A DNA stretch of 62,610 nucleotides, counting the filler, from Dugesia japonica (Eukaryota), in the NCBI GenBank assembly GCA_001938525.1. It is 5 parts of 5 records of this genome, joined end to end, with 100 filler letters (N's around TTAATTAATTAA, not from the genome) between each part and the next. Parts side by side here need not be neighbours in the genome. Positions count along the whole stretch, not along the records: positions 8,624 to 27,701 come from MQRL01645115.1; positions 27,802 to 37,172 come from MQRL01264084.1; positions 37,273 to 48,425 come from MQRL01609290.1; positions 48,526 to 62,610 come from MQRL01602986.1; 1 more part is not named here. One strand, 5' to 3'. Positions 1-62,610 of the stretch are shown here, in pieces. Below the pieces are notes generated by a model that was not told the origin of the DNA, made no database searches, and saw nothing but the letters and a program-made list of their open reading frames with translations. Numbering within the stretch: position 1 is the stretch's first letter; each line of letters opens with the position of its first letter. The translations under genes were made by a program, and so were the position numbers.

Positions 1-1844
1 ATCTAATAATTATAATCATCTAAAATCATTTAATGTAAAAGCAAAGAAAATATCATTTCCATATGAATATGTGAAAGGAGAAAATATTAATCAAGTTATT
101 GAATTATTAAAAAGTAGTAACATTCCATCAAAAGAAGATTTCAATAATATATTAAGACAAAAACAAATATCTGAAAATGATTATAATGAATTTTTACAAG
201 ATTTTAATCAATTTAATAATTTTGGGAATACATGTTACATTACATGAAATTAGGCGTAATTATTTTAGCTGATTTTTTTGAGAATGTTAGAGAAACATGT
301 TTTAATAGTTATCAAATAGATCGAAGTTATTGTTATTCAGCTCCGGGTCTAACTTGGAATTCTGAAATGAAATTCACAAAAGTAAAATTAAAATATGCAC
401 ATAAAGAAACTTATGACAGATTTATTAAAATTGAAAGAGGAGTTAGAGGTGGATTTTCAGGAGTTTGTGGAGAAAGGCAAGTATTTAGTCATGATAATAA
501 TAAAAATCCAAAATACAAAAGAGTAAATCAAGCACAAATGAATGATTTATTAAATTTATTATTAAAAGGAAAACANATATTTTCACAAGATTATTTTGAA
601 GATACATTTATAAAATATTTAGATGAAAATTCTTTGTATGCATCCTGTATGACTAAGGAAAAATCTATGAAAGTAAGGGCTTAGAATATATTAAATCAAC
701 AGATAAAATTAATTATATTTGTGAATTAGATTTGGAATATCCAAAAGAGATACATGAGAAAACTAAATACTTCCCTCTAGCCCCAGATCCACTAATTATA
801 ACTAAANNNNNNNNNNNNNNTTATCAATTAAGCTTTGAAAAGAAATTATCAAAGAAAAATGTTAAATTAACTTTGAATCAATTTGATAAACAAAATTATA
901 TTATTTAAGTAAGTACTTTAGATTTATACAAATCATTAGGAATGAAAATTAAAATAATACATTATATATATAACATGCCCACAAAACCTTGGTTAAAATA
1001 TTATATTCAATTTAATATTGATCAAAGAAATGAATCAAAAAGAAATAATAGTGTTTTTGGAGATTATTTCTTTAAATTTTTAAATAATGCTTTCTATGGA
1101 AAAACACTAGAAAATATAAGAAATAGGTGTAATGTTGAAATTGTAGATAATGATAAAGAATATCAGAAATTTGCAAGTAAAATTAATTTTAAATCTAATA
1201 AAATATTTAGTTTTAAAGAAAATGGCGAAGCAGAATCAGCTGCAATTCATNNNNNNNNNNNNNNNNNNNNNNNNNNNNNNNNNNNNNNNNNNNNNNNNNN
1301 NNNNNNNNNNNNNNNNNNNNNNNNNNNNNNNNNNNNNNNNNNNNNNNNNNNNNNNNNNNNNNNNNNNNNNNNNNNNNNNNNNNNNNNNNNNNNNNNNNNN
1401 NNNNNNNNNNNNNNNNNNNNNNNNNNNNNNNNNNNNNNNNNNNNNNNNNNNNNNNAAATAAAAGATGAGAAACCGAATAATGAAATAGTTAAATGTAATT
1501 TCATAAAAGCAAAAAGTTATATTATTCAGGATCAAAATAAGAATATAGAAACTAAACATAAAGGAGTTTCAAAATTAAATAAAATAGGAATGGAACATTA
1601 TGATCAAGTTTTAAGTAATCTCAAAGAAATAATTTATGGAACCAACCACAGTTTAAAATCACAAAAACATGAAATAGAATTAACCGAGCAAAAGAAAATA
1701 GCTTTAACAGGTTATGATGATAAAAGATTAATAGAAGATAATGGAATAAGGTCATGGCCACATGGAAATAAATTTAAATGTAAAATGTGTTTTAAGATGT
1801 TTTGTTTTAAGATTAGATACATTAAAACAAAAATTAAATTGTAA
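1..1844 (+). pseudogene. Polinton/adintovirus protein-primed family B DNA polymerase, C-terminal two-thirds, disrupted
   Basis: Motifs SAPGLTW, RGVRGG, YLDENSLY (Pol I), FKFLNNAFYGKT (Pol II), KAKSY, KHKGV and DDKR across ORFs 232-684 and 942-1844. The YxDTDS motif is expected inside the N gap. Stops and frameshifts present. Confidence 0.93.
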
Positions 1845-2004
1845 TTTAATATAAATAAAGTGTCTACTGCAGTAGATTATTTTTTAAAATCTCTAAATAA
1901 AAATTAAAAATCTAAAATTTCTAAACATAATAAATCGGTCCCGCGGGACTGAATTTTCAAACTCACTCAATGTAAATCAGTCATGCGTGACCGACTTCTA
2001 AAAT

Positions 2005-2360
2005 CTAAAAATATAAAGTGAAATATAAACTCGTTCCAATTCCAAAAGTTCCTAAAGAAATTAATATAGTTCCAGTTATTCCAACAACTGTACCAATAAA
2101 TATTTCTGTAAATCTAATTGAAGTATCTAACCTTGACCATCTTTTATAAATCTTTTTATAATGATTAATTTTACTATCAATAAAATAAAGATCAGATTCA
2201 AAATCTACTATTCTCAAATTTGATAATTTAGTTTTTAAATCTTAAATAGTATATTTTTGATCTTTGTAAATATATTTTTCTAAATTTGGATAAATATTTT
2301 GATTTTCACTAACATTTAAATTATCACCATCGTTTAAATTTAAATCTTCAACTCGCTCAT
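2005..2360 (-). pseudogene. Polinton small membrane protein (IYPxL...RLxDFESDL...HYxK + hydrophobic helices)
   Basis: Homologous to 10330-10700 and 32530-32775 in the other Polinton copies. Hydrophobic C-terminus IFIGTVVGITGTILISLGTFGIG. Confidence 0.7.
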
Positions 2361-2365
2361 TTATT

Positions 2366-2923
2366 TTATTTTAGTAATAATTTGGGATTTAATAACAATT
2401 CAGAATATGATTTTTTAGCAATTGAATAATCACTTAAAATAATAATTTTATAAATATAAATATTTTTAGGTAAAATTAAAGTAACTCTATCCACAATATA
2501 TTTATCAGTTAGTAGAATTTCTTTGTATTCTATAAAAAAAGTAAATTCTGGTTTTTTAATAAAGTTATATTCAAATAATTTTGGAATGCTATCAATCATT
2601 ACATAAATTTCAAAAAATTAAATATCACAATATCATCGAATTATAAAATAAGCTTTTTCTCTTACCCTATTTAACCGAAAATAAAGTTCTAATGAATTTT
2701 CAAGGTAATAATATTTATTATCTTTTAATATTCCTTTTCTTTTTATTTTAAATGGTGATATTAAACCATAATAACTTGGTAAGTTATTCTTTGTAATTAA
2801 AGTAGTTAATAAAAATATTAATACATCATTATACTTACCATAATTTTTTAAAACAAGAAATGGAAAATAATTATCAATTATTTCTTTAATCTTATCGCCC
2901 AATCTCAGTAAATAATTGACCAA
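2366..2923 (-). CDS. Two Polinton hypothetical ORFs (2366-2599; 2633-2923 'NYFP' family)
   Basis: 2633-2923 shares NYFP...IFxLxT...NxLP with 10983-11501 and 33081-33353, in the same gene neighbourhood. Confidence 0.6.
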
Positions 2924-3944
2924 ATCATCAAAAACTGACCCAAATTGAATATTCCTGAGGAAATTATTACCACAAATAATAGAAAATATTACTCATAAAT
3001 AATTAATCAAGATTACTCTTAACGTAGAAATTTCTTACCAAATTATCCAAAAGTTGTCCAAAATTATTCAAATAACTCGGTGGCTCTCATCGTCTGGATT
3101 AAATGCTGTTGATGCTTGGAGACTTCCGTAGCCCGGATGAACAACCACACTAATTCTTTTTCACGTTCCTCTTGCGTTGTTACGAAAGTTCTTAGCTGTT
3201 GATCATATAGTTGTTACTGATTATCAGTGCGTTTCTGCAAGTCATCGAGTCTATCCAATTTATCTGCATGTTGTCACTCTTGTCTGGCTATCTTTTTATC
3301 CTGAATAACCCACCAGAACTCGGTATTGGTACCCTCCAGCCCTAGCGAGTCCAACAAATTCGGTATATCATTTGGTGCATTTATTCGGAATCTCCAACAG
3401 TCGTCGCCCAAACTCTATTCGGCCTCTTAACTTGATCATACTTAATTTAATCAATCAATTTTATTTGCAATATCTTCAATAAAGAGTTACGAATTATTTC
3501 ACAATTTTCAATACTTTAAAAATTTGATATTATAATTTTAATTTAACCATAAAAAGTCTAATTTATTTTCAATGATTTCCTTTTATTCAAAACATAATTA
3601 AATTTACTCACAAAAGCAGTTTTAATCAAATTACATATTGAAAATTAATAAATTCCTCATACTTAATTTGTTCAATCAATTATTTTTTTTTCAATAAATA
3701 CCTACAAATTTTCAAATTATCTAAAGCGTGATAAAAAATTCACATTATAAATTAAAATTTAATTAGATTTAGAATCTACTTTCAAATATCAAATTTAGGC
3801 AAATGTACAGTTTAGGTCTCTATTGTTTAAATAAGACATTTAAGATAAGTTTAAATTTAATAAATAGTTTATGAAAATAAACATGCATGGTTCCAAAGTA
3901 CGCATTTAACTTCGTTATTTAGCTCAGTTATTTAATTAAATTAT

Positions 3945-4105
3945 TTCCAGATACAATCTCGAATCATAACTTCATCCTGTCTAGTTAAACTCAATAATAC
4001 CGCATACTTCGTACACTGATTTATCATACCAAAAATGTATCTTTTCCTATTCTTTGTAATCTTCAATGATCCAAAAATATCTATGGACATCACTTCGTAA
4101 ATCAC
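3945..4105 (-). pseudogene. Ty3/Gypsy integrase core fragment
   Basis: Translates YEVMSIDIFGSLKITKNRKRYIFGMINQCTKYAVLLSLTRQDEVMIR, aligning with the integrase at 14336-14776. Confidence 0.75.
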
Positions 4106-4669
4106 TTGGATTATTTTTGGTTTTTACAATATTAACTTAGAATTTTTAGAAAAAATTTTGTTATTCTCAAATTTGATAATCAAAATATATATTCGATAGA
4201 GGATTTTACGTTGATTCCAAATATGTTAACCTAAATTCATCAGACATTATAGATAAAATGTTAAATCGAAAAAAACTTACTTAATATTGGAGTCTCCCCC
4301 CGAGGAACATTAAAATAAAAAAATAAAGATAATTTTCAAATATATTTTTTATTACAACCTGTAAACGGTACATTGTATTTTTTCATCATTTCTTTTATTA
4401 TTTATTTATAACTTCTGGACTTGAATAATTTAAGTCTTCATTGAATTCTTTGGTTATTGCTTCTTTTTCATTAGTATAAAACTCATTTACAATTGTTGAT
4501 AGATCAAGTTTATGAAACTTTACCAGATTATCCATTACAAATTTCATATTTACAATGAATCTGGATAAAATTTAATTTTATCTATGTATTCTAATCTTCT
4601 AAGATTCATAAGGCTATACAAAAATTGAATTTGAATAAGGGCTTGTAGGCCGATGTCGTAAATTGATAT

Positions 4670-4930
4670 GTGAATTACTGCTTCAAAGTCATCAAAGGAA
4701 AAACTTTTTCACATCTTATCCTCATAGGTGTCGAAAAATGGGTACGATTTGAAAACCCGAAGCGCAGAAAATCATGGTGCAGACCGGGAGAACCATCAAA
4801 GTTGATTGCCAAACCAAATATCTATGGTGCCAAACTAATGTTGTGTATTTGGTGAGGATACCGAAATGGGTGGATTCCTGGTTAGCCTCAAAAGATGCTT
4901 CCTTCTTTGGACGTGTAATTCACATTTTAT
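4670..4930 (+). mobile_element. mariner transposase relic, internally deleted
   Basis: GVEKWVRFENPKRRKSW...AKPNIYGAKLMLCIW followed by the C-terminal DSWLASKDASFF...ERW motif typical of mariner transposases. Confidence 0.85.
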
Positions 4931-7734
4931 CGGAAAGATGGTCAATATTTTGAATGAACAATTTGTATCCATTTCTTATAATAAAGTTGTTTTTCTTGAC
5001 TTTTCTTTTTGTAAAATTTTGTAGAAAATACCTTTAAAATTAATGCACATACTTAATATATCGGTTTGAAAATTGTATTTGACTTAATCTTAAAAAGAAT
5101 TAGACGCCCAGCTTACCGATTAACATTACGAATTTATTCTACTTTTGTTAAGTGATTGTGAAACTAGAAAATGAAATGAATTAAAATTATATTATTAAAT
5201 TATAATGTAAGAAATATTTTTAATGTAAACTGTAAAATAAGAATTAAATATGATAAATTAAACATTACTATTTCATCTAATAGAAGAGAATGTGACAACT
5301 GCATATTGATTTATTAAAGGTGTTTTCGAAAACTAAACGAAAAAGAAAACGTGAATTAAAATTAAATTAAATTTAATTAAATAGAAACAAGTTGTATTTA
5401 TTAACGTTATTCCTAAATTTTAGATTACATTTTTTTCTACTGTTTTCTTTGTTTTTATTTCAGTTTTTTGAATGGTATTTTTCTTATTTTTTTCTGTGAA
5501 GTGCTGATATATAGTATGAATTTAAGATTTTCCATTTCAAGCTATTGTTGGACTCCTAGTGGTTAGTAGGTTCTAACAGTTATTTATTATAAATATGTAT
5601 ATACACCTAGACCCCACTAAAACAACGCTAAATGAACCAGAATTTAATTGTAGAATCTTTGTGAATAATGAAGATACGTTATAAAGAGGACTAGATATAT
5701 ATAAATACACTAAAGTAGATGGATAGTAGAGAATCTTGACAACCCTCACACTCTTTCCGACTATTTTATTCGTGAAAATTTATTATTAGGTTCTAAAGTT
5801 TAGTGATTGGGCGAATGATTTCATCATTTCTCTTTTATAGGTTTTTTATATAGAAAAATATGAAAAGCCTATTTTTGTTTTAATTAACCAAAATTTTTAA
5901 ATTTACAAGTAGTTAACAGAATTTCTTCATGAGCAATATTAAAATCGAGCTGCTTTCCGAGCAATGTTAGAATCTTAAATGCTGCTTAAGATACATAACG
6001 AGCAAAATGTAGACTCAAATTTATATACAATATAGACTCAAATCAATACAAAATTTTCAACATTATATTTCATTGAAACTAGTGTATATTTTTTTGTTTA
6101 TTGTGAAAATTGCATTTTGGGTAATGATTCACTTGTTTAACATTTTTAACCATTGATCTCTGAATGATAAAATTAAGCATATTAAAAATTAGGAAAATAA
6201 ACTTAGGCTTTGATTAAAAAAAGTTTCAAAAAAAATGTTTTTTATTTTGAATTCTTATTAAAGTTACAAAACGTTTTTTTTTGAAAAAATTAGTGTACAT
6301 TTATTGTAATTTGTATAAATCTTAATGAACTTTGTATGAATTATTGAATTTAAGTACATTTTATTGACTGTGTATGACTTAATCAAAATAGGTTGGTTTA
6401 GTTGAATTTAATATATCTTTTATTATTAATCGAATACAACAGTGTACATTGTTACATATTTTAATGAAGTCTCTATAATTCTTATTAAGTTCTTGTAGAA
6501 TTCAGTGAAAATTGTTTATTTTTACCAAGGTTTTGTGTAAATTAATGGATTTGTATATAATTAATAAGGTGTTTTAAAAACTATATATGTTTTGATGAAA
6601 ACTTTACATTAACTATTGAATTTTATATGAAAATTTGAAACGTAGCGTATATTATTGAATGAAATTATTGTATACTTATTAAACGTCTTGAAACCTTATA
6701 TGTCAATAAAGTTTCTACATATTTTAAAAATGCTATGGACATATTGAACTTATATCACATTTTATTGAAATTTGTATACGATGTAATGATAATTGTATAT
6801 ATTTGTTTGAAATATTTATGAAATTAATAAAATTTGAATACGTGATAATAAAATTACGCAATATTTTATTGACATTTTTCATGTAAATTAATGAACTTTC
6901 TGTAGCTATCTTAATGAAATTTGTATAACTCTTAATAATCTACTGTATGTGTCCTAATAAATAACTATGTAAATTGATTGGATTGGATTAAGTTGATAAC
7001 TATCTCATTAGTTGTAGAATTCAATGAACTATAATAATTGGCTANAAAATCATTTTATCCTCCAGAAGACTTTAGTATATATTACTTATAGATTTATGTA
7101 TAATTATGAATAAATTGATGTATAATTTCATTAAAATAAAAGCTTTATTCAAAGTATTTTTGTTTTTGATATTATTTCATTATTATACATAATTTGTTGA
7201 AATTTTATATAATTTTTTAATTTCATTGAAATTTAATTAAATTTGTTTGAAAATAACTGTTAGTAAATGGTAATCTTCAACTAAATGTTTCTTCAGAATA
7301 TAAAAATATTACTTGAATTTTTTATTGTTTATAAAACATTAATAATAAAAACAGACTGTTAAGTAGAAATAGAGTTTAACTCTGTCTCAAATGCTAGAAA
7401 ATTTGGATTCAATTCAATTAATATAAAAAACGAGAAACCACTAAAATTAATTCTTGAAGCTGGTGAGCAATTGATGCTGCATAATATTCCATCAATACCC
7501 TTTAAATTAAAGTTTTTTATTATTGAAGGAAATGGCATGATAAAAAAATTGCCGATATCATAATTGTTGAAATTGAAGACGGAATATTTATTGTTTCAGG
7601 ATAAAAAATAAAGCTAATTGTTAAATTAACACTGATGGTGAAAAGAAAATAATTATCAAATATGATTGTAATATGTAATTGGAGTTTAATTTATTGTTAA
7701 ATGCTCAATATTATACAGCTGGTTTTGATATGGA

Positions 7735-7965
7735 CTATACTAAGGTATATGTACAATCGATTATTCGTATCACGAGCTTGTTAGATGTAGATGGAAACAA
7801 TGGTATAACGATGAGGGATTTTAAAGACTCATATACGTTTATTATATTTTGTGTTGGCTCCGGACTTTGCTGTTGGTCAGCCGCAATTGCCAAAAACCNN
7901 AAATCTTAAGCTGGGTGGGCGATTTCATAAAGCCTTATCAGAATGAGTAACAATGTATGTTAACA
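7735..7965 (+). pseudogene. Polinton major capsid (hexon-like) C-terminal fragment
   Basis: LLDVDGNNGITMRDFKDSYTFIIF...NLKLGGRFHKALSE resembles the conserved C-terminal block of Polinton MCPs. Confidence 0.6.
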
Positions 7966-7979
7966 ACTTTAATAATGAA

Positions 7980-8520
7980 GTCAAATATCATCAATTTGTA
8001 GGATATGAATGTATTTATGAATTTTTCAAAATGATTTAAGACATTACCAAAAATATTGTACAGCTTTACTATGAAGAAAACAGTAAAAAGGAAATGATTA
8101 TTAGTGCTGCTGAAGAAAGAGATTTTAAAAGATCAACTTGGCGTTATTTGTGTAGAAAATCACTTAAAAGCCCTATTAAAGATCATTACCACTTCACAGG
8201 AAAATACTTGGGAGCAACATGTTCAAAATGTAACTTGAGTAGAAAAATTCGGTTTAAATTACCTGTTGTATTTCATAATCTTAGAGGTTATGACTTACAT
8301 CATATTCTGAAATATGGACTTGATAAATTTTCATTATGAAAAATTTCTTGCATTCCTACTACAAGCGAGAAATTCTTAGGTTTAATTGTGCGAATTTCGA
8401 AAATAACAGTCAAATTTATAGATAGTTGCCAATTTATTAATTTGATCTGGATTCAGCAGTTATAACTATAAAAACAACTCCATGAACAATAAAAGAGTTT
8501 AAGGATGATTGATTTACTAA
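7980..8520 (+). pseudogene. Polinton PolB exonuclease-region fragment
   Basis: DHYHFTGKYLGATCSKCNL, PVVFHNLRGYDLHHI, IPTTSEKFL and KFIDS motifs. Confidence 0.88.
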
Positions 8521-8523
8521 TTA

Positions 8524-8623
8524 NNNNNNNNNNNNNNNNNNNNNNNNNNNNNNNNNNNNNNNNNNNNTTAATTAATTAANNNNNNNNNNNNNNNNNNNNN
8601 NNNNNNNNNNNNNNNNNNNNNNN
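8524..8623. other. Artificial scaffold spacer
   Basis: N44-TTAATTAATTAA-N44, identical to the three other spacers. Confidence 0.97.
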
Positions 8624-9869
8624 AATCTCTATGAGCATATACATAATTCTGGTTTATTTCTACTTTTCTTATCCATGTATAATATTCGTAAATCTTTAAC
8701 AAGAGAGTAATGATTATGAGACAAGAATAAATTACACTTCCTTTGGGATGAATCTGAGAATGAATCATAATGTNAAACATAAATTGGATAGATTCTAATN
8801 TTTTTATCATCTATTTCAACTTCGTTGATTTCAAACACATTCACTTTAAAATCATTCTGTGATTCAAACTTCTTCAAATCAGAAATCTTTACTGGGAATT
8901 CAAAACCCTCAAAATTTAATTCATGTTCATGAAGGATAGAATCATCTCCATACAAGTGATAGAGTACACTCCACATGAAACATTTCTGATCTATATTCTT
9001 GATATTTACAACTCCTCTTCTATTTTATTCATCTGGGAGTGGATAATAAGAACTTCCAGCTATAAATTGATATCTACACAATTCAATCTTGAATGAGAAT
9101 ATAGTGTCTAAACTCCAACCAGAACCAGATAATTCCTTTTCATACAATTGTTCATCTAGATTAATTAAAACTTGATTAATTAAAACTATATCGTCTATTT
9201 GATCACTAACTAACATAATAGGGATCAGAAGTAAATGAATGTTTATATTCTGCATTAGAATCAGTATAAAATTCTTTAGTATATAAAGTTCTATATGTTA
9301 AATTGAACAAAATATTATTATACTTGTTTTGATAAATTCTTATTCTATCTATGATTTATGATTTGTATCTATCGACTATATTTAAATCTTTCCTCTTTGA
9401 ATAATCATTCAAGGGTTTACATTTCTCAGTCTTTATATCGAGATTATATTTTAATTCTACTTTAGATTTTCTAAATGTCTATAAAATCAAATGTTAAATC
9501 TTTAAACAAATCTTTTAGAGGTTGATTCTCGATTGAATTATTCATTTTAATCTGAGGTAACTCTTTGAAATCATCTTTAATTTTACTTGGAGCATATGGA
9601 TCTCTTAATCTATGATTTTTACCATTAAAATGTCAATTGGAATTTGTTGCATTATCAAAAGTCTTTTCACAGATTTTATACTCTTTGATAAAGTCTATAA
9701 GATTTACTTTCTTCAAATAAGCTTTTGATTTTAAATGTTCCGCTTGATGATATTGACTTCTGAATATTAAATTACAAGGCATACTTTTTAATAAATTGTC
9801 ATTACTCATTTTAATACTAGAATATTTACTAGAGAGAGAAAATAGGGTAATTTGAAAGGTGGTTACCAA
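8624..9869 (-). pseudogene. Polinton PolB N-terminal region (C2H2-like fingers, SGSGW block), disrupted
   Basis: SGSGWSLDTI...GSSYYPLP...VNIKNIDQKCFMWSVL...FPVKISDLKKFE...NHYSLVKDL. Degenerate zinc fingers in 9633-9869. Confidence 0.85.
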
Positions 9870-10129
9870 AGGTGGTTAGTTCAAAGGTAATTGATCGAAA
9901 GATGGTTATTTGAAAATATAACAATTAATATTTTATACTTAATCACCTTCTTTATATTCTTCAATTGAGATTCCAAAGCTTTAAATTGATTTTGTGGGTT
10001 ATACAAAGGATTATTCAAGTGATGGTTAACAGAGTGATGTTTAGAAACTTCATGTTTATTCGAAAATAGGTTTTCTTTACTTCTTTAATCATTTCTTTAC
10101 TTTTAGAAATTTTATCATCAGTTAGAATA

Positions 10130-10245
10130 AGTAGTGAGATATGTCCGCATTGCCGCACCCCCTCCCCCCAAGCCAGAAAAATTTGACGAAAAAAAATTTT
10201 TCTGGCTTGGGGGGGGGTGCGGCAGTGCGGACATATCTCACTACT
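10130..10245. mobile_element. 116-bp hairpin mini-element with Polinton-type AGTAGT/ACTACT ends and 6-bp TSD
   Basis: AGTAGTGAGATATGTCCGCA...TGCGGACATATCTCACTACT is a near-perfect inverted repeat, flanked by AGAATA at 10124-10129 and 10246-10251. Confidence 0.9.
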
Positions 10246-10329
10246 AGAATATTATCTTCCAAAGCCTTGAAATGAAATAAAAATTGTTTATTTTTTACAG
10301 CTTCCAATTCTTGTATCAAATTGGTTTAT

Positions 10330-10700
10330 TTAATAATTTTCTTTTTGATTAAACTAACTCTCAGAAACCATGAGCAATTGAATATATTACTGGAATACTT
10401 GTAACTATTCCTGTAACTAGTAATGGAATTCTGAAACCAAGAGTTCCCATTATAATTATTACTCCAGAATCGATTCCAATTATTGCACTTAATCCAACAT
10501 CTGTAAATCTAGTTCCATTATCAAACTTGCTGCATCTTTTTAATAGTTTATTATAATGATCAATCTTTTCTTTTNNNNAATTTAAATCAGATTCAAAATC
10601 CTCGAGTCTAGATTGATTAAGTTTATGTTTTAATTTTTCAATAGTAATTTGATCATTTGAAGGATAATCATCTAATTTTGGATATAGGTATTTAGATGGA
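10330..10700 (-). pseudogene. Polinton small membrane protein
   Basis: YPKL...SRLEDFESDL...KIDHYNKL...RFTDVGLSAIIG; homolog of 2005-2360. Confidence 0.7.
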
Positions 10701-10982
10701 TTTTATCTTGAAAGTGGTTAGATGGGATTTGGTTATTTAAAATTTGTTTATTTGTCAAATCTTCAATTGAGCCTTCTGCAGACCTTTTATAACTATTATT
10801 TTAAATCAATTTACTTGAGGTCAATAATTTAAAATCAATTTACTTGAGGTCTTTAAATAATTCAATTGCTCTTTCTTGATTCGATATTATTATGAATTTT
10901 TGTAATAATGTTTCTTTGGAAAAGATTATATTTATAGAATCAAAGACCTCATCACTATGTGAATAACCAATCTCACTCGATG

Positions 10983-11501
10983 CTATAAAAACTTAAAATT
11001 TTTTTGGTTCTTTAATATCATAACTAAATTTGAAAATGCTTTCAATAGTTTTATATAAATCCAAAAACCTGGTTGACAATAACCAAGGAATAAAAAATAA
11101 AGAATATTTAATTTTTCCAAAAGTTCAAATTTAAATTCTTTTTCTCCAAATGAATGAAAATATTTTATATTATCCAACAAAATTACTTTTGATGTGATAC
11201 CATTTGATCCAATCCCTTTGATACACATCATTTGTTTTAATCTAAAAACACGAATAGATGGTAAATCATTAATTATTATTTCTGTTGATAATTCAAAGAT
11301 TATATCTTTCTTTGAGAGGTTTAGTTTATTATTATTATTTGGAAAATAATTTTCAAGAATATTTCTTGAAGCATCAACTATTGATTTTGAATAAATTTGC
11401 TTGTCTAGTTTTTCCTTTTCCAATTTTCTAAAATAATTTTCCAACAATAGTATTTGAAAAGGTAAAAGATGAATCATTATTTTCTCATATTCTTTTTTCA
11501 T
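10983..11501 (-). CDS. Polinton hypothetical protein (NYFP family)
   Basis: ENYFP...IIFELSTEIIINDLP motif shared with two other copies. Confidence 0.6.
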   Translation of the reverse strand: MKKEYEKIMIHLLPFQILLLENYFRKLEKEKLDKQIYSKSIVDASRNILENYFPNNNNKLNLSKKDIIFELSTEIIINDLPSIRVFRLKQMMCIKGIGSNGITSKVILLDNIKYFHSFGEKEFKFELLEKLNILYFLFLGYCQPGFWIYIKLLKAFSNLVMILKNQKNFKFL

Positions 11502-11518
11502 AATTAATGGAGGATCAT

Positions 11519-12089
11519 TTATACTTTGTAAATGGAATTCAATTTTATACTTTTAAATTTAGTTTTAGAACAATTACTAGATAAATTTTCTACATTTTGT
11601 TTAAGGTTTTTTATTTCTTTTTTTAAATCCTTTCCACCATCAAATAAAAATATTTTGCTAATACTATCTTTTAAATTATTAATTTTAATCAATAAATCAG
11701 TCTTGAGATTAATAAAGTCTTTATTAATAGCTCTAGTATTTTTACGACTCAATTATTCAACCAACTCTTGAATAGTTACTTTATCACGTAATGATTCTTC
11801 TTTTTGTTTTTTAATTTTATCATTTAAGTCTAAGAATTGCTTGGTTATTACATTTTTCAAATATTTTAAATTTATTACATCTAAATCATTTATAGAATCA
11901 TTAGTAACCATCAATCTAGTAATTGTCTCCAGTTTCATTAACAAATTTCTTTTCATTTTTAATGGATTCTTTTACCATAGTTAGTTTCAATTTAGCATCT
12001 AGATTTGTATTTACTTGAGAAATTATATCTTGATCACTTGTTAAAGGTAAATCAAACCTATCCATTATTACATTTGTAAAACTATGCAT
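11519..12089 (-). pseudogene. Polinton coiled-coil/fibre-like protein
   Basis: Starts MHSFTNVIMDRF; contains DVINLKY, KVTIQEL, DLLIKINNLK and NLSSNCS. Homolog of 33374-34012. Confidence 0.65.
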
Positions 12090-12184
12090 ATTTTATCATC
12101 TATTTATTAAATTGAAAATTAGTAATTTTAGAAAGTGTTTGATCAAAGATGGTTATTTCAAAGATGGTGATCAAAGATTGATAT

Positions 12185-12694
12185 TTAAAATATAATCAAA
12201 TCTTTAAATGTTTCATACAATTCATTAAATGTTTCATTAATTGCTGTCGTAGACTTTCCAGATCCTATTTCAAGATTCTTACTCAAAACCATTCTATAAA
12301 TAAAGTAAATACTCAATATTTCACAGATTCTTGTTCCCCATGGTTGCACTTGTATTTTATTGTATATAATCTTATTCGAGAAATAATCATTAATATATTT
12401 AATAGGAGGTAAACCAAAAGAATCAAAATAACAGGCTATTCCTTTGGTTTCTGATCCATAATTTAAAAATAAAGCAACCCAATGACTTTTTCTTTGTCTA
12501 GAGATTTGATAATTAATTATACAAGATTCATAAGCATGATGATAATCCATTTTAAATTCATTACTCATCAAGATTTGAATATTTAAATTTAAATGCTCAG
12601 CTATAGACAGTAAATCAAAATTAGTAGTTGTATTAATTCCAAAGGTTTTAAGAAAGTCTAATATATTATTACTCATTTCAAAGTGTTTGATCAA
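12185..12694 (-). CDS. Adenain-like cysteine protease (Polinton PRO)
   Basis: SHWVA, YFDSFG and QVQPWGTRIC give the His-Asp-(Gln)-Cys catalytic signature. Confidence 0.92.
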   Translation of the reverse strand: MIKHFEMSNNILDFLKTFGINTTTNFDLLSIAEHLNLNIQILMSNEFKMDYHHAYESCIINYQISRQRKSHWVALFLNYGSETKGIACYFDSFGLPPIKYINDYFSNKIIYNKIQVQPWGTRICEILSIYFIYRMVLSKNLEIGSGKSTTAINETFNELYETFKDLIIF

Positions 12695-13439
12695 AGATAT
12701 TCATTTCAAAGTACAACAATTTAATGATTTAAATCTCAACTTCCAAAATCGAGTTACTTGGGAGACTGGTCCTGGGTAAAGGAGGAGGGGGTTACCCAAT
12801 GTGGATTTAGTCTTCTCCATTATGTGAAAAATTACTAATTTTTATTATTGTATTTGAGTTCAATATTTCTTTACTTTCCTCAAAATTATTATGTATTTCA
12901 TGCCCACTTAAAGTGCAATTTTTCATAATTGGATGCTCCATTCTTAAATGATAATAGCTAATTAATTTATATACATCTGAAACAAAATAATTAATACCAT
13001 TCTTTTAATTTTAACATCATATCTTTCTTTTTATAATCAACAGATTGTTGAATTTTAAATAAATTCTCTCCTAATTGAAAATAAATATCATTTTGATATA
13101 ATTTATTATTCTTTAACATTCTATGCAAACTTTTAATTTCATCATAAAGAGTTTTGATACTAAAAGTTAGTGATTCTTGTTTAAATAACTCGGTGGTTGA
13201 AGTGTTAGAATCTTTTATTTGAATAAAAGAGATTTAAAAGATTTCTTTGAATATAAGAAATTGTATAAATTTTAATCGAAGATTTCTTTAAAGAGGGTTT
13301 CTCCATAGAGTGTTTCTTTAAAGGGTTTTCATAAGTACTTTCAAAAGAGTTTTCAAAATATACTAAACTCTTTTCATTTTACAATGTCATTGAATCTAAA
13401 ATCTTTGAAGGAGGTGGGTCAACATGTTCTCTCAAATCA

Positions 13440-13564
13440 AATGTTTCTCTTGGTTTATATTTTTCATCTATAAAATTTAATTTTATTCTATCTATAGTTT
13501 TTGTATTTAATTTAGAATATATTTGATTTGCTGGTCTATCTGTTCATCCATAACCAAAGGGTAC
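13440..13564 (-). pseudogene. Polinton penton (minor capsid) C-terminal fragment, truncated by LTR insertion
   Basis: VPFGYG...IYSKLNTKTIDRIKLNFIDEKY matches the end of 34569-35240 (PIYSKLNTDTISRIKLNVVDENY). Confidence 0.8.
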
Positions 13565-13952
13565 TGTGTTTAAAAGTGTTAGTTGGGCTTGGAAAACTCG
13601 TCGTATTATCAATATTAAAATCCGAATTCATAACAATATTTTATTAAAATCAAAACTATAACCCACATTAATTGTTAAACAAACAAATTAAAATTATGTG
13701 TTTTAATTGGTGATTTTCTTTTCTATAATTTAAAAATTAAAACTTTTATTTAATAAATCTCAGCTTATTTTTAAAATTTTAATTATTAAAAATTAAACTT
13801 TATTATTCAATAATTTTAATTTATCCTTAAACTAATATTGTTTTATTTAAATTTTTCATCAATAATTTAATATCTCATTTAGACAGAAAATTTTAAAATA
13901 TAAGATCACCAATCACACAAAAATTTCTACTTGCTTTTCAAAACTATTCACA
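13565..13952 (-). repeat. Probable 3' LTR (~390 bp)
   Basis: On the minus strand, purine tract AAAAATAGGGCGA is followed by TGTGAATAG at 13952. Ends in CA at the penton junction. Confidence 0.65.
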
Positions 13953-16024
13953 TCGCCCTATTTTTAGAAATTTTTTTATCTTCTCTAAGTTTCTTTCGAG
14001 ATTTTTTCCGTTTGTATCTTCAAAGATGTAACGTCTGTCATGAATCTTTCTCTTGATCTTATAGGGTCCTTCATAACGATCTTGGTTCTTATTTCTTGTT
14101 TCAGCTTTCACTAAGACCTCATCACCGATCTCGAATTGTCTTTTGGTTAATATTTCTTCTTCTTCTTCTCATTGCACTCTTTGGGTATTGGTGTCATACC
14201 ATTTTTCTATGCTTTTTCTCTTCCGAAATACGATTTTCTGCATTAATCAGATCCCGCATAGTTCGAAACTGTCACTCGATTTGTCCATTTGTTTTATGAT
14301 GATATGGACTCAAAAACCTGAGGGTAATGTCGTGTTCATCTGCAAAATCTTTCATTTATATAGACTAAAAAATCTCTTCCACAATCAACTCTAATTTTTC
14401 TCGGACACCCGAATTTTAATATCCAAGTTTCCAATATTGCTTTCCGTATGGTATCTTCATCTTGTCTTGTCATTGCTATCAAGGCTACATACTTACTGCA
14501 TTGGTCTATTATACAAAGAACATATTTCTTTCGACCTCTTGTCTCCGGCAGTGGTCCACACACATCTATAAAGAACAATTCAAACATTTCGACTGGCTGC
14601 GTCTTTTTCGTTTCTTCCTTCGTTTTTGTTGTCAACACTTTAGCTTTTTGGCATGTTATACAACTTCGGACAACCACTTGTACTTTGCTCCAAAAATGTT
14701 TTGCGTTATATTTATACTTCATATTCGCTTCTACTTTTCCTGTTCCAGCATGACACAAAAGATGGTGTATCTTCATTATAACTTCTTCTACTTTATTATC
14801 AGGTATCTATGTTCCTTCATCATTCTCGCCAAACTTGCCTTGTTTTTCTCGAATATCTACTGCATTTAACATCCTTGTTTTAAGTTTTTTATTTTTGGGA
14901 TCTTTATGTAACATAAAACATTGTGCACATGTACCGCATTCATTCCTTGACAACATATCCGCATTTGTATGAAGCAATCCTTTTCTATATTCCAATTTTA
15001 TATCTAAACTGCNCAAATAATTAATCCAGGTTTGAAACTGTGATGTGATTGACTTCTTGGTATTTAGCATAAACGTGATGGCTTTATGATCTGTTCTGAG
15101 GATAAATCTCTTTCCATATAAGTAATTTTGGAAATGAATACAAAAATAGTAAATGGCGTGCAATTCTTTCCGCGTAGTACAATATCTTATTTCATGACTC
15201 GTCATTGTATGTGATCCTTATGCAACTACTCTTTCTTGTCCATTGTTGCCTTTTTGCGATACGGTTTTATGTTGATTGGATCTCTTTTAGTAATTATTTG
15301 ATGCTTCGTTAAGTGTGTACATCCAATGTCCCATTTACCCGCCAAAAAAACATCCTCATTATTCTGAATAATCGCAGCCAATTTATGATATTTTTTTAAA
15401 TTTAGAATCTCCATTGCATGTCTTAATCGTTCACCCGTCGGTATCTGCCTTCCAAATTTTGCCTCGAAGTTGCAAACAAATCTTACTCGATGATTATTGA
15501 TGTCTACTTTGAACTTTTTCTGAAGATGATACCCAAAGTATTCTGAAATTTCACTTCACCAATTAGATCTGGTATTAATTTCTCCACTATTATAAATGTT
15601 ACTTCCTTGCACACCTCTGAAACTACAACTTTGACACGTATCTTTCCAATGGTTATTCGCGCAATGCAATCGTTCCTCATTCTTCTCTAACATTGTTTCT
15701 CCGAGTCTATTAAATCCTTTCATGCTCATCACATCTAGTCTTGCTCCTGTATCCAACAAACAATCAAACTGTTCTCCCTTGCATTTTATCATACGAAATT
15801 TCTGCATTCTGTTTTTCTTCAATTATTCCTATCACTTCTGCTTATTTAACTTCCGTATCATTGAAACTTTCTCTTTTTAATAATCTAAAGACTTTTTCTC
15901 TCACTTTACTAGTCTTGTCCCATTTCTCGGCCTCTTGAGGATATTCAAATAGTATCTCGTTTAATGGATGGCTCCGACCAACTCCTCTACTGATGGAGCC
16001 CTGCCTTTTGGGTAATCTCTTCTT
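13565..16024 (-). mobile_element. Ty3/Gypsy LTR retrotransposon relic, internally deleted
   Basis: Protease LLDTGA (15556-15822), RT N-terminal piece (15226-15414), RNase H ELHAIYY...TDHKAI (14807-15205), integrase HHCC + FIDVCGPLP (14336-14776), GPY C-terminus, PPT and 3' LTR. Confidence 0.9.
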
Positions 16025-17760
16025 GGATAGTGGCACACGAGGTGTGGGTTCGGAAACACATTACGCTTGAGCTGCGATTTTTTTAGACATGAATTTTGTG
16101 CTCGTTTATTTTCTAAGATTTTTGAGATCAAAAAACCTTTGATCGGGTCAAATTTTTTTGATCGAATCAGTTTTTTTTGATCCTGAAAGAATGTGTATGT
16201 GTATTTTTAAATTTTAAATTTTGTGTGTGTTTTAGTTGCTAAGGTGCTTTTTAAAAAGAAGGTCAAGTTGAGTTTGTGTGTTGTTGTGTGTGTGTAAGAG
16301 TGGAAAAAACGAGGAGGAGGAGCTGGAGATCTTGGAAATATTTTTTTTGTGTTTTTGAAGATTTTTTTGTGGTTTAACAAAAATTTGGTCTATATATTAT
16401 CTCAAGGACTTATGAGTTTGGATTTATGGTTTGTCCTACAAGGGTAGTGGCACACGGGTACAGTGGTATGAGTTATCGTGGGTAGATTTTGTGGGAGTTG
16501 TAAGTTTTTATGTTGTTGATGGAATTTGTTGTTTAATGTGTTGTTGGAGAGGTAATGTGATGGTGAAGATGCTAGTTGTCGAATGTGCTTTGATTTTTTA
16601 TTTGAAGGCTTGATTTTGATTGGTTTATTTTGTAAGTAGTATAAGTGTGTTATAAAATTTGGTATGTGTGGAAAGAAAATTAATTATCGGATTTTAAAAG
16701 ATTTATTTGAAATTTTTCTGTCGGTTGGTTATGACGTCATAATTTTTTGAAATATTTAATTTGGTTAAAAATGCTGTATTTTGCTTAAATTGATTAATTT
16801 AATGAAATTAATGATATTTTTGAGTACTTGATGTATTTTTGGTTAATTTTCGGTATTTTGATCAGGGAAGGGTTGATTTGTAAGATTATCGAACAGGGAA
16901 GAAGAGAATCTTGATATTTTTAAAAACATTTTTTGGCGGGAAATTTAAAAAAAATATTTTTGAGCGAAATTTACGGAAAAACGATTACCGAAAAACCGGT
17001 TTACCGAATTATTCGAATTTTCAAATTTTTGCATAATTTGCTAAGGAAATTCTTCGAGAATGTTGATTTTGTATGATTTTAGACAATTATTTCCTCGGGG
17101 ATGATTACTTTTGGCAAACTTGGTCGGTTTTAGGTAATTTTTGAACGAGTTGGTTAGGAATTTTCTCGGTGTGGTCAAATAAGATTAATTTTTGATTGGT
17201 TCAGGTGAATTTGTTGATTACTTCCACGGGTTTAAGAAGTTTGGGCAAATTTGGTTGTTTTTATGTAATGTTTGGGTGATTTGGTCCAATATTTCTACGA
17301 GAATCGTTATTTTGGTCAATTTTTGGCTGGTTCGGATAAATTTGGTCATTATTTCTTCAGGATTGATGTTTTTTAGGTGATTTAAATAAAATTGATTGAA
17401 AATTTCGTAAGATTTGGTTAACTTGGTTAATTATTTGAGTGATTTATTAGAAAGTTTTTTCGGAATTGGTAATATTTGGGTGACTTGGTTAATTATTTCA
17501 TCCAGATTGATCATTTTGGGTAATGTTTTGGGTGATTTGGTCAAATATTTCTTCAGGAATGGTTAAAATGGTTAATCTTTAGAAGATCTGGTCAATTATT
17601 TACTCGTTTTGGATGATTAAGGTCAATTATTTACTTTGTATTGGTAAACTTGGTTGATTATTTACTCACAAGGGTCAATTTTCTATGATTTTTTAGCCAA
17701 CCCTCGGATTGGTCTGTTTAGGTAAAATTCTATACGGAAATTTGTGGGAAATAGACAAAT
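16025..17760 (+). repeat. Probable Polinton terminal/subterminal region with degenerate short repeats
   Basis: Start is homologous to 26795-26990 (CGGAAACRCATTACG..TTGAGCTGCG, GATCGGATCA repeats). TTGGTCAATTATTT-like repeats at 17080-17700 resemble the reverse complement of 2915-3070 next to Polinton genes. Confidence 0.5.
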
Positions 17761-20700
17761 TGTTTAAATGATTCAAAATATATAAATTTTTTATAAGAAT
17801 CAGGGTGTACATCTTCTCAAAATAGGTTAAGAAAATGTCTTTTTGATATAAAATGTTTTGCTGATTCCAAACTTAAATTCGTCAAATTTAATCCCCGGTG
17901 ATATAAATAAGGGTTTGTGGTGAAAAAATCTCAAAACTCGGGGTTTATCGATCAGATGACAGATATCGACTCAAATTTGATATTTTTTTACTCACGAAGA
18001 ATATTGACTGTTAAAATTTAAAATATCATCTCCTGGAAATGTCCTTTCTAACGAATATGTATAAAAAACATTGATTACGACCCGGTAAAAGTAAAATAGT
18101 GCTTGTATGATCTATTGATTTCAAACATAAATGCTAATGATCTTATGACATTAAATGAATTGTTTGCTAGAGTCAACAGTAATATGAAAATAAAAGAATT
18201 ATCATTCATAAAATCAAAAGGTTCAAAATGAAAAAGCAATGATTAATGTTGAAATATTTGGTTACAAAAGTCTTGAAGATATAGTCAAATCTCTTTATTG
18301 AATAAATATTAGTATAATTAAATGACTAATCTTATTAATTTCTACTTTGTTATATTACTTTTTTCTAAATCAAAACATCTATAAAACAAAGGTTTATTTA
18401 GTTCAATCACATATTATTCTATGTTCCAGTAATTGTTCTGTATGACATTTGATAGCTGAAATAATAATATTAAAATAAATTATTAAAATAACTTAAAGTA
18501 TTTGGATCTCTTTCCAATTTTGCATTATTCGAATAATTTGTGTCCCTGTTCATAATATTATCATCTTTCATAAAATCAGGAGAAGAATTCATGTTATTTA
18601 TTGGTTCAATTGAATGGTAAGTGAAATTTTAATGAAAACCAAGGAAATATATGGAACTTAGTGTATATTTATTGAAGTTTTTTAAATATATTAAAACATT
18701 CTAAGTGACATAAAGTAAATTTAGAAATATTTTAAAACTTAGTCTATATTNNNNNNNNNNNNNNNNNNNNNNNNNAAAAATTCATTAAGAAAATCTAAGG
18801 AAATTTAAGAAACTTATTGCATATTTATTGAAATGAATGATCAAATGTATTCAGCTAATGTATTATTGGGAATGAATAGTCAAATGGTTGGATTAATTAC
18901 TTGTTTTAAAATTAGAAGGTTTATTTTTAGTGAACTTAATAGGTGAATGAAATACTTTGAATCTTTAACATAATAAATTACTATGTAAATTGATTGTATT
19001 GGATTAAGTATATTACCTGTACTATTAATTGTAAGATAAAATGGATTATAACTATATAATCATGTTAACCCTCAGTAAACAGTAGAATCATCTTAGTGTT
19101 TATTTTAACAAAAATAGTGACTATTGCTTATAAATTTATGTCTAATGAAACAAATTAAGCATATTCAATAGACTAAATGACTATATTGATTAACTTGAAC
19201 GATTAGATTAAAATACATGGAAGCATTGAATATAATATGTAAGTCAAATACGTAAATGAATTTAATGCATAGGTTTAATAAATGTATCAGATGCATTGAG
19301 TGTAGTAGGTTTATTGACTGTATTTGGTTAATGAATGTNNNNNGTTTAATGATTTGTATTGGTCTAGATAGAATGTATACGAGTGTTGTCAAATTTTCCT
19401 TTGTACTATTGAACAATTTCTAATAGAATTGACTTGTATATACAAATAGAAAGTTTAGAAAATTGAAAATAATATATTTATTTCAAACAATAAATTTAAA
19501 CAAGACATATTTAAGATTTGAAAACAGTTAATTACTAATTTTAATTAAAATTAATTAAAGTTTATANNNNNNNNNNNNNNNNNNNNNNNNNNNNNNNNNN
19601 NNNNNNNNNNNNNNNNATAGTAGGTCTATTTATAATAAAATTCTGACAAAATAAAACGTGTTCATATAAAATGATTACACACATGTTTTTAAATTAATTT
19701 GATGCAACTAAACAAACATAGAATTTTTTTAATATTAGTTTAATAATCAAGAAACGTTATCCTTAATGAAATAAATCAAAAACATATAGGTTGTTGTCTA
19801 GCAATATTAAATAATAGATGATTCCAAACAGTATTAATGTTCAGATTAAATGCTATCAGTCAGAGTTAATATCAAACCAGGTCTACTTTTTGATTTGTTT
19901 TGACTTCTTTAGGCGAAAATTGATCTTTTCTGTAATTTATTTGTTTACTTACTGTTTACTATTTCTCAGTTATCAATGTTTTGTATAATGTTTACTGTGC
20001 ACCGGTATTGAGTTATCAATACTCTGCTCACTGTTTACTGAATAGTAGTTCTCAGTTATCAAAGCTCTGTCCACTAGTACTCAGTCATCCAAGCTTTTAT
20101 CACCGTGCACTAGATTTCAATCATCAATACTCTGTGCACTGTAAACTAATCTTCAGTCATCAATGTTTTTAATCCACTATTTNNNNNNNNNNNNNNNNNN
20201 NNNNNNNNNNNNNNNNNNNNNNNNNNNNNNNNGATTTTATGGTTCGTAATAAATAATTGCCTTATGATTTTCGTGTGTTGACTTGTGTGTTAATACAATA
20301 TTATATGAATGTAATATCTTAAGTAAATTATAAATAAAGTAATATATGTCTTGATCTTATATGAATAAATGAAACATACTTCTTTTTTAGAATGATATTT
20401 TTGATATATAACAATATATTGATTTTTTATGTCTATACTTATATCGCCAGATTTTAATTAAATGAACGACTGCCGCCCTTAAAGGTTGGAGTGTTCAATA
20501 ATTGAAGTCTGAATTTACAATGTAAGAGTTCAGTATTTATACTGAATTTTCCAATCACACACACACATTACTTACATAAGACTTAATCTTTTTCATACAA
20601 ATTAACCTTTTACTTATTAATTCCATTTTAAAATAATTACATTACAAATAAAGTTTTTATAAAAATAATATTCCTTTTAATATTTAATATTTAATATTTA

Positions 20701-21464
20701 ACTTTTATTAATTTTTTACCAAAATTAACAACTACTCTCTAAATATATAGTAGTTTGAAAATAAAATTAAATCACATTCAAAATAAACTAAATCAAATCA
20801 AAATAATAAAATTAAATCACATTCTCAAATCAAAATAAAACTAATAAACAATATCAGCATGAATTAGAGTCAAATAAACAATTAGAGTCAGATAAACAAT
20901 AAATATGAATGTTTGGGGATCTGCTCGAAGTTGGATGATGAATTGGTTTTAATTTGAACTGTCCTGACTGATTTTGGATTGACTTTGAAGATTGCTTGAT
21001 TTCTGTGATGTTATTGTGNNNNNNTGTTTGCATGCTATGTTTTTTGTCTGCGTGTTGTGCATGCTGTGTACTCTGTACCCCAACAACTCTTCACTGATAG
21101 TAAATGTACTGTTTGAATTATTTAAAAACTTCATAAATTTTGCATTAATTATTTTACTTTGATTGAATTAAATNNNNNNNNNNNNNNNNNNNNNNNNNNN
21201 NNNNNNNNNNNNNNNNNNNNNNNTTTTATTGATTGAATAAATTTATGTTTTAAGTAGATAATCAATGGGTAAATTAATTGATTAGAGGATCTATTTTTAA
21301 ATGAAATTTCTATAATAAGTGAAAACTTGTGTAAAAATAACCGGTTATTTTCGTTTATTGCTTGTAAAGTATAGATTACGGGTTAAGTTTAAACCTGAGT
21401 ATATGGATTAATTGATGAAAAGAATAAACATTAACTGAGTGATTAATATTTAAATGATGATATC

Positions 21465-21605
21465 GAGTATTGTGTATGTTAATACTTGATGATAGTGAAA
21501 ATGTATATGTTAATACTTGATGATAGCCAGTATTGTACAGTTTGTATGTTAAGACTTGATGATAGTGAGTATTGTTTATGTTAAGACTTAATGATAGCTA
21601 ATATT
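21465..21605. repeat. Short tandem repeat (~30-40 nt, TGTATGTTAATACTTGATGATAG core)
   Basis: Four visible copies. Confidence 0.8.
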
Positions 21606-21929
21606 ATATTAAGTGTGATTTATAGGTGAATAATGTACATTAAATGAATTTAACGTGTATTTACAAAGATTTTATCACATTATAGTGAAAATACGTGAAT
21701 GATTGACTGAATTATTATATTATCCCCTTTCGAAGGAATTGTATTCGTACAAGGTTCGTTAAAAATACACGGGTTAAATTCCTCCTTGATATTTCTCATC
21801 GTAGGGTATGGGGATGTAGGTCTATAAAATATTTCAAGCGGACGTCTTTGTTTGGTGAGATTATAAATTTTCGGTTCTTTTCCGATCGAATTTTTATAAT
21901 TGTCTGCTATTCTTTTCAATTCTTGCATT

Positions 21930-22853
21930 TATTTTTTTTCTTTATTCAAAGTATCTTCGTAATGTCTGAATAAGGGCGCGTATTTTGGTAAACTTTCAAG
22001 TACCTTAGAACCAATGATATCAACAGTTATGGTGGTAATTTTTTGTCCGGTATATAAAACCGCATGACAGGTTTCCACAATTTCTGTATCCAAGGACTTT
22101 ACTTCTATTATGAGTTTATGAGGTAATTGCGATAACTGTAATTGGAGTAGTTTCTTTTGTTGTTCTCTATTGATATATAGGTTATGATAACGCCCAGTTT
22201 GATAATATAACCGGGGTGATAATATATCTCGATGACGTAGTAGATTAAATTGTGAAGCACTTTTATCTGCAAAGGAATTTTCTGACGAATTCGAAACGAT
22301 CTTGAATTTTAATTAAATTATCGAATCTCCTTAATTCATTCTTTAAATGAAGCTGCATGTTGTCTTTATCTCTTCTGGTTTGTTTTGTTACACTGACTGT
22401 ACATAAGTCTTTCTGTATCTGGCTGAGGAAAATGACGTCTCTCTGCATGGTAATGTTGTTATATTTACCAACTAAATCGATAAATTCTGGAATATCTTCT
22501 TGATAGTATAAGGGTAGATGGTGGGCAATTCTTGTGAAATTGTTAAAGGGAACTTTGAGGATCAATAACATACTAAGTTCTTGTCCAACTTTTAAGGGTA
22601 GCATTTTCAAAAAAGAAACTCGTTTAGGATGAAAGGCGTCTATTTTACAAAAGCGACAGACTGGGTAGGGTGCGAGACTTAAGTTGGAAAGAAGGAAGAC
22701 TTCTAATATACAATTGAAACAGAAATAATGGCCACATTCCAAAATTCGTGGTAGTTTTAGGTATTCAAAACAAATAGGGCATTCAGCATCTTCGGATAAA
22801 TAATAAATAATTTTAGCTACGTCATCCCAACTATAATTTAATGGGTATTTCAA
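21930..22853 (-). pseudogene. RNF10/Mag2-like C3HC4 RING E3 ligase (cargo), one frameshift
   Basis: WDDVAKII...CPICFEYLKLPRILECGHYFCFNCIL..., LKVGQELSMLL, then LYYQTGRYHNLYIN...LPHKLIIEV, in the order of RNF10 conserved blocks. Confidence 0.7.
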
Positions 22854-22905
22854 GGCACGGTGTTTTTCATATAAAATTATAAAAATATACGTCTATGTGT
22901 TTTAT

Positions 22906-25071
22906 TTATTTTGTAATGGATAACGAGAGTTTTTGACCTTCTTCCTCTAAGGCTATGCTATCGTACATAGTATTTTCCCCTATAAACTTAAATTGTCCAT
23001 TAACACGTTTAATTTTTATTTGTTTAGTACCAAATATCACATATGCTTCATCATTGGTTATGTCCTTTATAGTGACTGTGGTATTTACTTTTTTATTAAT
23101 ATACATAATATCAGACATATCAATCAATGATTATCCAAAATCTAGAATTTCGATGTCAGGGTCAGATCCAAGTTCATCCTCACTGGATTCATCATCCGTA
23201 TAATATAGTACATACTGTTTACAGAATCTGACTTCTTCCGTTGTTAACTCCTGTAGTGGCTCCTTTATTTGCTCCTTGTATATTGGTCCTTCAGTTTTGC
23301 TTAGGTTCTCATGATTATCGTCTGAACTTGAATCCTCACTTGATTCATCTTCACTATCATCTGTATCAGAGTCACTATTTATCTGAATGATGTTACCTGT
23401 TGCGTCCTCTATATGTGTGTTCAGTTCAGTATTTTCTTTCCATCGTTTTGGTGACGACGCATTGTCTTCGGTTTCAGATTCATCAAGATCAACATTATTA
23501 TGGTTTAATCGTTAATTCTTTTTATTAATAGTTGGGTGATTTGTATTGGCTTGACAGTATCCATTTTACTGTTGTCTATTTCTTTTAATATTATGGGCCA
23601 ATAAACAGATTTTGGGAATATTTCCTCTCGTGGTAGTATATAAGTTACAGGTTCTAAAACATCCATTTTTTAATCCTTAGTTGGTTTTAGAGTATCGTCC
23701 CATTGATTTGTTTCTTTAAGGTGGATATATGCCTGTCGTATCCATTCAATTCTGTTGTTTGTAGTTTGTGTTATTGTAAGGTTCATTGACCAAATTAATT
23801 CTCTTATTCGAGGTTGGTATTTTATAGGTTTCAATATTGCTTCAACAATTGTACTTATCCGATGTTTTGCTGTATTGGGTTTTGATACTAATTTCTTATG
23901 CCATTTTTCTTCAGCAACCTCTCTATATCCAATAATGTGACTTTGATTCATATGAAGACTGGCTAATTTCTTTTCCAAGTCATAACCAATTAATACTTTT
24001 CCATATAACATTTGTCGGGCTTGGATTATTAACTTGGATTATTATAACCGGGTATGCATCTTCCTTTCCGAGGATTAATTTCTCGTCGTATCCAATTGTG
24101 TCTTTATAATAGTGTTTGATTCGCTCTCTGGGGCATAGTTTCTTGTTCAATAATGTTTTTCCTCTGAAATTCTGAATTGTAATCTCGATCATAACTGGAA
24201 GCATGTAGTGATCTGGTAAGGTTTTAATATCTATAAACATTGACATGGAGTCTATATCTTCTGATGATAGAATGGAATATTTCAAAAATGATATATTATT
24301 TAATAGAGAGGTATCATCTATTCTACAATGACCTCTTATTTTCGTAAATGCAGGAAAAGGTATTGGAAGTCTGTCGTAATACATGAACTCAACTCCTAAT
24401 ACAGCTGGAACATCCTGAATTTCAATTTTGATGTCATTAGCACTTTCCTTCCATATGCCTGTTAGTATTAGGATTTTATTCTGTAGTATTTCTATTTTCT
24501 CTTGATAATGTGTAAATTTGATTGCTGCTTTGGCGACGTGAAACCTTATTTCCTTTATAACTCTTTCTCCATTCTTTACTGCTTTTTCAGGATCGCTAAA
24601 TGTTCCCGTATATCCGCATAATTCTCTGAGTTTATATCTTTTCGCCTGNCGGAATCGGATTAGGATAATATCTTTGTCGAACGTATTATTTTTCAGTATA
24701 TTGGGAATAGTAGTTAAGTTGGTGAAGGGAGCAATTAAAGGTTCAGAAGATTTGTCGAGGAATTCATAATTTTGTATGTTATAGTATAAATTTTGATTTA
24801 ATTTGACTGCTGAGCTTTGTATATATGTGGTGTATGAGGGTACTGCTGCTTAAGTTTGGTTGTTGCCTGTTGATGCTTGCTTTACATTATGTAAGGAGTC
24901 ATGTTTGTTTGTTAGCATGTCTGTTTGTGTTTTATTATTGCTTGTTAATGCTTTTGAGTAATTATGTCTATTTGTCTGCATGTTGTATAATATAGCTGAT
25001 TGAACTGAAGTTAATTGATTGCTATCTATAATGAAAAAGTGTTTAATTGATTGCGTTAACAATAGTATCAA
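22906..25071 (-). pseudogene. Long cargo ORF with degenerate DEDDh (REX4/ISG20-like) exonuclease domain and acidic tract
   Basis: One frame from 25071 to 23980 with a single stop. FIDIKT...IEITIQNFRGKTLLNKKLCP...GKVLIGYDL. Followed by D/E/S-rich segments reading into 22906-23127. Confidence 0.6.
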
Positions 25072-25177
25072 GCTTAATACTCCATCAATAGATGGTAGTT
25101 AATTATATAGATATATATATATATGTATAAATAAAAATATAGATTTAAAATATTCAAATATACATTTTGGAAAGTGT

Positions 25178-25950
25178 TTATACCTGTGTCCATTGGACAT
25201 AATCTGGTGAGTTGGGGGTATTGCGACGCCAATAGCGCTGCCTCTTCCATTTATAGCGTTTGTCAATTTGATAAATTGATACTATAAACGCTACGGGGAA
25301 GAGTAATACACCTGTTCCCAAAATTATAAGGGGAATATTTTTTATTATTTTACTTTCAAGTTCTGGATTTTGTGTAGTGCCCCAAAGTTGTAGAATCTTA
25401 TTCTTATAGTATTAATAATTTTTTCATATTTATTTAGGTCTGAAATTCGATTTCTTATTAAATATTTACTTTCTGTATTATTTTTTATTTTATGATTGTC
25501 GTTTAAACTAGAGTTAGTAGTTATATTTGACTTTATGGGGGTTGATGTTATTATGTTAGTAGTAGGTTTAATTGTGCTTATTTCTGTGGGTATTTGTCCC
25601 CAAAATATATATTTTGGATATTCCGGGAATGTCTGTAGTGTGATAGTTTTGGAAGCGCGAGTAACCCAATTACAACTTCAGATCCAATTAATAGTAGTGT
25701 AATATCTAGTATTGGGTTCTAACCCATACATTTCTACAAATCTTGCTGTATTGCTTAGTTTTGTTCTTACTCTCACAAATAAGCAAGTAAGTCCGTAAGA
25801 GGTTCTATGTGTAGGAACTTCAAATGTGAATTTACGTAGATATATGCCTATTTTTACTATAGGCCAAAATCCTCCGGTAGGTGCTAAATACGTGAAATCT
25901 GCTGAACAACTTGTTATAATAGATAATAATATTAATGACATGATAGGCAA
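25178..25950 (-). pseudogene. Type I membrane protein in env position: signal peptide, FN3-like domain, Thr-rich stalk, TM, short tail
   Basis: MPIMSLILLSIITSCSA; GLEPNTRY...SKTITLQTFP; IPLIILGTGVLLFPVAFIVSIY then KRYKWKR; ends WTQV*. One stop and one frameshift. Confidence 0.65.
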
Positions 25951-25975
25951 TGAATTTTGTGATTGTGATCTGAGA

Positions 25976-26794
25976 TTATAATTGTTTTGATTTTGAAGTT
26001 ATCGGTTCTGTTTCTGCCAATTTGCACCTATTGACAGCAACTACTAAAGGATCATCATTTTTGTTCTTTATGACTTGTAGGTTTGTATCCGTTACTCTTA
26101 CTACCTCAAAAGGTCCTTTGAATATTCTAGTTAGTTTGTTTGTTAAACCTTTTTTTGAATTTGTAGTCTTTATTCGCACTTTATCTCCAACTTTAAATTG
26201 ATGTGGTTTTTTATTTTTGTCATAATAGTCTTTATACTGTTCCTGTTTTAATTTTACTCTCAATCCAGCTTGTTTATATACTTCCTGTAATCTTTCCTGC
26301 ATTTTTGTGACATAATCTGGATTNNNNNNNNNNNNNNNNNNNNNNNNNNNNNNNNNNNNNNNNNNNNNNNNNNNNNNNNNNNNNNNNNNNNNNNNNNNNN
26401 NNNNNNNNNNNNNNNNNNNNNNNNNNNNNNNNNNNNNNNNNNNNNNNNNNNNNNNNNNNNNNNNNNNGTTTTGATTTTTATTGACAAATACTGATAGTCT
26501 GTTGCATAATGTACTATTAAATCTTTCCACAAGACCATCTGCTGTGGGTGGTATGCTGAAGTATTTATCTTTTGAATATTAAACATTTAGTTGACTCTTT
26601 TAACTGTTTCACTTAAGAAATTTCTTCCTCTGTCTAACAGTAGTTTTTTAGGTGCTCCATATTTAAAAATAATTTTTTCCACTAATAGTTTTGCAACTGT
26701 TTTGGCTGATTCATCTTTGGTGGGGAATGCTTCAGCCCATTTTGTAAATACTTAAATACCCAAATATGTTTATTACCTTTTATTGTAGTGGGTA
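25976..26794 (-). pseudogene. Ty3/Gypsy integrase (core + GPF domain)
   Basis: FTKWAEAFP, YGAPKKLLLDRGRNF, TSAYHPQ, ERFNSTL and KGPFEV. Confidence 0.92.
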
Positions 26795-27701
26795 AGTAGG
26801 GGGATAGTAGCGCTAGGCGAGAGGGCCCCCCCCAGGTGGGGCTCGGAAACGCATTACGTTGAGCTGCGTTTTTTTAAATCGATAATTATTGATTATCGAT
26901 TTTTAATCTGATTGATTATCGATTTTTGATCTGATAATTTTTTTGATCGGATCAGATTTTTTGATCAGATCAATTTTTTTTGATCGGATCAGTTTTTTTA
27001 TCTTTTTTTTACCTTTTTTTAAAATTTTTTTTTTACCTTTTTTACCTTTTTTTTAAGAGAGAATTTTTTTTTAATTGTTTTTTGTTTTAATAATTAAACT
27101 TTTTTGTTTTAATTAATGAAGTTTTTTTTTGTTTTAATTAATGAAAATGGTTTGTTTTAATAAATGAAGTTTTTTTTTGTTTTCATAAATACTAGAATTT
27201 TGTTGGTAATTAAAAATTTTTTTTTGTGAGAAGACTTTATATTTATGTATTCTTGATATTTTGGATGCGAAGTATTTATATTTTGCATAGAATGGGAGGA
27301 AATCTTTTTAATATAATTAAATTTAATTAAATAAAATAAATTAAATTAACTTATTTATGCATTGTATGGGCAGTCTCTATATTTATGCATGGTATAGGCA
27401 GTCACTATATTTATATATGAGATGGGGCAGTCTTGATATTTTTAAGATATTATTACAAGATATGTGCAGTCTTGTAATTTTTAAGATATTATTATTACAA
27501 GATATGTGCAGTCTTGTAATTTTTAAGATATTATTATTACAAGATATGTGCAGTCTTGTTATTTTTAAGATATGTGCAATCTTGTTATTTTTAAGATATT
27601 ATTACAAAATATTATTACAATAGTTGCCTAGACTCAGATCCGCAAAATGGTCAGGAATTCCAAGTCAACTGTTATTTATTCAATACATGACATTTTTTTA
27701 T
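26795..27701 (+). mobile_element. Probable Polinton terminal inverted repeat inserted into integrase
   Basis: Begins AGTAG exactly where integrase coding stops. GC-rich tip followed by tandem repeats (e.g. ~38-nt AAGATATGTGCAGTCTTG units at 27440-27620). Shares sequence with 16025-16190 and, inverted, with 29100-29700. Confidence 0.55.
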
Positions 27702-27801
27702 NNNNNNNNNNNNNNNNNNNNNNNNNNNNNNNNNNNNNNNNNNNNTTAATTAATTAANNNNNNNNNNNNNNNNNNNNNNNNNNNNNNNNNNNNNNNNNNN
27801 N
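27702..27801. other. Artificial scaffold spacer
   Basis: N44-TTAATTAATTAA-N44. Confidence 0.97.
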
Positions 27802-29706
27802 AGATTTTTTAATAAAAATTGCAACATTTATGAGATTTTTTATTAAAAATTGCATGACTAATATGTTTTTATTAGAAAATTTATAAAAAAGTTCTGTTTT
27901 TATCGTCTTGTAAAGAAAAGTTTTAATTTGAATATTTTATCATGTAAATATCACAAAGACTCCCTTCTTTGAATATTTTATCAAGTTAATTAATTTTATT
28001 TAAATTTTAGACTGACCAATATCTTGCAATAATATCAAGACTGCTCAATATCATACTTAATATCAAGAGTACATCAATGTTTTAATAATGAATGCAGTAT
28101 AGATGCAATAAGAATGCAATACAGCAACAATTCCCTGGGAATTTTTAAAAAATGCAATAGGCACGAAATTGGGTTGCAATAATGATGCAACAAAGCTGCA
28201 ACACACATTCATTGAAAATCATGCGCCTAAGAATTTTTTAAATTTCCCGCAAAAAATAATGTTTTTTTAAATTTCCGGTCAAAAAAAAATTTTTTAAATT
28301 TCCTGCCAAAAATAAGTGCGATAGGTATGAAATATGAATGCAATACAGCAACACATGTCTGAGAATTTTAATAAATGCAATAGGCATGCAACTCAAATGC
28401 TACACAATTGAAACACACCAGCACGTGCATGGGAATTTTTTAAACTACTCAAACCATGAAAATATAGCATTAATCTAAAGAAAATCGCTCCCACATAGCG
28501 TAACTATGTAAATAATACAAACTATACATGGTAACTAAGTAACTAATCCGTAACTATGTAAATTATAGTATAATTTTTAAAAATTTATATTTTATTCATT
28601 TCATATTAACATAATTATAATAATTACAATTATGATTTGAAGAAATTAAAAAATCAATAATTATATTGATTACTTAATTTTATATTATCATAATTGTAAA
28701 TATTATAATTATGCTAATATGAATTAGAATTCTTGATTTTAAATGCATTTTTTATATGAAATTTAAAAATAATCAATATCTTTATTGATTTTTTAATTTC
28801 ATATTTACTTAATTGCATTTAAAATTCAAAATGGAAAATTAAATATGTAGAATTTAAAAATGGTGAGTTTATCTTTTTTATATGTTAATTTAATGTAAAT
28901 TTAGGTAAATCAAAGAAAAAGTGCCATTATTATATGGTCTATTCTGATTAAAGGTTCCATTAATATGGTCTATGATATTTAAAGGTTCCATAGTAATATG
29001 GTCTATGATATTTAAAGGTTCCATAGTAATATGGTCTATAATGTTAAAAGGTTCCATTAATATAGTCAAAGATGTCTAATATGTGCTAAATAGTATAATA
29101 AAAATGTCTTGTATTGAATAAGTAACAGTTGCTTTGGAATTCCTGACCATTTTGCGGATCTGAGTCTAGTCAACTATTGACGATGATGACTGATTATTTT
29201 TAAAATAATTGAAGTGGTGTTCAATTATGTCCGAATGTGAACGGATAGAAGCACTGCTACCGGAGATGCACATACTGTAATCGAACTTAGCTTAGTTAAA
29301 ACTTCGCAAGCTAATCGATAAGTTCAATTATGAACAGACTCGAATTGGATGCTAAAGACCTTGATGGATTCGCTCCGTCGGACTGTACATGTAGGAGGAG
29401 GTTGTTTAATGGTATGAAGGAAAACAAGACTGTTACTGAAAGAATGCATGAAAATAATTATTAATAATTTATTTCAACTAATTAACTTATTAAAATTTAA
29501 TTAATTTCTTATTCCTTAAATACCTTTGAGTATATGTATTTAGACTACCATGAGCATATGTATTTAGACTGTCCCATCTCATGCTAAATATAGTCTCCCC
29601 ATTCAAAATATAGAGTCTCTCATGCAAAATATAGAGAATCCTCCTATACTATGCAAAATATAGACTCTCCATACCATGCTTAATACAGAGAATCCCCCCA
29701 TACTAT
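27802..29706. repeat. Non-coding repeat-rich region, probably Polinton subterminal
   Basis: ~30-nt ATATGGTCTATGATATTTAAAGGTTCCAT repeats at 28930-29070. 29101-29178 is a reverse-complement match to 27620-27695. Confidence 0.55.
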
Positions 29707-31345
29707 TGTTGGGGTCCCACCTAAGTTGAGTGAAAAGGGGTGGTGGCTGGGGAAAAAACAGCATTCAGGGGAACCCTTTTAAGAATTTAACCTAACGCCC
29801 CAGGTTAGGTCTTCAGTTTATGGTGGTTGACCTCTCTCATAATGAGAGGTGCGCGCCCATAAACCTTTTGGTTTGGGTTCATTATTTTCCTTTAACTGGT
29901 ACCAACATTTAAATCAGTGACACTGCAAACATTTATTATAATAAATTTACATTTCGTCTAACACACTAGGGCCTAACCATTGGTCCGGATCTGTCGCTAA
30001 AAATCCGAAGGCGGCGACATCATCGTTATCGTCCCAAGGGACCCAATTTGGGTTGCCAATTTGGCGTGAAAGATCAGCGATGTATTGTTTCAAAAACTCG
30101 ATCTTCCTCAGTAATAATTGCTTGTTTTCGACTTCCAAGGCCTTAGCGTGAACTGCTAAATCGTTCTGCTTTTTTACGATTAAGTCTAACCTCTTTATCA
30201 ATCTGTCCCTCTGAGACAAACGCTTAAGCAGAGCCGATCTGTCTTACGCTCCAAGTGTCTTTCGATCAGAAGTCGGCGCATGATGCGGTGGCACCTACGG
30301 AGGTTATTGGGAAAATTGATGGAGGCACTAAAAAATAAAATAAGTTAAATGTATAATTGTTCGACCACAAAAGTCATGCGAACATTAAGGTAATAACAGA
30401 ATCCAAAAGTTTAATAATAACTTTATTAACAAAAAAAATTTATTTCCATATGACTAGCTTCGAGGGGTCTGAGTGCCCTTCTCGATCATCAACGGCTCGA
30501 GAGGGATTTTCTCCCGGAGAAGTAAAATATCGCTAACCAGTTTATTTTCTCGGTCATGGCTAGACCGGATTATATCCGAAAAAGACTCTACTTGTCTTTT
30601 CCAAATGCGCTCCTGGGAATGAGAGGCTTCTGCTTCCTTTTTAAAGAGCGCGCATTTTTTCTTATAGCGTAAGACCTTACTATTGGCCGCGGATACTTCA
30701 GCTTCCCATCGGCGTTTGGTTAATCGATATAAATCCCACTGAGTTCGAAGTCCGCACTGGTATCTCGGGATTTCTTAGTAGGGGCTGGAGGACGGTTGAA
30801 TGAGGGATGCACTAAAACGAAAAAATATATAACGACAAAAGCTCTCATAACTTTATGTTTCTAAAAAGACACAGTAGTCACAAATTTGATTGCTAAGTTC
30901 TAGAACACCTAATTTGACTTGCAAACCTGGAAAACGACTTGAGAACGAGGAAAAAACAAAAATCTCTTAAAAAACACACAGAACACCGAACATATATTTT
31001 AAACAAGGACATGCAGATAAGTTATTATATGTCACACATATTAATCACTGAGGAGAAGTTGAGGAATCCGGTACGCGTGCGGTATTTTCCGAGTCTTTAC
31101 TAGCCGAAGGCTCTCTTATCTCCCAGAGCAGGTTAGAGATGAAGGACTGTACCGCGGGAGCTGGGGGTGGCATTGTAGGCTGAAACTGGAAAGGCGTCGC
31201 AAGGGGCGAACAGGGCCTGTCCAGGCTCGGTATTGTTGACGCTCGCCGAAGTCTCTGATGCGCTCCACGATAGATTCTACCGGAGGCAAATTTGATCGGT
31301 CGGCCAAAATGGCCGCGTCCCGATTGTGAGGGTTGTAATATCGTC
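29707..31345 (-). mobile_element. GC-richer insertion with small ORFs and a 201-bp LTR-like end, truncating PolB
   Basis: TGTTGG (29707)...CCAACA (29907). Abrupt composition change at ~31345 where PolB homology ends. Confidence 0.45.
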
Positions 31346-32360
31346 GTAAAAATGAAAATGAAATGTAAACATCAGTATTTAATGGAATTAGATTTTTGAT
31401 TTCAGATGGATATAATTTACACAATTCTGTAAAAATAAAGTGATTATCAAATTTTGAAGCATTGTGTGCATAAATTGGAATAAAATACTTTTTTATTGAT
31501 TTATCTTCAAGAATACATTCTTTATGAGCATATCCTCTAAAATTACCATTCCAGTGATTATGATCTTTAACAATTTCTGAATATTCATTAAATATTTTTT
31601 CACAATAATAACATTTTATAGGTAAGCCAACAATTGTAGAAGGATCCAATGGAAACATTTTATCTTTGAGGATTATTTTAACTATTTTATTAAATCTAAC
31701 TAACCAATTGATGAATTTTTCTATACAATCAAGACCAAAGAAATCCATGTAAAGACTAGGAAGTAATGGTGAATTTGAAACTAGATTAAACCCCAAAAAC
31801 ATCGGTTTTAGGATATCATTGTCATTAAAAGTTTCAATATCATAATAAATAGTAAAAGGATTTTGATTTTTGTAATAAAATTTAGTAAATCTATACCTAT
31901 CTTGAAAAGTAAATTTCATGGTTGATGATTTGAAATTAAAACAAGATTTTTGATGATTGGTTAATGAAACAAGGTTTCTTTTAAATGTCATACAGTTTAT
32001 ACAAATTTCTTGTAAATGATGACTCTTGGTAAATATTTTACGTAAATCACGAATTAGTATATAATGATTGTTGAATAATAATAAATTACATTTTCGTTCA
32101 GTATGTAATGGATATGTAATCAAAATGTGTGTGTCAAAATTGTATTGTCGTTTCACATGAAGTTTACAAGCTACACAGTAATATGTTTTTTCAGGTGTTA
32201 CAAAAGTCACTGGCTGTTGGGCCACTGACTGTTGGGCCACTGACTGTTGGGCCACTGGCTGTTGGGCCACTGACTGTTGGGCCACTGGCTGTGCAGAAGA
32301 AGTTTTGAACAAATTTTTGTTATTTTGTTTAGTCGCAATTTCAATTCTAGCTCTAGACAT
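31346..32360 (-). pseudogene. Polinton PolB N-terminal/exonuclease region, truncated
   Basis: NHYILIRDL, IYYDIET (Exo I), DHNHWNGNFRGYAH, PIYAHNASKFDNHFI (Exo II). A 15-bp AQQSV/AQQPV coding repeat lies at 32205-32290. Confidence 0.9.
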
Positions 32361-32529
32361 TTTAAGTATATTTATTTAGTCTTGAATTAAAGTCCAACTT
32401 TCAAAATTTCATTTTTTCCAAAGTCTAACTTAAATTTTTTATATTTGCTAAAACGTCTGGATCCACTTTGTTGTCCACTTTGCTACCAGCCTTGTGATCT
32501 ACTTTGTGATCCAACTTGTGACTAATTTT

Positions 32530-33353
32530 TTATAATTTATTATAATGTTTAATCTTTTCAGATATCCAATTTAAATCATTTTGAAAATCGTACAATCTAG
32601 ACTTGTTTAATTTATTTTTCATTTCTAAAATTAATTCATTATCTGTTAAATGAGATTCTTCATTTCTTAAACTGGGATAGATTTTATAAACATATTTACC
32701 AGTCAAGTCTTGAAAAGAATTTTCAACTTGATAGTCGATTTCAGTAATTCCATCATTATTAAGATCATCATTCATTTTCTATACAAAAATTATTTAATAT
32801 TATTTGTTAAAATTTTAATACTTGATAAAAATACTCCTTTGGAAATCCATATTGAAAAATAAGTAATTTTTATTTTTGGTTTTATTTCTGTCTTTAATGA
32901 TTTTAAACCTGATGTAATTTCATTTGGTGATTGAACTTCTGATGATTTCATTGAAAATCTATATATTTTATTCTTTTTTGGTTCAAATATAAAATTTTTA
33001 AAAGATTCATTTGTTTTTAAAAAAATTTCAATATACTTGGTTTTGGGATATCCTATAAATTCAAAAAACAATTCACCTGGTTAGTTTGTTTCAAAATTTA
33101 TTTTTAATCTATCCAAGAGATGATAGTAATAATTCATTTCAATGATTTCCATTTTTCCTTTTCTTACAATTGATGAAATTTTTAAATAATCCTTGTTTAA
33201 TATGGTAATAACTGGTAAATTATTTAAAGGACTCATTGTTGATAAACTAAAGATTGTTTTGTTCAAATCTTTATCTTGAAAAGATGTAGGTTTATATGGA
33301 AAATAATTATTTACAAGTGATTTTAATTTAATCAACAACAGGTGAATAAACAT
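32530..33353 (-). CDS. Three small Polinton ORFs (truncated membrane-protein homolog 32530-32775; hypothetical 32790-33071; NYFP family 33081-33353)
   Basis: Homology and synteny with copies at 2005-2923 and 10330-11501. Confidence 0.65.
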
Positions 33354-33373
33354 TTTTTATCCAAATTTTCTTG

Positions 33374-34012
33374 TTACAATTTCTTGTAAATCTTGACAAC
33401 ACTAGTCAAATCAAAATGATTAGTTATTAAATTTATTCTACTCTTTAACTCTGGTAAAGGATCGTTTAAAGTTTGAAGATGATATTGTTCATGATATTCA
33501 AACTTGGCTTTCAACACATTTAATTCTTGATTAATCTTTTTTAAAACATCTGGTGAACAAGTACTTGAAATATTTTCAATTTTGGTTTTTAAATCTTTCA
33601 ACTGTTTTTTTATTTCACCATATTTTACATCATCATCATATTTTACATCATTCTTTATTTCACTTTTTAAATTATTAATTTTAACCAACAAGTCACTTTT
33701 TTCTTCAATAAACTTTTGTGAAATTTTTACATTTGCTTTTTCTAATTCTTGAATAGTGACTTGCTGTTTAATTAAAGTATTTTCTAGTTTTTTAATTTTT
33801 TTATCAACAAAAATATTTATATAATAATCAACATATTCTTTATTCACTACATCATGTTTATTAATCGGTTTTGTTTTTATTTGTAAATTTGAAACTGAAT
33901 CACCAGTTTTATTAACATATTTATCATCAATCATTTCCAATAAATTAGAAGTTCCCATTGAATCTAAAGTACTTCCAAATCTGTTCATTATTGAATTTGA
34001 AAATGTATGCAT
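33374..34012 (-). CDS. Polinton coiled-coil/fibre-like protein
   Basis: Intact 212-aa ORF with PINKHDVVNKEYVD motif and heptads. Confidence 0.65.
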   Translation of the reverse strand: MHTFSNSIMNRFGSTLDSMGTSNLLEMIDDKYVNKTGDSVSNLQIKTKPINKHDVVNKEYVDYYINIFVDKKIKKLENTLIKQQVTIQELEKANVKISQKFIEEKSDLLVKINNLKSEIKNDVKYDDDVKYGEIKKQLKDLKTKIENISSTCSPDVLKKINQELNVLKAKFEYHEQYHLQTLNDPLPELKSRINLITNHFDLTSVVKIYKKL

Positions 34013-34016
34013 TTAT

Positions 34017-34529
34017 TTAATACAGATTTTTATTCGATAATAATATTTTCAAAGTCTTTAGTTTGAACCATTCTTTAAATAATATAAATACACAAATCCT
34101 AGTTCCACAAGGCTGTACTTGATTTTTGTTTATTTCACATTTACTTTTCAATCCTAGTAATGTCAATAACTTTTCAACTGGTTTGATTAAAGGTAAGCCA
34201 AAAGAATCAAAATAAAAAGCTAAATTATTAAAGATTACAAGAGCAACCCAATGGCTTCCTTTTTGATTCGAATTTTGATAGTTTATTATGTAATTAATGG
34301 GAATTTTATAATTTTCTAAATCTTGTAAATTAGTCAACTCATTAGACATTACTACTTGGATATTTAAATTTAAAAAATCAGCAATTGTTAATAAATCAAA
34401 ATTAGTCATTGTTTGAATTCCAAAAGTCTTTAAAAAATCTAAAATGTTGTATTCACATTTTACATATACCATTTTTGTATGCGACATTTTGTATGTGTCA
34501 TTTTGTATGCGACATTTTGTATGTGTCAT
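34017..34529 (-). pseudogene. Adenain-like cysteine protease, C-terminus frameshifted
   Basis: GSHWVA, YFDSFG and QVQPCGTRIC. The 5' end overlaps a 14-nt CATTTTGTATGYG repeat (34470-34560). Confidence 0.9.
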
Positions 34530-34568
34530 TTTGTATGCGACATTTTGTATGTGTCATTTACATAAACA

Positions 34569-35240
34569 TCAATACCTTGATTTTCTAACATGAAGCAAAA
34601 CACTAATCTTTTCTCCATCAAAGCCAATTGGATCATAATTTTCATCTACTACATTTAATTTGATTCTAGAAATTGTATCTGTATTTAATTTTGAATAAAT
34701 TGGATNNNNNNNNNNNNNNNNNNNNNNNNNNNNNNNNNNNNNNNNNNNNNNNNNNNNNNNNNNNNNNNNNNNNNNNNNNNNNNNNNNNNNNNNNNNNNNN
34801 NNNNNNNNNNNNCATGTAATATTCATTGAATTTATATTTATAATATTTACTTTATTTAAAGATTCATATTTCCCTGGTTTGTATTCTTTAGCTTGAACTT
34901 CAAATCCCAAAACTAGATGAAAAAAACTAGACTTGTCAAATGTTAATTTATAATCTGTTTTTATTTCAATTACACTTTTGCCTGTAGAAACATTACAAGT
35001 TAATATAATTTCGGGCAACAACTTTTCAGCCAATTGTTTAATTTCATAAGAACCCAGTGTAATTGTTTTTTCAATATTATTTATTTTATACTTGTTGATT
35101 TTACTTGTAATGTTAAAAATCATGTTGTATGTAGAAAACCAAATTAAACCAATTTCATATTCNNNNNNTAATTTTAAAGCACTTGTTAAATTTAATTCCA
35201 AATTATTTTCATTACCAAAAATTAAAAATTGATGAGACAT
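34569..35240 (-). CDS. Polinton penton/minor capsid protein
   Basis: EYEIGLIWFSTYNMIFNIT...LGF...PIY...IKLNVVDENYDPIGFDGEKISVLLHVR. Confidence 0.85.
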   Translation of the reverse strand: MSHQFLIFGNENNLELNLTSALKLXXEYEIGLIWFSTYNMIFNITSKINKYKINNIEKTITLGSYEIKQLAEKLLPEIILTCNVSTGKSVIEIKTDYKLTFDKSSFFHLVLGFEVQAKEYKPGKYESLNKVNIININSMNITXXXXXXXXXXXXXXXXXXXXXXXXXXXXXXXXXXXXXPIYSKLNTDTISRIKLNVVDENYDPIGFDGEKISVLLHVRKSRY

Positions 35241-35244
35241 TTAT

Positions 35245-36112
35245 TAAATATTATATTTATCTTTTGTTATTAAATTTCTATTAAACAATTCATCAGTCAC
35301 ATTTTTAATATCCTTATCCAAATTTGTATGACCAGCTTTTTTAGCAGAAATTAATCTAGTCAAGTCTTCAAATAGTTTAATTGAATCTCCTTGGCGGGCT
35401 GCTTCAAATTTGTATTTAACATCTCCATATTTAACATCTCCATCTTCTTTTTTAATATTATTAATATTATTAAAATATTCATCAAAAGTTAAATCTTGTC
35501 TACATGCATTAAAATAATGTGATTTATAAAATTTAATACCAAATCCATTTAAATAAATTTCTCTAGCATTAACATCATTTGAACCATAACCAAAGATTAA
35601 ATTTAAAATTTCTTGATCGAATTTTATAAATTTATTTAAATGATGAACATAAAAATATTTAATCCNNNATCTTTTTCAACAAGAGATATATTAATGTTGT
35701 TTATTATAAAACTCTTTAATCTTTGATTTTTAATTACTTTAACTAAGTCTTCCATAGGAATTAAAGTTGGAGGAATTTGATACTTGTTTGTTATTTCTTT
35801 ATTTATAAAAAAAAATTCATATTCAACATTATCTATTATAATATATTCATTATCAACTTGTTTATCAAGTGGTTTGTCAATTTGTTTGTCAAGTGGTTTA
35901 TCAACTTGTTTTAAATCTTTAATTGCATTAATTAAGGGAGTCTGTTTAATAGTTTCATGTTGAATTAAATTTTCATAATCAGTTGTATTATTTGTAATTA
36001 AATTATCATATTTTTCTCGTGCACCAATTTGTTGTTTGATTAATTTTATTCTATCACTTAACCAATTGTCCATTTTTTTATAAACTTTTTTCAAGATCAT
36101 TATCATCATCAA
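35245..36112 (-). pseudogene. Conserved Polinton hypothetical protein
   Basis: C-terminal RLISAKKAGHTNLDKDIKNVTDEL resembles the LxxxxxAGN...I..I.DEL motif common upstream of Polinton penton genes. Frameshifted. Confidence 0.55.
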
Positions 36113-36615
36113 ATTTATAAGGTCTTAAATATATTCCATCTCTTAGTTTTTCTATTTTTAATGCTTGCTTTAAATTTTTAGTTTCCAACTTCTTGAAATG
36201 AGGATGATCCCTAAAACAAGAATATTTAAAATATTTATGAATAGCCGATCCTTGATATGGATTTAAATAGATTCCACCACCTTACTTAGAAATACTTTCT
36301 TGATTCATTAATTCAATTGTTTTTTCAATTTCTTCAATTTCCTTCTTTTTTTACTGCATCTCGTGAATTTGCAACTGCAGATGCAATTCCAGCGGTTGCA
36401 CCAACTACACCTGCAGTTGTACTTATGCCAGCAATTATTCCAGGAATTAAACCCAATAGTGGTAAAAATCCACCTTCTTTTTTATTTGAAAGTTTCTTTG
36501 AAAGTTCTTCTTTTACTCGTTTCCCTATCCAATAATTTTTCCCATTAATTGAAATTGATTTACACTTTTTGCTATTAATTAAATCTATTAAACCTTGTTC
36601 TGTGATGTTTGTCAT
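36100..36615 (-). pseudogene. Adenovirus pX/mu-like core protein
   Basis: KEGGFLPLLGLIPGIIAG...AGIASAV, followed by GGGIYLNPY and DGIYLRPY repeats after a frameshift. Confidence 0.75.
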
Positions 36616-36789
36616 TTTTTGAAATATAAAATTTAAATTGAAGATTCTAAAATGAGGGGAAAGACTACTACTAGTACAACTGTTAAAGTTATTACAACAA
36701 GTGGAACTACATCAAAACCTAAACCTAAACCTAAACCCATTTGTCACTGTAAATCTAATTGTAAATGTAATTGTAAAATTATTATTCTA

Positions 36790-37172
36790 AAATAAATTAT
36801 CCATCAAAACTTCTTTTTCTCTATCTAGATAAAAATAATTATATTTTGTTTTTCAATGATGTTTTGTTTCAAAATCATATTCTTATTTATTACTAAAAAT
36901 ATTACTAAACAAGTCATAATAAACATTATCTTTATCACGCTTACCTAATTTGAAAAATATAAAACAATTACTATTATTTCTTATACTATTTTTATTCAAG
37001 TCGTAATAAGTTTGTGATATATAAATTACATTACAATTATTATGTCTTCCTCTAGTAAAATAAGATTTCTGAATCTGTTAATTTTTTTCATTTACTAAAT
37101 CATCAAAAATAATTAAATTTTTTAAATCTGGTAACTTGTCGCATGGTACAATTTCACTAGGTTTATTACTAA
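36790..37172 (-). pseudogene. Polinton A32/FtsK-like packaging ATPase, C-terminal half
   Basis: LIIFDD (Walker B), FTRGRHNNCNVIYISQ and IRNNSN; cut by the scaffold end. Confidence 0.9.
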
Positions 37173-37272
37173 NNNNNNNNNNNNNNNNNNNNNNNNNNNN
37201 NNNNNNNNNNNNNNNNTTAATTAATTAANNNNNNNNNNNNNNNNNNNNNNNNNNNNNNNNNNNNNNNNNNNN
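37173..37272. other. Artificial scaffold spacer
   Basis: N44-TTAATTAATTAA-N44. Confidence 0.97.
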
Positions 37273-38478
37273 ACACATGCATATACATATATATATACGC
37301 ACTCCCGACAAAAACAAAAAAAATAAAAACAGTAACATTACAATATCATATCATATTATATTATATTATATTATATTATTCTGTAAAAATATTATTACAA
37401 ATATAAAAGAAAGATATATAAATATTTCGTGATGATTTATTGTATAAGTAACAATATACATACATGTAAAAAAATATAGTTTTAGAATTTATTTACAAAC
37501 ATAGGAAAATATTAAATTAAAAATTGCACAAAAGGTTGTAAAATTGTATTTATTATACTTAAAAAAAATTTTATGCCTTATTTGTCATTAAAATTACATG
37601 TTTTGTAATAACATAAATAAAAAGAGAATATTAGAGTTTAAGAAGTTCTGATCTAATAAAATAAAATAAATTTATTTCTATTTCTTTAATAAAATATGTT
37701 TAAACCAAAAAGTGAATTTCTGAAGAAAAATGTTTGTGAAAATTAGGAATTTCTTATAAAAAAATGAAGACAAATTTTTTTGATCTAAACTTTTCAATTT
37801 ATTGAATTTTTAAATTCAAATCCAATTTTTATCATGTCAAACAAAAATTAAAGTATTTATTTACTTGCACTGGTTCAGTATNNNNNNNNNNNNNNNNNNN
37901 NNNNNNNNNNNNNNNNNNNNNNNNNNNNNNNNNNNNNNNNNNNNNNNNNNNNNNNNNNNNNNNNNNNNNNNNNNNNNNNNNNNNNNNNNNNNNNNNNNNN
38001 NNNNNNNNNNNNNNNNNNNNNNNNNNNNNNNNACAATTATTATTACTACGAGAATAATTGTTAGACTTAACCATTGATTGTATTTGATATTTAATTTAAT
38101 TAAAAGATTCTATCAAAATGTTGTTTTATTTTATAATTTTTGTTTGAAATTCGAATTTTTGACTTTTGCTTTAAAAGGAATTAAAAGTTAATTCTTGAAG
38201 AAGAAAAAAGCCAAAAATTCGAAATACTTACAACTACAAAAATATTTTTAAAAAAAACCACATTTTGATCGAAGCTTTTTATGCATTAATAAATGCATTA
38301 GAAAAAAAATTATTTATAATATTATTTATAATCTAGCAAATTTAATCATACATTCAGATAGAATATATTCTTTATTTAGACAATAGAAATCGTTGTATTT
38401 TTAATCAAAATTATAATTTGTATTTAATTTAAATATGAAAAGAATTTTTATTATTAAAAATTATTGAATTCGATAAAC

Positions 38479-38660
38479 TTTAGTCTATGATCATCTTCCG
38501 AAACCAGATAGGGTTTGAAAATTCCTGCTGCAACATCACCAGTTGTATTGGGAGTTACATTATGTGTAAATACGGTAACTTTAACCCCAGGCAAAGTTTC
38601 CAATAAATTAACAGCTACCGATATCCCAATAATTCCTGCACCAATTACTGCAATATGCAT
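38479..38660 (-). CDS. D-amino acid/D-aspartate oxidase family gene A, first coding exon
   Basis: MHIAVIGAGIIG (FAD-binding GxGxxG) and TPNTTGDVAAG. GT donor after 60 codons + 2 nt, the same position as in the paralog. Confidence 0.88.
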
Positions 38661-41600
38661 TTTCCAAAATTTAAATAGTTATAATTTCAGAAATTTGAAC
38701 TAAAAAAATAATTACTACAAAAATTCTGTTCAAAATGAAATTCGTAATTAAAATGTATTTTTAATTATTTTAAACAAACTTTAAGGCTAAAGATTTAGAT
38801 TGTGGATATTTAAAATATATACGAAGTCAAGTATCTTTGTATTTCTGATGAAATAAAATTTCTATCAAATATTCAAAGAATATTTATTCGAAATAAATTT
38901 TTAAAAATTTTATGTCTAAGTTAAATATTTCGAAAGCCAGTGAATAGAAAAATTTAAAATAAATATAGCAGAATAACATAAACAAGAGTCTGAGTAAATA
39001 TATATCAAAATTTAAGAAGATGTACCTCGGGATTAATTACAGCAAAATCACAAATCATTCTAAAATGATGAGAAGTCATTCTCATGGAGGATTTTGTGGC
39101 CATGGAATATAAACGAAATTGGAGCGACCAAACTCTAAAGGAATAATAAAATAATATATTCCGTTAGTTCAGTGGAGGTTATAAACAAATGTTATAAACG
39201 ATTTGACTTATTATAAAATTTGAGGCGTTCAAACCCGTACATGACTTTAGGATTGAAAATTAAGAAATTATTATGCGACCAATTAGAGATCAGTGTGACC
39301 AGCTTATTCCAATTGGATCTTTGAATTTGTAATTTTTATTCTTGATAAACATTTTTATTAGTTATTATGTGAAGAATAGATTGTGCATGCGTGTGTAATA
39401 CTATTTAAACAATTGTAAATAATCATAAAATTGGTTTAAATGCTATAACAAGATTAACCCTGTGGTAGTGAAATAAAGTTATTATTTTGTTAATCGATTC
39501 TATTGAATTGAGTTATAATTTTTGAGATTATTGATAAGATTAAAAGCCTAAGACGTACTTTTGCCTGAGCAACGAGCAAATTTAATATAAAGTTAGAATA
39601 ATTTTGTAATTTAGCCAGCTTAAGTGTTGGAAACCTCAACAAAATGCACGAAAAAGATATACGCATATATATTTCTACCTACGTCTTAAAATTTAGTTTT
39701 TAACGGTTATTCTTTATATCCTTTCATTAAAAATGAAACTATATGCTCTTAATCAACAATATAATTTTCAAAAAATGAAATATGTACGAATATGCTTGAA
39801 ATTTTCCCTCCTTCTTTATACTTTGACCCCTTCCCTATTTTTATTCAAAGAGCCCAATGTACTCGAGGTTATTACCACCAATTGAATATAAATGATCTAA
39901 ATAAAAAATAACTAAAAAATAAAAATAAGAAAAAAAATATTAATAAAATAATTATTAAATAGTTTTAAATGTCATTTCAAATATATATTTTATAGGTTAA
40001 CTATCTGTTATCTTTATTTATAATTTAAGAGATCTTATTTATTAAAATTCTGATTATAAAATCGATTTTATAATTTCTTCACCGAAAAAAGTAGTAGAAG
40101 CACATGATCAAAAAAAGCATAACAGAATTCCAGTTCTCAAATAAGACTACATCATTCTCCAAAAAAGATCAATGTAATTATTTAATTTTAAAAGACGATT
40201 TATGTTTATTATATATTTTATTCAATCTGATGATAAGTCATGATATTACTTCCGAAAAGATTAATGTGATTATTTGATTTCGATTTAATAAAACTTTAAA
40301 AATCTATACTGTATTTTTTATCAAATTTTATTAAATTCATTGACATTACTATTTTATACACTAAAATTTTAATTAAATTTTAAAACATCATAAATAAATA
40401 GCGTCTTTTAGATTTTTTGTTTCGGATGACGATTTTTTAAATAACATTCGGCTTATTATTTGAAAGTAGGTTATAATTTTTCAGCGCATTTGCGATTAAA
40501 GTAATTTAATAAAATATTTTATTTAAGTTAATTATTGAAAGTATTTAGCATCCTTTTTAGAAAAGTTGAACAATAAACATACATGGATAACTTTGTTATA
40601 TCATGGTTCAAATAAATCTCTCAAAATATCAATAGTATATTTTGAGAAGGCCTACAAACTGTAGCTATACTTAATGAAAACTTAATAAATTACATTGATA
40701 TTAAATTTTAGTGATATTTAGTATGGAAAAAAAACTTTCTGAGCCTGTTTTAAACTTATAAATTTTTATTAATTTTTTGTTTTTAAATTTCTTTAAAGGT
40801 TTACCGATACCATTATATTCTTAGCTCGTAATAATTTTGGGATTTTTGTAAATAAAGAATTTTGGCTATCACTTATTTGGAAATCTTAAACTGCTTTAAC
40901 TTTTATTAAATATCCATTCCTTTTTTAAATAAATTTTTGTATTTTATCCATTAAATGTTGTGATTTTAGGTCCAGTTTAAGTACATCCTAAAAAATTAGG
41001 GTTTACCTCTTTTCGGTTTGAATTTAATCATTTAAGTCAATTTTACTTTATTCTTTAGAAAATTTTTAACCATTTCTACCGTTTTAGGGAATGGTTTTTA
41101 GAATTCATTTAAAATAAAATTAATTTAATGTTAATCACTTCATTTATTTATTTAATTATAATCTTTTAATTAAATCACTTTTAATTTANGCTATTATTTC
41201 ATCATTTCGTTGATTACATTAATTTAATTTTGGTTATTTATTTATTTATTTGATTTCAATATTTAATATAAACTTTATTAATAGCTAGTGAATCGCGTTT
41301 AATCAGTTTAATATTGAGTGGTACATTTGATTTTAACGTCTTAAATAAACTTTAGTAATACCTAATATTAATAATACCTAATAATTTGTAAAATGTTTAT
41401 AGAGATCATCAAATATTTTCAGACCACGAGGCTGTTGTTGTCAAATATCCAAACCCCATTGAAAGAATATGGCGCCAAACATAAGAGTAATGAGCAAGAT
41501 TGCATGATAACAGAAGAAACAATCTTTGGATCTCTGAGATGAAATTCTTTGTTATGTAAATAAATGCATAATACATGCTTCTGAATTATCACTCATTCAA

Positions 41601-42625
41601 TTAAATAAAGAAAGTTATTCGACTCAGCAACAGAAAAATCAATACAGTTTTCTAAAGACATTATCCCGCATTGACCACGGGGTNGAGGAACGACACACAA
41701 GGTGTTATCAAATTTCTACCGTATTCGGATACCTACCCTTAGAAACATAACGAGTCAGTGAACATAAAAAATAGATTGGAATCAACAGTATAACCACGAC
41801 AAAGTGATAAGCAAATAAATCAAAAACATCGAAGCATAACAATTATAAATTTTTCTAAGCTTGTAAATTTTAGTGCTTTAAATTTAAGCTTATGTTTAGA
41901 TTAAAATGTTAATTTATATACTTGAAAGTTTTTAATAATCTTGGTATTTTCTATGACCATTAGAAAAGTAAAAAAAGTATAAGTGTGTTGGAGTAAGCTA
42001 ACTAGCATACTATAACAGTTGACAGATATTTGAATTATTTTGGAGTGAAGAAGTCAATCCGATTAACCATGGCTTTTTGTCTAAATTACAAGAACCTTTA
42101 CTTAACGATGCAGGACAATTTACTCTCAATGTTTTTGTATATCCAATTAATTCAGCAAATAAGTACTAACATTCCATTTTATTAACATCAAATTTTACTC
42201 ATCGTTTTTTAATTCAAACCAAAATAAATTTTGCAAGTTATTCTCATTTTCTGGTTGAAAATCAAAAATAAACTTGTTAAAAATATTTAGGCTTGTATTT
42301 TTTATAAATTCATGTCATTATTTAAAATTTTTAATCCCTCAGTTGAACTTTTAGTTATCAATTGATTACGTAACATCAATTTATAATAAAGATAAAATGT
42401 GCTTATATGAACAAAATATTTGGAACAAAATTTAAAATTTTAATGAACATATGAAATTTTATGAGCATTTTACGTAGAAAATTTAATGATATAATTTAAA
42501 AAAACAACATAATTTTTGCATTTATTTTCTTGTTTAAATGAAATATTTTTATAATTGGAAACATACTTACAATTTAATTTTAATTATTCTATTTTTGTTA
42601 TTGTTGAATTGGTATAACTATTGAA

Positions 42626-42807
42626 ATGAAAATAGTAATTATCGGAGCTGGAATCAATGGATTATCTGTAGGAGTGAAGCTTTTAGAAATTCATAGAAAT
42701 CTTTCAGTTACTATTATTAGTGATAAAGTAACTCCGGATACTGCTGGTGATGTTTCTCCTGGATTGTGGATGCCATATGCCGTATGTGAAGACGATCCTC
42801 GTTTCGA
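42626..42807 (+). CDS. D-amino acid/D-aspartate oxidase family gene B, coding exon 1
   Basis: MKIVIIGAGING...TPDTAGDVSPGLWMPY; GTAAG donor at 42808 (phase 2). Confidence 0.9.
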
Positions 42808-43429
42808 GTAAGACTGATGATTGATGAAATTACAATTTATAAAAGATGTAGATTTTACAATATTGTTTTAGTAATATTTATTTTATATGTACAAACTTAA
42901 GCCAAATTTAAGTTTTACGTTACTCATCATAATTTTCGTGATACATTTTGATATTTTGTGTTTACTAAAATTAAAAGTTCTTAAATTATTCTTATGAAAA
43001 TCAAAGAAATAATAGAAATTATATAAAACCATATACTAATTAATATTATATTTCTTGAATTTTCTTTAAAAAAACCTTTATTTAAAAAATTAGTAAATAT
43101 TATGAAATCTTATAATTCTCTATACTTTGTTGAATAAAATAAAAAGTAATAATTTATATTTGTGTATTGAAGATTTTTTATATTAATATTATCCTTAATG
43201 CTATTGTTGAGATGCTGAAATCTTTTTTTATTGGATTGTCAAGAATGTCTTTTAATAAACAATATTGAATATTTTTTATTGCATTAATTGATGACATTCC
43301 AGTTCTTTAAATATTATGTGATTATTATTTTTCACAAAATTTATAAAAAGTTTATATTATGGAATAACACTATAATTAATCTCTTATAAAATGGAACCGA
43401 AGTTAGAACGATAAAGAATTAGTAAATAG

Positions 43430-44600
43430 TAATAGAATGTCTTTTGGCATTGATGCTGCTCCTTCGACTTTTCAAAATCTGATGTCGATAATTGTAGGTG
43501 ACATGATATGGAAAGAAGCTTTAGTTTATTTGGACGATATTTTAATTTTTTCCTAAACCATAGAAGATCATAAGATAAGAATAGAAAAACTATTTCAAAG
43601 AATAGATCATAGTAAATGTTTTGATTCAGATTCCTTTAGAAAAATGGCATTTAAATATAATTCTATTATTAAATATTCAAGTCCTTATCATCATCAGACA
43701 AATGAACAGATTGAAAGACAATTTCGAACAATAAGCTTGTAGTTTAAATGATAAACTATATAAAACATCGGAAGCAGCCTTATCTCACATAGAATTTTCA
43801 ATGAACTCAACCATTCAAAAAAGTATCAACTTTACACCAGCAAAAATTATATTTGGCAAAAGAATATTGAAAGAAAGATTTATTAGCACTAATGACGGAA
43901 ATATGGATGAAATAACTTATATAAAAAAGACAAATAATTTACGAGACAAAAATAAAAGCATTATAAATGCTAATAATAGGATAAATAGTTATGATAATGA
44001 GCGTAGAAGACATAGGGTATTGGTGATCGTGTGTTAATTTAAATGGATGTCCGAAATAAGCAGGATAATAGATTTAAAGGCCCATTTAGAATTATTAATA
44101 AATTACATGAAAATNNNNNNNNNNNNNNNNNNNNNNNNNNNNNNNNNNNNNNNNNNNNNNNNNNATGGATGTCCGAAATAAGCAGGATAATAGATTTAAA
44201 GGCCCATTTAGAATTATTAATAAATTACATGAAAATAGGCTAAAGCCAAATAAGGAGGGGGAATGTGATAATAAATTAATTAAAATTAAATTTATCATTT
44301 TATTACATAATACTATCAATTTTTTTTTGAAAACAAGGGTTAATAATTATTTAATATGTGGGTTTTGGTATGCATGTTTGATTTTAATATAAAATATAAT
44401 GCTTATTTAGAATGATGTGTTTATGAATGAGTATGTCCTCCATTACGAAATCATTAAAGATTTCCCCAAAATAAACCAGAAAAATTATGTCATTTAATAT
44501 AATTTTTACTAGCAATTATTTGTCTTCAAACAATAAGTAAATAAGAGTTTTAAATTTGTTGTAGATTCTTCTAGATAATTGCATAACTAAAAGCTCTCCG
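43430..44600 (+). mobile_element. Ty3/Gypsy relic in DAO intron 1
   Basis: RT APSTFQ...VYLDDILIFS, integrase SSPYHHQTN..IER, FKGPF. PPT AAGGAGGGGGAA then TGTGATAA (LTR start ~44264; right end approximate). Confidence 0.85.
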
Positions 44601-45208
44601 CCAAAGTTTAAATGGATTTAAAATTTGATTCGAATTTTAAGTGAAAATATTATAGGGTTTCTTCATTTATTTATTAATTTTTATTTAGTAATCATTCTTT
44701 CATAATTTGTATTTTCTTCTATTAATTTAAATGGAAAAAGTCAATTTGCCTTATCAGCTGACTCATTTCAATTACCCCAAAAGCTGATTTATATAATCCA
44801 TAATCATTGTGTTTATCTACCCGTCAAAGGATTTTGATTTTATCTCGTTTGTTTTTTCTGAATTGAACTGATTCATATAAAATTTTAATTAATTAATTAA
44901 TAATCTTGATTATTAGAATTCTTGTAATTAGTGGAATAAGTTAATTATTTGAATCATTTGACGATCTCATAAAAGGTGTTAATTATGTAAAATAATTTGC
45001 ATTTATTTCTCAACAAATCACCGCATTCATAAACTTATATAGAAATTTGATTCTGTTGGAAATCACTCAACTCAGATCGCAAATTATATTTATTTTATTT
45101 ATTAAAACAATGTACTAAAATCTGAACGATGTAATACAATTTCGTAATTGAAAAAAGCCAAATATCTACAAAATAGTATAAATTTTCCCTGCAGATGTTA
45201 ACAATATG

Positions 45209-45640
45209 TTACATGTAAATAATTATGTTGCAGTGGTTGCATTCTGGATTAATCTTTGAAAGACAAACACGCAGCTCCTCGTCGATAATTTGAAGTCTCT
45301 CGCACTTCTTTGATTTCATTTCTGTGAGTGCTGAAAATCTGTTCTCACAAGGATAACACTTTCCAAATGGTAACAACAATTCTGTTGCTTTTTTGCTCAA
45401 TGGAGGAAATTTGTTGTTTAAAGATGTCCAAAATTTCGAAAGCCTTTTTTCAGCGAAGATTCTTTCAAAAACCAAATCAGTCTTTTAACCAATCTAGTTT
45501 TCTTCAAGTTTCTATTCAAGANNNNNNNNNNNNNNNNNTATCAGTTTCAAACTCTATGGGTTGATAAACTATTCCATTTCTGTTATGTCGATATTCGGAA
45601 AGTACTTGAGAAACAAAACTTCAAAAACGCTAGAAATTTT
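45209..45640 (-). mobile_element. hAT (Buster/Charlie-like) transposase C-terminal relic
   Basis: FW...FPPLSKKATELLLPF...YPCENRFSAL...K.K.RL...LRVCLSKINP dimerisation domain. Confidence 0.85.
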
Positions 45641-45916
45641 AAAAAATTCCAAAAGTTTTCACTGAGCATATGCTGCCCGACAAAGCACTAAAATAAAGAA
45701 TTTTAACAAATATATTGAAATGTTTAATATATTTTATTAATGATTTTCTGACTGTATTACTACAAATATAAATAACACAAAACAAATTATTGAGCAACGT
45801 AAATATGTTTATATTTCTCTCAACGGAATTTGTAAATTGTTTAATTAATAATACCGATTAATTTAAATTGAATTTTTTTTATAATTTTTCAATTTTGAAT
45901 TGTTAAACCATTCTAG

Positions 45917-46037
45917 GAATTGGTGCCGATCAACATATTCATATTTAAGTGAAATTGTACAAACTGATCCAAATCATCATGAATATGGAATTTATTATCA
46001 AGAAATTTATGATTTGAGTGACAATGAACCTCTTCAG
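45917..46037 (+). CDS. DAO-family gene B, coding exon 2
   Basis: ttctag|G...CAG|gtaatt. Phase-compatible with exon 1. Encodes NWCRSTYSYLSEIVQTDPNHHEYGIYYQEIYDLSDNEPLQ. Confidence 0.8.
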
Positions 46038-46823
46038 GTAATTTATTAAATGAAAATATTTTAATTTTGTTCTTATTGAAATTTTTGTGTGGTTGGTGAT
46101 CGTTTTTCTTGAAATCTTTTTTGAAAAAAATTTAAATTGAAATAAAAAATTAAATGACGAATAAGTAATTGTTTTAAATTCTGACATTAAATTTTAATAA
46201 ATANNNNNNNNNNNNNNNNNNNNNNNNNNNNNNNNNNNNNNNNNNNNNNNNNNNNNNNNNNNNNNNNNNNNNNNNNNNNNNNNNNTGGTTTTTTTATTGA
46301 TATTGGATAACAATTCGATATTTCGACCTTGTCTTCGTCAGGAATTGATTTTTTTAATTAAATAAATTAAATTTTAAATTTTTTAAAATTTATTAATTTT
46401 TTTATTAAATGAATTCTATAAAACGATCAATGGTTATGTCCAACAATTATTCTCACAATAATTGCAATTGTAAAAAAAATCAAATGTTTTAATAAAAAGT
46501 TTTAATAAATAAATGGAAAATTTATTTTAAAATCTTATTTAAAAAATCAAATAACTTTAAATAGATTTTAAAAAAATCTTAAGAAACTATCACCAATTTA
46601 AAACAGGAATTTAATTTGTTTAAAAAAACAATTAGTGTTGCTATAGATTTTATTTTAATAAATTTATGAAGTTGAATTCTGATGTTAATGATTCGATGAG
46701 TTTTCCAAACTCACCTAACACATGGAATAATGAAATTATCATTAAGAATAAAAAATTAAAATCGGGTCATTGTATACATGTTTATAAAATGAAATACACG
46801 TTAACCAATTTATTTTTATTCAG

Positions 46824-46900
46824 ATGAAATTATTCAACGAAGTTGTTGACGTGAGCCGATTTATGAATGAACGTGAATTAAAACGATTTCCAGTTGCTAA
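46824..46900 (+). CDS. DAO-family gene B, coding exon 3
   Basis: ttattcag|...|gtgagt. Encodes MKLFNEVVDVSRFMNERELKRFPVA, resembling the DAO 'VLGFRxLTxRELxxFP' block. Confidence 0.8.
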
Positions 46901-47249
46901 GTGAGTTTAATAAATATGATGCATAAATTATTCTTGATTTGATCGTAATTTTGAATATAAAAAATTAAATTACACTAACAAATTTAGTTCATACCAAAAT
47001 TTTCTAAAAAATTAAAAATAAATCATAAAAGAAATTTTTTTCTAATATTTTTTTTGTTTTTCAATTATTTTTTCTAATACGACTAGGACTTTAAATCAAT
47101 TAGTATGAGGGTTCTCAAAATTTTTGTAGCGCAGTCGCACTCAAGATTGCAAAAAAATAAAGGCGAGCGCAATCGAATTTAAAAAAATAAAATAAAAGTA
47201 TTATATCCTTTATTATAACATACATTTTGTACAATTTATTTACTTAAAC

Positions 47250-48000
47250 TTATACAGGATGGCGCTAATAAAACTTTTCAAAGAAACCGGAACTATAGAA
47301 GATAAACCTCCATGAAGCAAATTTGACAATGGTTTTGGATGAAACCGCAATGACAGGTATTAACAGGAGATCTGTCCAGCGAATTAATAAAAAAACATCA
47401 TTTTCATCCATTCGAAGTGTACTTTAAGAATCACATTATGATATATATCGCCGTATGAAATTCCTATAATGATTCATGAAACAGTGGACCTCATCTCTAA
47501 TATTTTCTTCAGTGACGAAGCGGCATTTCAACTCAGTGGTCAATAGGCATAATGAACGTTATTGGTATGACGTAAACCATCATTGAATGGGGAAACTCAT
47601 TTGTAACATGACTTTAAAGAAATGGTGTAGGCCGCATTGTGGGGTGAATAGCTCATCGCCCCACAATTTTCTTTGAAATTAATGTCACGAGACATTCTTA
47701 ATGCCTATTTTGAATAGGTGCCAATTGGAAAAACGACAGAATATGTGGTTCATGCACGATGCTGCTTACTTTAATCGTTCACATATTTTTTAAATTTTTC
47801 ATTTTCGAACAAGTGAATAGGGCGGTTTGGTGCTGTAAAATAGCCACCTAGATCTCCAGATCTTACACATCTCGACTTTTTCTGTGGGGTCACTTGAAGT
47901 TCGTTTTGCAGGTAGACCGCCACAGAAACGTCTTAGATTTGAAAGAAATAGTAATATTAGAACGCACCAAAATCAATGCCCAAGTGTTGCAGAATTGCAA
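47250..48000 (+). mobile_element. Tc1/mariner-superfamily transposase relic
   Basis: IFFSDEAAFQLSG, WFMHDAA and PPRSPDLTHLDFFLWG motifs, with many disruptions. Confidence 0.85.
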
Positions 48001-48425
48001 ATTTTTATTAATTATTATTTTTGTAAATATTAATGATTAAATTAGAAATAATGTTGAATTTTTTTAAATAAAGTGGTTTAATTTTATTCTGTAAATTTCA
48101 TCTAGATATTTTTTTAAAAATTAGAATGAAGAGTTTATTTTTGGGTAAAGTAAAACATTTGGNCAATTTCTATTTTTCTATTCAGAAAATTTTTATTGTG
48201 TTGAATTTTTAAGTGAGAATTTGATTTAGTAATAATATTTACCTTTGTAAACTCTTAGTAATTTTTATTAAAAATCTTAGTAAAGACTTTCATGGACATT
48301 TTCGGTAATATTTATAAATTGTATTTTTGTAAAGTTTCAACGAAAGTTGAAAGTGTTTAATAATAAAGTTGAAATAATTAATAAATCTTGATACACCTAA
48401 AATATTATAATTAAAGTAATAGTTT

Positions 48426-48525
48426 NNNNNNNNNNNNNNNNNNNNNNNNNNNNNNNNNNNNNNNNNNNNTTAATTAATTAANNNNNNNNNNNNNNNNNNN
48501 NNNNNNNNNNNNNNNNNNNNNNNNN
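48426..48525. other. Artificial scaffold spacer
   Basis: N44-TTAATTAATTAA-N44. Confidence 0.97.
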
Positions 48526-48528
48526 TTA

Positions 48529-48580
<52 letters not shown>

Positions 48581-48595
48581 CATTATTATTATTAT
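48526..48595. repeat. (ATT)n microsatellite
   Basis: Direct reading. Confidence 0.95.
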
Positions 48596-48901
48596 TTTTG
48601 GGTTTTTAAGATTTGTTTATTTCAATGCTCTTAATTTAAACCATCTCTGATTGACATCACTCTTGCTTTCAACCAATTGTCACATAATAAAGGGGCAACC
48701 TAAAAACCATAAGCGTTTGCGTCACCTGTGTGACAAATGGAATTATTCTGATTACGCACNGATTAAATAAATATTATTGCCACTCTACTTATACGATACT
48801 TTTACTGTTTTTGATTTTTGAATACAAAGTTTTTTTGCATAGTAACACCGTTACCATTTCCCACATATAATTTACAGTACTCTACATTTTGGCATCCATT
48901 G

Positions 48902-49417
48902 TCATACATTTCTCTCTTCTCCATACCACATCCTCTCACTAGTCTCGATAGTGTTCAGGATTGTGGATACGCTCGGTAATCGGTTAATTTGGGATAGAAT
49001 AAGTTCTGCATTATAAGTTTGTAACTCTTCTACTTGGTTTCTCAGTTTCTCTATGATTTTGTTAGTTCCGCTCAAGGTTTGTAGGTAGAAATTCTGATTC
49101 TCAGTAATCTGTCGTCTCTGATTCTCCACTATTTTATTCAATCTATGTAACTGCATCACATGGAAATTGTGATTCTCCACAAGGGTTGCATTTATTTGTC
49201 GAGTCTGTTGTAACTGTTCGTTCAATACCTTGGAGTTCATCATTACACCCCGGCAGTGTTCGTCCCATAAATTCTCCATTGCAAAATAAGGATTTAAAGG
49301 TTGATTAAGCAATTGGGTATAAGTTTGTACTGGTTCCTCCACAATTGTTCTGTCGACGTCGTCTAGATCCACATTTACTGGTAACTGCCCATTCATTGTT
49401 ATCCGTTTCTGATCCAT
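48902..49417 (-). CDS. Hypothetical coiled-coil protein (last cargo ORF)
   Basis: Intact 171-aa ATG-initiated ORF with Q/N/L-rich heptads. Confidence 0.65.
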   Translation of the reverse strand: MDQKRITMNGQLPVNVDLDDVDRTIVEEPVQTYTQLLNQPLNPYFAMENLWDEHCRGVMMNSKVLNEQLQQTRQINATLVENHNFHVMQLHRLNKIVENQRRQITENQNFYLQTLSGTNKIIEKLRNQVEELQTYNAELILSQINRLPSVSTILNTIETSERMWYGEERNV

Positions 49418-49589
49418 TTTACTAAATAAATACTACGATAAAAATACTACAGTGATCAATCCCAAAACAAATTTACAAATTACTCCATAATTTAATTACT
49501 TTACATTTCGAGCTACTCAAAAACTAAATTGTGTACCTTACTGTTAAATTTCAGGTAATTTATTTACAACTTTGCTCTCACTAACCTCC

Positions 49590-51360
49590 TCAATAACTCC
49601 ACAAAAACTCAGTTCCTCCCTCAGGAATTCCCGACCGCACCAACTCTCTTGGCGGGTGCAAATATTTCGCTATCAACTCTCTTAATTCTGGTTCCAATCG
49701 CAGTCTCGGATACTGCCCTCGTTTTGCCTTACAAATTAATATTGTTATAATCGTCATCAGAATTATCGTAATGACGCCCGCTACTCTACCACTGAATCCT
49801 GCTGACCAATTCCTTTCATTTTCCATTTTGCTTTGCTTCGTTGTTGCCTCATGCTTCAATCTAGCTTTTGCCGGAAATGTCCTTCGTGAACCGATCCTTA
49901 CCAGCTCTTTCATCAATTTGTCAATAAAATCCTCTTGTTGTCTATTTAAAATATTCGATGGCTTTCTAGTTGATTCACNNNNNNNNNNNNNNNNNNNNNN
50001 NNNNNNNNNNNNNNNNNNNNNNNNNNNNTCTGGTTCCAATCGCAGTCTCGGATACTGCCCTCGTTTTGCCTTACAAATTAATATTGTTATAATCGTCATC
50101 AGAATTATCGTAATGACGCCCGCTACTCTACCACTGAATCCTGCTGACCAATTCCTTTCATTTTCCATTTTGCTTTGCTTCGTTGTTGCCTCATGCNNNN
50201 NNNNNNNNNNNNNNNNNNNNNNNNNNNNNNNNNNNNNNNNNNNNNNNNNNNNNNNNNNNNNNNNNNNNNNNNNNNNNNNNNNNNNNNNNNNNNNNNNNNN
50301 NGGCTTTCTAGTTGATTCACTTTCAGTTGTCGTTTTCACATACCTCGTCATCGCATGGTTTCTCTTTTTGCTTCGTACACTGGTTTCCCCCGTGCTCCTC
50401 TTCATGATAGTTGATGTCGCCGTCGTTGTCGTTTTCGGATACACCATCTTCGTCAACCTCTTTGTTGTTGACTTGACCGTTGTCATCCTCAAGTAAGTTT
50501 TCGTTTTTGGTTTCCCTTTTGTCGTCGGTTCGATGGTTAGTGCCCTATTGCCCTGGGGCGTCTCGTCTACTAATATATATTCTAATTCTAACCATTCCCA
50601 TTTTTTCCGATTAAGTTTCATTATCATTTCGTGTTTATTACGGTTCCATCTATACTCTTGTAACACTCCGTCTTGCGTCCAATATGTGAACGATCGATAT
50701 TGCTTAATCCGAAACAACAATTTCTTTCTACGCGACACTTGGAACGTAACTTCTGCATCTTGGGGTGTCCTTTGATTCTCTTTATCTACTATACTCATTT
50801 TCATATCGATCATAGGCCACTCTCCGCTTCGGAAGGCGAAATGCTGTCCCCATACACCTGATGGAAACTGGTTCCATTGAGTTCCCGTCACACCCCGCGG
50901 TTCGATCTTCCAGACTTGCGAGATTTATCCCGCCCGTTTTCCCCGACATTTATCGTTGAATCCGAGCCAGGCTGGCTCATATCGGTCACGCGTATAATAG
51001 AGCACATGGATATAGTGGTAGTAATAAAACTAAACTCTCTGTGGGCTTCGAATAATCCCGAATCATGGCTGTAGGTAAGAAGTATGTCTTCATCCTCCAC
51101 CACACTCCACGGTCTTGGTTTGTATTGGACAATTCGAACTTGCTGTTTCTTACTACCTTTGATCTTGATGTCTAGAGACCAGGTGAATCTATAAAGGTCT
51201 ATTTTAGTCGATTAATATCTGGTTTTTAGCAGAGGTTCTAAATGTCATGTGTTCCCCATACTTGTCACTGTGACTCTTTCCAAACCTTTCCTTGAGATTG
51301 TTTGCACTTGCGTTTTATAAGTCATATAGATTCGATGTTCCGTATGAATATCCTCGTAAT
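49590..51360 (-). pseudogene. Membrane-protein cargo: beta-rich ectodomain, Thr-rich stalk, TM helix
   Basis: Frames 50888-51360 and 49590-50891. TT-rich stretch followed by VAGVITIILMTIITILIC-KAKR. Confidence 0.6.
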
Positions 51361-53859
51361 CATTACACTCTTCCCACTTGCTACTTTAAACACAATTAGT
51401 AATAATACTGCATACATCCACTTGTTCCATTGATTTGTTAACGGGCTCCCATTTCTCGGCATCTCGGGATCAGGCTGAACCTCCCACTGTAATTGCGCTT
51501 GATTATTCACGGTTATTACTAAGATTACGATTGTCACTGCGAATGCTAATGCCGCTATTACTGCCGTTAACAGTTTCCGATTATCGTTAATCGTCTGGTT
51601 CACTACAATGGTTGGTCCTGCTGACCAATCTCGTTCCATTCCTATCACTTCATATGCGATCAACGCCATTAGCACATATATCCATTTACTCATTAGCTTA
51701 GTTTGTCTATTTGCTCCACTGGACATCATGGATGACTCATTAAACTCATACAATTTTGTCACTTGTACGGTGGTTGGCCATGCTACCGCTGTTAGCATTA
51801 CTAACCAAAAAATAATTATTGATACAGATATCAATGCTAAGCAAGTCCATATTGTCCTCCGACACTTTCTCAGAACGGCCGGCTTGGTTTCATCTTTTAG
51901 ATCTCCCGATTCATTTTCGTAAATATGATCATGTGATTCAGATTTTATCATTGCGTAGACATAATTTCCTTCCGACGTGTTGTTCCCATTCGTGGGTGGT
52001 TCTGGTAGTGGAGTTCCTCTACTCGGTCCTTTAATCGTGGCTTGATCTATCATTAAGTTAGTTTCTCGTTCGATTATTTGATTCATTTTTGCTCCACACT
52101 CATATTGACTTGTTCCAACCTTTCTTTTCTCTTGTTTCTCTTGAATTACTCTAATCTCCTGCATTAACTCAGGTGTGATCGGCATCTCAAACAAGACATT
52201 GCCCTTGAGGTCCATCATTCCAATCACTACTATCTCGTCCTCGACTTTGTCATTATCTTTTGTGTCGCCCTCAGGAATCCCGCAAAAGGTAAACATTTCT
52301 GCTTACGTTAGCGTTTTAGTCTTCGTTTCTGGTTCCGTGGTTCCATGACATTTTTGCAATCGTTTGCACCCTTCTCCTTTCCTCGACTCCTGTTCTCGTT
52401 CTTGTTTGGCTCTACGCTGCAGCGCTTGTAGGTACAATTTTTTCATCGCTTCACTCTCTTCTGCCATCAATGGATGTGGATAAACATCTGCTATTCTCTG
52501 GTACTCGATTACCATATCTTCACTTCTTCTTAATCGCTCTTCGCAAGCTTGTTCGGTAAGCGATTTTCCGTTGTACGATTCTTCAATTTTTAAATATTCC
52601 TCTAGTTTTTTGTAGAGCGCACCGTATTCTCTTTTATACTTTTGTTCATGATACTTCTGGAGTTCTTGATCTGTCAGCCATCTCTCCATCTTATCCCCAT
52701 ACTGTATCGTGGGGAATTTTTTTCCTGGACGTTCTGTACACCATTTGCGTTTTCTCACTTGATAATACGCTTGCATTTCCAACTCTTTCTCTTTAGGTAT
52801 GTCCGTTCCACGACTCAATACTGTTTCTACTGTTAATAATATAGCAGCTTCTATTTCCTTATTTTTCTACTTTCTTTGTCGCTCCTCTTCTGACGTTGGC
52901 CGCTCTCCAGACCTCTTTTTATCATTATCCTCTGATACTTCAGGCTTTCCTTCCTCTTTATGTTTCTGGGCCCATTTTTGATAACATCTTTCACCGTACG
53001 CTTCAATCTTTTCTAACACGGCTGTTGGCACCTCCACCCTATCTTTACAATACGCTCTCATCATGGCTATCGTTGCGGAATTAAATATTTCGTCTTCCTC
53101 AGATTCGACCCTCTGACTATTCTCTGCTTCATACTTCTTTCGTTGTGTTAAAAACTCCTTACATACATCCTCCTTTAGTTTCGTGATTTTTGGTGTATCG
53201 CTCGGTTCTGCATGCAGTGGTCGTCCGCTAAATTCACAATAGTCCCTCATTTTGCTTTTTATCACTTCCTCTAGTGAATCGTAACCATTTTCACCGTTAT
53301 CGTTATCTGAATAAGAATCCATCACTTCCATAGTCGCACTTTGAACTTGCCGTCTGTTATTTTTATTTTTTCTGTTCCTCTTTCTCCGATTTCTACTTTT
53401 ATTCGATGTGCCAGGCAGATTTTTCAGTCTGCTGTTGTTTTCCTGTTGCAGTTACTTCCCTGCTTTTTGTTGAATCTCTTGTTTATCTTTCTCTAATTTC
53501 TCCACCACTTGTTTGAATGCCTGCACCCATTGTAACGCATTTTTCAATTGTTCTACTTCAGGCTCCCTTCGCCCGTCATTTTCTTTTATAAATTGTACCA
53601 TTTCTGCCATCCTTTTGGCTTGCTCCACTTTATATTCCGCATCGTTTAGTCGTCCTTCATACTTTTCTTGACGCTTGCTGTGGGCTTCCCACATAGTTTT
53701 CAATTTTTGTTTATTCTCCTCGGAGATAGTTAATTGAACGTTCTGTCTCTTCAAATTGTAGTCTGTTTTATTGCTCTCTCGCATCTCTTTCATTATTTGT
53801 TTTTTGTCAATTAATTCTTTGTGAATTCTCCGTATTTGCTCATTGAACAACAACTCCAA
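51322..53859 (-). pseudogene. Single reading frame broken by three in-frame stops: coiled coils, charged helical region, four hydrophobic helices
   Basis: ORFs 53452-53859, 52867-53331, 52303-52818 and 51322-52296 share one frame, and the linkers between them translate openly. Confidence 0.75.
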
Positions 53860-55700
53860 TCACTCCCCCCGTTTGAGAAATCGACGTCCTCGTCGATGCC
53901 CTCTGCCTGACTCTTAGTTCTACTCCACCGTTCCTTTGGTGTTATTGGTGTCAACGATTCTCCTTTAACTGGTATGGCTTGGCCTAGCTTTAACCATTTC
54001 CTGGCCTCGTGCAACACATTCATTGCCTCTTGCAATTGACCGCGCATATCGATTGCGCATTTCAAACACATTTCTTTGTATACCACTTCCAGCACGTGCA
54101 ACTCCACTTGAACTTTCTCGTTCACACAACTCACACAATATGCACTGTGCCACACTCCTGTTTCCAGTAACCATTGGCCTCTGCGTTCGACTTGTAATAA
54201 CGACCGTTTATTACTACGCTTCGTATTTCGGTAACATCTTTTACATAACTTCATGATATCCTTCTCAGTGATTGGGCATCTGGTCGGCTTCCATGCTCTA
54301 CATTTATTGCATACCGTCGATTCGATCTCATCGTTTTCCGTTGATGCCGGCTGATCCTTATAGATCCAAAACTCCTCATTCTTTGTAGTAACTATCTGAA
54401 CACCGGTCAGACTTGGTTGGCATAGCGGTCTCCATCCACTCTGAGGAATTAGTCCATTCATGTTATATCGTCCGCATCTTGGATTGTCGCATTTTCGATT
54501 TCCTTTCTTCCAGTCGTCCGTCACTGAAGAATAATATTGATTAAGCATGCCTCGTCTATTTTCATGAATATTTAATTGATCAGTTAATTTAAATTTTTGT
54601 AAGATTTCGTCATGAGTTAATTCTATATCTCGTCTAATAGGATTGGCCACTGTTGATCCTCTCATATGTACATGTAGGCACTCCAATTCATTGTCAATAA
54701 TTCCTTTAGGCAACCATTACACCATTGCTGATATAAATCAGCGTCTACTTTCAGTTTGAATGTTATTTCATTACACTGTTCAAAGGTGGAACTATAGGGT
54801 TCCTTTCTATCTTCTCGTAATGATTCTCGTTGGACACTTTTGTCCATCAATGTTAAGTTATCATAGCTCGATTGTAAACAGTGAAAACATGCTTGGCTCA
54901 TAAGCACTTTATTCAATGGCACTTTATTCAAAGATTTCGTACAGTGGCATATTTTACATCGCAAGACTAGATTCTCCTGATTGCATGTACTCGGATTGAC
55001 ATCTACCGCTTTGATAGCTTTCTCAGCTTTAATACTCCTGCTTAAGATAAACTGATCTTGCTTTTTGCTGGTAACTATTTGAATCACTAACAGACATGGC
55101 TTGCATATCTGCTTTTCCAGATTACGCACACGACCTTCTGGCTCGATGGATTGCCCACATAGTGGATTATTACATGTTCGACTCCCTTGAGTCACTCGTT
55201 CCTTTATAGACGAGTAATATTGTCTCAATATAGCACCGTCATTCTCACAGGTATCTGAATTATTAACTACCTCATATTGTTGTACAATCTCAGTCGGCGC
55301 TGGTTCTATATTCCATCGTACAGGATTTGCAGCTGTCAACACTTTTAAGTGTTTATGTATACACTTAATCTCTGTTGTAGCAATTCTTTGTGCGAAGCTC
55401 AAACAACTTCAGCACCACTGTTGGTATTCACTTGTTACACTTGGTAATTTAATCGATGTCCGACCACATAATTCGCATGATAATTTGTTCATAATAAACT
55501 TTCCTCTCCCTTGTTGGGTAGATTCCCGACTCAAATTCTCCACTAACTCTGCTACATCATCACACATAACCCGCTATCAATGATAACATGCTTTTTCAAT
55601 AAGCTCTTTGTTTAATGGCACCGAATCCGGTTTTGTTGCCACACAGAATATACACCACTTTTCTTGTTTAACACTTTCCTTTTCTTGAATTTCACCCTTA
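53811..55700 (-). pseudogene. Tandem Cys-rich (CxxC) repeat protein region
   Basis: ANP[VI]R..IE...L.QYYSS...G.R.C.NP.CG...C.P.L..[IV]QIVT.K shared by 54662-55402 and 53811-54713. A further partial copy lies at 55400-55660. Confidence 0.75.
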
Positions 55701-55848
55701 GTACTTTTGGTTTTACTGGTCTTCGTATTCATCATCATTATTTGTGTTCTGGATCTAATTGAGTATCAATCTTCCTCATTGATTAACTTCGTTTTGAAAC
55801 TCAGCCGCTTCTTAACTTTTGGTTTGACCTCCTCTTCATTCTCTTCTG

Positions 55849-57306
55849 CTATTGGCTTGTGGCTGCTATTGTTTCTTCCTCGCTACTTTTATCATTAGCT
55901 TCCTTCGTTGCTGCTAATTTACATCTTGATACATGAACAATACTTGGCTTCTTGAGTGGCTTTCCCACTTCCTTTACTTTTAGATTTGTTGCAGTTGTCT
56001 CTAACACTAAATAAGGTCCTTTATTTGGTCGTTTTNNNNNNNNNNNNNNNNNNNNNNNNNNNNNNNNNNNNNNNNNNNNNNNNNNNNNNNNNNNNNNNAA
56101 CGTATGAGGCTTTGTATCTCGATCATACAATTCCTTATAACGCTCTTGATTAAATTACGCATTTAGCGCTGCCAATCTCCATATTTCTTGCATTCTCTCT
56201 TTCATGCCGGTGACGTAATAATCCTTGTCCATGTATTGCGGTATTGGCGGCTGATGCTCTAAATCTATTGGCATATTACATTCTACACCATACATTAATT
56301 TAAAAGTTGACGCTTTTGTCGCGGGATGTTCTCCCATCCGATATGCAAATAAACATAAATTCAAATGTTTGTCCCAATCTCGCTGGGATTTCGTCGCATA
56401 ACTCGATAACATTCTAGTCAATGTCTGATTAAACCGCTCCGTCATTCTATCCGTTTGCGGATGATACGCCGATGTNCGTACTTTATGAATATTAAAATAA
56501 CTAGTCACTTCTTTCATTAATTCACTCATGAAATTCTTTCCTTGATCTGTCAATATCTTTTTCGGTGGGCCATATCGACTGAATAATTTATCTACTAATA
56601 CTCTTGCGATTGTTGACGCTTTTTGATCCTTTAATGCAAATGCCTCGGTAAATTTTGATTAATAATCCACTACTGTCAAGATATACGCTTTTCCACTGTC
56701 CGTTGGCGGGAATGGTCAGATTATATCCATTGCAATTATATCCATTGGTGCCGCTAGCACTGGTATTGGTTGTAACGCAACTTTAAATTTCTTTCCAGTT
56801 CCTTTTGTTGCCTCACAAATCTCGCATTTACTAATCCATTCTCTCACACATGTCGTAATATGAGGCCAATAATATTTTGCTCGTTATTTGGATTCAGTTT
56901 TCTTTGCTGACATATGACCTCCGAGAACTCCATTATGATATTGTTCAAGTATTCTTGCTCTTCTACATTTTGGTATTACCAGTAACAGTTGATCACCTTC
57001 CTTCTTCATTAACCATTCGTTTACCACAGTGTATCTACCACCTCGTTTCTTTAAATGTTTCTTCATCGCCTTGTTACACTCCATTTTACTTAAGTCAAAG
57101 TGAGCTATATATTCTAAGATTATTTTTACTTCCTCGTCTTCGTCCTGATCCTTTTTCAATCCGGTAAAATCTTTATTCTCTGCCAATATCATACATAGAG
57201 ATCGTATGTCTCGATTCATTAATTGTTGTAAGTCTATCCATTCACCTCTGGTTGATTTATTTTCTACCAATTCCTCTGGTTTGTCTGTAAATTTTGCTCT
57301 TGACAT
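55849..57306 (-). pseudogene. Ty3/Gypsy integrase (HHCC, DDE core, GPY domain)
   Basis: YHNGVLGGHM, YWP...C.IC, IAMDII, LTDQGKNF, TSAYHPQ..MTERFNQTL and KGPY; contains stops. Confidence 0.93.
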
Positions 57307-57404
57307 ATAATCTGCATTTGAATTTGCTTTTCCTGTTTTGTATTNNNNNNNNNNNNNNNNNNNNNNNNNNNNNNNNNNNNNNNNNNNNNNNNNNNNNNNN
57401 NNNN

Positions 57405-59220
57405 TTTTGTCCGATCATTGTTATCGGCTGATGATCTGTATAGATTACTAATGGATGTCCAAGTATTAACTGATTAAAGTGTTTTACAATTTTAATTACA
57501 ATGCTCAGTATGTCAACGTTTGGTAATTCGCTTGATTGGATTGTCAGTGATGCCCTCTTTTCTGACAAAGGCGCGAGATATTTGATTTGGCATTTATTCA
57601 ACGAAATCATTATATTTTCAGTTGTCCTTAAATAGAAATGAGGCCAAATTAGTTCGTTATATAAACGCATTCTCCGACTCTCTAACAACGTTATTACCAT
57701 AGTGGTTCCAGGTTTCAGACAGTATTCATAAATATGGGCATTTACATCATTGATGCTAACTACTGACACTGGTGTACAAACAATATATTCACCTATGGGA
57801 TTTGCCCATTCAACCTCCTCCAACGCATTGAGTAAATCCTTTACCGTCGTTCCTTTCAGTTTTAACACCCGTGGGATGTTACACTTGGTCGCCACTGGTA
57901 CTTTCTTCAAAACTTGATCCATCGTAATGTATGCAGTTCTATCCTCATCCGGTCTCCAGGATTCCATTGCTTTGATTTTATAATCCTCCACGGTTGTATT
58001 TCCTAACAACTCTTTCTCATACTCAAGAATTATTGGTCTCCACTTTTGATTGGTTATCAGGTCTATATGTCCTGGCTCCGCTAATTCAACCAAGTGATTC
58101 ATTAATTTCCAATAAGCCTTTCTGGTTAATTCATCTTTCAATAATTTAGCATCCTTTATGACTGTTTCTACATAATCATACACTCTTGTTTTGTATCTAA
58201 TCGGTGCTTTTGATCTCGCTGGATCGCTTTTGGTTATCATACTGATTTGAGCCACGGTATTTTCGGTTTTCGATGCTCCTCTTGTTTTCCGGGTCATTGG
58301 CTGTCTGATCTCCTTTACCACATCCGCCAGAAATCCCTGCTGTAATTTACTTATTCCTTTGGTTGTGGTTGTTGACTCCGTTTGTACTAACACCATGTAC
58401 TTGTGATATTTCTTTTCAAATGATTTTACTATTTGCTCAGTTGTTCTGAAATCAAAATAATACCANNNNNNNNNNNNNNNNNNNNNNNNNNNNNNNNNNN
58501 NNNNNNNNNNNNNNNAATGCGATGCATTTCTACTAAATCTATTAACTTTATTGTTGTTTTACCTGGCCAGACTCCATATTCCGATATATTTGCTTTAGCA
58601 TCACCTTGTTCTATCACTCTGGTTCGAGAACACAAAACATACTCTTTGATCGGCTTTGGCCATGCCAGTTCATTTACTGCTTGTAATAATCCACTTACAG
58701 TAGTATCGTTTAACACAATTTTCCTAGGTATATCTTGATATTTCATTTCAGTTGAATCTTCATCTATGACTCGCTCGTAAGCATTAATACTATAATCATC
58801 GGGTTTCGTGTGACTACGAATTTCCGATTCATAGTCCTGCGCCTGAGGAAACCACACTTCACTGGTGTACACATCTAATTCACCTGACTCCATTAACTCC
58901 AACACATGATTCATCATTGCCCAGTATTCTTCTTGGTAAACTACTGTCTTGAATGTTTGAATCATTGTAACTTTATCCTCCACTTGTCTCGTTATCACCG
59001 CTCTTTTTGCTGTTAATTGTGCTGGTAGTTCTACCTCCATTGGCTGAGCTTTCATGATATTTATTCGTCCTTGATTATTCTCTCGCTTTTGCATTCTCTC
59101 TCTAGCTACTTGTTGTTCTTCTAATTGCAACTGTAGATACTCCTGCTCTTGTTTCAATTTCTCAAATACTCGTTGCTCAGTTTCATCTTGCCTACGCCTA
59201 TCTTGTTGCATTAGATTCAC
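57405..59220 (-). CDS. Coiled coil + two tandem novel domains (ubiquitin/UBX-like C-half) fused to an RNase H C-terminal remnant
   Basis: Internal duplication YWxxMNHxxELxExG...IPR...TTVxxLLxAxxExxWxxPIxEYxxC...DxxAxIxEYxxxPGxT, then IVKHFNQLILGHPLVIYTDHQP. Confidence 0.7.
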
Positions 59221-59316
59221 TTGTTGTTGATTTTGGTTTCGATTATTTTTATCTGGTCCCTTAATTTATCGTTTTTGTCCATCATTTTCCCAATGGCCTG
59301 ATTGTTTCTCGATTTA

Positions 59317-60830
59317 TTATTGTAATTTGTATTCCCATATTTGTATTCCCAATTTGGGATTCCCATAGCCCGATCTTTGATTATTCTGGAAACAGTTCCT
59401 ACTCGCGTGACCTGGTTTATTGCATGTATAACACATGAGTGATTTTGTGATGAAGCAGTTCTCTGCTTTATGTCCTTGTTTCTGACAATTTGTACATATC
59501 ATTGCTGATCTGCAATCACTGGCATAGTGACCGAGTTTACCACAGTTATAGCAGGTAATTCCCTGTGGTTGCTGCAACGCTCCTTGTCTATTACCTCCAT
59601 TTGATCTTGTATTATTATTTGATTGTCGCGGTGGGGGTCTACTCTGACCTNNNNNNNNNNNNNNNNNNNNNNNNNNNNNNNNNNNNNNNNNNNNNNNNNN
59701 GGTCTACTCTGACCTGGTGACAGCCCTCTCAATAATGGTTGAGTTCTGGCAGGTATAAAATCTGCAATTTTCGGCTCGCTTTTCTTTTCCTCTTTTCGCT
59801 TTTCAATTTTAAAAACACTTACTTGCTTTTGATTCATTTCCACTTTATGTGCTACCATCGCCGCGTTTATTGCCATATCCACCGTTGTTGGTTGAGATAG
59901 ATTTACCCATTTTTTCACTTCTGCATTTCTAAGTCCTTTGATAAAAATACCGAGCACCGTTGGATCATCCAACTTATCTTTCATCACCAATTTGCCGAGT
60001 TTACGTAATTTTGTTGCGTATGCCTGAAAAGTTTCATTTCTTAGTTGTCTTCGACCAACGAACTCTTGAATCTCTTGTCCCTGCAACATTAATGGTTTGA
60101 AATTTTCTAATAATCCTTCCTTAGCTTTTCCCCAGGTATCAACGGGTTCTTTACAATTATTAATTTTATCCAAGTAAATAGTTTTAGCGGAATCCTTTAA
60201 AAATAGAGGTAATCGATCTGCTGGTCTCTTGTCACTCCATTGAAAGGTTTGTACATGTATCCCATATGCCGCAATAAAATCATTTAATTTCTCCGGTTGT
60301 CCGTTAAAATAATCTCCATTAAACTCCATTTTCCATTCCGAACTCCGTTTCGATTTCTGTTCACTTGTACTCTTGTCCTCGTCTGACGATTTCGAATTCT
60401 CCTCGTTGTCTTTTTCTTTACCGGGGGTTGACATGGTATCAGTATCACTTGATTCCGAACTTGATTCCGAATATTGTCGAATTCTACTTGACGCTCTTGT
60501 CGTAGGTATACTATCAGTAACTGATCTAGATTTGTAAAAACTTTCCAGATCAAGGTCTTCTACCGAATTGGCTCTTGAGTAATTTNGTTCNGTTATGNTA
60601 TCAAATTCTCCTTGTACGTCGTCGTTAGACGGGAACGAATTGGGTGATTTGGATGCTGAAATTGATAGAGATTGGTTGAATTGTCGAGACGGTCTATTGT
60701 AGGAGACCGATCGCTTTATTTTAGCTGAATTGGGTCGTTTAACTACAAATGACCTTCTATGTTCGGTACTTTCTCTAAAATTGTAGCGGGGTTCTTGATT
60801 ATCTATGATTGCTTATTTGCTTGGTTCATA
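59317..60830 (-). CDS. Gag with capsid-like domain and three CCHC zinc knuckles
   Basis: FNGQPE...LKDSAKTIY...RRQLRNETFQAYATKL...FIKGL; CYNCGKLGHYASDC, CTNCQKQGHKAENC, CYTCNKPGHASRNC. A Ser-rich N-terminal extension reads upstream of 60434. Confidence 0.92.
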
Positions 60831-61350
60831 GATTGATTGGTTTATCTCGAATTTTGGAATATTGGAATATTTTGGTTTCTGAAAATAAATAAGATGGCCC
60901 TACGGCTTCTGNACGCATTCAAATAGTATTATCGCATTNGTTAATTGACTACTTTTAACTACTTTTAACTACCAATTGATACTCCTAATAACCAATTACT
61001 ACACTACGAAACATTATCATACTTGATTTCTATCACTTTAGCAGCACATTTACGTAATTTACTTTTATTACTCATTAATTTATTATACATAAGCAGCAAT
61101 TTTATTTGTTTATGTCTATTGAAATACCCACTTCAATATTTACTGTTCTAGGACAGTTCCACTCAGATTAGTAATTCCAATTATAATTTTTATAGTTTAC
61201 AACTTACAACACTCATATACTTAATTGTCTGGTAATTTTCAGATGTGCCTTTGACACATTACTCCAATAAACTCCATCAATTCATTTCATCTACTTGTAA
61301 CTGATTTCTCCTTTATTCCGTAATGCATTTTTTTTCTTTCACTGCTGATA

Positions 61351-62085
61351 GAAAATTTCCGCCTGCTCCTGGCAAACCTTTTCAATGAAAGCTCTTTAAT
61401 TTACTGAAAGCCTCAAATATTTCACCATAAAATTTGCTTAAATCCTTAATTTCACTTTTACCCAACATTTCGCATTGAAACATTTCCGCCTGTTCATGGC
61501 AATTTGTCTTCCTGTCAAATTTTCTTAATTGATCAATACCCACTTTATCTCCATCTCATTTTCCTTAACGGAACAATCCAGCCTGTCCCTGGCAATTTAT
61601 CTTCCAAATAACTTTTATACTAATTGATGATTAATTCATTCCGACTTCATATCTCATGTTGGGACAAACCCACCTGCCCTGGTAGTTTATCCTCCGGATA
61701 AACTTTTAATATCAATTAACACTTCTTTTGTTTCAACTCCTTTTTGACATGGAAACATTCCCGCCTGTTCCTGGCAGTTTATACCCCTGATAAACTTTTA
61801 TTATCCCTTTACATTTGCTGCATCCTAACTTTATTTTCACATGGGTACAATTTCGCCTGTCCTGGCAGTTTATACCCTTGATAAACTTTCACAACTAATC
61901 AATGATTCGATTATCTTCCTTTAACTTGTCCATTCATAGAACTATTTACTCAATTTTTCCACGATTCATTTCGCTTTAACTCATCTCAATATCTAATTTG
62001 TCGGTTATACCTCTCCCTTCATCACTTCACATTAGTACTCCTCAATATCTACAATGGAACTCTTGCGCCGATCCCTGGAAAATTT
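61351..62085. repeat. Array of ~7 units with a conserved GCCTGTYCCTGGCARTTTAT core
   Basis: Cores at 61361, 61488, 61581, 61672, 61763, 61855 and a degenerate one at 62067. Confidence 0.85.
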
Positions 62086-62610
62086 CCTTGTGAAATTTTA
62101 TAAGTTCAAAGTTCTGCCTGCATAATAATTATCAATAAACCTCTCCCCAACTTATTTATTTTAACCACACACTCGGGCAGTTTTCATTACTTCTCCAAAC
62201 TTAACTATACCCTCGGATAGTTTTATTATTTCTCTCACTTAAACTATACGCTTAGATAGTTTTATTATTTCCGACCAGATCTTCCTTAGTACTCTTCTCG
62301 GTGGCCAACCGACAAAGTATCCGGAACGAATTACTGGTAATTAACTCACTACTCCAATATTTGTTTCAATATCTTTCATTTAGTTCTGTTATCATTTTCC
62401 TCCAAAAAATTTCAATCTTTTTCATACTAGTTTATTTGCTTTGAACACTCTCTCTATACAGCCGGTAGTCTATTTTTTCAGCTCCAGCTGGGCGACAATT
62501 TCGATCCTCAACTAACAATAATGCTTTAATCTCTCACTACTTGAGTCAGTTGACAGTCTATTTCGATTCAGCTCCAACCGCTCGCTAATGTGAAGGTTCT
62601 CAGTCAGGAT

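Follow-up and report, generated by a model that had tools for sequence, protein, structure and literature searches.

The envelope genes carried by Gypsy elements are commonly regarded as borrowed fusogens of viruses. In the metazoan env-carrying Ty3/Gypsy elements known as errantiviruses, a signal peptide, an ectodomain, and a membrane anchor lie behind pol, and the fusogens surveyed are of the F and gB types (PMC13524379, eLife 2026); the words fibronectin, RING, and exonuclease do not occur in the main text of that survey. Vesta and Juno, Gypsy-like LTR retrotransposons of bdelloid rotifers, have in place of env an ORF3 for either a DnaQ-fold 3'-5' exonuclease or a small membrane protein, and a non-autonomous family without most of pol is also known there (Rodriguez et al. 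2017, PMC5408684). According to the available portions of their description, the giant Gypsy elements of planarians, Burro/GYPSM1, are multicopy and about 30 kb long, have a gag with three CCHC knuckles, keep PR-RT-RH-IN, and carry two kinds of insert ahead of pol: ubiquitin-system cargo (MATH, Ubi2/SUMO-like, and BIR) between gag and the protease of pol, and an env for a fusion glycoprotein, which likewise follows gag (Arkhipova and Yushenova 2019, PMC6431247). Among cellular proteins, the ligase RNF10 is described as ubiquitinating RPS3 and dissociating stalled 40S subunits (PMC11604940).

Elements A and B and their integrase clade

The window, a stretch of 62,610 nucleotides from Dugesia japonica (filler included), contained two elements, A and B (Table 1), which the preliminary description had assigned to different scaffolds; the spacers at 27702-27801, 37173-37272, and 48426-48525 bore this out. 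Both are genuine, decayed Ty3/Gypsy copies. Of pol, only the integrase was present in A, where a stop and a frameshift, as well as an assembly gap, broke its sequence; no gag, protease, or reverse transcriptase (RT) lay on this scaffold. Pfam matches in B ran in the order gag, RNase H remnant, and integrase. No LTR pair was found in the window or in any clade member, the scaffolds and contigs stopping early. An alternative genetic code was rejected: the stops sat at unrelated residues, and at 4 of 19 stops almost every other copy had a sense codon (in the 40 rows listed of 1,087).

The likeness reported earlier between the integrase tails of A (25976-26130) and B (55849-56035) was correctly located (33% identity over 90 aa, E = 2e-13) and was beyond chance, its score being reached in 0 of 5,000 shuffles. 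Over 182 shared columns the two integrases were 48% identical, whereas 73 other Gypsy integrases in the same comparison averaged 30% identity and reached at most 40%. A, B, and six environmental relatives (recruited because their integrases resembled those of B and P0005) grouped as one clade of eight members in a 34-row tree (support, 100/99), and the clade was also recovered in a 50-row tree (LG+G4; 100/98) and a 24-row tree (C20 mixture; 100/99). The trees were built without named GyDB or Repbase references and omitted 12 partial hits, near-duplicates above 65% identity, and, in the 24- and 34-row trees, further rows. The integrases of A and B fell together in all three trees, not in unrelated clades. 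B was placed, weakly, as the deepest branch (82/57 with 34 rows and 91/39 with 24 rows), and an arrangement with A and B as sisters was not rejected (p-AU = 0.44). Clade member L044 had PR-RT-RH-IN, and P0006 and L003 each had RT-RH-IN; the Ty3/Gypsy domain order with a GPY/F-type integrase was present in the clade. No clade members were found in viral contigs.

Table 1. Features of elements A and B, by position in the window
Element	Feature	Position	Strand	Basis
A	Two short ORFs	21683..22312	-	ORF reading
A	C3HC4 RING protein	22266..22892	-	Pfam zf-C3HC4_4 E 8e-9; tblastn to L002 E 2e-18
A	Acidic low-complexity pieces	23134..23669	-	Inference
A	N-terminal domain and DEDDh-type (ISG20L2/REXO4-like) pseudo-nuclease, two frames	23673..24849	-	tblastn from L002 E 2e-6
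A	Ser/Thr-rich stalk and membrane anchor, two frames	25181..25677	-	ORF and hydrophobicity reading
A	Y-x-L-R-S motif, signal peptide, one FN3-like unit	25681..25998	-	Hydrophobic segment aa 17-31
A	Integrase, 5'-truncated	25979..26810	-	Pfam rve; tblastn with clade members
B	Last ORF, coiled-coil-like	48905..49432	-	ORF reading, Pfam
B	Ectodomain pieces, Thr-rich stalk, anchor	49593..51211	-	Hydrophobicity; profile comparison
B	ORF with five hydrophobic segments	51325..52302	-	Hydrophobicity
B	Charged coiled-coil-like ORF pieces, one frame	52306..53859	-	ORF reading, Pfam
B	Cys-rich repeats, two full and one partial	53990..55765	-	Self-comparison
B	Integrase, complete H2C2-core-GPY/F, four in-frame stops	55852..57342	-	Pfam, clade comparison
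B	RNase H C-terminal remnant	57407..57514	-	Pfam RT_RNaseH E 8.5e-4, model positions 57-86 only
B	Tandem ~190-aa units (58516-59043, 57650-58213)	57650..59043	-	33% identical, E 2e-27
B	gag, three CCHC zinc knuckles	59320..60812	-	Pfam Retrotrans_gag E 1e-8; zf-CCHC three stretches

Membrane protein in frame with the integrase

In all six relatives outside the window, the reading frame of the integrase carried on through a signal peptide and then an ectodomain, and a membrane anchor followed in all five whose end was present. Both a signal-like segment and an anchor were found in 1 of 38 outgroup proteins, and that one bears a baculovirus-F-type env. The hallmark of the clade is a type I membrane protein with a Y-x-[LF]-R motif, a signal peptide, an ectodomain, a Ser/Thr stalk, and an anchor; cargo behind the integrase measured 361 to 430 aa in all. 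The Thr-rich membrane protein that had been claimed for both window elements was recovered as a Ser/Thr-rich stalk (15 of 40 residues in A and 18 of 40 in B) and an anchor. Pfam matched no F-type or gB-type fusion glycoprotein in either window element or in any of the six relatives.

Ectodomains in five of the six relatives resembled fibronectin type III (FN3) repeats, mostly with one to three units per membrane protein, and showed no resemblance to a known fusion protein. A profile of eight units from four loci matched contactin-1 (the best match; E = 0.0037), neogenin, NCAM2, Dscam, fibronectin, and PTPRC, with no Pfam cutoff reached. Proteins that we take to be FN3 bearing made up 21 of the 24 matches of the relatives' ectodomain profile, and P0005 gave a weak match to fn3_2. 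At least one ectodomain change within the clade is indicated by comparison with P0006, whose ectodomain was Cys rich and showed no FN3 likeness. The FN3-like unit of A lay out of the integrase frame in this copy, matched the relatives' FN3 profile weakly (hhalign E = 0.009), and had fn3 clusters as its Atlas neighbors at 0.82, which is a lead only; the preliminary description did not mention its FN3-like character. Homology of the B ectodomain to the FN3-like ectodomains was undetectable. The membrane ORF of B also contained a previously overlooked assembly duplication of 168 bases (49687-49854 recurring at 50029-50196).

Host signal peptidase would cleave the membrane protein from Pol, and the released protein may be displayed at the surface of cells or particles; there it would stand in for a fusogenic env as an attachment or adhesion protein. 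The layout resembles that of errantiviruses, but the ectodomains here were far shorter and FN3-like (PMC13524379), and unlike the separate ORF3 of Vesta and Juno, the membrane protein was in frame with the integrase (PMC5408684).

RING and pseudo-nuclease ORFs of A-type members

The ORF of A annotated as a RING was about half as long as its intact relatives, and the RING Pfam matches exceeded the cutoff. Six intact relatives were found (404 to 446 aa; 43 to 100% identical to the RING of L002, one being L002's own cluster), with element context demonstrated for the RING of L002 and the others being sequences without genomic surroundings. Eight zinc ligands in RING spacing were present in all six and in A, where the last pair was shifted. 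The first of the two short ORFs of A may be a continuation of the RING, the match being nonsignificant. A profile of the RING family matched a cellular protein, P0073, which received no name from any database but which its motifs lead us to assume is RNF10/Mag2-like, over 298 columns reaching far past the RING (probability, 98.6; E = 5e-16). A C3HC4 RING, as in RNF10 (yeast Mag2), and a matching downstream region were common to the element-borne protein and P0073, whereas the former was shorter than P0073 (712 aa) and added its own conserved Cys/His/Asp-rich C terminus. Viral contigs yielded generic RINGs only (13 loci). These similarities suggest that the RING protein may be a captured RNF10/Mag2-type ligase, which would act on stalled 40S ribosomes.

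The DEDDh-like remnant proposed for A was supported through its relatives. The tblastn search from L002 detected it, and a profile of L002 and L003 matched both of its halves in order and had ISG20L2 as its only PDB match (E = 6.7e-4, 148 profile positions). The nuclease-like part of A spanned about 23820-24240. L003 matched Pfam RNase_T below the Pfam cutoff (E = 0.0033). Searched by sequence on its own, the A ORF had no match in Pfam, PHROGs, NCBIfam, or PDB, nor among collection proteins of 215 to 686 aa, so its fold was assigned from the relatives. At the alignment positions that presumably correspond to the DEDDh catalytic residues (D, E, D, H, and D), the acidic residues were mostly substituted in A, L002, and L003. 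Compared with the DEDDh exonucleases ISG20L2, ISG20, and REXO4, the element proteins differed in these replacements and in having an extra N-terminal domain and a low-complexity tail. The acidic pieces of A are probably the tail of the pseudo-nuclease ORF, the L003 ORF likewise ending in acidic sequence. The nuclease of Vesta and Juno, by contrast, is of the DEDDy type with intact catalytic residues, and neither FN3 nor RING is given for these elements in the available portions of their description (PMC5408684). The pseudo-nuclease would bind RNA ends without cutting, and together with the RING it would most likely guard the translation and stability of the element's long RNA or dampen host RNA surveillance.

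Element B and the history of the cargo

The tandem units of B occupied the location of protease and RT, between gag and RNase H, and were separated by 12 letters in several contigs. Each unit ended in a segment that had been labeled UBL. The repeat ORF had 0 matches among 1.84 billion representatives and none in viral contigs, and the UBL segment matched nothing in Pfam, PHROGs, NCBIfam, or PDB sequences. Its models were of low confidence (pLDDT 40 and 47); the first showed a strand-strand-helix-strand order compatible with a beta-grasp fold, and no ubiquitin-like chain was among those that fold searches with these models listed (best Z, 4.5 and 2.8), a result that does not count against a UBL. 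The claim that both elements carry a ubiquitin-system module as 3' cargo held for the RING of A (Table 1); the B segment, a candidate UBL, lies 5' of the integrase.

The 3' cassette of B (about 7 kb) was unrelated to that of A, and no cargo sequence common to the two elements was detected. The Cys-rich repeats of B are probably zinc binding; eS31 accounted for all three of their PDB matches (E = 0.25 to 0.58, a weak lead only), the best Atlas value was 0.78 with no family, and none were found in viral contigs. A DEDDh remnant had also been claimed for B, but the profile that matched both halves in A matched nothing there, and sequence comparison by Pfam or the clade profile found no DnaQ-fold homology at 52000-52302, the start of the ORF with five hydrophobic segments (hhalign E = 0.31). 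A weak candidate polypurine tract with TG lay at the end of the last ORF (48909-48922), one of four such sites in B.

B belongs to a large multicopy family. In two DNA runs, 21,183 and 9,937 contigs together covered each of the 30 bins into which the stretch from gag through the last ORF was divided, so B is not an assembly chimera. RNA reads on B numbered 215 and 9, were mostly less than 95% alike, fell on both strands, and in at least two-thirds of cases ran on into unlike sequence. Neither protease nor RT was found in the B copy by Pfam or tblastn, an absence overlooked in the preliminary description. RT-less B-type copies would be reverse transcribed in trans, supplying their own Gag and integrase. 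There is an even chance, however, that the window's B represents a minor deletion sublineage and that in most family members the interval from the repeats to the integrase still contains protease, RT, and a complete RNase H. The likeness of B to clade members began abruptly at 57514, within the RNase H, summed depth at 57544 was 507 versus about 50,000 for the bin, and one 379-base contig departed from the window sequence at 57566 and continued for 151 letters. Against this, 57544 was covered by 13 and 6 contigs in the two runs, one 324-base contig was collinear over 57490-57776, the reading frame was open over the junction, no loose end lay near it among the 18 listed (1,244 more lay beyond this listing), and comparable dips in depth occurred elsewhere (at 49728, 30,267 in one run and 587 in the other).

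Downstream DNA was sufficient for extra genes in three members only (A, L002, and L003). The pseudo-nuclease was homologous among all three and the RING between A and L002, no RING being seen on the L003 contig, which argues that in A-type members these genes form a conserved, inherited cassette whose order was shuffled. A-type members have the RING and pseudo-nuclease as separate 3' genes in variable order. The evidence shows one wholesale cassette replacement (B versus the rest) plus shuffling and does not show that A and B gained the same functions in parallel; the B cassette would have displaced the A-type one once, via recombination behind the integrase. Taken jointly, it is fairly probable that A and B are dead Ty3/Gypsy copies with an in-frame membrane protein, the A-type RING and pseudo-nuclease, a once-replaced B cassette, the functions proposed above, and reverse transcription in trans.

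Whether the clade is new is a separate matter. No earlier description was found in the literature, and among 61 hits no named protein exceeded 39% identity. It is possible, although we consider it doubtful, that the clade is already catalogued, as a Repbase flatworm or rotifer Gypsy or a small relative of Burro or of Vesta/Juno, and that only the cargo annotation is new. A family as large as that of B is likely to be in repeat libraries, Burro shares with B, by description, its multicopy nature, its three-knuckle gag, and cargo at the site of B's repeats, and Vesta and Juno have DEDDy or small membrane ORF3s. The size, complete pol, and env of Burro set it apart from B, the nucleases of Vesta and Juno retain their catalytic residues, and the available accounts of both groups mention neither FN3 nor this RING (PMC6431247, PMC5408684). 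MATH, BIR, ankyrin, and BCL2 domains were not found in A or B by Pfam.

The preliminary description had viewed the elements as a cargo-carrying Metaviridae lineage with a swappable cassette. The single clade stands, and its relatives do carry cargo; repeated acquisition is not shown, since the RING and pseudo-nuclease were inherited and B shares neither. A freely swappable 3' cassette, with independent gains of a surface protein, a DEDDh protein, and a ubiquitin-system module, is unlikely, even though A and B lack common cargo, both end in a stalk and anchor, the P0006 ectodomain is not FN3-like, and 3' gene order differs between A and L002: the A-type genes are homologous, no DEDDh was detected in B, and the B repeats lie 5' of the integrase. 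It is very improbable that the cargo does nothing for the element and consists of host DNA taken up passively or arose from nested insertions and faulty assembly. The window is a fragmented draft rich in decayed mobile DNA, and neither copy is intact; against this, a common gene set with open frames is found again where integrases are only 46 to 57% identical, six RING relatives are intact, and many diverged copies cover the full B layout.

In a broader and less probable reading, an undescribed, widespread Metaviridae clade would have replaced the fusogen with a host-type FN3 adhesion protein within Pol. Two putative modulators of ribosomes or RNA surveillance, one an RNF10-like ligase and the other a dead nuclease of ISG20L2/REXO4 type, would form its counterdefense kit; one branch would have been highly amplified without RT, retaining Gag and integrase and about 8 kb of orphan cargo that includes eS31-like zinc ribbons. 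If true, a clade with an adhesion-type FN3 protein would show that elements can arrive at a surface stage in a further way. An intact ribosome quality control ligase captured by a retroelement would make retroelement manipulation of 40S ubiquitination testable, and a large family with an integrase and without RT would be an unusual non-autonomous element.

Integrase clade of elements A and B

The integrases of elements A and B, the Gypsy copies in the window, were 48% identical over 182 shared columns, and 73 other Gypsy integrases compared in this way averaged 30% and reached 40% at most. Their C-terminal tails, called alike in the preliminary description, were indeed alike (33% over 90 aa; 0 of 5,000 shuffles). 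Searches outside the window produced six close relatives, P0005 and P0006 (picked out of 61 protein matches), L002 and L003 (out of 29 metagenome loci), and L044 and L045 (out of 6 loci in prokaryote genome bins). L044 (1-4655) and L045 (1-1891), eukaryote-type retroelement contigs within bacterial genome bins, are probably eukaryotic contigs and binning errors. The trees comprised relatives selected for similar integrases, without named reference clades; in all three, A, B, and the relatives shared one side of a starred branch, the two integrases falling in one clade rather than in unrelated ones. Support was 100/98 (50-row tree), 100/99 (24-row tree, mixture model, bootstrap not fully settled), and 100/99 with all eight members (34-row tree). 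B was the deepest branch, without firm support, and A and B as sisters were not rejected (p-AU = 0.44).

A literature search, with Repbase and most subscription papers outside its scope, found no description of this clade. As far as the available portions of the sources describe them, the clade works like rotifer Vesta/Juno, which have non-env ORF3s (PMC5408684), and is reminiscent of planarian Burro elements (PMC6431247), but it differs from both; these comparisons cover published descriptions. In its available text, a survey covering Gypsy elements with env genes describes the F and gB types (PMC13524379); the terms fibronectin, RING, and exonuclease do not occur in that part of its main text, and its supplements may bear on this point. 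The accessible parts of PMC11410931 and PMC8532177 held nothing further on the clade.

Membrane protein and A-type cargo

In all six relatives, the integrase was followed in frame by a Y-x-[LF]-R motif and a signal-like segment, with a Ser/Thr-rich stretch and membrane anchor in all five whose end was present (in L044, across one stop). Both segments occurred in 1 of 38 outgroup proteins, one with a baculovirus-F env domain, a count that would miss an env encoded as a separate ORF. This in-frame membrane protein is a hallmark of the clade; the relatives do not generally lack cargo, and L002 and L003 carried more. Searches of the clade members detected no fusogen domain of the F or gB type.

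Eight ectodomain units, taken from four loci, gave a profile that matched contactin-1 (E = 0.0037), neogenin, NCAM2, Dscam, and fibronectin; we take 21 of its 24 matches to be FN3-bearing proteins. P0005 had a weak FN3 match, and the Cys-rich ectodomain of P0006 had no match to the FN3-like profile. The membrane protein described for A was present in the relatives' layout but in pieces, with one ectodomain unit; its match to the relatives' profile was weak, and its Atlas neighbors were fn3 clusters (0.82), a lead.

Behind the membrane protein, the order was pseudo-nuclease and RING in A, RING and pseudo-nuclease in L002, and pseudo-nuclease and then the contig end in L003. The RINGs of A and L002 matched over 172 aa (E = 2e-18), and their nuclease-like ORFs matched at E values of 2e-6 and 3e-6. 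The preliminary description was partly confirmed and its interpretation partly supported: relatives carry cargo, but repeated acquisition was not borne out, the A-type RING and nuclease being homologous among members. By sequence comparison, the A-type cargo is an inherited cassette with shuffled gene order.

The RING family had six intact members (P0067 to P0072; 404 to 446 aa), each with all eight ligands; one is L002's own cluster, and the other five are known without genomic context. A nearly invariant, Cys/His/Asp-rich C-terminal motif was present in all six, with no counterpart in the cellular match. The latter, a 712-aa protein matched by the family profile over 298 columns (probability, 98.6), is presumably RNF10/Mag2-like. 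The L002 and L003 nuclease profile had a single PDB match, ISG20L2 (E = 6.7e-4), and it matched both halves of the DEDDh-like remnant in A, in order, as expected from the preliminary description. Catalytic positions were mostly substituted in A, L002, and L003.

Element B and surrounding DNA

In B, a gag with three knuckles came first, then two repeats of ~190 aa, the remnant of an RNase H, and a complete integrase. Protease and reverse transcriptase (RT) queries from clade members had no match in B, and merely 12 letters spanned the gap between the repeats. The repeats had no relative among 1.84 billion representatives, and both structure models for their ubiquitin-like reading were poor. Behind the integrase lay Cys-rich repeats that faintly resemble eS31, charged segments, a five-hydrophobic-segment ORF, and an ectodomain-stalk-anchor protein. 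B pieces outside the integrase and linker had no match to L002, L003, L044, or L045 at E = 0.01, and the FN3 profile had none in B. DEDDh profiles found nothing there, and the remnant claimed for B was not recovered. The short W-S-A-G motif shared by two B ORFs hints at duplicated signal-ectodomain-anchor modules; the tandem repeats upstream of gag are possibly part of B's leader or LTR.

In two DNA runs, 21,183 and 9,937 contigs covered all 30 bins of positions 48761 to 60585 (a depth not equivalent to copy number), most of them <99% alike to the window copy. Because diverged contigs covered every bin, B's layout is that of a large family whose copies have diverged. Most of these copies may lack RT: the junction between the repeats and the RNase H remnant was covered by 13 and 6 contigs, with one 324-base contig collinear across it, but depth fell hundredfold there, and another contig departed from B at 57566. 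As assembled, the window copy of B lacks protease and RT.

The window's five scaffolds, separated by spacers, come from a fragmented AT-rich draft in which decayed Polinton-like and Gypsy DNA was abundant. The Polinton/Maverick-like stretches presumably include protease-like and minor-capsid-like ORFs.

Features of the window and their positions
Feature	Positions	Scaffold	Strand	Observation
Element A	~21683-26810	2	minus	Broken by stops and frameshifts
Element B	~48905-60812	5	minus	Broken by stops and frameshifts
B ORFs	51325-52302; 49593-50196			Short W-S-A-G motif preceding a hydrophobic segment in each
Repeats upstream of B's gag	61479-61889; 62161-62271			Tandem 92-base and 39-base repeats
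Polinton/Maverick-like DNA	220-1844; 8629-13527; 31116-36711	Several		Decayed; DNA polymerase B fragments (Pfam E = 0.0012)
Adenovirus pX-like ORF	36337-36711			E = 3e-4, below cutoff
Other Gypsy remnants	14339-15555; 43413-44245			Only ~25% identity to the clade's RH-integrase region
85-base repeat	27618-27701; 29095-29179	Two different		93% alike, inverted
AT-rich repeat	26834-26985; 16040-16182			Shared repeat (72% alike), standing where A's 5' end is cut off

Proposed roles

The membrane protein would be released and displayed on the surface as an attachment protein. RNF10 monoubiquitinates RPS3 and dissociates stalled 40S subunits, according to the available part of one study (PMC11604940), and the elements' RING ligase may act on stalled 40S subunits; the pseudo-nuclease would bind RNA ends. 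The cassette behind the integrase may have been replaced once, and RT would be supplied to B in trans.

Follow-up and report, generated by a model that had tools for sequence, protein, structure and literature searches.

RNF10 in human and Mag2 in yeast are ligases of ribosome quality control, which are reported to monoubiquitinate uS3 and uS5 and to promote release and decay of stalled 40S subunits (PMC11604940, PMC10878831). In human RNF10, an FPx(L/F) motif is described as docking RACK1 and as critical for uS3/uS5 ubiquitination (bioRxiv 10.64898/2026.08.26.747346). It is also reported that a basic residue at the linchpin of a RING, the position right after the last zinc ligand, stimulates E2~ubiquitin (PMC7667886; also PMC12326332). 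On the side of retroelements, Burro, the giant Gypsy element of planarians, is described as bearing captured host domains, including ubiquitin-related MATH/TRAF, Ubi/SUMO-like and BIR domains (PMC6431247). Bdelloid Juno and Vesta have extra 3′ ORFs after pol, among them a DEDD-family exonuclease and TM-bearing env-like ORFs, according to the account in PMC5408684, and an orchid Ty3/Gypsy element carries a host RNA-surveillance enzyme, an AlkB m6A demethylase, as an extra ORF, as reported in PMC9289625. The locus described here comes from Dugesia japonica.

The RNF10-like gene and its lesions

The window, by which we mean the whole stretch of DNA that was analysed (62,610 nucleotides, filler included), is AT-rich, and its contigs are joined by N plus TTAATTAATTAA spacers at 8524, 27702, 37173 and 48426. 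An intronless gene of the RNF10/Mag2 family lies on the minus strand of the contig at 8624-27701, at about 21680-22892, and is broken in this copy into the following segments.

22263..22892, minus strand: segment 1, a stop-to-stop frame with WDDV, C3HC4 RING, YPVCRFC and VGQELSMLL
21929..22312, minus strand: segment 2, in a frame different from that of segment 1, with the YYQ...LYIN...LPHKL block
21680..21928, minus strand: segment 3, in which the frame of segment 2 is resumed past a stop

In segment 1, the WDDV pre-RING strand (22829-22818) is followed by the C3HC4 RING at about 22781-22656 (Pfam zf-C3HC4, E 3e-8), with a basic linchpin directly after the last cysteine, and by the VGQELSMLL post-RING strand (22589-22563), after which comes a helical hairpin. 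The block of segment 2, with YYQ at 22207-22199 and LPHKL at 22126-22112, belongs to the C-terminal RNF10 domain. In segment 3, an unguided MAFFT alignment places the sequence YPTM (about 21808-21797) in the RACK1-interacting motif column, where the other rows have F in 43 of 64, P in 46 of 64 and L in 28 of 64. All the blocks named in the original prediction, WDxV before the RING and the VGQELSMLL and YYQ...LYIN...LPHKL blocks after it, are thus found on the minus strand and follow the order given there. They lie within the proposed extent of 21930..22853, while the end of the gene does not, since it continues about 250 bases further to about 21680.

Three lesions are seen in the window copy. 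A frame break near 22273 separates segments 1 and 2, a premature stop at 21929-21931 closes segment 2, and the codon of the seventh zinc ligand (22665-22667) is damaged, leaving seven of the eight ligands. No in-frame methionine was found upstream of the RING. An intron was considered as the cause of the frame break and ruled out, because no GT-AG pair is able to span it. The last zinc pair, YPVCRFC, had been suspected to be either mutated or shifted; both cysteines are kept in all 62 rows of alignment A3, and this codon reads differently in sister contigs, so it is mutated, and a shift is ruled out. With its frame break and premature stop, the window copy is a pseudogene, incapable of acting as a ligase, and the idea of a working enzyme has to be given up for this copy.

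Relationship to RNF10 and Mag2

When 1.84 billion representatives were searched with phmmer, 387 matches at E 0.001 were obtained. The best were P0001 (UniParc UPI00060E077F; 386 aa; E 2e-19 over query positions 5-187) and P0002 (445 aa; E 2e-13), both with alignments extending far past the RING. Among the best 150 of the 387 matches, 91 satisfied a seed-profile rule for RNF10-likeness, and after removal of one multi-RING false positive 90 are counted as RNF10-like. Thirty clusters were looked up, five of which carry the name RNF10 (from Opisthorchis, Fasciola, Trichobilharzia, Hypsibius and Cacopsylla), the others being unnamed or generic. Other searches with the window ORF gave less: word-index protein searches returned no match, an alignment search returned P0001 and two RING proteins only, and ESM Atlas pointed to eukaryotic C3HC4 clusters at a recognition value below the Atlas threshold.

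To look from the opposite direction, 59 cellular RNF10-like proteins, without the compact relatives, served to build profiles, which were run on all 2507 six-frame segments of the window. A RING-free post-RING profile ranked segment 1 first of the 2507 (E 4.3e-7; runner-up 0.21), and the pre-RING profile, which contains WDDV, also ranked it first, at only E 0.07. The cellular profile of the C-terminal domain did not detect segment 2 among the 2507 segments. This profile matches P0001 (E 9e-13), P0002 (7e-6) and, weakly, P0004 (0.08), and segment 2 is in turn the best of all 2507 segments for the C-terminal half of P0001 (E 3.5e-4; next 4.9) and for a three-sequence profile (E 0.002); P0002 or P0004 alone did not find it significantly among the window segments. 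The C-terminal link is therefore transitive: as far as these profiles go, the C-terminal block of the window gene is tied to RNF10 only via the compact relative P0001.

Judged by its anatomy, the window gene is an RNF10 relative. The ancestry that had been proposed for it agrees with a similarity that reaches beyond the RING, and the best matches are RNF10-like outside the RING rather than members of other RING families.

Retroelement setting

Further features are found around the gene on the same strand, in a stretch that is without N from 21224 to 24648.

25976..26800, minus strand: Gypsy-type integrase remnant (core plus SH3-like tail), recognised by tblastn to the window's other integrases and to that of the metagenome locus L001
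25345..25998, minus strand: ORF remnant following integrase, with a start that is hydrophobic and signal-like and with a weak FN3-like Pfam match (E 0.09)
23670..25098, minus strand: broken DEDDh-exonuclease-like ORF, having a 46-aa segment in common with the 717-aa ORF of L001
22910..23511, minus strand: remnant of an acidic ORF, the next one upstream of the RING gene, with a stop at 23131-23133 and without Pfam match
21723..21731, minus strand: polypurine-tract-like run GAAAGGGGA on the downstream side, followed by a very high-copy stretch

The RING gene had been described as co-oriented and downstream of integrase. The orientation is right, and the distance needs correction, in that some 3 kb, with three co-oriented ORF remnants, separate the gene from the integrase remnant. 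The integrase remnant is 55% identical to the L001 integrase over 131 positions (tblastn) and is truncated at its 5′ side by another repeat. The remnant at 25345-25998 possibly encoded an env-like surface protein, to judge from its predicted features; it gave no BLAST alignment to its L001 equivalent, and the likeness between the two is architectural only. For the exonuclease-like ORF, neither a direct Pfam match nor a match of its exonuclease-like part among PDB sequences was obtained. On the other side of the gene, depth climbs from hundreds to tens of thousands in a stretch at about 21226-21767, which, judged by this depth, is likely a 3′ LTR or another repeat; no 5′ LTR matching it was found in the contig 8624-27701. 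Gag, RT and paired LTRs were found neither in this contig, which ends at 27701, nor in L001, which starts inside integrase.

L001, of 6071 nt, is the one locus obtained when metagenomes were scanned with P0002, and has the following ORFs.

2-1804: integrase-signal-TM ORF, an open frame, the integrase part being 2-620
2055-3392: intact RNF10-like ORF (P0002, 445 aa), 250 bases after the integrase ORF
3723-5876: exonuclease-like ORF of 717 aa, after the RNF10-like ORF

Thus at least one intact element-linked relative exists. A Gypsy-type integrase is co-oriented and contiguous with an RNF10-like gene both in the window (25976-26800) and in L001 (2-620), these two being the cases where linkage is seen, while P0001 and P0004 are known as proteins alone. 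The domain of the 717-aa ORF is assigned at 0.94 to RNase_T/DEDDh clusters by ESM Atlas, and its common 46-aa segment with window 23983-24849 is 41% identical (E 1e-5). On reading, the first acidic motif of this ORF looks lost or degenerate, and a long proline-rich tail follows. Identity between the RING genes of the two loci is only some 30%, yet both loci have integrase linkage and a second cargo in common; the cargo order is unlike between them. The L001 integrase agrees with the linked integrase of the window in 60 of 109 columns versus 56 of 109 for another integrase of the window, and the linked pair, by this count, is not clearly a pair of sisters. Viral contigs searched with P0002, P0001 and the L001 integrase gave no locus.

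Sequencing reads tell about sister copies of the window gene. Four DNA runs gave 313-631 contigs per run over 21600-23700, a number from which, as contig depth, copy number does not follow; these are mostly 80-95% alike and leave none of the 30 bins empty, which shows that both the gene and its upstream neighbour exist in diverged sister copies. The RING gene and the upstream ORFs are covered at the same order of depth. The three lesions are not common to the whole family, since each of the four runs has sister contigs that read differently from the window at the frame break, at the premature stop and at the seventh zinc ligand. Contigs of diverged copies bridge 22927-23191, and among 32 listed of 2197 pieces no strongly diverged contig bridges 22880-22927. 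Some contigs depart from the window sequence at 23008-23042, and not all relatives of the element may carry the RING gene. Among the 25 best-supported of hundreds of difference sites, counted in the frame followed across the break and without the site beside it, third codon positions make up 2, first positions 8 and second positions 15 (binomial p 0.0035). This third-position deficit would fit, indirectly, mutations private to the window copy at sites conserved among its sisters, a kind of site that such a listing favours. Three raw RNA runs were read to 6-25%; over 21768-23122, depth is zero in two of them and does not exceed 1.3 in the third, with both strands counted and reads mostly diverged overall, so that the low depth is uninformative on expression.

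Several other repeats were observed in the window. Two copies of a repeat end (26807-27086 and 16030-16285; 66-72% alike) cut integrase and abut another Gypsy fragment, and their AGTAG-like start presumably resembles the ends of Polintons. DNA polymerase B-like frames, protease-like frames with HWVAL...YFDSFG and a capsid-like ORF occur at 1-13300 and 31100-36700, which we take, by these motifs, to be Polinton/adintovirus-like remnants. The minus strand at 49590-60812 holds another long element of Gypsy type, with gag zinc knuckles and integrase, in which about 6 kb of cargo follows on the 3′ side; this cargo comprises TM-bearing ORFs, coiled-coil ORFs and a pair of similar Cys-rich ORFs (53811-55408), none having a clear Pfam match.

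A compact clade

In a tree of 65 rows, in which the window gene was read through with X at the breaks, the window gene, P0001, P0002 and P0004 form one long-branch clade (SH-aLRT 95-96, FastTree 0.90). The terminal branches of the clade are 1.3-2.4 long versus a median of 0.78, in keeping with the fast evolution that had been supposed, and the tree tool warned that long-branch attraction is possible at such lengths. The placement of the clade beside Entamoeba or other long rows is taken as such an attraction. The clade did not group with flatworm RNF10, and such a grouping was not rejected (AU p 0.23); a donor from this host is unproven, as the tree neither found nor rejected it. The clade itself is supported by a shared derived feature, the basic linchpin: K or R stands there in all four members versus one of 56 matched cellular rows. 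The cellular RNF10-like proteins mostly vary at this position, with F in 13, N in 9, S in 7, Y in 7 and R in 1 of the 56, and the near-absence of a basic residue from them may relate to their mono-ubiquitin output.

The intact relatives are 27-33% identical to one another and 18-26% identical to other family members, and all eight zinc ligands, invariant in 62 alignment rows, are present in P0001, P0002 and P0004. Compact relatives have 319-445 aa, where the cellular median is 601, and the RING is preceded by about 50 residues in them versus a median of 136. An ANF-type N-terminal motif found in 33 of 56 cellular rows is absent from the compact clade. At the other end, strict FPx(L/F) is found in none of four element-type sequences versus 16 of 40 cellular tails (1.5 when shuffled). 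The RACK1-interacting motif is absent from P0001, P0002 and P0004, the first and the last of which end before its position, and YPTM, a variant of it, occurs in the window alone among the four. All four retain the C-terminal domain specific to RNF10, as judged for the window via P0001 only. Since this second RNF10-specific domain is retained throughout, the comparison suggests that substrate recognition was kept.

Predicted fold and role

An AlphaFold model of P0002, made with 62 homologues (pLDDT 79.5, pTM 0.74), retains the RING and the C-terminal domain; the latter folds together with the post-RING strand into a beta core, and the model also has a helical hairpin and a long terminal helix. 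Residues 114-322 of the model superpose on the FIP200/RB1CC1 Claw with Z 7.6 and rmsd 2.6 over 79 aligned residues, the next match having Z 4.9. By this middling score, a Claw-like fold is possible for the structurally unsolved core of RNF10, for which no solved structure was found among PDB sequences. Foldseek of the model against PDB and viral models gave no match at E 0.001, and weak matches involved the RING only.

On balance, we take the window gene to be a decayed copy of a compact RNF10/Mag2 gene inherited as 3′ cargo of a Gypsy element, whose intact members are likely active and are predicted to be ligases directed to the 40S subunit. That it is cargo of a retroelement is very probable, as the multi-copy region and the independent L001, with integrase and then an intact homologue, argue for the residence originally supposed. 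That the ligase is active in intact copies we consider likely, and that it is still directed to the ribosome has a little less than an even chance. How could such a cargo arise and act? An ancestral element would have captured a spliced RNF10 mRNA in a single event; N-terminal and tail regions would then have been trimmed, and a basic linchpin would have been gained, which may have strengthened E2~ubiquitin activation while the protein was retained as an active ligase. Speculatively, it could ubiquitinate at or near uS3 or compete with host RNF10, and in this way alter the clearance of ribosomes stalled on long element RNAs. With 40S subunits marked or shielded, long element RNAs might be translated, or host decay might be blunted. 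It should be noted that in one study loss of RNF10 is reported to have left Sindbis virus replication unchanged (bioRxiv 10.64898/2026.01.29.701737), so a benefit for a parasite is not given. In its widest form, only tentatively held, the proposal would be that an old and diverse animal Gypsy/env-like lineage carries a captured, streamlined RNF10 with retuned catalysis, along with a nuclease of DEDDh fold, and uses both to take over 40S quality control.

Other explanations are to be weighed. The cargo may have the same origin and, when intact, be a ligase retargeted away from ribosome docking; its target would then be a host factor of restriction or silencing or, while particles assemble, a protein of the element. 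Loss of the RACK1 motif in three of three intact relatives, gain of the basic linchpin, absence of the ANF-type motif and an identity of only 18-26% to other family members all speak for it, and Burro elements are described as bearing other ubiquitin and apoptosis domains (PMC6431247). Against it stand the C-terminal domain, kept in all four members, and the motif that the window family holds on the RACK1-docking column. We regard retargeting as rather unlikely, and it stays a serious rival because the docking motif is lost in the three intact relatives, while a ribosome-directed role is favoured because the second RNF10-specific domain is kept in all four.

It is quite improbable that an RNF10 retrocopy was simply picked up by the element and carried without function. 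The window copy is indeed broken, RNA reads over it are at background (in three partly read runs, which are uninformative), and cargo of rotifer LTR elements is reported to have no clear link to copy number (PMC5408684), but relatives as diverged as 27-33% identity would hardly retain open frames and all eight zinc ligands without function, and the third-position deficit across the break also points the other way. Very improbable, too, is that the gene is no cargo of the element at all, being a divergent family of host RNF10 paralogues, a retrocopy landed by chance near debris, or a chance join of the assembly. Such a reading could call on the gappy assembly, on the interval 22880-22927 without a strongly diverged bridging contig among the 32 listed pieces, and on P0001 and P0004 being known as proteins alone; it is opposed by L001, which independently repeats the integrase linkage and the second common cargo, by the lack of an N gap at 21224-24648 and by even multi-copy depth. 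An independent processed retrocopy, which the original prediction had named as the competing origin, is opposed as well: no poly(A) is found at the window gene, the sole A-run (8) being inside the ORF, and no target-site duplication above chance, the longest common flank word of 9 nt being equalled by most shuffles.

If the intact ligases are active, uS3 ubiquitination and 40S decay would be a battleground between host and transposon. By which of its parts does RNF10 find the ribosome, and by which is its mono-ubiquitin output set? The natural variants of 319-445 aa, with their changed linchpin and lost or altered RACK1 motif, would allow these questions to be tested, and if the takeover of 40S quality control is true, they would define a minimal RNF10 core.

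Comparison with known systems

In the literature searched, no capture of RNF10 by a transposon was found, Repbase, where such an element may be listed, lying outside the comparison; nor was any mobile element or virus found reported to encode a ribosome-surveillance E3 ligase. Papers naming both RNF10 and retrotransposons include none on capture, judged by their listings. One on a bat Helitron that names RNF10 (PMC4778049) was set aside, as the part consulted describes a promoter insertion rather than a capture.

Compared with Burro, whose cargo is described as lying inside a giant Gag-Pol or Gag-Env-Pol polyprotein or in an upstream ORF, the cargo of the window and L001 consists of separate ORFs 3′ of integrase, and RNF10 is not among the Burro domains listed in PMC6431247. 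In Juno and Vesta, ORF3 is given as a DEDDy exonuclease and a RING is not mentioned in the main text of PMC5408684, whereas the nuclease-like ORF of the window and L001 is RNase_T/DEDDh-like. The orchid element differs in enzyme and host, and its demethylase is reported to have demonstrated activity (PMC9289625), while that of the RNF10-like cargo is predicted. LTR elements with captured host genes are known, and among them no ligase of ribosome quality control as fixed cargo was met in the literature searched. With RNF10 of human and Mag2 of yeast, the element versions have in common the WxxV strand, the C3HC4 RING, the post-RING strand, the FYQ...H(L)P C-terminal domain and the long helix, all in the same order, but they are compact, intronless, multi-copy and linked to integrase, with a basic linchpin and a RACK1 motif that is lost or variant.

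Follow-up and report, generated by a model that had tools for sequence, protein, structure and literature searches.

Most envelope-position genes described in animal Gypsy elements code for fusogens of F or gB type, for short ORF3s or for small proteins of FAST-like type. A locus of Dugesia japonica raises the question of what else such an element may carry behind its integrase, and whether it does so as one polyprotein or as several genes. This locus occupies positions 48,526 to 62,610 (MQRL01602986.1, assembly GCA_001938525.1) of the window, the 62,610 nt stretch that we analysed, which joins 5 records whose neighbouring parts are not necessarily neighbours in the genome. On the minus strand, which carries all features given below, we read gag, three zinc knuckles, a duplicated domain, half of an RNase H, an integrase and ~1,970 more codons, with no spacers between them. 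On balance, we regard the locus as a single cargo-laden element that derives from Gypsy and has decayed. This element is at least 14 kb in size, the examined cargo region being its 3′ half, and it is described from a single damaged copy on a gappy scaffold.

Pfam identifies gag at 59499..60812 (Retrotrans_gag PF03732, E 1e-8) and three stretches of CCHC zinc knuckles at 59370..59640 (PF00098, E 2e-16). These are followed by two copies of a ~220-aa domain without known match, the first (58394..59091) crossing a 50-N gap and the second (57575..58270) occupying the usual place of protease (PR) and reverse transcriptase (RT). The copies share 33% identity (E 2e-29), and the alignment carries on past the gap, with 0 of 5,000 shuffles as good. 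A ubiquitin-like fold, proposed by eye from a motif, found no support in searches, and an ESM Atlas query with this domain returned dynein-type rows below 0.9. Copy 2 joins, in frame and gap-free, an RNase H remnant (57298..57508) comprising the C-terminal half only (profile positions 82-152 of 153). The N-terminal half went undetected, 200 of 1,000 shuffles scoring equally, and a degenerate version suggested by a by-eye motif was dropped, as no search supported it. Neither an aspartic protease (Pfam and an 8-sequence profile) nor a reverse transcriptase (Pfam and profile searches) was found in the element. The same PR profile detects a PR remnant at 15759-15610; outside the element but within the window, RT and PR profiles match remnants with E values of 2e-18 and 9e-4, and the N gaps are so positioned that an RT beside RNase H cannot be concealed. 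The first-pass annotation had taken the host element for an ordinary Ty3/Gypsy, which the absence of PR and RT contradicts.

Downstream of RNase H sits an integrase of Gypsy type according to Pfam, profile and tree (55918..56982). It keeps its H2C2 finger and all three positions of the DDE core, presumably ends in a GPY/F-type domain (a label read off the sequence), and is damaged by 4 stops in 476 codons. Its best match, the database protein P0003 (40% identity), is an uninterrupted RT-RH-IN protein that runs on into a hydrophobic segment, an ectodomain and a transmembrane (TM) segment. With PR and RT missing and the H2C2 and DDE positions kept, the locus might be taken for a Gypsy-derived, RT-free DNA transposon whose integrase acts as transposase, along the lines proposed for Ginger1, which likewise combines a Gypsy-type integrase and a C-terminal extension with the absence of RT (PMC2836005). 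We consider this most improbable, as the locus keeps gag, with its three knuckles for RNA binding, and part of an RNase H, Pfam finds no OTU or Ulp1 match, and the visible end shows no terminal inverted repeat in the window, the 5′ end lying outside it. Ginger1 measures 2.6-7 kb, has terminal inverted repeats, a transposase of 500-800 aa, domains of OTU or Ulp1 type and no gag, and places its integrase-like region N-terminally, whereas ~1,100 codons including gag precede the integrase here (PMC2836005).

We judge it about even whether the whole family lacks PR and RT or this copy alone lost them by deletion. Decayed element copies often carry internal deletions, and a single event may here have removed PR, RT and one half of RNase H from an autonomous Burro-scale Gypsy parent of at least 4,100 codons, a reading to which we give slightly less than even weight. 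P0003, with ~560 residues preceding the part that matches the element's RNase H, fits such a parent, as do the long gag-to-PR inserts known in Burro (PMC6431247) and P0101. Against it, RNase H is read in frame across the junction, for which a random deletion gives an expectation of 1/3, and no long protein was found with both the integrase and the extra domains; the latter is weak evidence, from a word search that used a single frame (59265-51325) and in which 8 of 3,244 candidates (1,455-4,633 aa) matched, in the integrase only. A single deletion would leave the reading of the cargo as it is. As a family trait, the loss would imply a large coding element that persists without its own polymerase, and a copy without PR and RT could move only via a helper's enzymes. 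We think it rather unlikely that a multi-copy family of 14-kb satellites dispensed with PR and RT while retaining gag, integrase and a polyprotein of 3,550 aa that ends in a non-fusogen surface protein. If true, the family would depend on helpers, carry cargo and derive from an undescribed clade of Gypsy elements in which the integrase is joined to an envelope-position protein of a new type that may serve cell-to-cell targeting.

The first-pass annotation had reported ~7 kb of coding sequence running on past the integrase without a spacer, through an acidic linker, Cys-rich repeats, coiled coils, a multi-TM segment and a Thr-rich TM protein. We confirm the region and this succession, reading the stretch of the putative coiled coils as a charged region without a Pfam match; the length shrinks to ~6.6 kb once a 342-nt assembly duplication is removed. 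The reading path (55851-49590, ~1,970 codons) contains 9 stops and 5 frame changes. Its core is the series of four adjoining ORFs noted earlier (53859-53452, 53451-52867, 52866-52303 and 52302-51322), which share one frame, separated by single stops: 3 stops in 845 codons, vs 84 and 68 in the remaining frames and always at least 37 in the best of three frames of 2,000 base shuffles. The other single stops lie at 55768, 55579, 55576, 55411, 51247 and 51214. Neighbouring ORFs are indeed linked by frameshifts, the one suspected earlier being located near 53865 and four others mapped near 55850, 54700, 51325 and 50900. A codon model from gag-pol scores the coding frame best in 5 of 7 cargo segments, but favours a different one in part of the ectodomain (51319-50900) and, by a narrow margin, in the last ORF.

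Stops per 1,000 codons number 8.4 in the integrase and 4.6 in the cargo (p=0.30), and all lesions 3.8 from gag to integrase and 7.1 in the cargo (p=0.26). For 4 of the 14 cargo breaks a sibling repeat offers a test, ten having none: the stops at 55579, 55576 and 55411 align with sense codons of repeat 2, and the frame shift at 54700 falls where repeat 1 reads continuously. Because the integrase is equally damaged and these four breaks are open in the sibling repeat, most breaks are probably the decay of one ORF. It is likely that gag through to the membrane anchor formerly made up a single ORF of ~3,550 codons, its stops and shifts arising by decay or assembly errors. From gag to RNase H there are 0 stops in ~1,100 codons vs 13 in 2,450 downstream (p=0.013), an imbalance that may reflect chimeric assembly or an uneven history.

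The cargo might otherwise be several accessory genes in their own right, whose expression would depend on splicing, readthrough or programmed frameshifting in the style of complex retroviruses. An ATG does lie 2 codons past the stops at 55576 and 52305, and the last ORF is intact and separate (48902..49417; 171 aa, own ATG at 49417, stop at 48902), following the long path after a 172-nt spacer and giving weak coiled-coil-type matches only. Bdelloid ORF3s, too, are typically separate spliced units (PMC5408684). The remaining cargo has no spacers, four of its breaks interrupt repeat units, its lesion rate resembles that of the integrase, and P0003 is one ORF, fused in frame; these features support the giant polyprotein extension first suggested and make separate genes improbable. 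The additional suggestion of a virus-like accessory-gene region, understood as several separate genes, fits the last ORF only.

Within the long path, an acidic/basic linker (55700..55851; ORF reading, Pfam), with the frame change at the integrase junction, leads into a Cys/His-rich unit of ~230 aa that self-comparison resolves into ~2.5 tandem copies with 11 CxxC motifs (53960..55699). The second halves of the units are 35% identical (E 3e-22), the first halves score 106 vs 27.7±4.8 when shuffled, and the partial third unit is equalled by 7 of 500 shuffles. Judged from these repeats, the cargo is partly expanded through tandem duplication, and the units are probably zinc-binding. Next comes a charged region (51900..53868; frame analysis), probably helical and interrupted by 3 in-frame stops, which has no match in Pfam, PHROG or NCBIfam. 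The cargo domains had been called unrecognizable, and per-domain library and structure searches leave them so: none of the cargo pieces has a recognized domain in Pfam, PHROGs, NCBIfam or PDB sequences, AlphaFold models reach pLDDT 38 and 47, and fold searches give nothing above background (best Z 4.1, and in one search 7.2, helical). The best PDB sequence match, a cellobiose epimerase over a charged helical stretch (E 0.005), was taken as chance. Searches for relatives in GTDB genomes, for Rfam families and for tRNA found none.

That no domain links retroelements with the 1,500 codons in the middle of the cargo would suit the capture of a host gene, or an insertion that is unrelated to the dead integrase beside it, as would four-fold third positions slightly off those of gag-pol (G 0.30 vs 0.22, the window holding no host gene as reference). 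This explanation is nonetheless very unlikely. The purine bias of the strand and a GC content of 34-45% are constant from gag to 49000 (GC is 15% beyond 48600), the coding path has no intron-sized break, phmmer finds no relative of a 367-aa Cys-rich region among 1.84 billion representatives, and relatives of the element bear a similar terminal module.

Ahead of the ectodomain of this terminal module stand four hydrophobic segments (51379..51840; hydropathy), which form two copies of a long TM segment plus a short segment read by eye as a signal peptide; 2 of 1,000 shuffles match unit 1 to unit 2 as well, a result that composition may inflate. The predicted ectodomain that follows (50550..51378; 2 stops, 2 frame changes) is beta-rich and nearly Cys-free, with 1 Cys and no R-x-K/R-R site; part of it was modelled as all-beta, at low confidence (pLDDT 47), and its two pieces are not repeats of each other (174 of 500 shuffles as good). 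Together with a Thr/Lys-rich stalk (49790..50549; 28% Thr) it measures ~400 aa. A single TM helix (49784-49728; hydropathy 2.5) and a basic cytoplasmic tail (49590..49784) end the long coding path, and resemble the anchor and tail of P0003 (1 of 500 shuffles as good, in composition-biased sequence). Inside the stalk, an assembly duplication occupies 49979-50301 (repeat comparison): between two N gaps, 50029-50196 is a 100% copy of 49687-49854, and the bases preceding the first gap reappear after the second, so that 342 nt and an apparent second TM segment are an assembly artefact. The ectodomain matches nothing in the ESM Atlas and no fusogen in Pfam or PDB sequences. A CUB-like fold for it and fibronectin-III-like motifs in the branch ectodomains, both by-eye readings of motifs, gained no support, the former from searches and the latter from sequence or PDB searches.

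The integrase tree unites the element and P0003 with a second remnant in the window (26750-25980) in a single branch (SH-aLRT 99, in a quick search without bootstrap on 55 of 108 rows, the remnant covering 48% of columns). By hydropathy, the integrase of all three is followed by a hydrophobic segment, an ectodomain, a stalk and a membrane anchor, which are in frame with it in P0003 and, in the remnant, in another frame with their own ATG. Of the 106 database relatives that match in the integrase, just 3 show such a signal-plus-anchor layout behind it, and 4 have any TM segment there; a word search with the P0003 tail recovered only P0003 itself among 1,750 candidates (833-2,652 aa). The shared module is recognized by layout and position, because the ectodomains show no significant similarity to one another (71-404 of 500 shuffles as good). 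P0003 resembles the element in the beta-rich character of its ectodomain and in its basic tail. It differs in being intact, with RT and full RNase H, and its extension is ~450 aa vs ~1,970 in the element; the two ectodomains cannot be aligned. We consider it quite likely that the C-terminal module (signal-like segment, ectodomain, stalk, TM segment and basic tail) is the integrase-fused membrane protein of this lineage, and that ~1,500 element-specific codons were gathered between it and the integrase, partly by tandem duplication.

The novelty is below that first implied, as giant Gypsy polyproteins and extra ORFs are already published (PMC6431247, PMC5408684, PMC11963269). The planarian Burro/GYPSM1 elements encode single polyproteins of 4,873 and 5,140 aa and occur as decayed fragments in a related host; they share with our element a huge polyprotein (here a probable one, of 3,550 codons on a broken path, vs 4-5 thousand aa), three CCHC knuckles, many extra domains, an in-frame membrane protein and tandem repeats (PMC6431247). 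Burro has PR-RT-RH-IN, whereas PR and RT are missing here, and its viral-fusion-protein-like env lies between gag and pol, whereas our cargo follows the integrase and hydropathy finds no TM segment between gag and pol. The BIR, MATH, BCL2 and ankyrin motifs of Burro (PMC6431247), and SUMO-like motifs, have no Pfam match in this decayed sequence. In Ty3/gypsy errantiviruses with F and HSV/gB env (PMC13524379), too, an ectodomain flanked by a signal-like segment and a TM anchor is found downstream of pol, but our element has 1,500 additional codons upstream of the ectodomain and no R-x-K/R-R. The env-like regions of P0047, P0096 and P0101 have 17-18 Cys, and the predicted one-cysteine ectodomain is different from F/gB envelopes. 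Behind pol, bdelloid LTR elements also carry cargo other than env, including TM and coiled-coil ORFs, and the non-autonomous TelKA2n has lost most of pol and kept an env-like ORF; their ORF3s are short (~210-600 aa) and separate, and TelKA2n has also lost the gag C-terminus (PMC5408684). Plant Retand elements have a pol-to-3′LTR region of 2.9-6.6 kb, tandem repeats and some non-autonomous members, but their extra ORFs are antisense, whereas our cargo is sense and continuous with the integrase (PMC11963269). The sORF2/FAST-like fusogens are short TM proteins of small ORFs (PMC11952523), unlike the ~400 aa of predicted ectodomain and stalk here. No PR/RT-less giant element with such a layout was described in the open-licence papers and bioRxiv searched.

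Tentatively, we propose that a full-length RNA would be translated as a single polyprotein, anchored at the ER by its internal hydrophobic segments, from which host signal peptidase would free a type I surface protein, while the zinc-binding and charged cytosolic modules might serve particle assembly or host interaction. These functions of the cargo we only infer; for the surface protein, attachment or membrane targeting is more likely than a classical fusogen role. Within one branch of the integrase tree, three members carry a type I membrane protein poor in Cys at this position, which points to another class of envelope-position protein, of which P0003 is an intact natural member open to study. 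The weight of this is limited by the one decayed copy; if further copies confirm one ORF, a Burro-scale polyprotein would have been built at the opposite end, after the integrase, by tandem duplication.

Upstream of gag, repeat and composition analysis delimits a 5′ non-coding region (60813..62610) with tandem repeats of ~92 bp (61479-61889) and 39 bp (62161-62271). Because the element's composition runs on to the window edge, its 5′ end or LTR lies outside the window; a repeat search found no second LTR copy within it, the 3′ end being cut by a gap. The candidate 3′ end (48526..48922) opens with a purine tract (48922-48909) followed by TG, a single PPT-like tract, and continues with AATAAA at 48621 and (TAA)n at 48596-48526, up to the scaffold gap.

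On the minus strand, a coding path can be followed from the integrase end at 55851 to 49590, and it yields a cargo of ~1,970 codons with nine stops and five frame changes, as expected from the proposal in the first-pass annotation that coding runs on past integrase. Its claim that four ORFs from 53859 to 51322 adjoin in a single frame is likewise borne out, with only three stops in 845 codons. The other two frames over the same codons contain 84 and 68 stops, and across 2,000 shuffled versions even the most open frame had at least 37. The separate ORF reported after the cargo is also real, being intact, 171 aa long and 172 nt beyond the cargo end. For the region as a whole, the observation of novel coding sequence stands and its interpretation stands in part, but 342 nt of the membrane gene are a false duplication. 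Positions 50029-50196 duplicate 49687-49854 exactly and are flanked by two N gaps with repeated junction bases; this copy accounts for a false second transmembrane (TM) segment and for the 342 nt excess.

Short duplications across 50-N gaps, of the artefact type seen at 49979-50301, also occur at 59651-59700 (15 nt) and 44043-44236 (72 nt). The 100-bp gaps at 8524, 27702, 37173 and 48426 each consist of 44 N, a 12-base palindrome with stops in all frames, and 44 N, and because of these palindromes the top inverted-repeat matches in the window are artefacts.

The integrase carries four stops in 476 codons and must once have been continuous; its stop rate is not different from that of the cargo (p = 0.30). 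A Cys/His-rich unit present in ~2.5 copies permits a sibling-repeat check of 4 of the 14 cargo breaks. Unit 1 lies in a single frame, and three stops in it align to sense codons of unit 2; unit 2 in turn changes frame near 54700 where unit 1 is unbroken. As all four breaks align to open sequence in the sibling unit, they are lesions or assembly errors. From gag to the membrane anchor the coding sequence sums to ~3,550 codons. Over ~1,100 codons from gag to RNase H there are no stops (p = 0.013 versus the rest of the element) and, by reading, about two frame changes. This lack of stops counts against so simple a picture, and a chimeric scaffold is possible.

The earlier annotation had recognised none of the cargo domains, and searches of Pfam, PHROGs, NCBIfam and PDB sequences likewise returned no match. 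The Cys-rich region had no relative in an exhaustive search, word searches and the ESM Atlas did not recognise the cargo, and structure models of low confidence gave no recognisable identity. Eleven CxxC motifs in the sequence suggest putative zinc binding. Duplication is frequent in the element, affecting the pre-integrase domain (two copies), the Cys-rich unit (2.5 copies) and a hydrophobic pair (two copies), and the 5′ region contains tandem repeats. Composition and codon bias are continuous (no host gene was compared), and we argue that the cargo evolved long inside the element rather than by fresh capture from the host.

Pfam matches in the element comprise gag, three CCHC knuckles, an RNase H fragment and integrase (56982-55918). 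Profiles for reverse transcriptase (RT), protease (PR) and RNase H were built from database matches, with two other Gypsy remnants of the window (14000-15760 and 43425-44236) as positive controls. The RT and PR profiles detected nothing in the element, yet picked up remnants in other parts of the window (E 2e-18 and 9e-4, respectively), and RNase H is represented only by profile positions 82-152 of 153. Between gag and this half RNase H lie two copies, 33% identical, of an unrecognised domain. The gap at 58466 interrupts copy 1, but the alignment between the two copies resumes past it, and copy 2 continues in frame and gapless into the RNase H remnant; RT is therefore not concealed beside RNase H. 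The in-frame junction favours absence of PR and RT as a family trait over deletion in a single copy, although only threefold. The element thus differs from an ordinary Gypsy. In the duplicated domain the last ~80 aa (57650-57889 and 58516-58740, minus strand) resemble a ubiquitin-like fold by eye, but searches gave this no support.

Among 98 long integrase matches the best, at 40% identity, is the database protein P0003, an uninterrupted RT-RNase H-integrase protein followed by a hydrophobic segment, a 220-aa ectodomain, a stalk, a TM segment and a basic tail. The same post-integrase layout occurs in a second Gypsy remnant of the window (integrase pieces at 26750-25980, minus strand), where the membrane ORF is out of frame with integrase and starts at an ATG of its own. 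A quick maximum-likelihood tree, made without bootstrap from 55 of the 108 available integrases, joins the element, the second remnant and P0003 in one branch (SH-aLRT 99). The element's last hydrophobic segment, beta-rich region, Thr-rich stalk, TM segment and basic tail fit the P0003 layout, and ~1,500 extra codons precede this terminal module. The three ectodomains show no significant alignment to one another; what the branch members have in common is thus architecture and position, homology not being shown. Integrase is also fused in frame to a membrane protein in two more distant matches, P0047 and P0096. The ectodomains of these two and the env-like region of P0101 contain 17-18 cysteines versus one in the element's ectodomain, which by look is therefore unlike an F- or gB-type fusogen. 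P0047 and P0096 are long Gypsy polyproteins with a Cys-rich env-like protein in frame after integrase, P0101 is another with a fusion-glycoprotein match between gag and protease, and P0105 and P0107 are Gypsy polyproteins of ~4,000 aa with ~2,800 residues before RT (shown for P0105).

The element extends on the minus strand from beyond 62610 to ~48600, the cargo region being its 3′ half. It is 30-45% GC with a purine-rich coding strand throughout, and GC falls to 15% past 48600. Outside the element the window is AT-rich, with mostly 15-35% GC, and its gapped scaffold DNA is full of the remains of mobile elements, including Polinton-like pieces and at least three Gypsy remnants. This content and the named integrase matches point to eukaryotic, probably animal, DNA. 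The search for a 3′ LTR past 48902 yielded a candidate start, but neither an LTR pair nor TIRs were found within the window. At 48922-48907 a purine tract runs into TG; this site, the sole one of its kind between 49900 and 48500, may mark the start of a 3′ LTR, and downstream are AATAAA at 48621 and then (TAA)n reaching the scaffold gap.

Cargo-laden Gypsy elements are known. Burro encodes polyproteins of 4,873-5,140 aa with env in frame, placed between gag and a full pol (PMC6431247), whereas here the cargo follows integrase and PR and RT are absent. Bdelloid elements have diverse short ORF3s and one family lacks most of pol (PMC5408684), Retand elements carry antisense ORFs in a long stretch between pol and the LTR (PMC11963269), errantivirus env is of F or gB type (PMC13524379) and sORF2 proteins are short (PMC11952523). 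Ginger1 lacks RT and gag and has TIRs (PMC2836005), whereas this element lacks RT and has gag. It departs from the definitions of all six groups and of autonomous Ty3/Gypsy elements, and 'Gypsy-derived element' is the most fitting name for it. Our literature search, which covered open-licence papers and bioRxiv, found no fitting description. What is surprising is that size, a position after integrase, absent PR and RT, and a non-canonical membrane protein in a layout common to three clade members come together; the surprise is lessened by the known cargo-laden elements and by reliance on one decayed copy.

We envisage that full-length RNA would be translated into a single polyprotein anchored in the ER via its hydrophobic segments, from which signal peptidase would free a type I surface protein. 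Modules on the cytosolic side might act in assembly or host interaction, and the last ORF would have its own translation start. Any copy that lacks PR and RT would rely on a helper, and the present copy is dead because of the four stops in integrase.

The second remnant region (21929-26900, minus strand) combines an integrase of the same branch with downstream minus-strand ORFs and may be another cargo-rich member of this clade. After integrase come a signal-ectodomain-stalk-TM ORF (25941-25180), an ORF resembling a DEDD-type exonuclease by eye (24849-23673; no Pfam or NCBIfam match), an acidic ORF and one encoding a RING finger (22892-22263; Pfam E 8e-9). Its integrase is truncated 5′ by a GC-rich stretch and 11-48-bp tandem repeat arrays (26790-27700, minus strand); 26834-26985 is 72% similar to 16040-16182. 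Further Gypsy remnants lie at 14000-15760 (minus) and 43425-44236 (plus), with PR, RNase H and integrase pieces and RT pieces; in the former, most of RT is seemingly absent between 15232 and RNase H. By eye, a short ORF at 45209-45484 (minus) resembles a hAT/Buster transposase C-terminus. At least two diverged Polinton/adintovirus-like remnants (220-1844, plus; 8040-13800 and 29947-36711, minus) contain DNA polymerase-like pieces and protease-like ORFs, both recognised by eye, repeats ~21-22 kb apart, a weak endonuclease VII-like match and an Adeno_PX match at 36334-36711 (minus, E 3e-4).

What the first reader, a model, noticed from the sequence alone, without database searches (positions are those of the whole stretch)
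57405..59580. Gag-integrase retroelement in which protease and reverse transcriptase are replaced by two tandem ubiquitin/UBX-like domains
Seen: between the Gag zinc knuckles and integrase there is no D[ST]G protease and no YxDD RT. Instead there is a coiled coil, then two diverged copies of a ~150-aa domain, in frame with only the C-terminal half of RNase H (KHF...YTDHQP). The one gap between the copies (50 N) matches the ~16 aa expected from the other copy, so RT is unlikely to be hidden there. Inference: the C-half of each copy (IPRVLKLKGTTVKDLLNALEE...EYIVCTPVSVVSINDVNAHIYEYCLKPGTTMVI) follows the beta-grasp pattern of UBX/ubiquitin-like domains. The copies are strongly diverged yet open, implying the RT-less architecture evolved under selection rather than being a fresh deletion. 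This suggests a non-autonomous element that keeps its own capsid and integrase, borrows RT, and may engage the host ubiquitin/p97 system.
Basis: partly seen in the sequence, partly recalled or inferred. Interest (0 to 1): 0.9.

Follow-up and report, generated by a model that had tools for sequence, protein, structure and literature searches.

The report
Gypsy-like retroelement copy without protease and RT
A decayed copy of a gypsy-type retroelement keeps its capsid and integrase genes, but where protease and reverse transcriptase should be it carries two old, diverged copies of a protein module with no known relatives, and nothing shows that this module is ubiquitin-like.

Summary
The core observation holds. 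On the minus strand lie gag with three CCHC knuckles, then about 590 open codons, then integrase. No protease or reverse transcriptase signal occurs anywhere in the 14-kb piece.

The open stretch holds two copies of a roughly 200-residue domain X (33% identity, E 2e-29).

Three details change:
- The repeat unit is about 270 residues, because it also takes in the start of the RNase H-like domain.
- That domain is full length but diverged. An Asp invariant in relatives is Thr in copy 2, and copy 1 has Thr at the matching place.
In the other frame the flanks line up with the uninterrupted second copy, with about 7 residues missing. RT is therefore very unlikely to hide there.

X diverged under protein-level constraint: third codon positions are saturated, first and second are not.

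The ubiquitin/UBX call has no support. Pfam finds nothing, the AlphaFold models are poor, and Foldseek gives only noise.

No relative of X exists in 1.84 billion protein representatives or in the contig collections, so no sibling copies could be examined.

This copy carries in-frame stops in integrase. Best reading: a partly coding, probably non-autonomous Ty3/gypsy derivative. Moderate interest.

The parts
60435..62610 (-). 5' flank of gag up to the edge of the piece. No long ORF. It may hold LTR or leader sequence, but no LTR can be delimited.
   Evidence: No ORF of 60 aa or more apart from short ones. It holds a 91-nt direct repeat pair and a 39-nt x2.8 array. It has no repeat partner elsewhere in the piece.
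59317..60434 (-). gag: a capsid-like domain followed by three CCHC zinc knuckles. It contains the assembly gap 59651-59700, across which the frame as written changes.
   Evidence: Retrotrans_gag E 5.7e-9. zf-CCHC three stretches, E 7.5e-17. There are no stops on either side of the gap in the respective frames.
59092..59220 (-).
   Evidence: 60% E/Q/R/K/D over the first 60 residues. No Pfam family. Coiled coil not tested.
58516..59091 (-). Domain X, copy 1 (192 residues up to the gap).
   Evidence: Aligns with copy 2: 33% identity over 207 aa, E 2e-29 (alignment A1).
58466..58515 (.). Assembly gap (50 N) inside repeat unit 1.
   Evidence: Its flanks map to residues 243 and 251 of the uninterrupted copy 2, so about 7 residues are missing.
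58298..58465 (-). Partial duplicate (56 residues) of the N-terminal part of the RNase H-like domain. It is read in the frame of the second ORF and runs open into copy 2.
   Evidence: BLASTP against the stretch after copy 2: 30% over 56 aa, E 2e-6. No stop from gap to gap, 353 codons.
57668..58273 (-). Domain X, copy 2 (202 residues).
   Evidence: No family in Pfam, NCBIfam or PHROGs. No similarity to the RT-RNase H family by hhalign (P 0.16-0.28).
57280..57646 (-). RNase H-like domain, full length but diverged. It contains the assembly gap 57345-57404. The Asp that is invariant in relatives is Thr here.
   Evidence: Pfam RT_RNaseH E 2.5e-4, below the cut-off, profile 57-85 only. hhalign against 47 relatives: P 2e-4, 73 columns spanning the whole domain. 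Conserved-column table. Gap flanks are collinear with relatives: about 23 residues missing against 20 codons of N.
55852..56976 (-). Integrase (zinc-binding H2C2 domain, catalytic core, C-terminal domain). It is broken by four in-frame stops, has no frameshift, and contains the assembly gap 56036-56098.
   Evidence: Integrase_H2C2 E 1.5e-4. The core is 49% identical to rve-bearing proteins, best E 4e-36. Weak MLVIN_C and Integrase_p58_C matches in the tail. Stop count.
53811..55765 (-). Neighbour downstream of integrase: cysteine-rich modules, themselves an old tandem duplication.
   Evidence: 36% identity over 117 aa, E 7e-23. A further short match. No Pfam family.
48902..53859 (-). Further same-strand orphan ORFs: charged helical ORFs, a multi-pass membrane ORF (51322-52296), and a Thr/Ser-rich single-pass membrane ORF (49590-50891). 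Whether they belong to the element is unknown.
   Evidence: ORF list and translations. No Pfam family. The same strand-composition bias holds throughout.

Best explanation
This is one decayed copy of a Ty3/gypsy-derived retroelement whose pol region has no protease and no reverse transcriptase.

Behind gag and the zinc knuckles it encodes, in order: a charged stretch, [domain X + start of an RNase H-like domain], [domain X + a complete RNase H-like domain], and integrase.

- The layout arose by an internal tandem duplication of a roughly 270-residue unit.
- The two units then diverged for a long time while the amino-acid sequence stayed under constraint.
- The RNase H-like domain lacks an Asp that is invariant in relatives. 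It is therefore probably not an active nuclease, and probably was not one before the duplication either.
- Inferred, not shown: such an element cannot copy itself. If it ever spread, it depended on protease and RT from an autonomous relative while supplying its own capsid and integrase.
- The function of X is unknown. My best guess is a structural or binding module N-terminal to integrase.
For: - Domain order and absence of PR/RT.
- Repeat.
- Both gaps in the pol region are collinear, one with the paralogue and one with relatives.
- The junctions from the knuckles to X1 and from X2 to RNase H lie in uninterrupted sequence.
- Codon-position identity between the copies is 0.535 / 0.594 / 0.332, against a chance level of 0.29. 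Positions 1+2 versus 3 give P 1.9e-7. pN is 0.445 and pS is 0.775, which is saturated.
- 235 + 353 codons are open, where composition predicts one stop per 13 codons.
- The Asp column is 100% Asp in 46 relatives and is Thr here. Copy 1 has Thr at the matching place.
- The closest integrase relative (49%) sits in an ordinary gag-PR-RT-RH-IN element. The integrase is therefore of the Ty3/gypsy kind and the missing part is a loss.
- Partly coding non-autonomous Ty3/gypsy elements are known, for example RLG_Quinta with GAG plus a domain of unknown function (PMC11302176).
Against: - Only one copy is seen. There are no LTR pair, PBS, target-site duplication or partner element.
- No relative of X was found in any collection.
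- This copy has four in-frame stops in integrase and three in the short spacer between the knuckles and the X frame. It is not functional as it stands.
- The selection signal proves constraint on X, not on the absence of PR-RT.
- The RNase H assignment rests on sub-threshold matches plus position.
Confidence: 0.5

Rival explanations
1. Private, fairly recent deletion. The family is autonomous and carries PR-RT (and an active RNase H) between the knuckles and the X frame, with the X/RNase H-like repeats as extra domains ahead of integrase. This single copy lost PR-RT by deletion.
For: - The short spacer between the knuckles and the X frame holds three in-frame stops and could be a deletion scar.
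- This copy is decayed elsewhere too, with four stops in integrase.
- The constraint seen between X1 and X2 is equally expected in this case.
Against: - It needs a family with about 590 extra residues and a second, dead RNase H-like domain between RT and integrase. No such family was found.
- The Thr in place of the invariant Asp is present at the matching place in both repeat units. This fits long-standing loss of enzyme function.
Confidence: 0.22
2. Assembly artefact. PR-RT lies in an under-sized gap, or the scaffold joins two different elements at a gap.
For: - The piece has six N runs of 50 bases or more.
- One of them, 49979-50028, is flanked by a perfect 168-nt duplicate, a sign of imperfect gap handling.
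- The frames as written differ across the gaps.
Against: - The flanks of gap 58466-58515 map about 7 residues apart on the uninterrupted paralogue.
- The flanks of gap 57345-57404 map about 23 residues apart on relatives, against 20 codons of N.
- Both unusual junctions, from the knuckles to X and from X to RNase H, lie in uninterrupted sequence.
Confidence: 0.07
3. X is the worn-down remnant of RT, or of PR plus RT, in a dead element rather than a different domain.
For: - X stands where the RT thumb would stand, directly before RNase H.
- The span from the knuckles to RNase H (about 530 residues) is close to the length of a normal PR-RT.
Against: - hhalign of X1, X2 and their alignment against 47 RT-RNase H relatives gives P 0.16-0.28, probability under 0.5%.
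- hmmsearch with all filters off finds nothing.
- There are no motifs.
- The codon pattern shows constraint, not decay.
- The span is made of a repeat.
Confidence: 0.06
4. A host gene derived from a retroelement (gag or RNase H-integrase domestication), here as a pseudogene.
For: - There is protein-level constraint on X.
- Host genes that keep RNase H and integrase of retroelement origin are known (from my own knowledge: NYNRIN/CGIN1, GIN1).
Against: - In-frame stops are present.
- No orthologue exists in 1.84 billion protein representatives.
- gag with knuckles, and an A-rich coding strand along the whole piece, look like an element.
Confidence: 0.05
5. One reading: the C-halves of X are ubiquitin/UBX-like beta-grasp domains that engage the host ubiquitin/p97 system.
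For: Only noise-level Foldseek matches to beta-grasp proteins: sacsin Ubl (E 1.2), ThiS, SAMP1, TGS, staphylokinase. They come from low-confidence models.
Against: - No ubiquitin-type Pfam family even at E <= 10.
- No PDB sequence match.
- Model confidence is too low to read a fold.
- The same hit lists hold unrelated folds with equal scores.
- The predicted helix follows the first candidate strand after three residues, leaving no obvious first hairpin.
Confidence: 0.08

Closest known systems
Ty3/gypsy (Metaviridae) LTR retrotransposons of the 17.6/297/errantivirus kind, for example the element in locus L001
   Same: - gag with CCHC knuckles.
- RNase H-like domain directly before an H2C2-rve integrase.
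- Integrase core 49% identical.
   Different: - No protease and no RT. A duplicated orphan module stands in their place.
- The RNase H-like domain lacks the invariant Asp.
- No LTRs are seen in the piece.
Partly coding non-autonomous Ty3/gypsy elements of grasses: RLG_Quinta (GAG plus a domain of unknown function) and RLG_Sabrina (PMC11302176)
   Same: A gypsy derivative that keeps gag, carries a domain of unknown function, and lacks RT.
   Different: - Those elements also lack integrase, and are shown to be multi-copy with LTR ends and a PBS shared with a partner.
- Here integrase and an RNase H-like domain are kept, and neither copies nor a partner are known.
Degenerate RNase H ('connection' or tether) of vertebrate retroviruses, and dual-RNase H Ty3/gypsy lineages (my own knowledge; not checked in a paper here)
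   Same: A duplicated RNase H-like module, with copies that have lost catalytic residues but persist as structural parts of pol.
   Different: Those elements keep RT and one active RNase H. Here neither is present.
Host genes that retain retroelement RNase H and integrase (NYNRIN/CGIN1, GIN1; my own knowledge)
   Same: RNase H-integrase is kept without RT and joined to unrelated N-terminal domains.
   Different: Those are single intact conserved genes without gag. This locus has gag, in-frame stops and no orthologues.
Ubiquitin-like / UBX beta-grasp domains
   Same: Nothing demonstrable. There is only an alpha/beta C-half of suitable size.
   Different: No family match, and no confident fold.

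Membership tests
Ty3/gypsy LTR retrotransposon | gag with capsid-like domain and CCHC knuckles | tested here: met
   Retrotrans_gag E 5.7e-9. Three zf-CCHC, E 7.5e-17.
Ty3/gypsy LTR retrotransposon | Aspartic protease | tested here: not met
   No Pfam protease family. No D[ST]G in the pol frames. phmmer with a relative's protease-bearing product finds nothing.
Ty3/gypsy LTR retrotransposon | Reverse transcriptase | tested here: not met
   No RVT family. A profile of 47 relatives over all six frames with filters off gives no RT hit. No Y.DD anywhere in the piece.
Ty3/gypsy LTR retrotransposon | RNase H with catalytic residues | tested here: inconclusive
   The domain is present by position and by sub-threshold matches (Pfam 21.6 bits against a cut-off of 24.8; hhalign P 2e-4). 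The invariant Asp is Thr. A Glu and the T-D-H columns are kept.
Ty3/gypsy LTR retrotransposon | Integrase (H2C2, rve core, C-terminal domain) after RNase H | tested here: met
   It is broken by four in-frame stops.
Ty3/gypsy LTR retrotransposon | Pair of long terminal repeats, PBS/PPT, target-site duplication | tested here: inconclusive
   No direct repeat pair in the 14-kb piece. The element may run past one or both edges.
Non-autonomous, partly coding LTR retrotransposon (Quinta/Sabrina type) | Lacks RT but keeps some coding capacity | tested here: met
Non-autonomous, partly coding LTR retrotransposon (Quinta/Sabrina type) | Multiple copies sharing the same internal structure | not testable with these tools
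   The host genome is not in reach. No relative was found in the protein or contig collections.
Non-autonomous, partly coding LTR retrotransposon (Quinta/Sabrina type) | LTR ends and PBS shared with an autonomous partner | not testable with these tools
   No LTR was delimited and no partner is known.
Ubiquitin-like / UBX domain | Match to a ubiquitin-superfamily sequence family | tested here: not met
   Pfam at E <= 10 on both copies and both C-halves gives none. PDB sequences give none.
Ubiquitin-like / UBX domain | Beta-grasp fold | tested here: inconclusive
   AlphaFold2 pLDDT 36.9 (whole X) and 51.8 (C-half). The best Foldseek E-values are 1.2 and 1.8.
Domesticated retroelement-derived host gene | Intact reading frame and orthologues in other genomes | tested here: not met
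   In-frame stops are present. There are zero homologues of X.

The most novel reading that the evidence does not exclude
X plus the dead RNase H-like domain is a new protein module that was kept by selection. It took the place of protease and RT in a lineage of retroelements that make their own capsid and integrase and rely on a partner for the rest. That would be a 'capsid-and-integrase-only' parasite of other retroelements, with X serving for example to dock onto the partner's machinery or to guide integrase.
Probability: 0.3. Interest if true: 0.7.

Novelty: new variant of a known kind. Interest (0 to 1): 0.45.

Why it matters
Non-autonomous LTR elements are usually empty (LARD, TRIM) or keep gag only. 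A lineage that keeps gag and integrase, drops protease and RT, and maintains a new duplicated domain under selection would show a different division of labour between parasitic and autonomous retroelements. It would also add an orphan domain family next to integrase. With a single decayed copy and no relatives in reach, this remains a lead, not a result.

Tried and rejected
- Homologues of X. The profile of both copies found 0 hits in 1.84 billion representatives. PDB sequences gave only noise. IMG/VR and JGI metagenome scans found no relative. Pfam, NCBIfam and PHROGs found nothing.
- Homologues of gag in the allowed length range: none.
- Exact look-up of a neighbouring ORF to reach the source contig: not on record.
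- Structure. Two AlphaFold2 runs were both of low confidence. Two Foldseek runs had no match below E = 1.
- X as a diverged RT: rejected by hhalign and hmmsearch.
- LTRs or terminal inverted repeats in the piece: none.
- Rfam and tRNA scans: nothing.
- RNase H-like stretch against PDB sequences: nothing.
- Literature. No description was found of a gag + integrase element without PR and RT. The nearest is Quinta/Sabrina.
- Not done: I did not read the protein across the gaps or across frames. Each stretch was searched apart.
Full report
**Scope**

Only 48526-62610 is genome; everything else in the window is N or linker. The feature lies on the minus strand. The piece contains six N runs of 50 bases or more.

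**What is there**

Reading the minus strand from high to low coordinates:
- gag. A capsid-like domain (Retrotrans_gag, E 5.7e-9) and three CCHC zinc knuckles (E 7.5e-17).
- Two long open frames, 59220..58429 and 58396..57257, with no Pfam family except a sub-threshold 30-residue match to the RNase H domain of retroelement pol proteins near the end of the second.
- Integrase. A zinc-binding H2C2 domain (E 1.5e-4). A catalytic core that is 49% identical to many rve-bearing proteins (best E 4e-36). A C-terminal domain with weak matches.

**No protease or reverse transcriptase in the piece**

- No Pfam protease or RVT family is found in any ORF of 80 aa or more.
- A profile built from 47 RT-RNase H proteins of relatives was run with all speed filters off against all 435 six-frame segments of 20 aa or more. 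It finds only the RNase H core (E 0.017).
- The protease-bearing product of the closest relative finds nothing.

**The repeat**

- The two open frames share a domain, here called X: 33% identity over 207 residues, E 2e-29 (alignment A1). At the DNA level the copies no longer match.
The 64 residues after the gap at 58466-58515, read in the frame of the second ORF, align with the stretch that follows X copy 2: 30% over 56 residues, E 2e-6.
- The unit is therefore about 270 residues: X plus the first part of the RNase H-like domain.
- The layout is: charged stretch - [X1 - partial RNase H-like] - [X2 - complete RNase H-like] - integrase.

**The gaps, tested first**

- Gap 58466-58515. The last residue before the gap corresponds to residue 243 of the second ORF, and the first residue after it to residue 251. 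About 7 residues are missing. The two sides are collinear with an uninterrupted paralogue.
In the paralogy-supported frame there is no stop from this gap to the next (353 codons). The two 'ORFs' are therefore most likely one.
- As written (50 N) the two sides are not in frame. That says nothing, since the length is an estimate.
- Gap 57345-57404. Against the family alignment, the residues before the gap end at column 318 of P0122 and those after it begin at column 343. That is about 23 residues missing against 20 codons of N.
- Gap 59651-59700 lies inside gag. The frame of the knuckles is open from the gap onward, but I have no relative with which to test collinearity.
- Hidden PR-RT in the pol gaps is thus very unlikely. 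Both unusual junctions, from the knuckles to X1 and from X2 to RNase H, lie in uninterrupted sequence.

**The RNase H-like domain**

- Pfam sees only profile positions 57-85 of 105.
- hhalign against the 47 relatives gives P 2e-4 with a confident core of 27 columns. A greedy alignment of 73 columns starts at the very beginning of the domain.
- In that alignment many strongly conserved columns are matched in the N-half. The column that is Asp in all 46 relatives is Thr here. A conserved Glu and the Thr-Asp-His columns are kept.
- Copy 1 has Thr at the matching place.
- So the domain is full length, diverged, and probably not an active nuclease. By parsimony the change is older than the duplication. 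This last step is inference, and the N-half alignment is of low confidence.

**Has X been under selection?**

- Across 187 aligned codons, identity is 0.535, 0.594 and 0.332 at codon positions 1, 2 and 3, with chance at 0.29. Positions 1+2 against 3 give P 1.9e-7.
- pN is 0.445. pS is 0.775, which is saturated.
- The frames are open over 235 and 353 codons, where base composition predicts a stop every 13 codons.
- X therefore diverged as a protein under constraint.
- This does not prove that the absence of PR-RT was selected. The same pattern would arise if X were an extra domain of an autonomous family.

**What is X?**

It is unknown.
- There is no hit for the two-copy profile among 1.84 billion protein representatives.
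- Searches of PDB sequences, Pfam at E <= 10, NCBIfam and PHROGs also give nothing meaningful.
- There is no similarity to RT: hhalign P 0.16-0.28.
- AlphaFold2 on the two-sequence alignment gives pLDDT 36.9 for the whole domain and 51.8 for the C-half.
- Foldseek against the PDB gives best E-values of 1.2 and 1.8. A few beta-grasp proteins appear (sacsin Ubl, ThiS, SAMP1, TGS, staphylokinase), but at the same noise level as MIT domains, ferritin and HIV RT.
- The ubiquitin/UBX reading is therefore unsupported, though a beta-grasp is not excluded.

**State of this copy (counts only)**

- Integrase has four in-frame stops and no frameshift.
- The short spacer between the knuckles and the X frame has three in-frame stops.
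- gag and the X/RNase H-like region have none.
- If the four integrase stops had fallen at random over integrase plus the X region, all four would land in integrase with probability 0.044. This is only weak evidence.

**Relatives and context**

- The closest integrase (P0001, 49%) lies in locus L001. That is an ordinary element with gag, protease, RT, RNase H, integrase with chromodomain, and a Baculo_F-type envelope gene. Only the knuckles and integrase of the window match it.
- No LTR pair, inverted repeat, tRNA or Rfam family is present in the piece. The ends of the element are not defined.
- No sibling copy could be found in any collection.

**Comparison with what is known**

- It works most like the partly coding non-autonomous Ty3/gypsy elements. 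One example is RLG_Quinta, which encodes GAG plus a domain of unknown function and is moved by RLG_Cereba (PMC11302176).
- It differs in keeping integrase and an RNase H-like domain.
- The criteria that define such a pair could not be tested: many copies, and shared LTR ends and PBS.
- As a Ty3/gypsy element it fails two defining features that were tested, protease and RT.

**Verdict**

- The ubiquitin-like interpretation is not supported.
- The 'borrows RT' model is plausible but rests on one decayed copy.
- Best explanation: an RT-less family architecture (0.5). The main rival is a private deletion from an autonomous family (0.22).

- They were used as a lead only and are replaced here.
- In my reasoning I also noted the places of a few stops.
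- Scripts labelled stop-to-stop segments by their coordinates, which shows where some stops lie.
Alignments and profiles of relatives were used only for scores and column shares.

Noticed in passing
window 49687-49854 and 50029-50196 (flanking gap 49979-50028): A perfect 168-nt direct repeat sits on both sides of an assembly gap. It duplicates the transmembrane and tail part of the ORF 49590-50891. This looks like a gap-closure artefact, not biology.
   Followed up: partly
window 53811-55765, minus strand: A second old tandem duplication lies just downstream of integrase. Two cysteine-rich modules share 36% identity over 117 aa (E 7e-23), and there is a further short partial match upstream. 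No Pfam family.
   Followed up: partly
window 48902-53859, minus strand: A run of same-strand orphan ORFs: charged helical ORFs, a multi-pass membrane ORF (51322-52296), and a Thr/Ser-rich single-pass membrane ORF (49590-50891). They might be envelope or accessory genes of the same element, or host genes. No family match.
   Followed up: partly
window 48526-62610: The coding (minus) strand is A-rich and G over C along the whole piece, with no break at the end of integrase (39% A in the X region). This fits a single long transcription unit or element.
   Followed up: no
window 61678-61860 and 62161-62271: Upstream of gag there is a 91-nt direct repeat pair (71-77% identity) and a 39-nt array of 2.8 copies. 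There is also a TTA microsatellite at the low edge of the piece, 48526-48596.
   Followed up: no
L001:9762-11930: The element holding the closest integrase relative carries a Baculo_F-type envelope gene after a chromodomain-bearing integrase. It is therefore an errantivirus-like Ty3/gypsy element with a normal pol.
   Followed up: no
window 59499-59577: The gag ORF as written and the knuckle ORF overlap in different frames just downstream of the gap 59651-59700. The knuckle frame is open from the gap onward, so the apparent frame change may only reflect the estimated gap length.
   Followed up: partly
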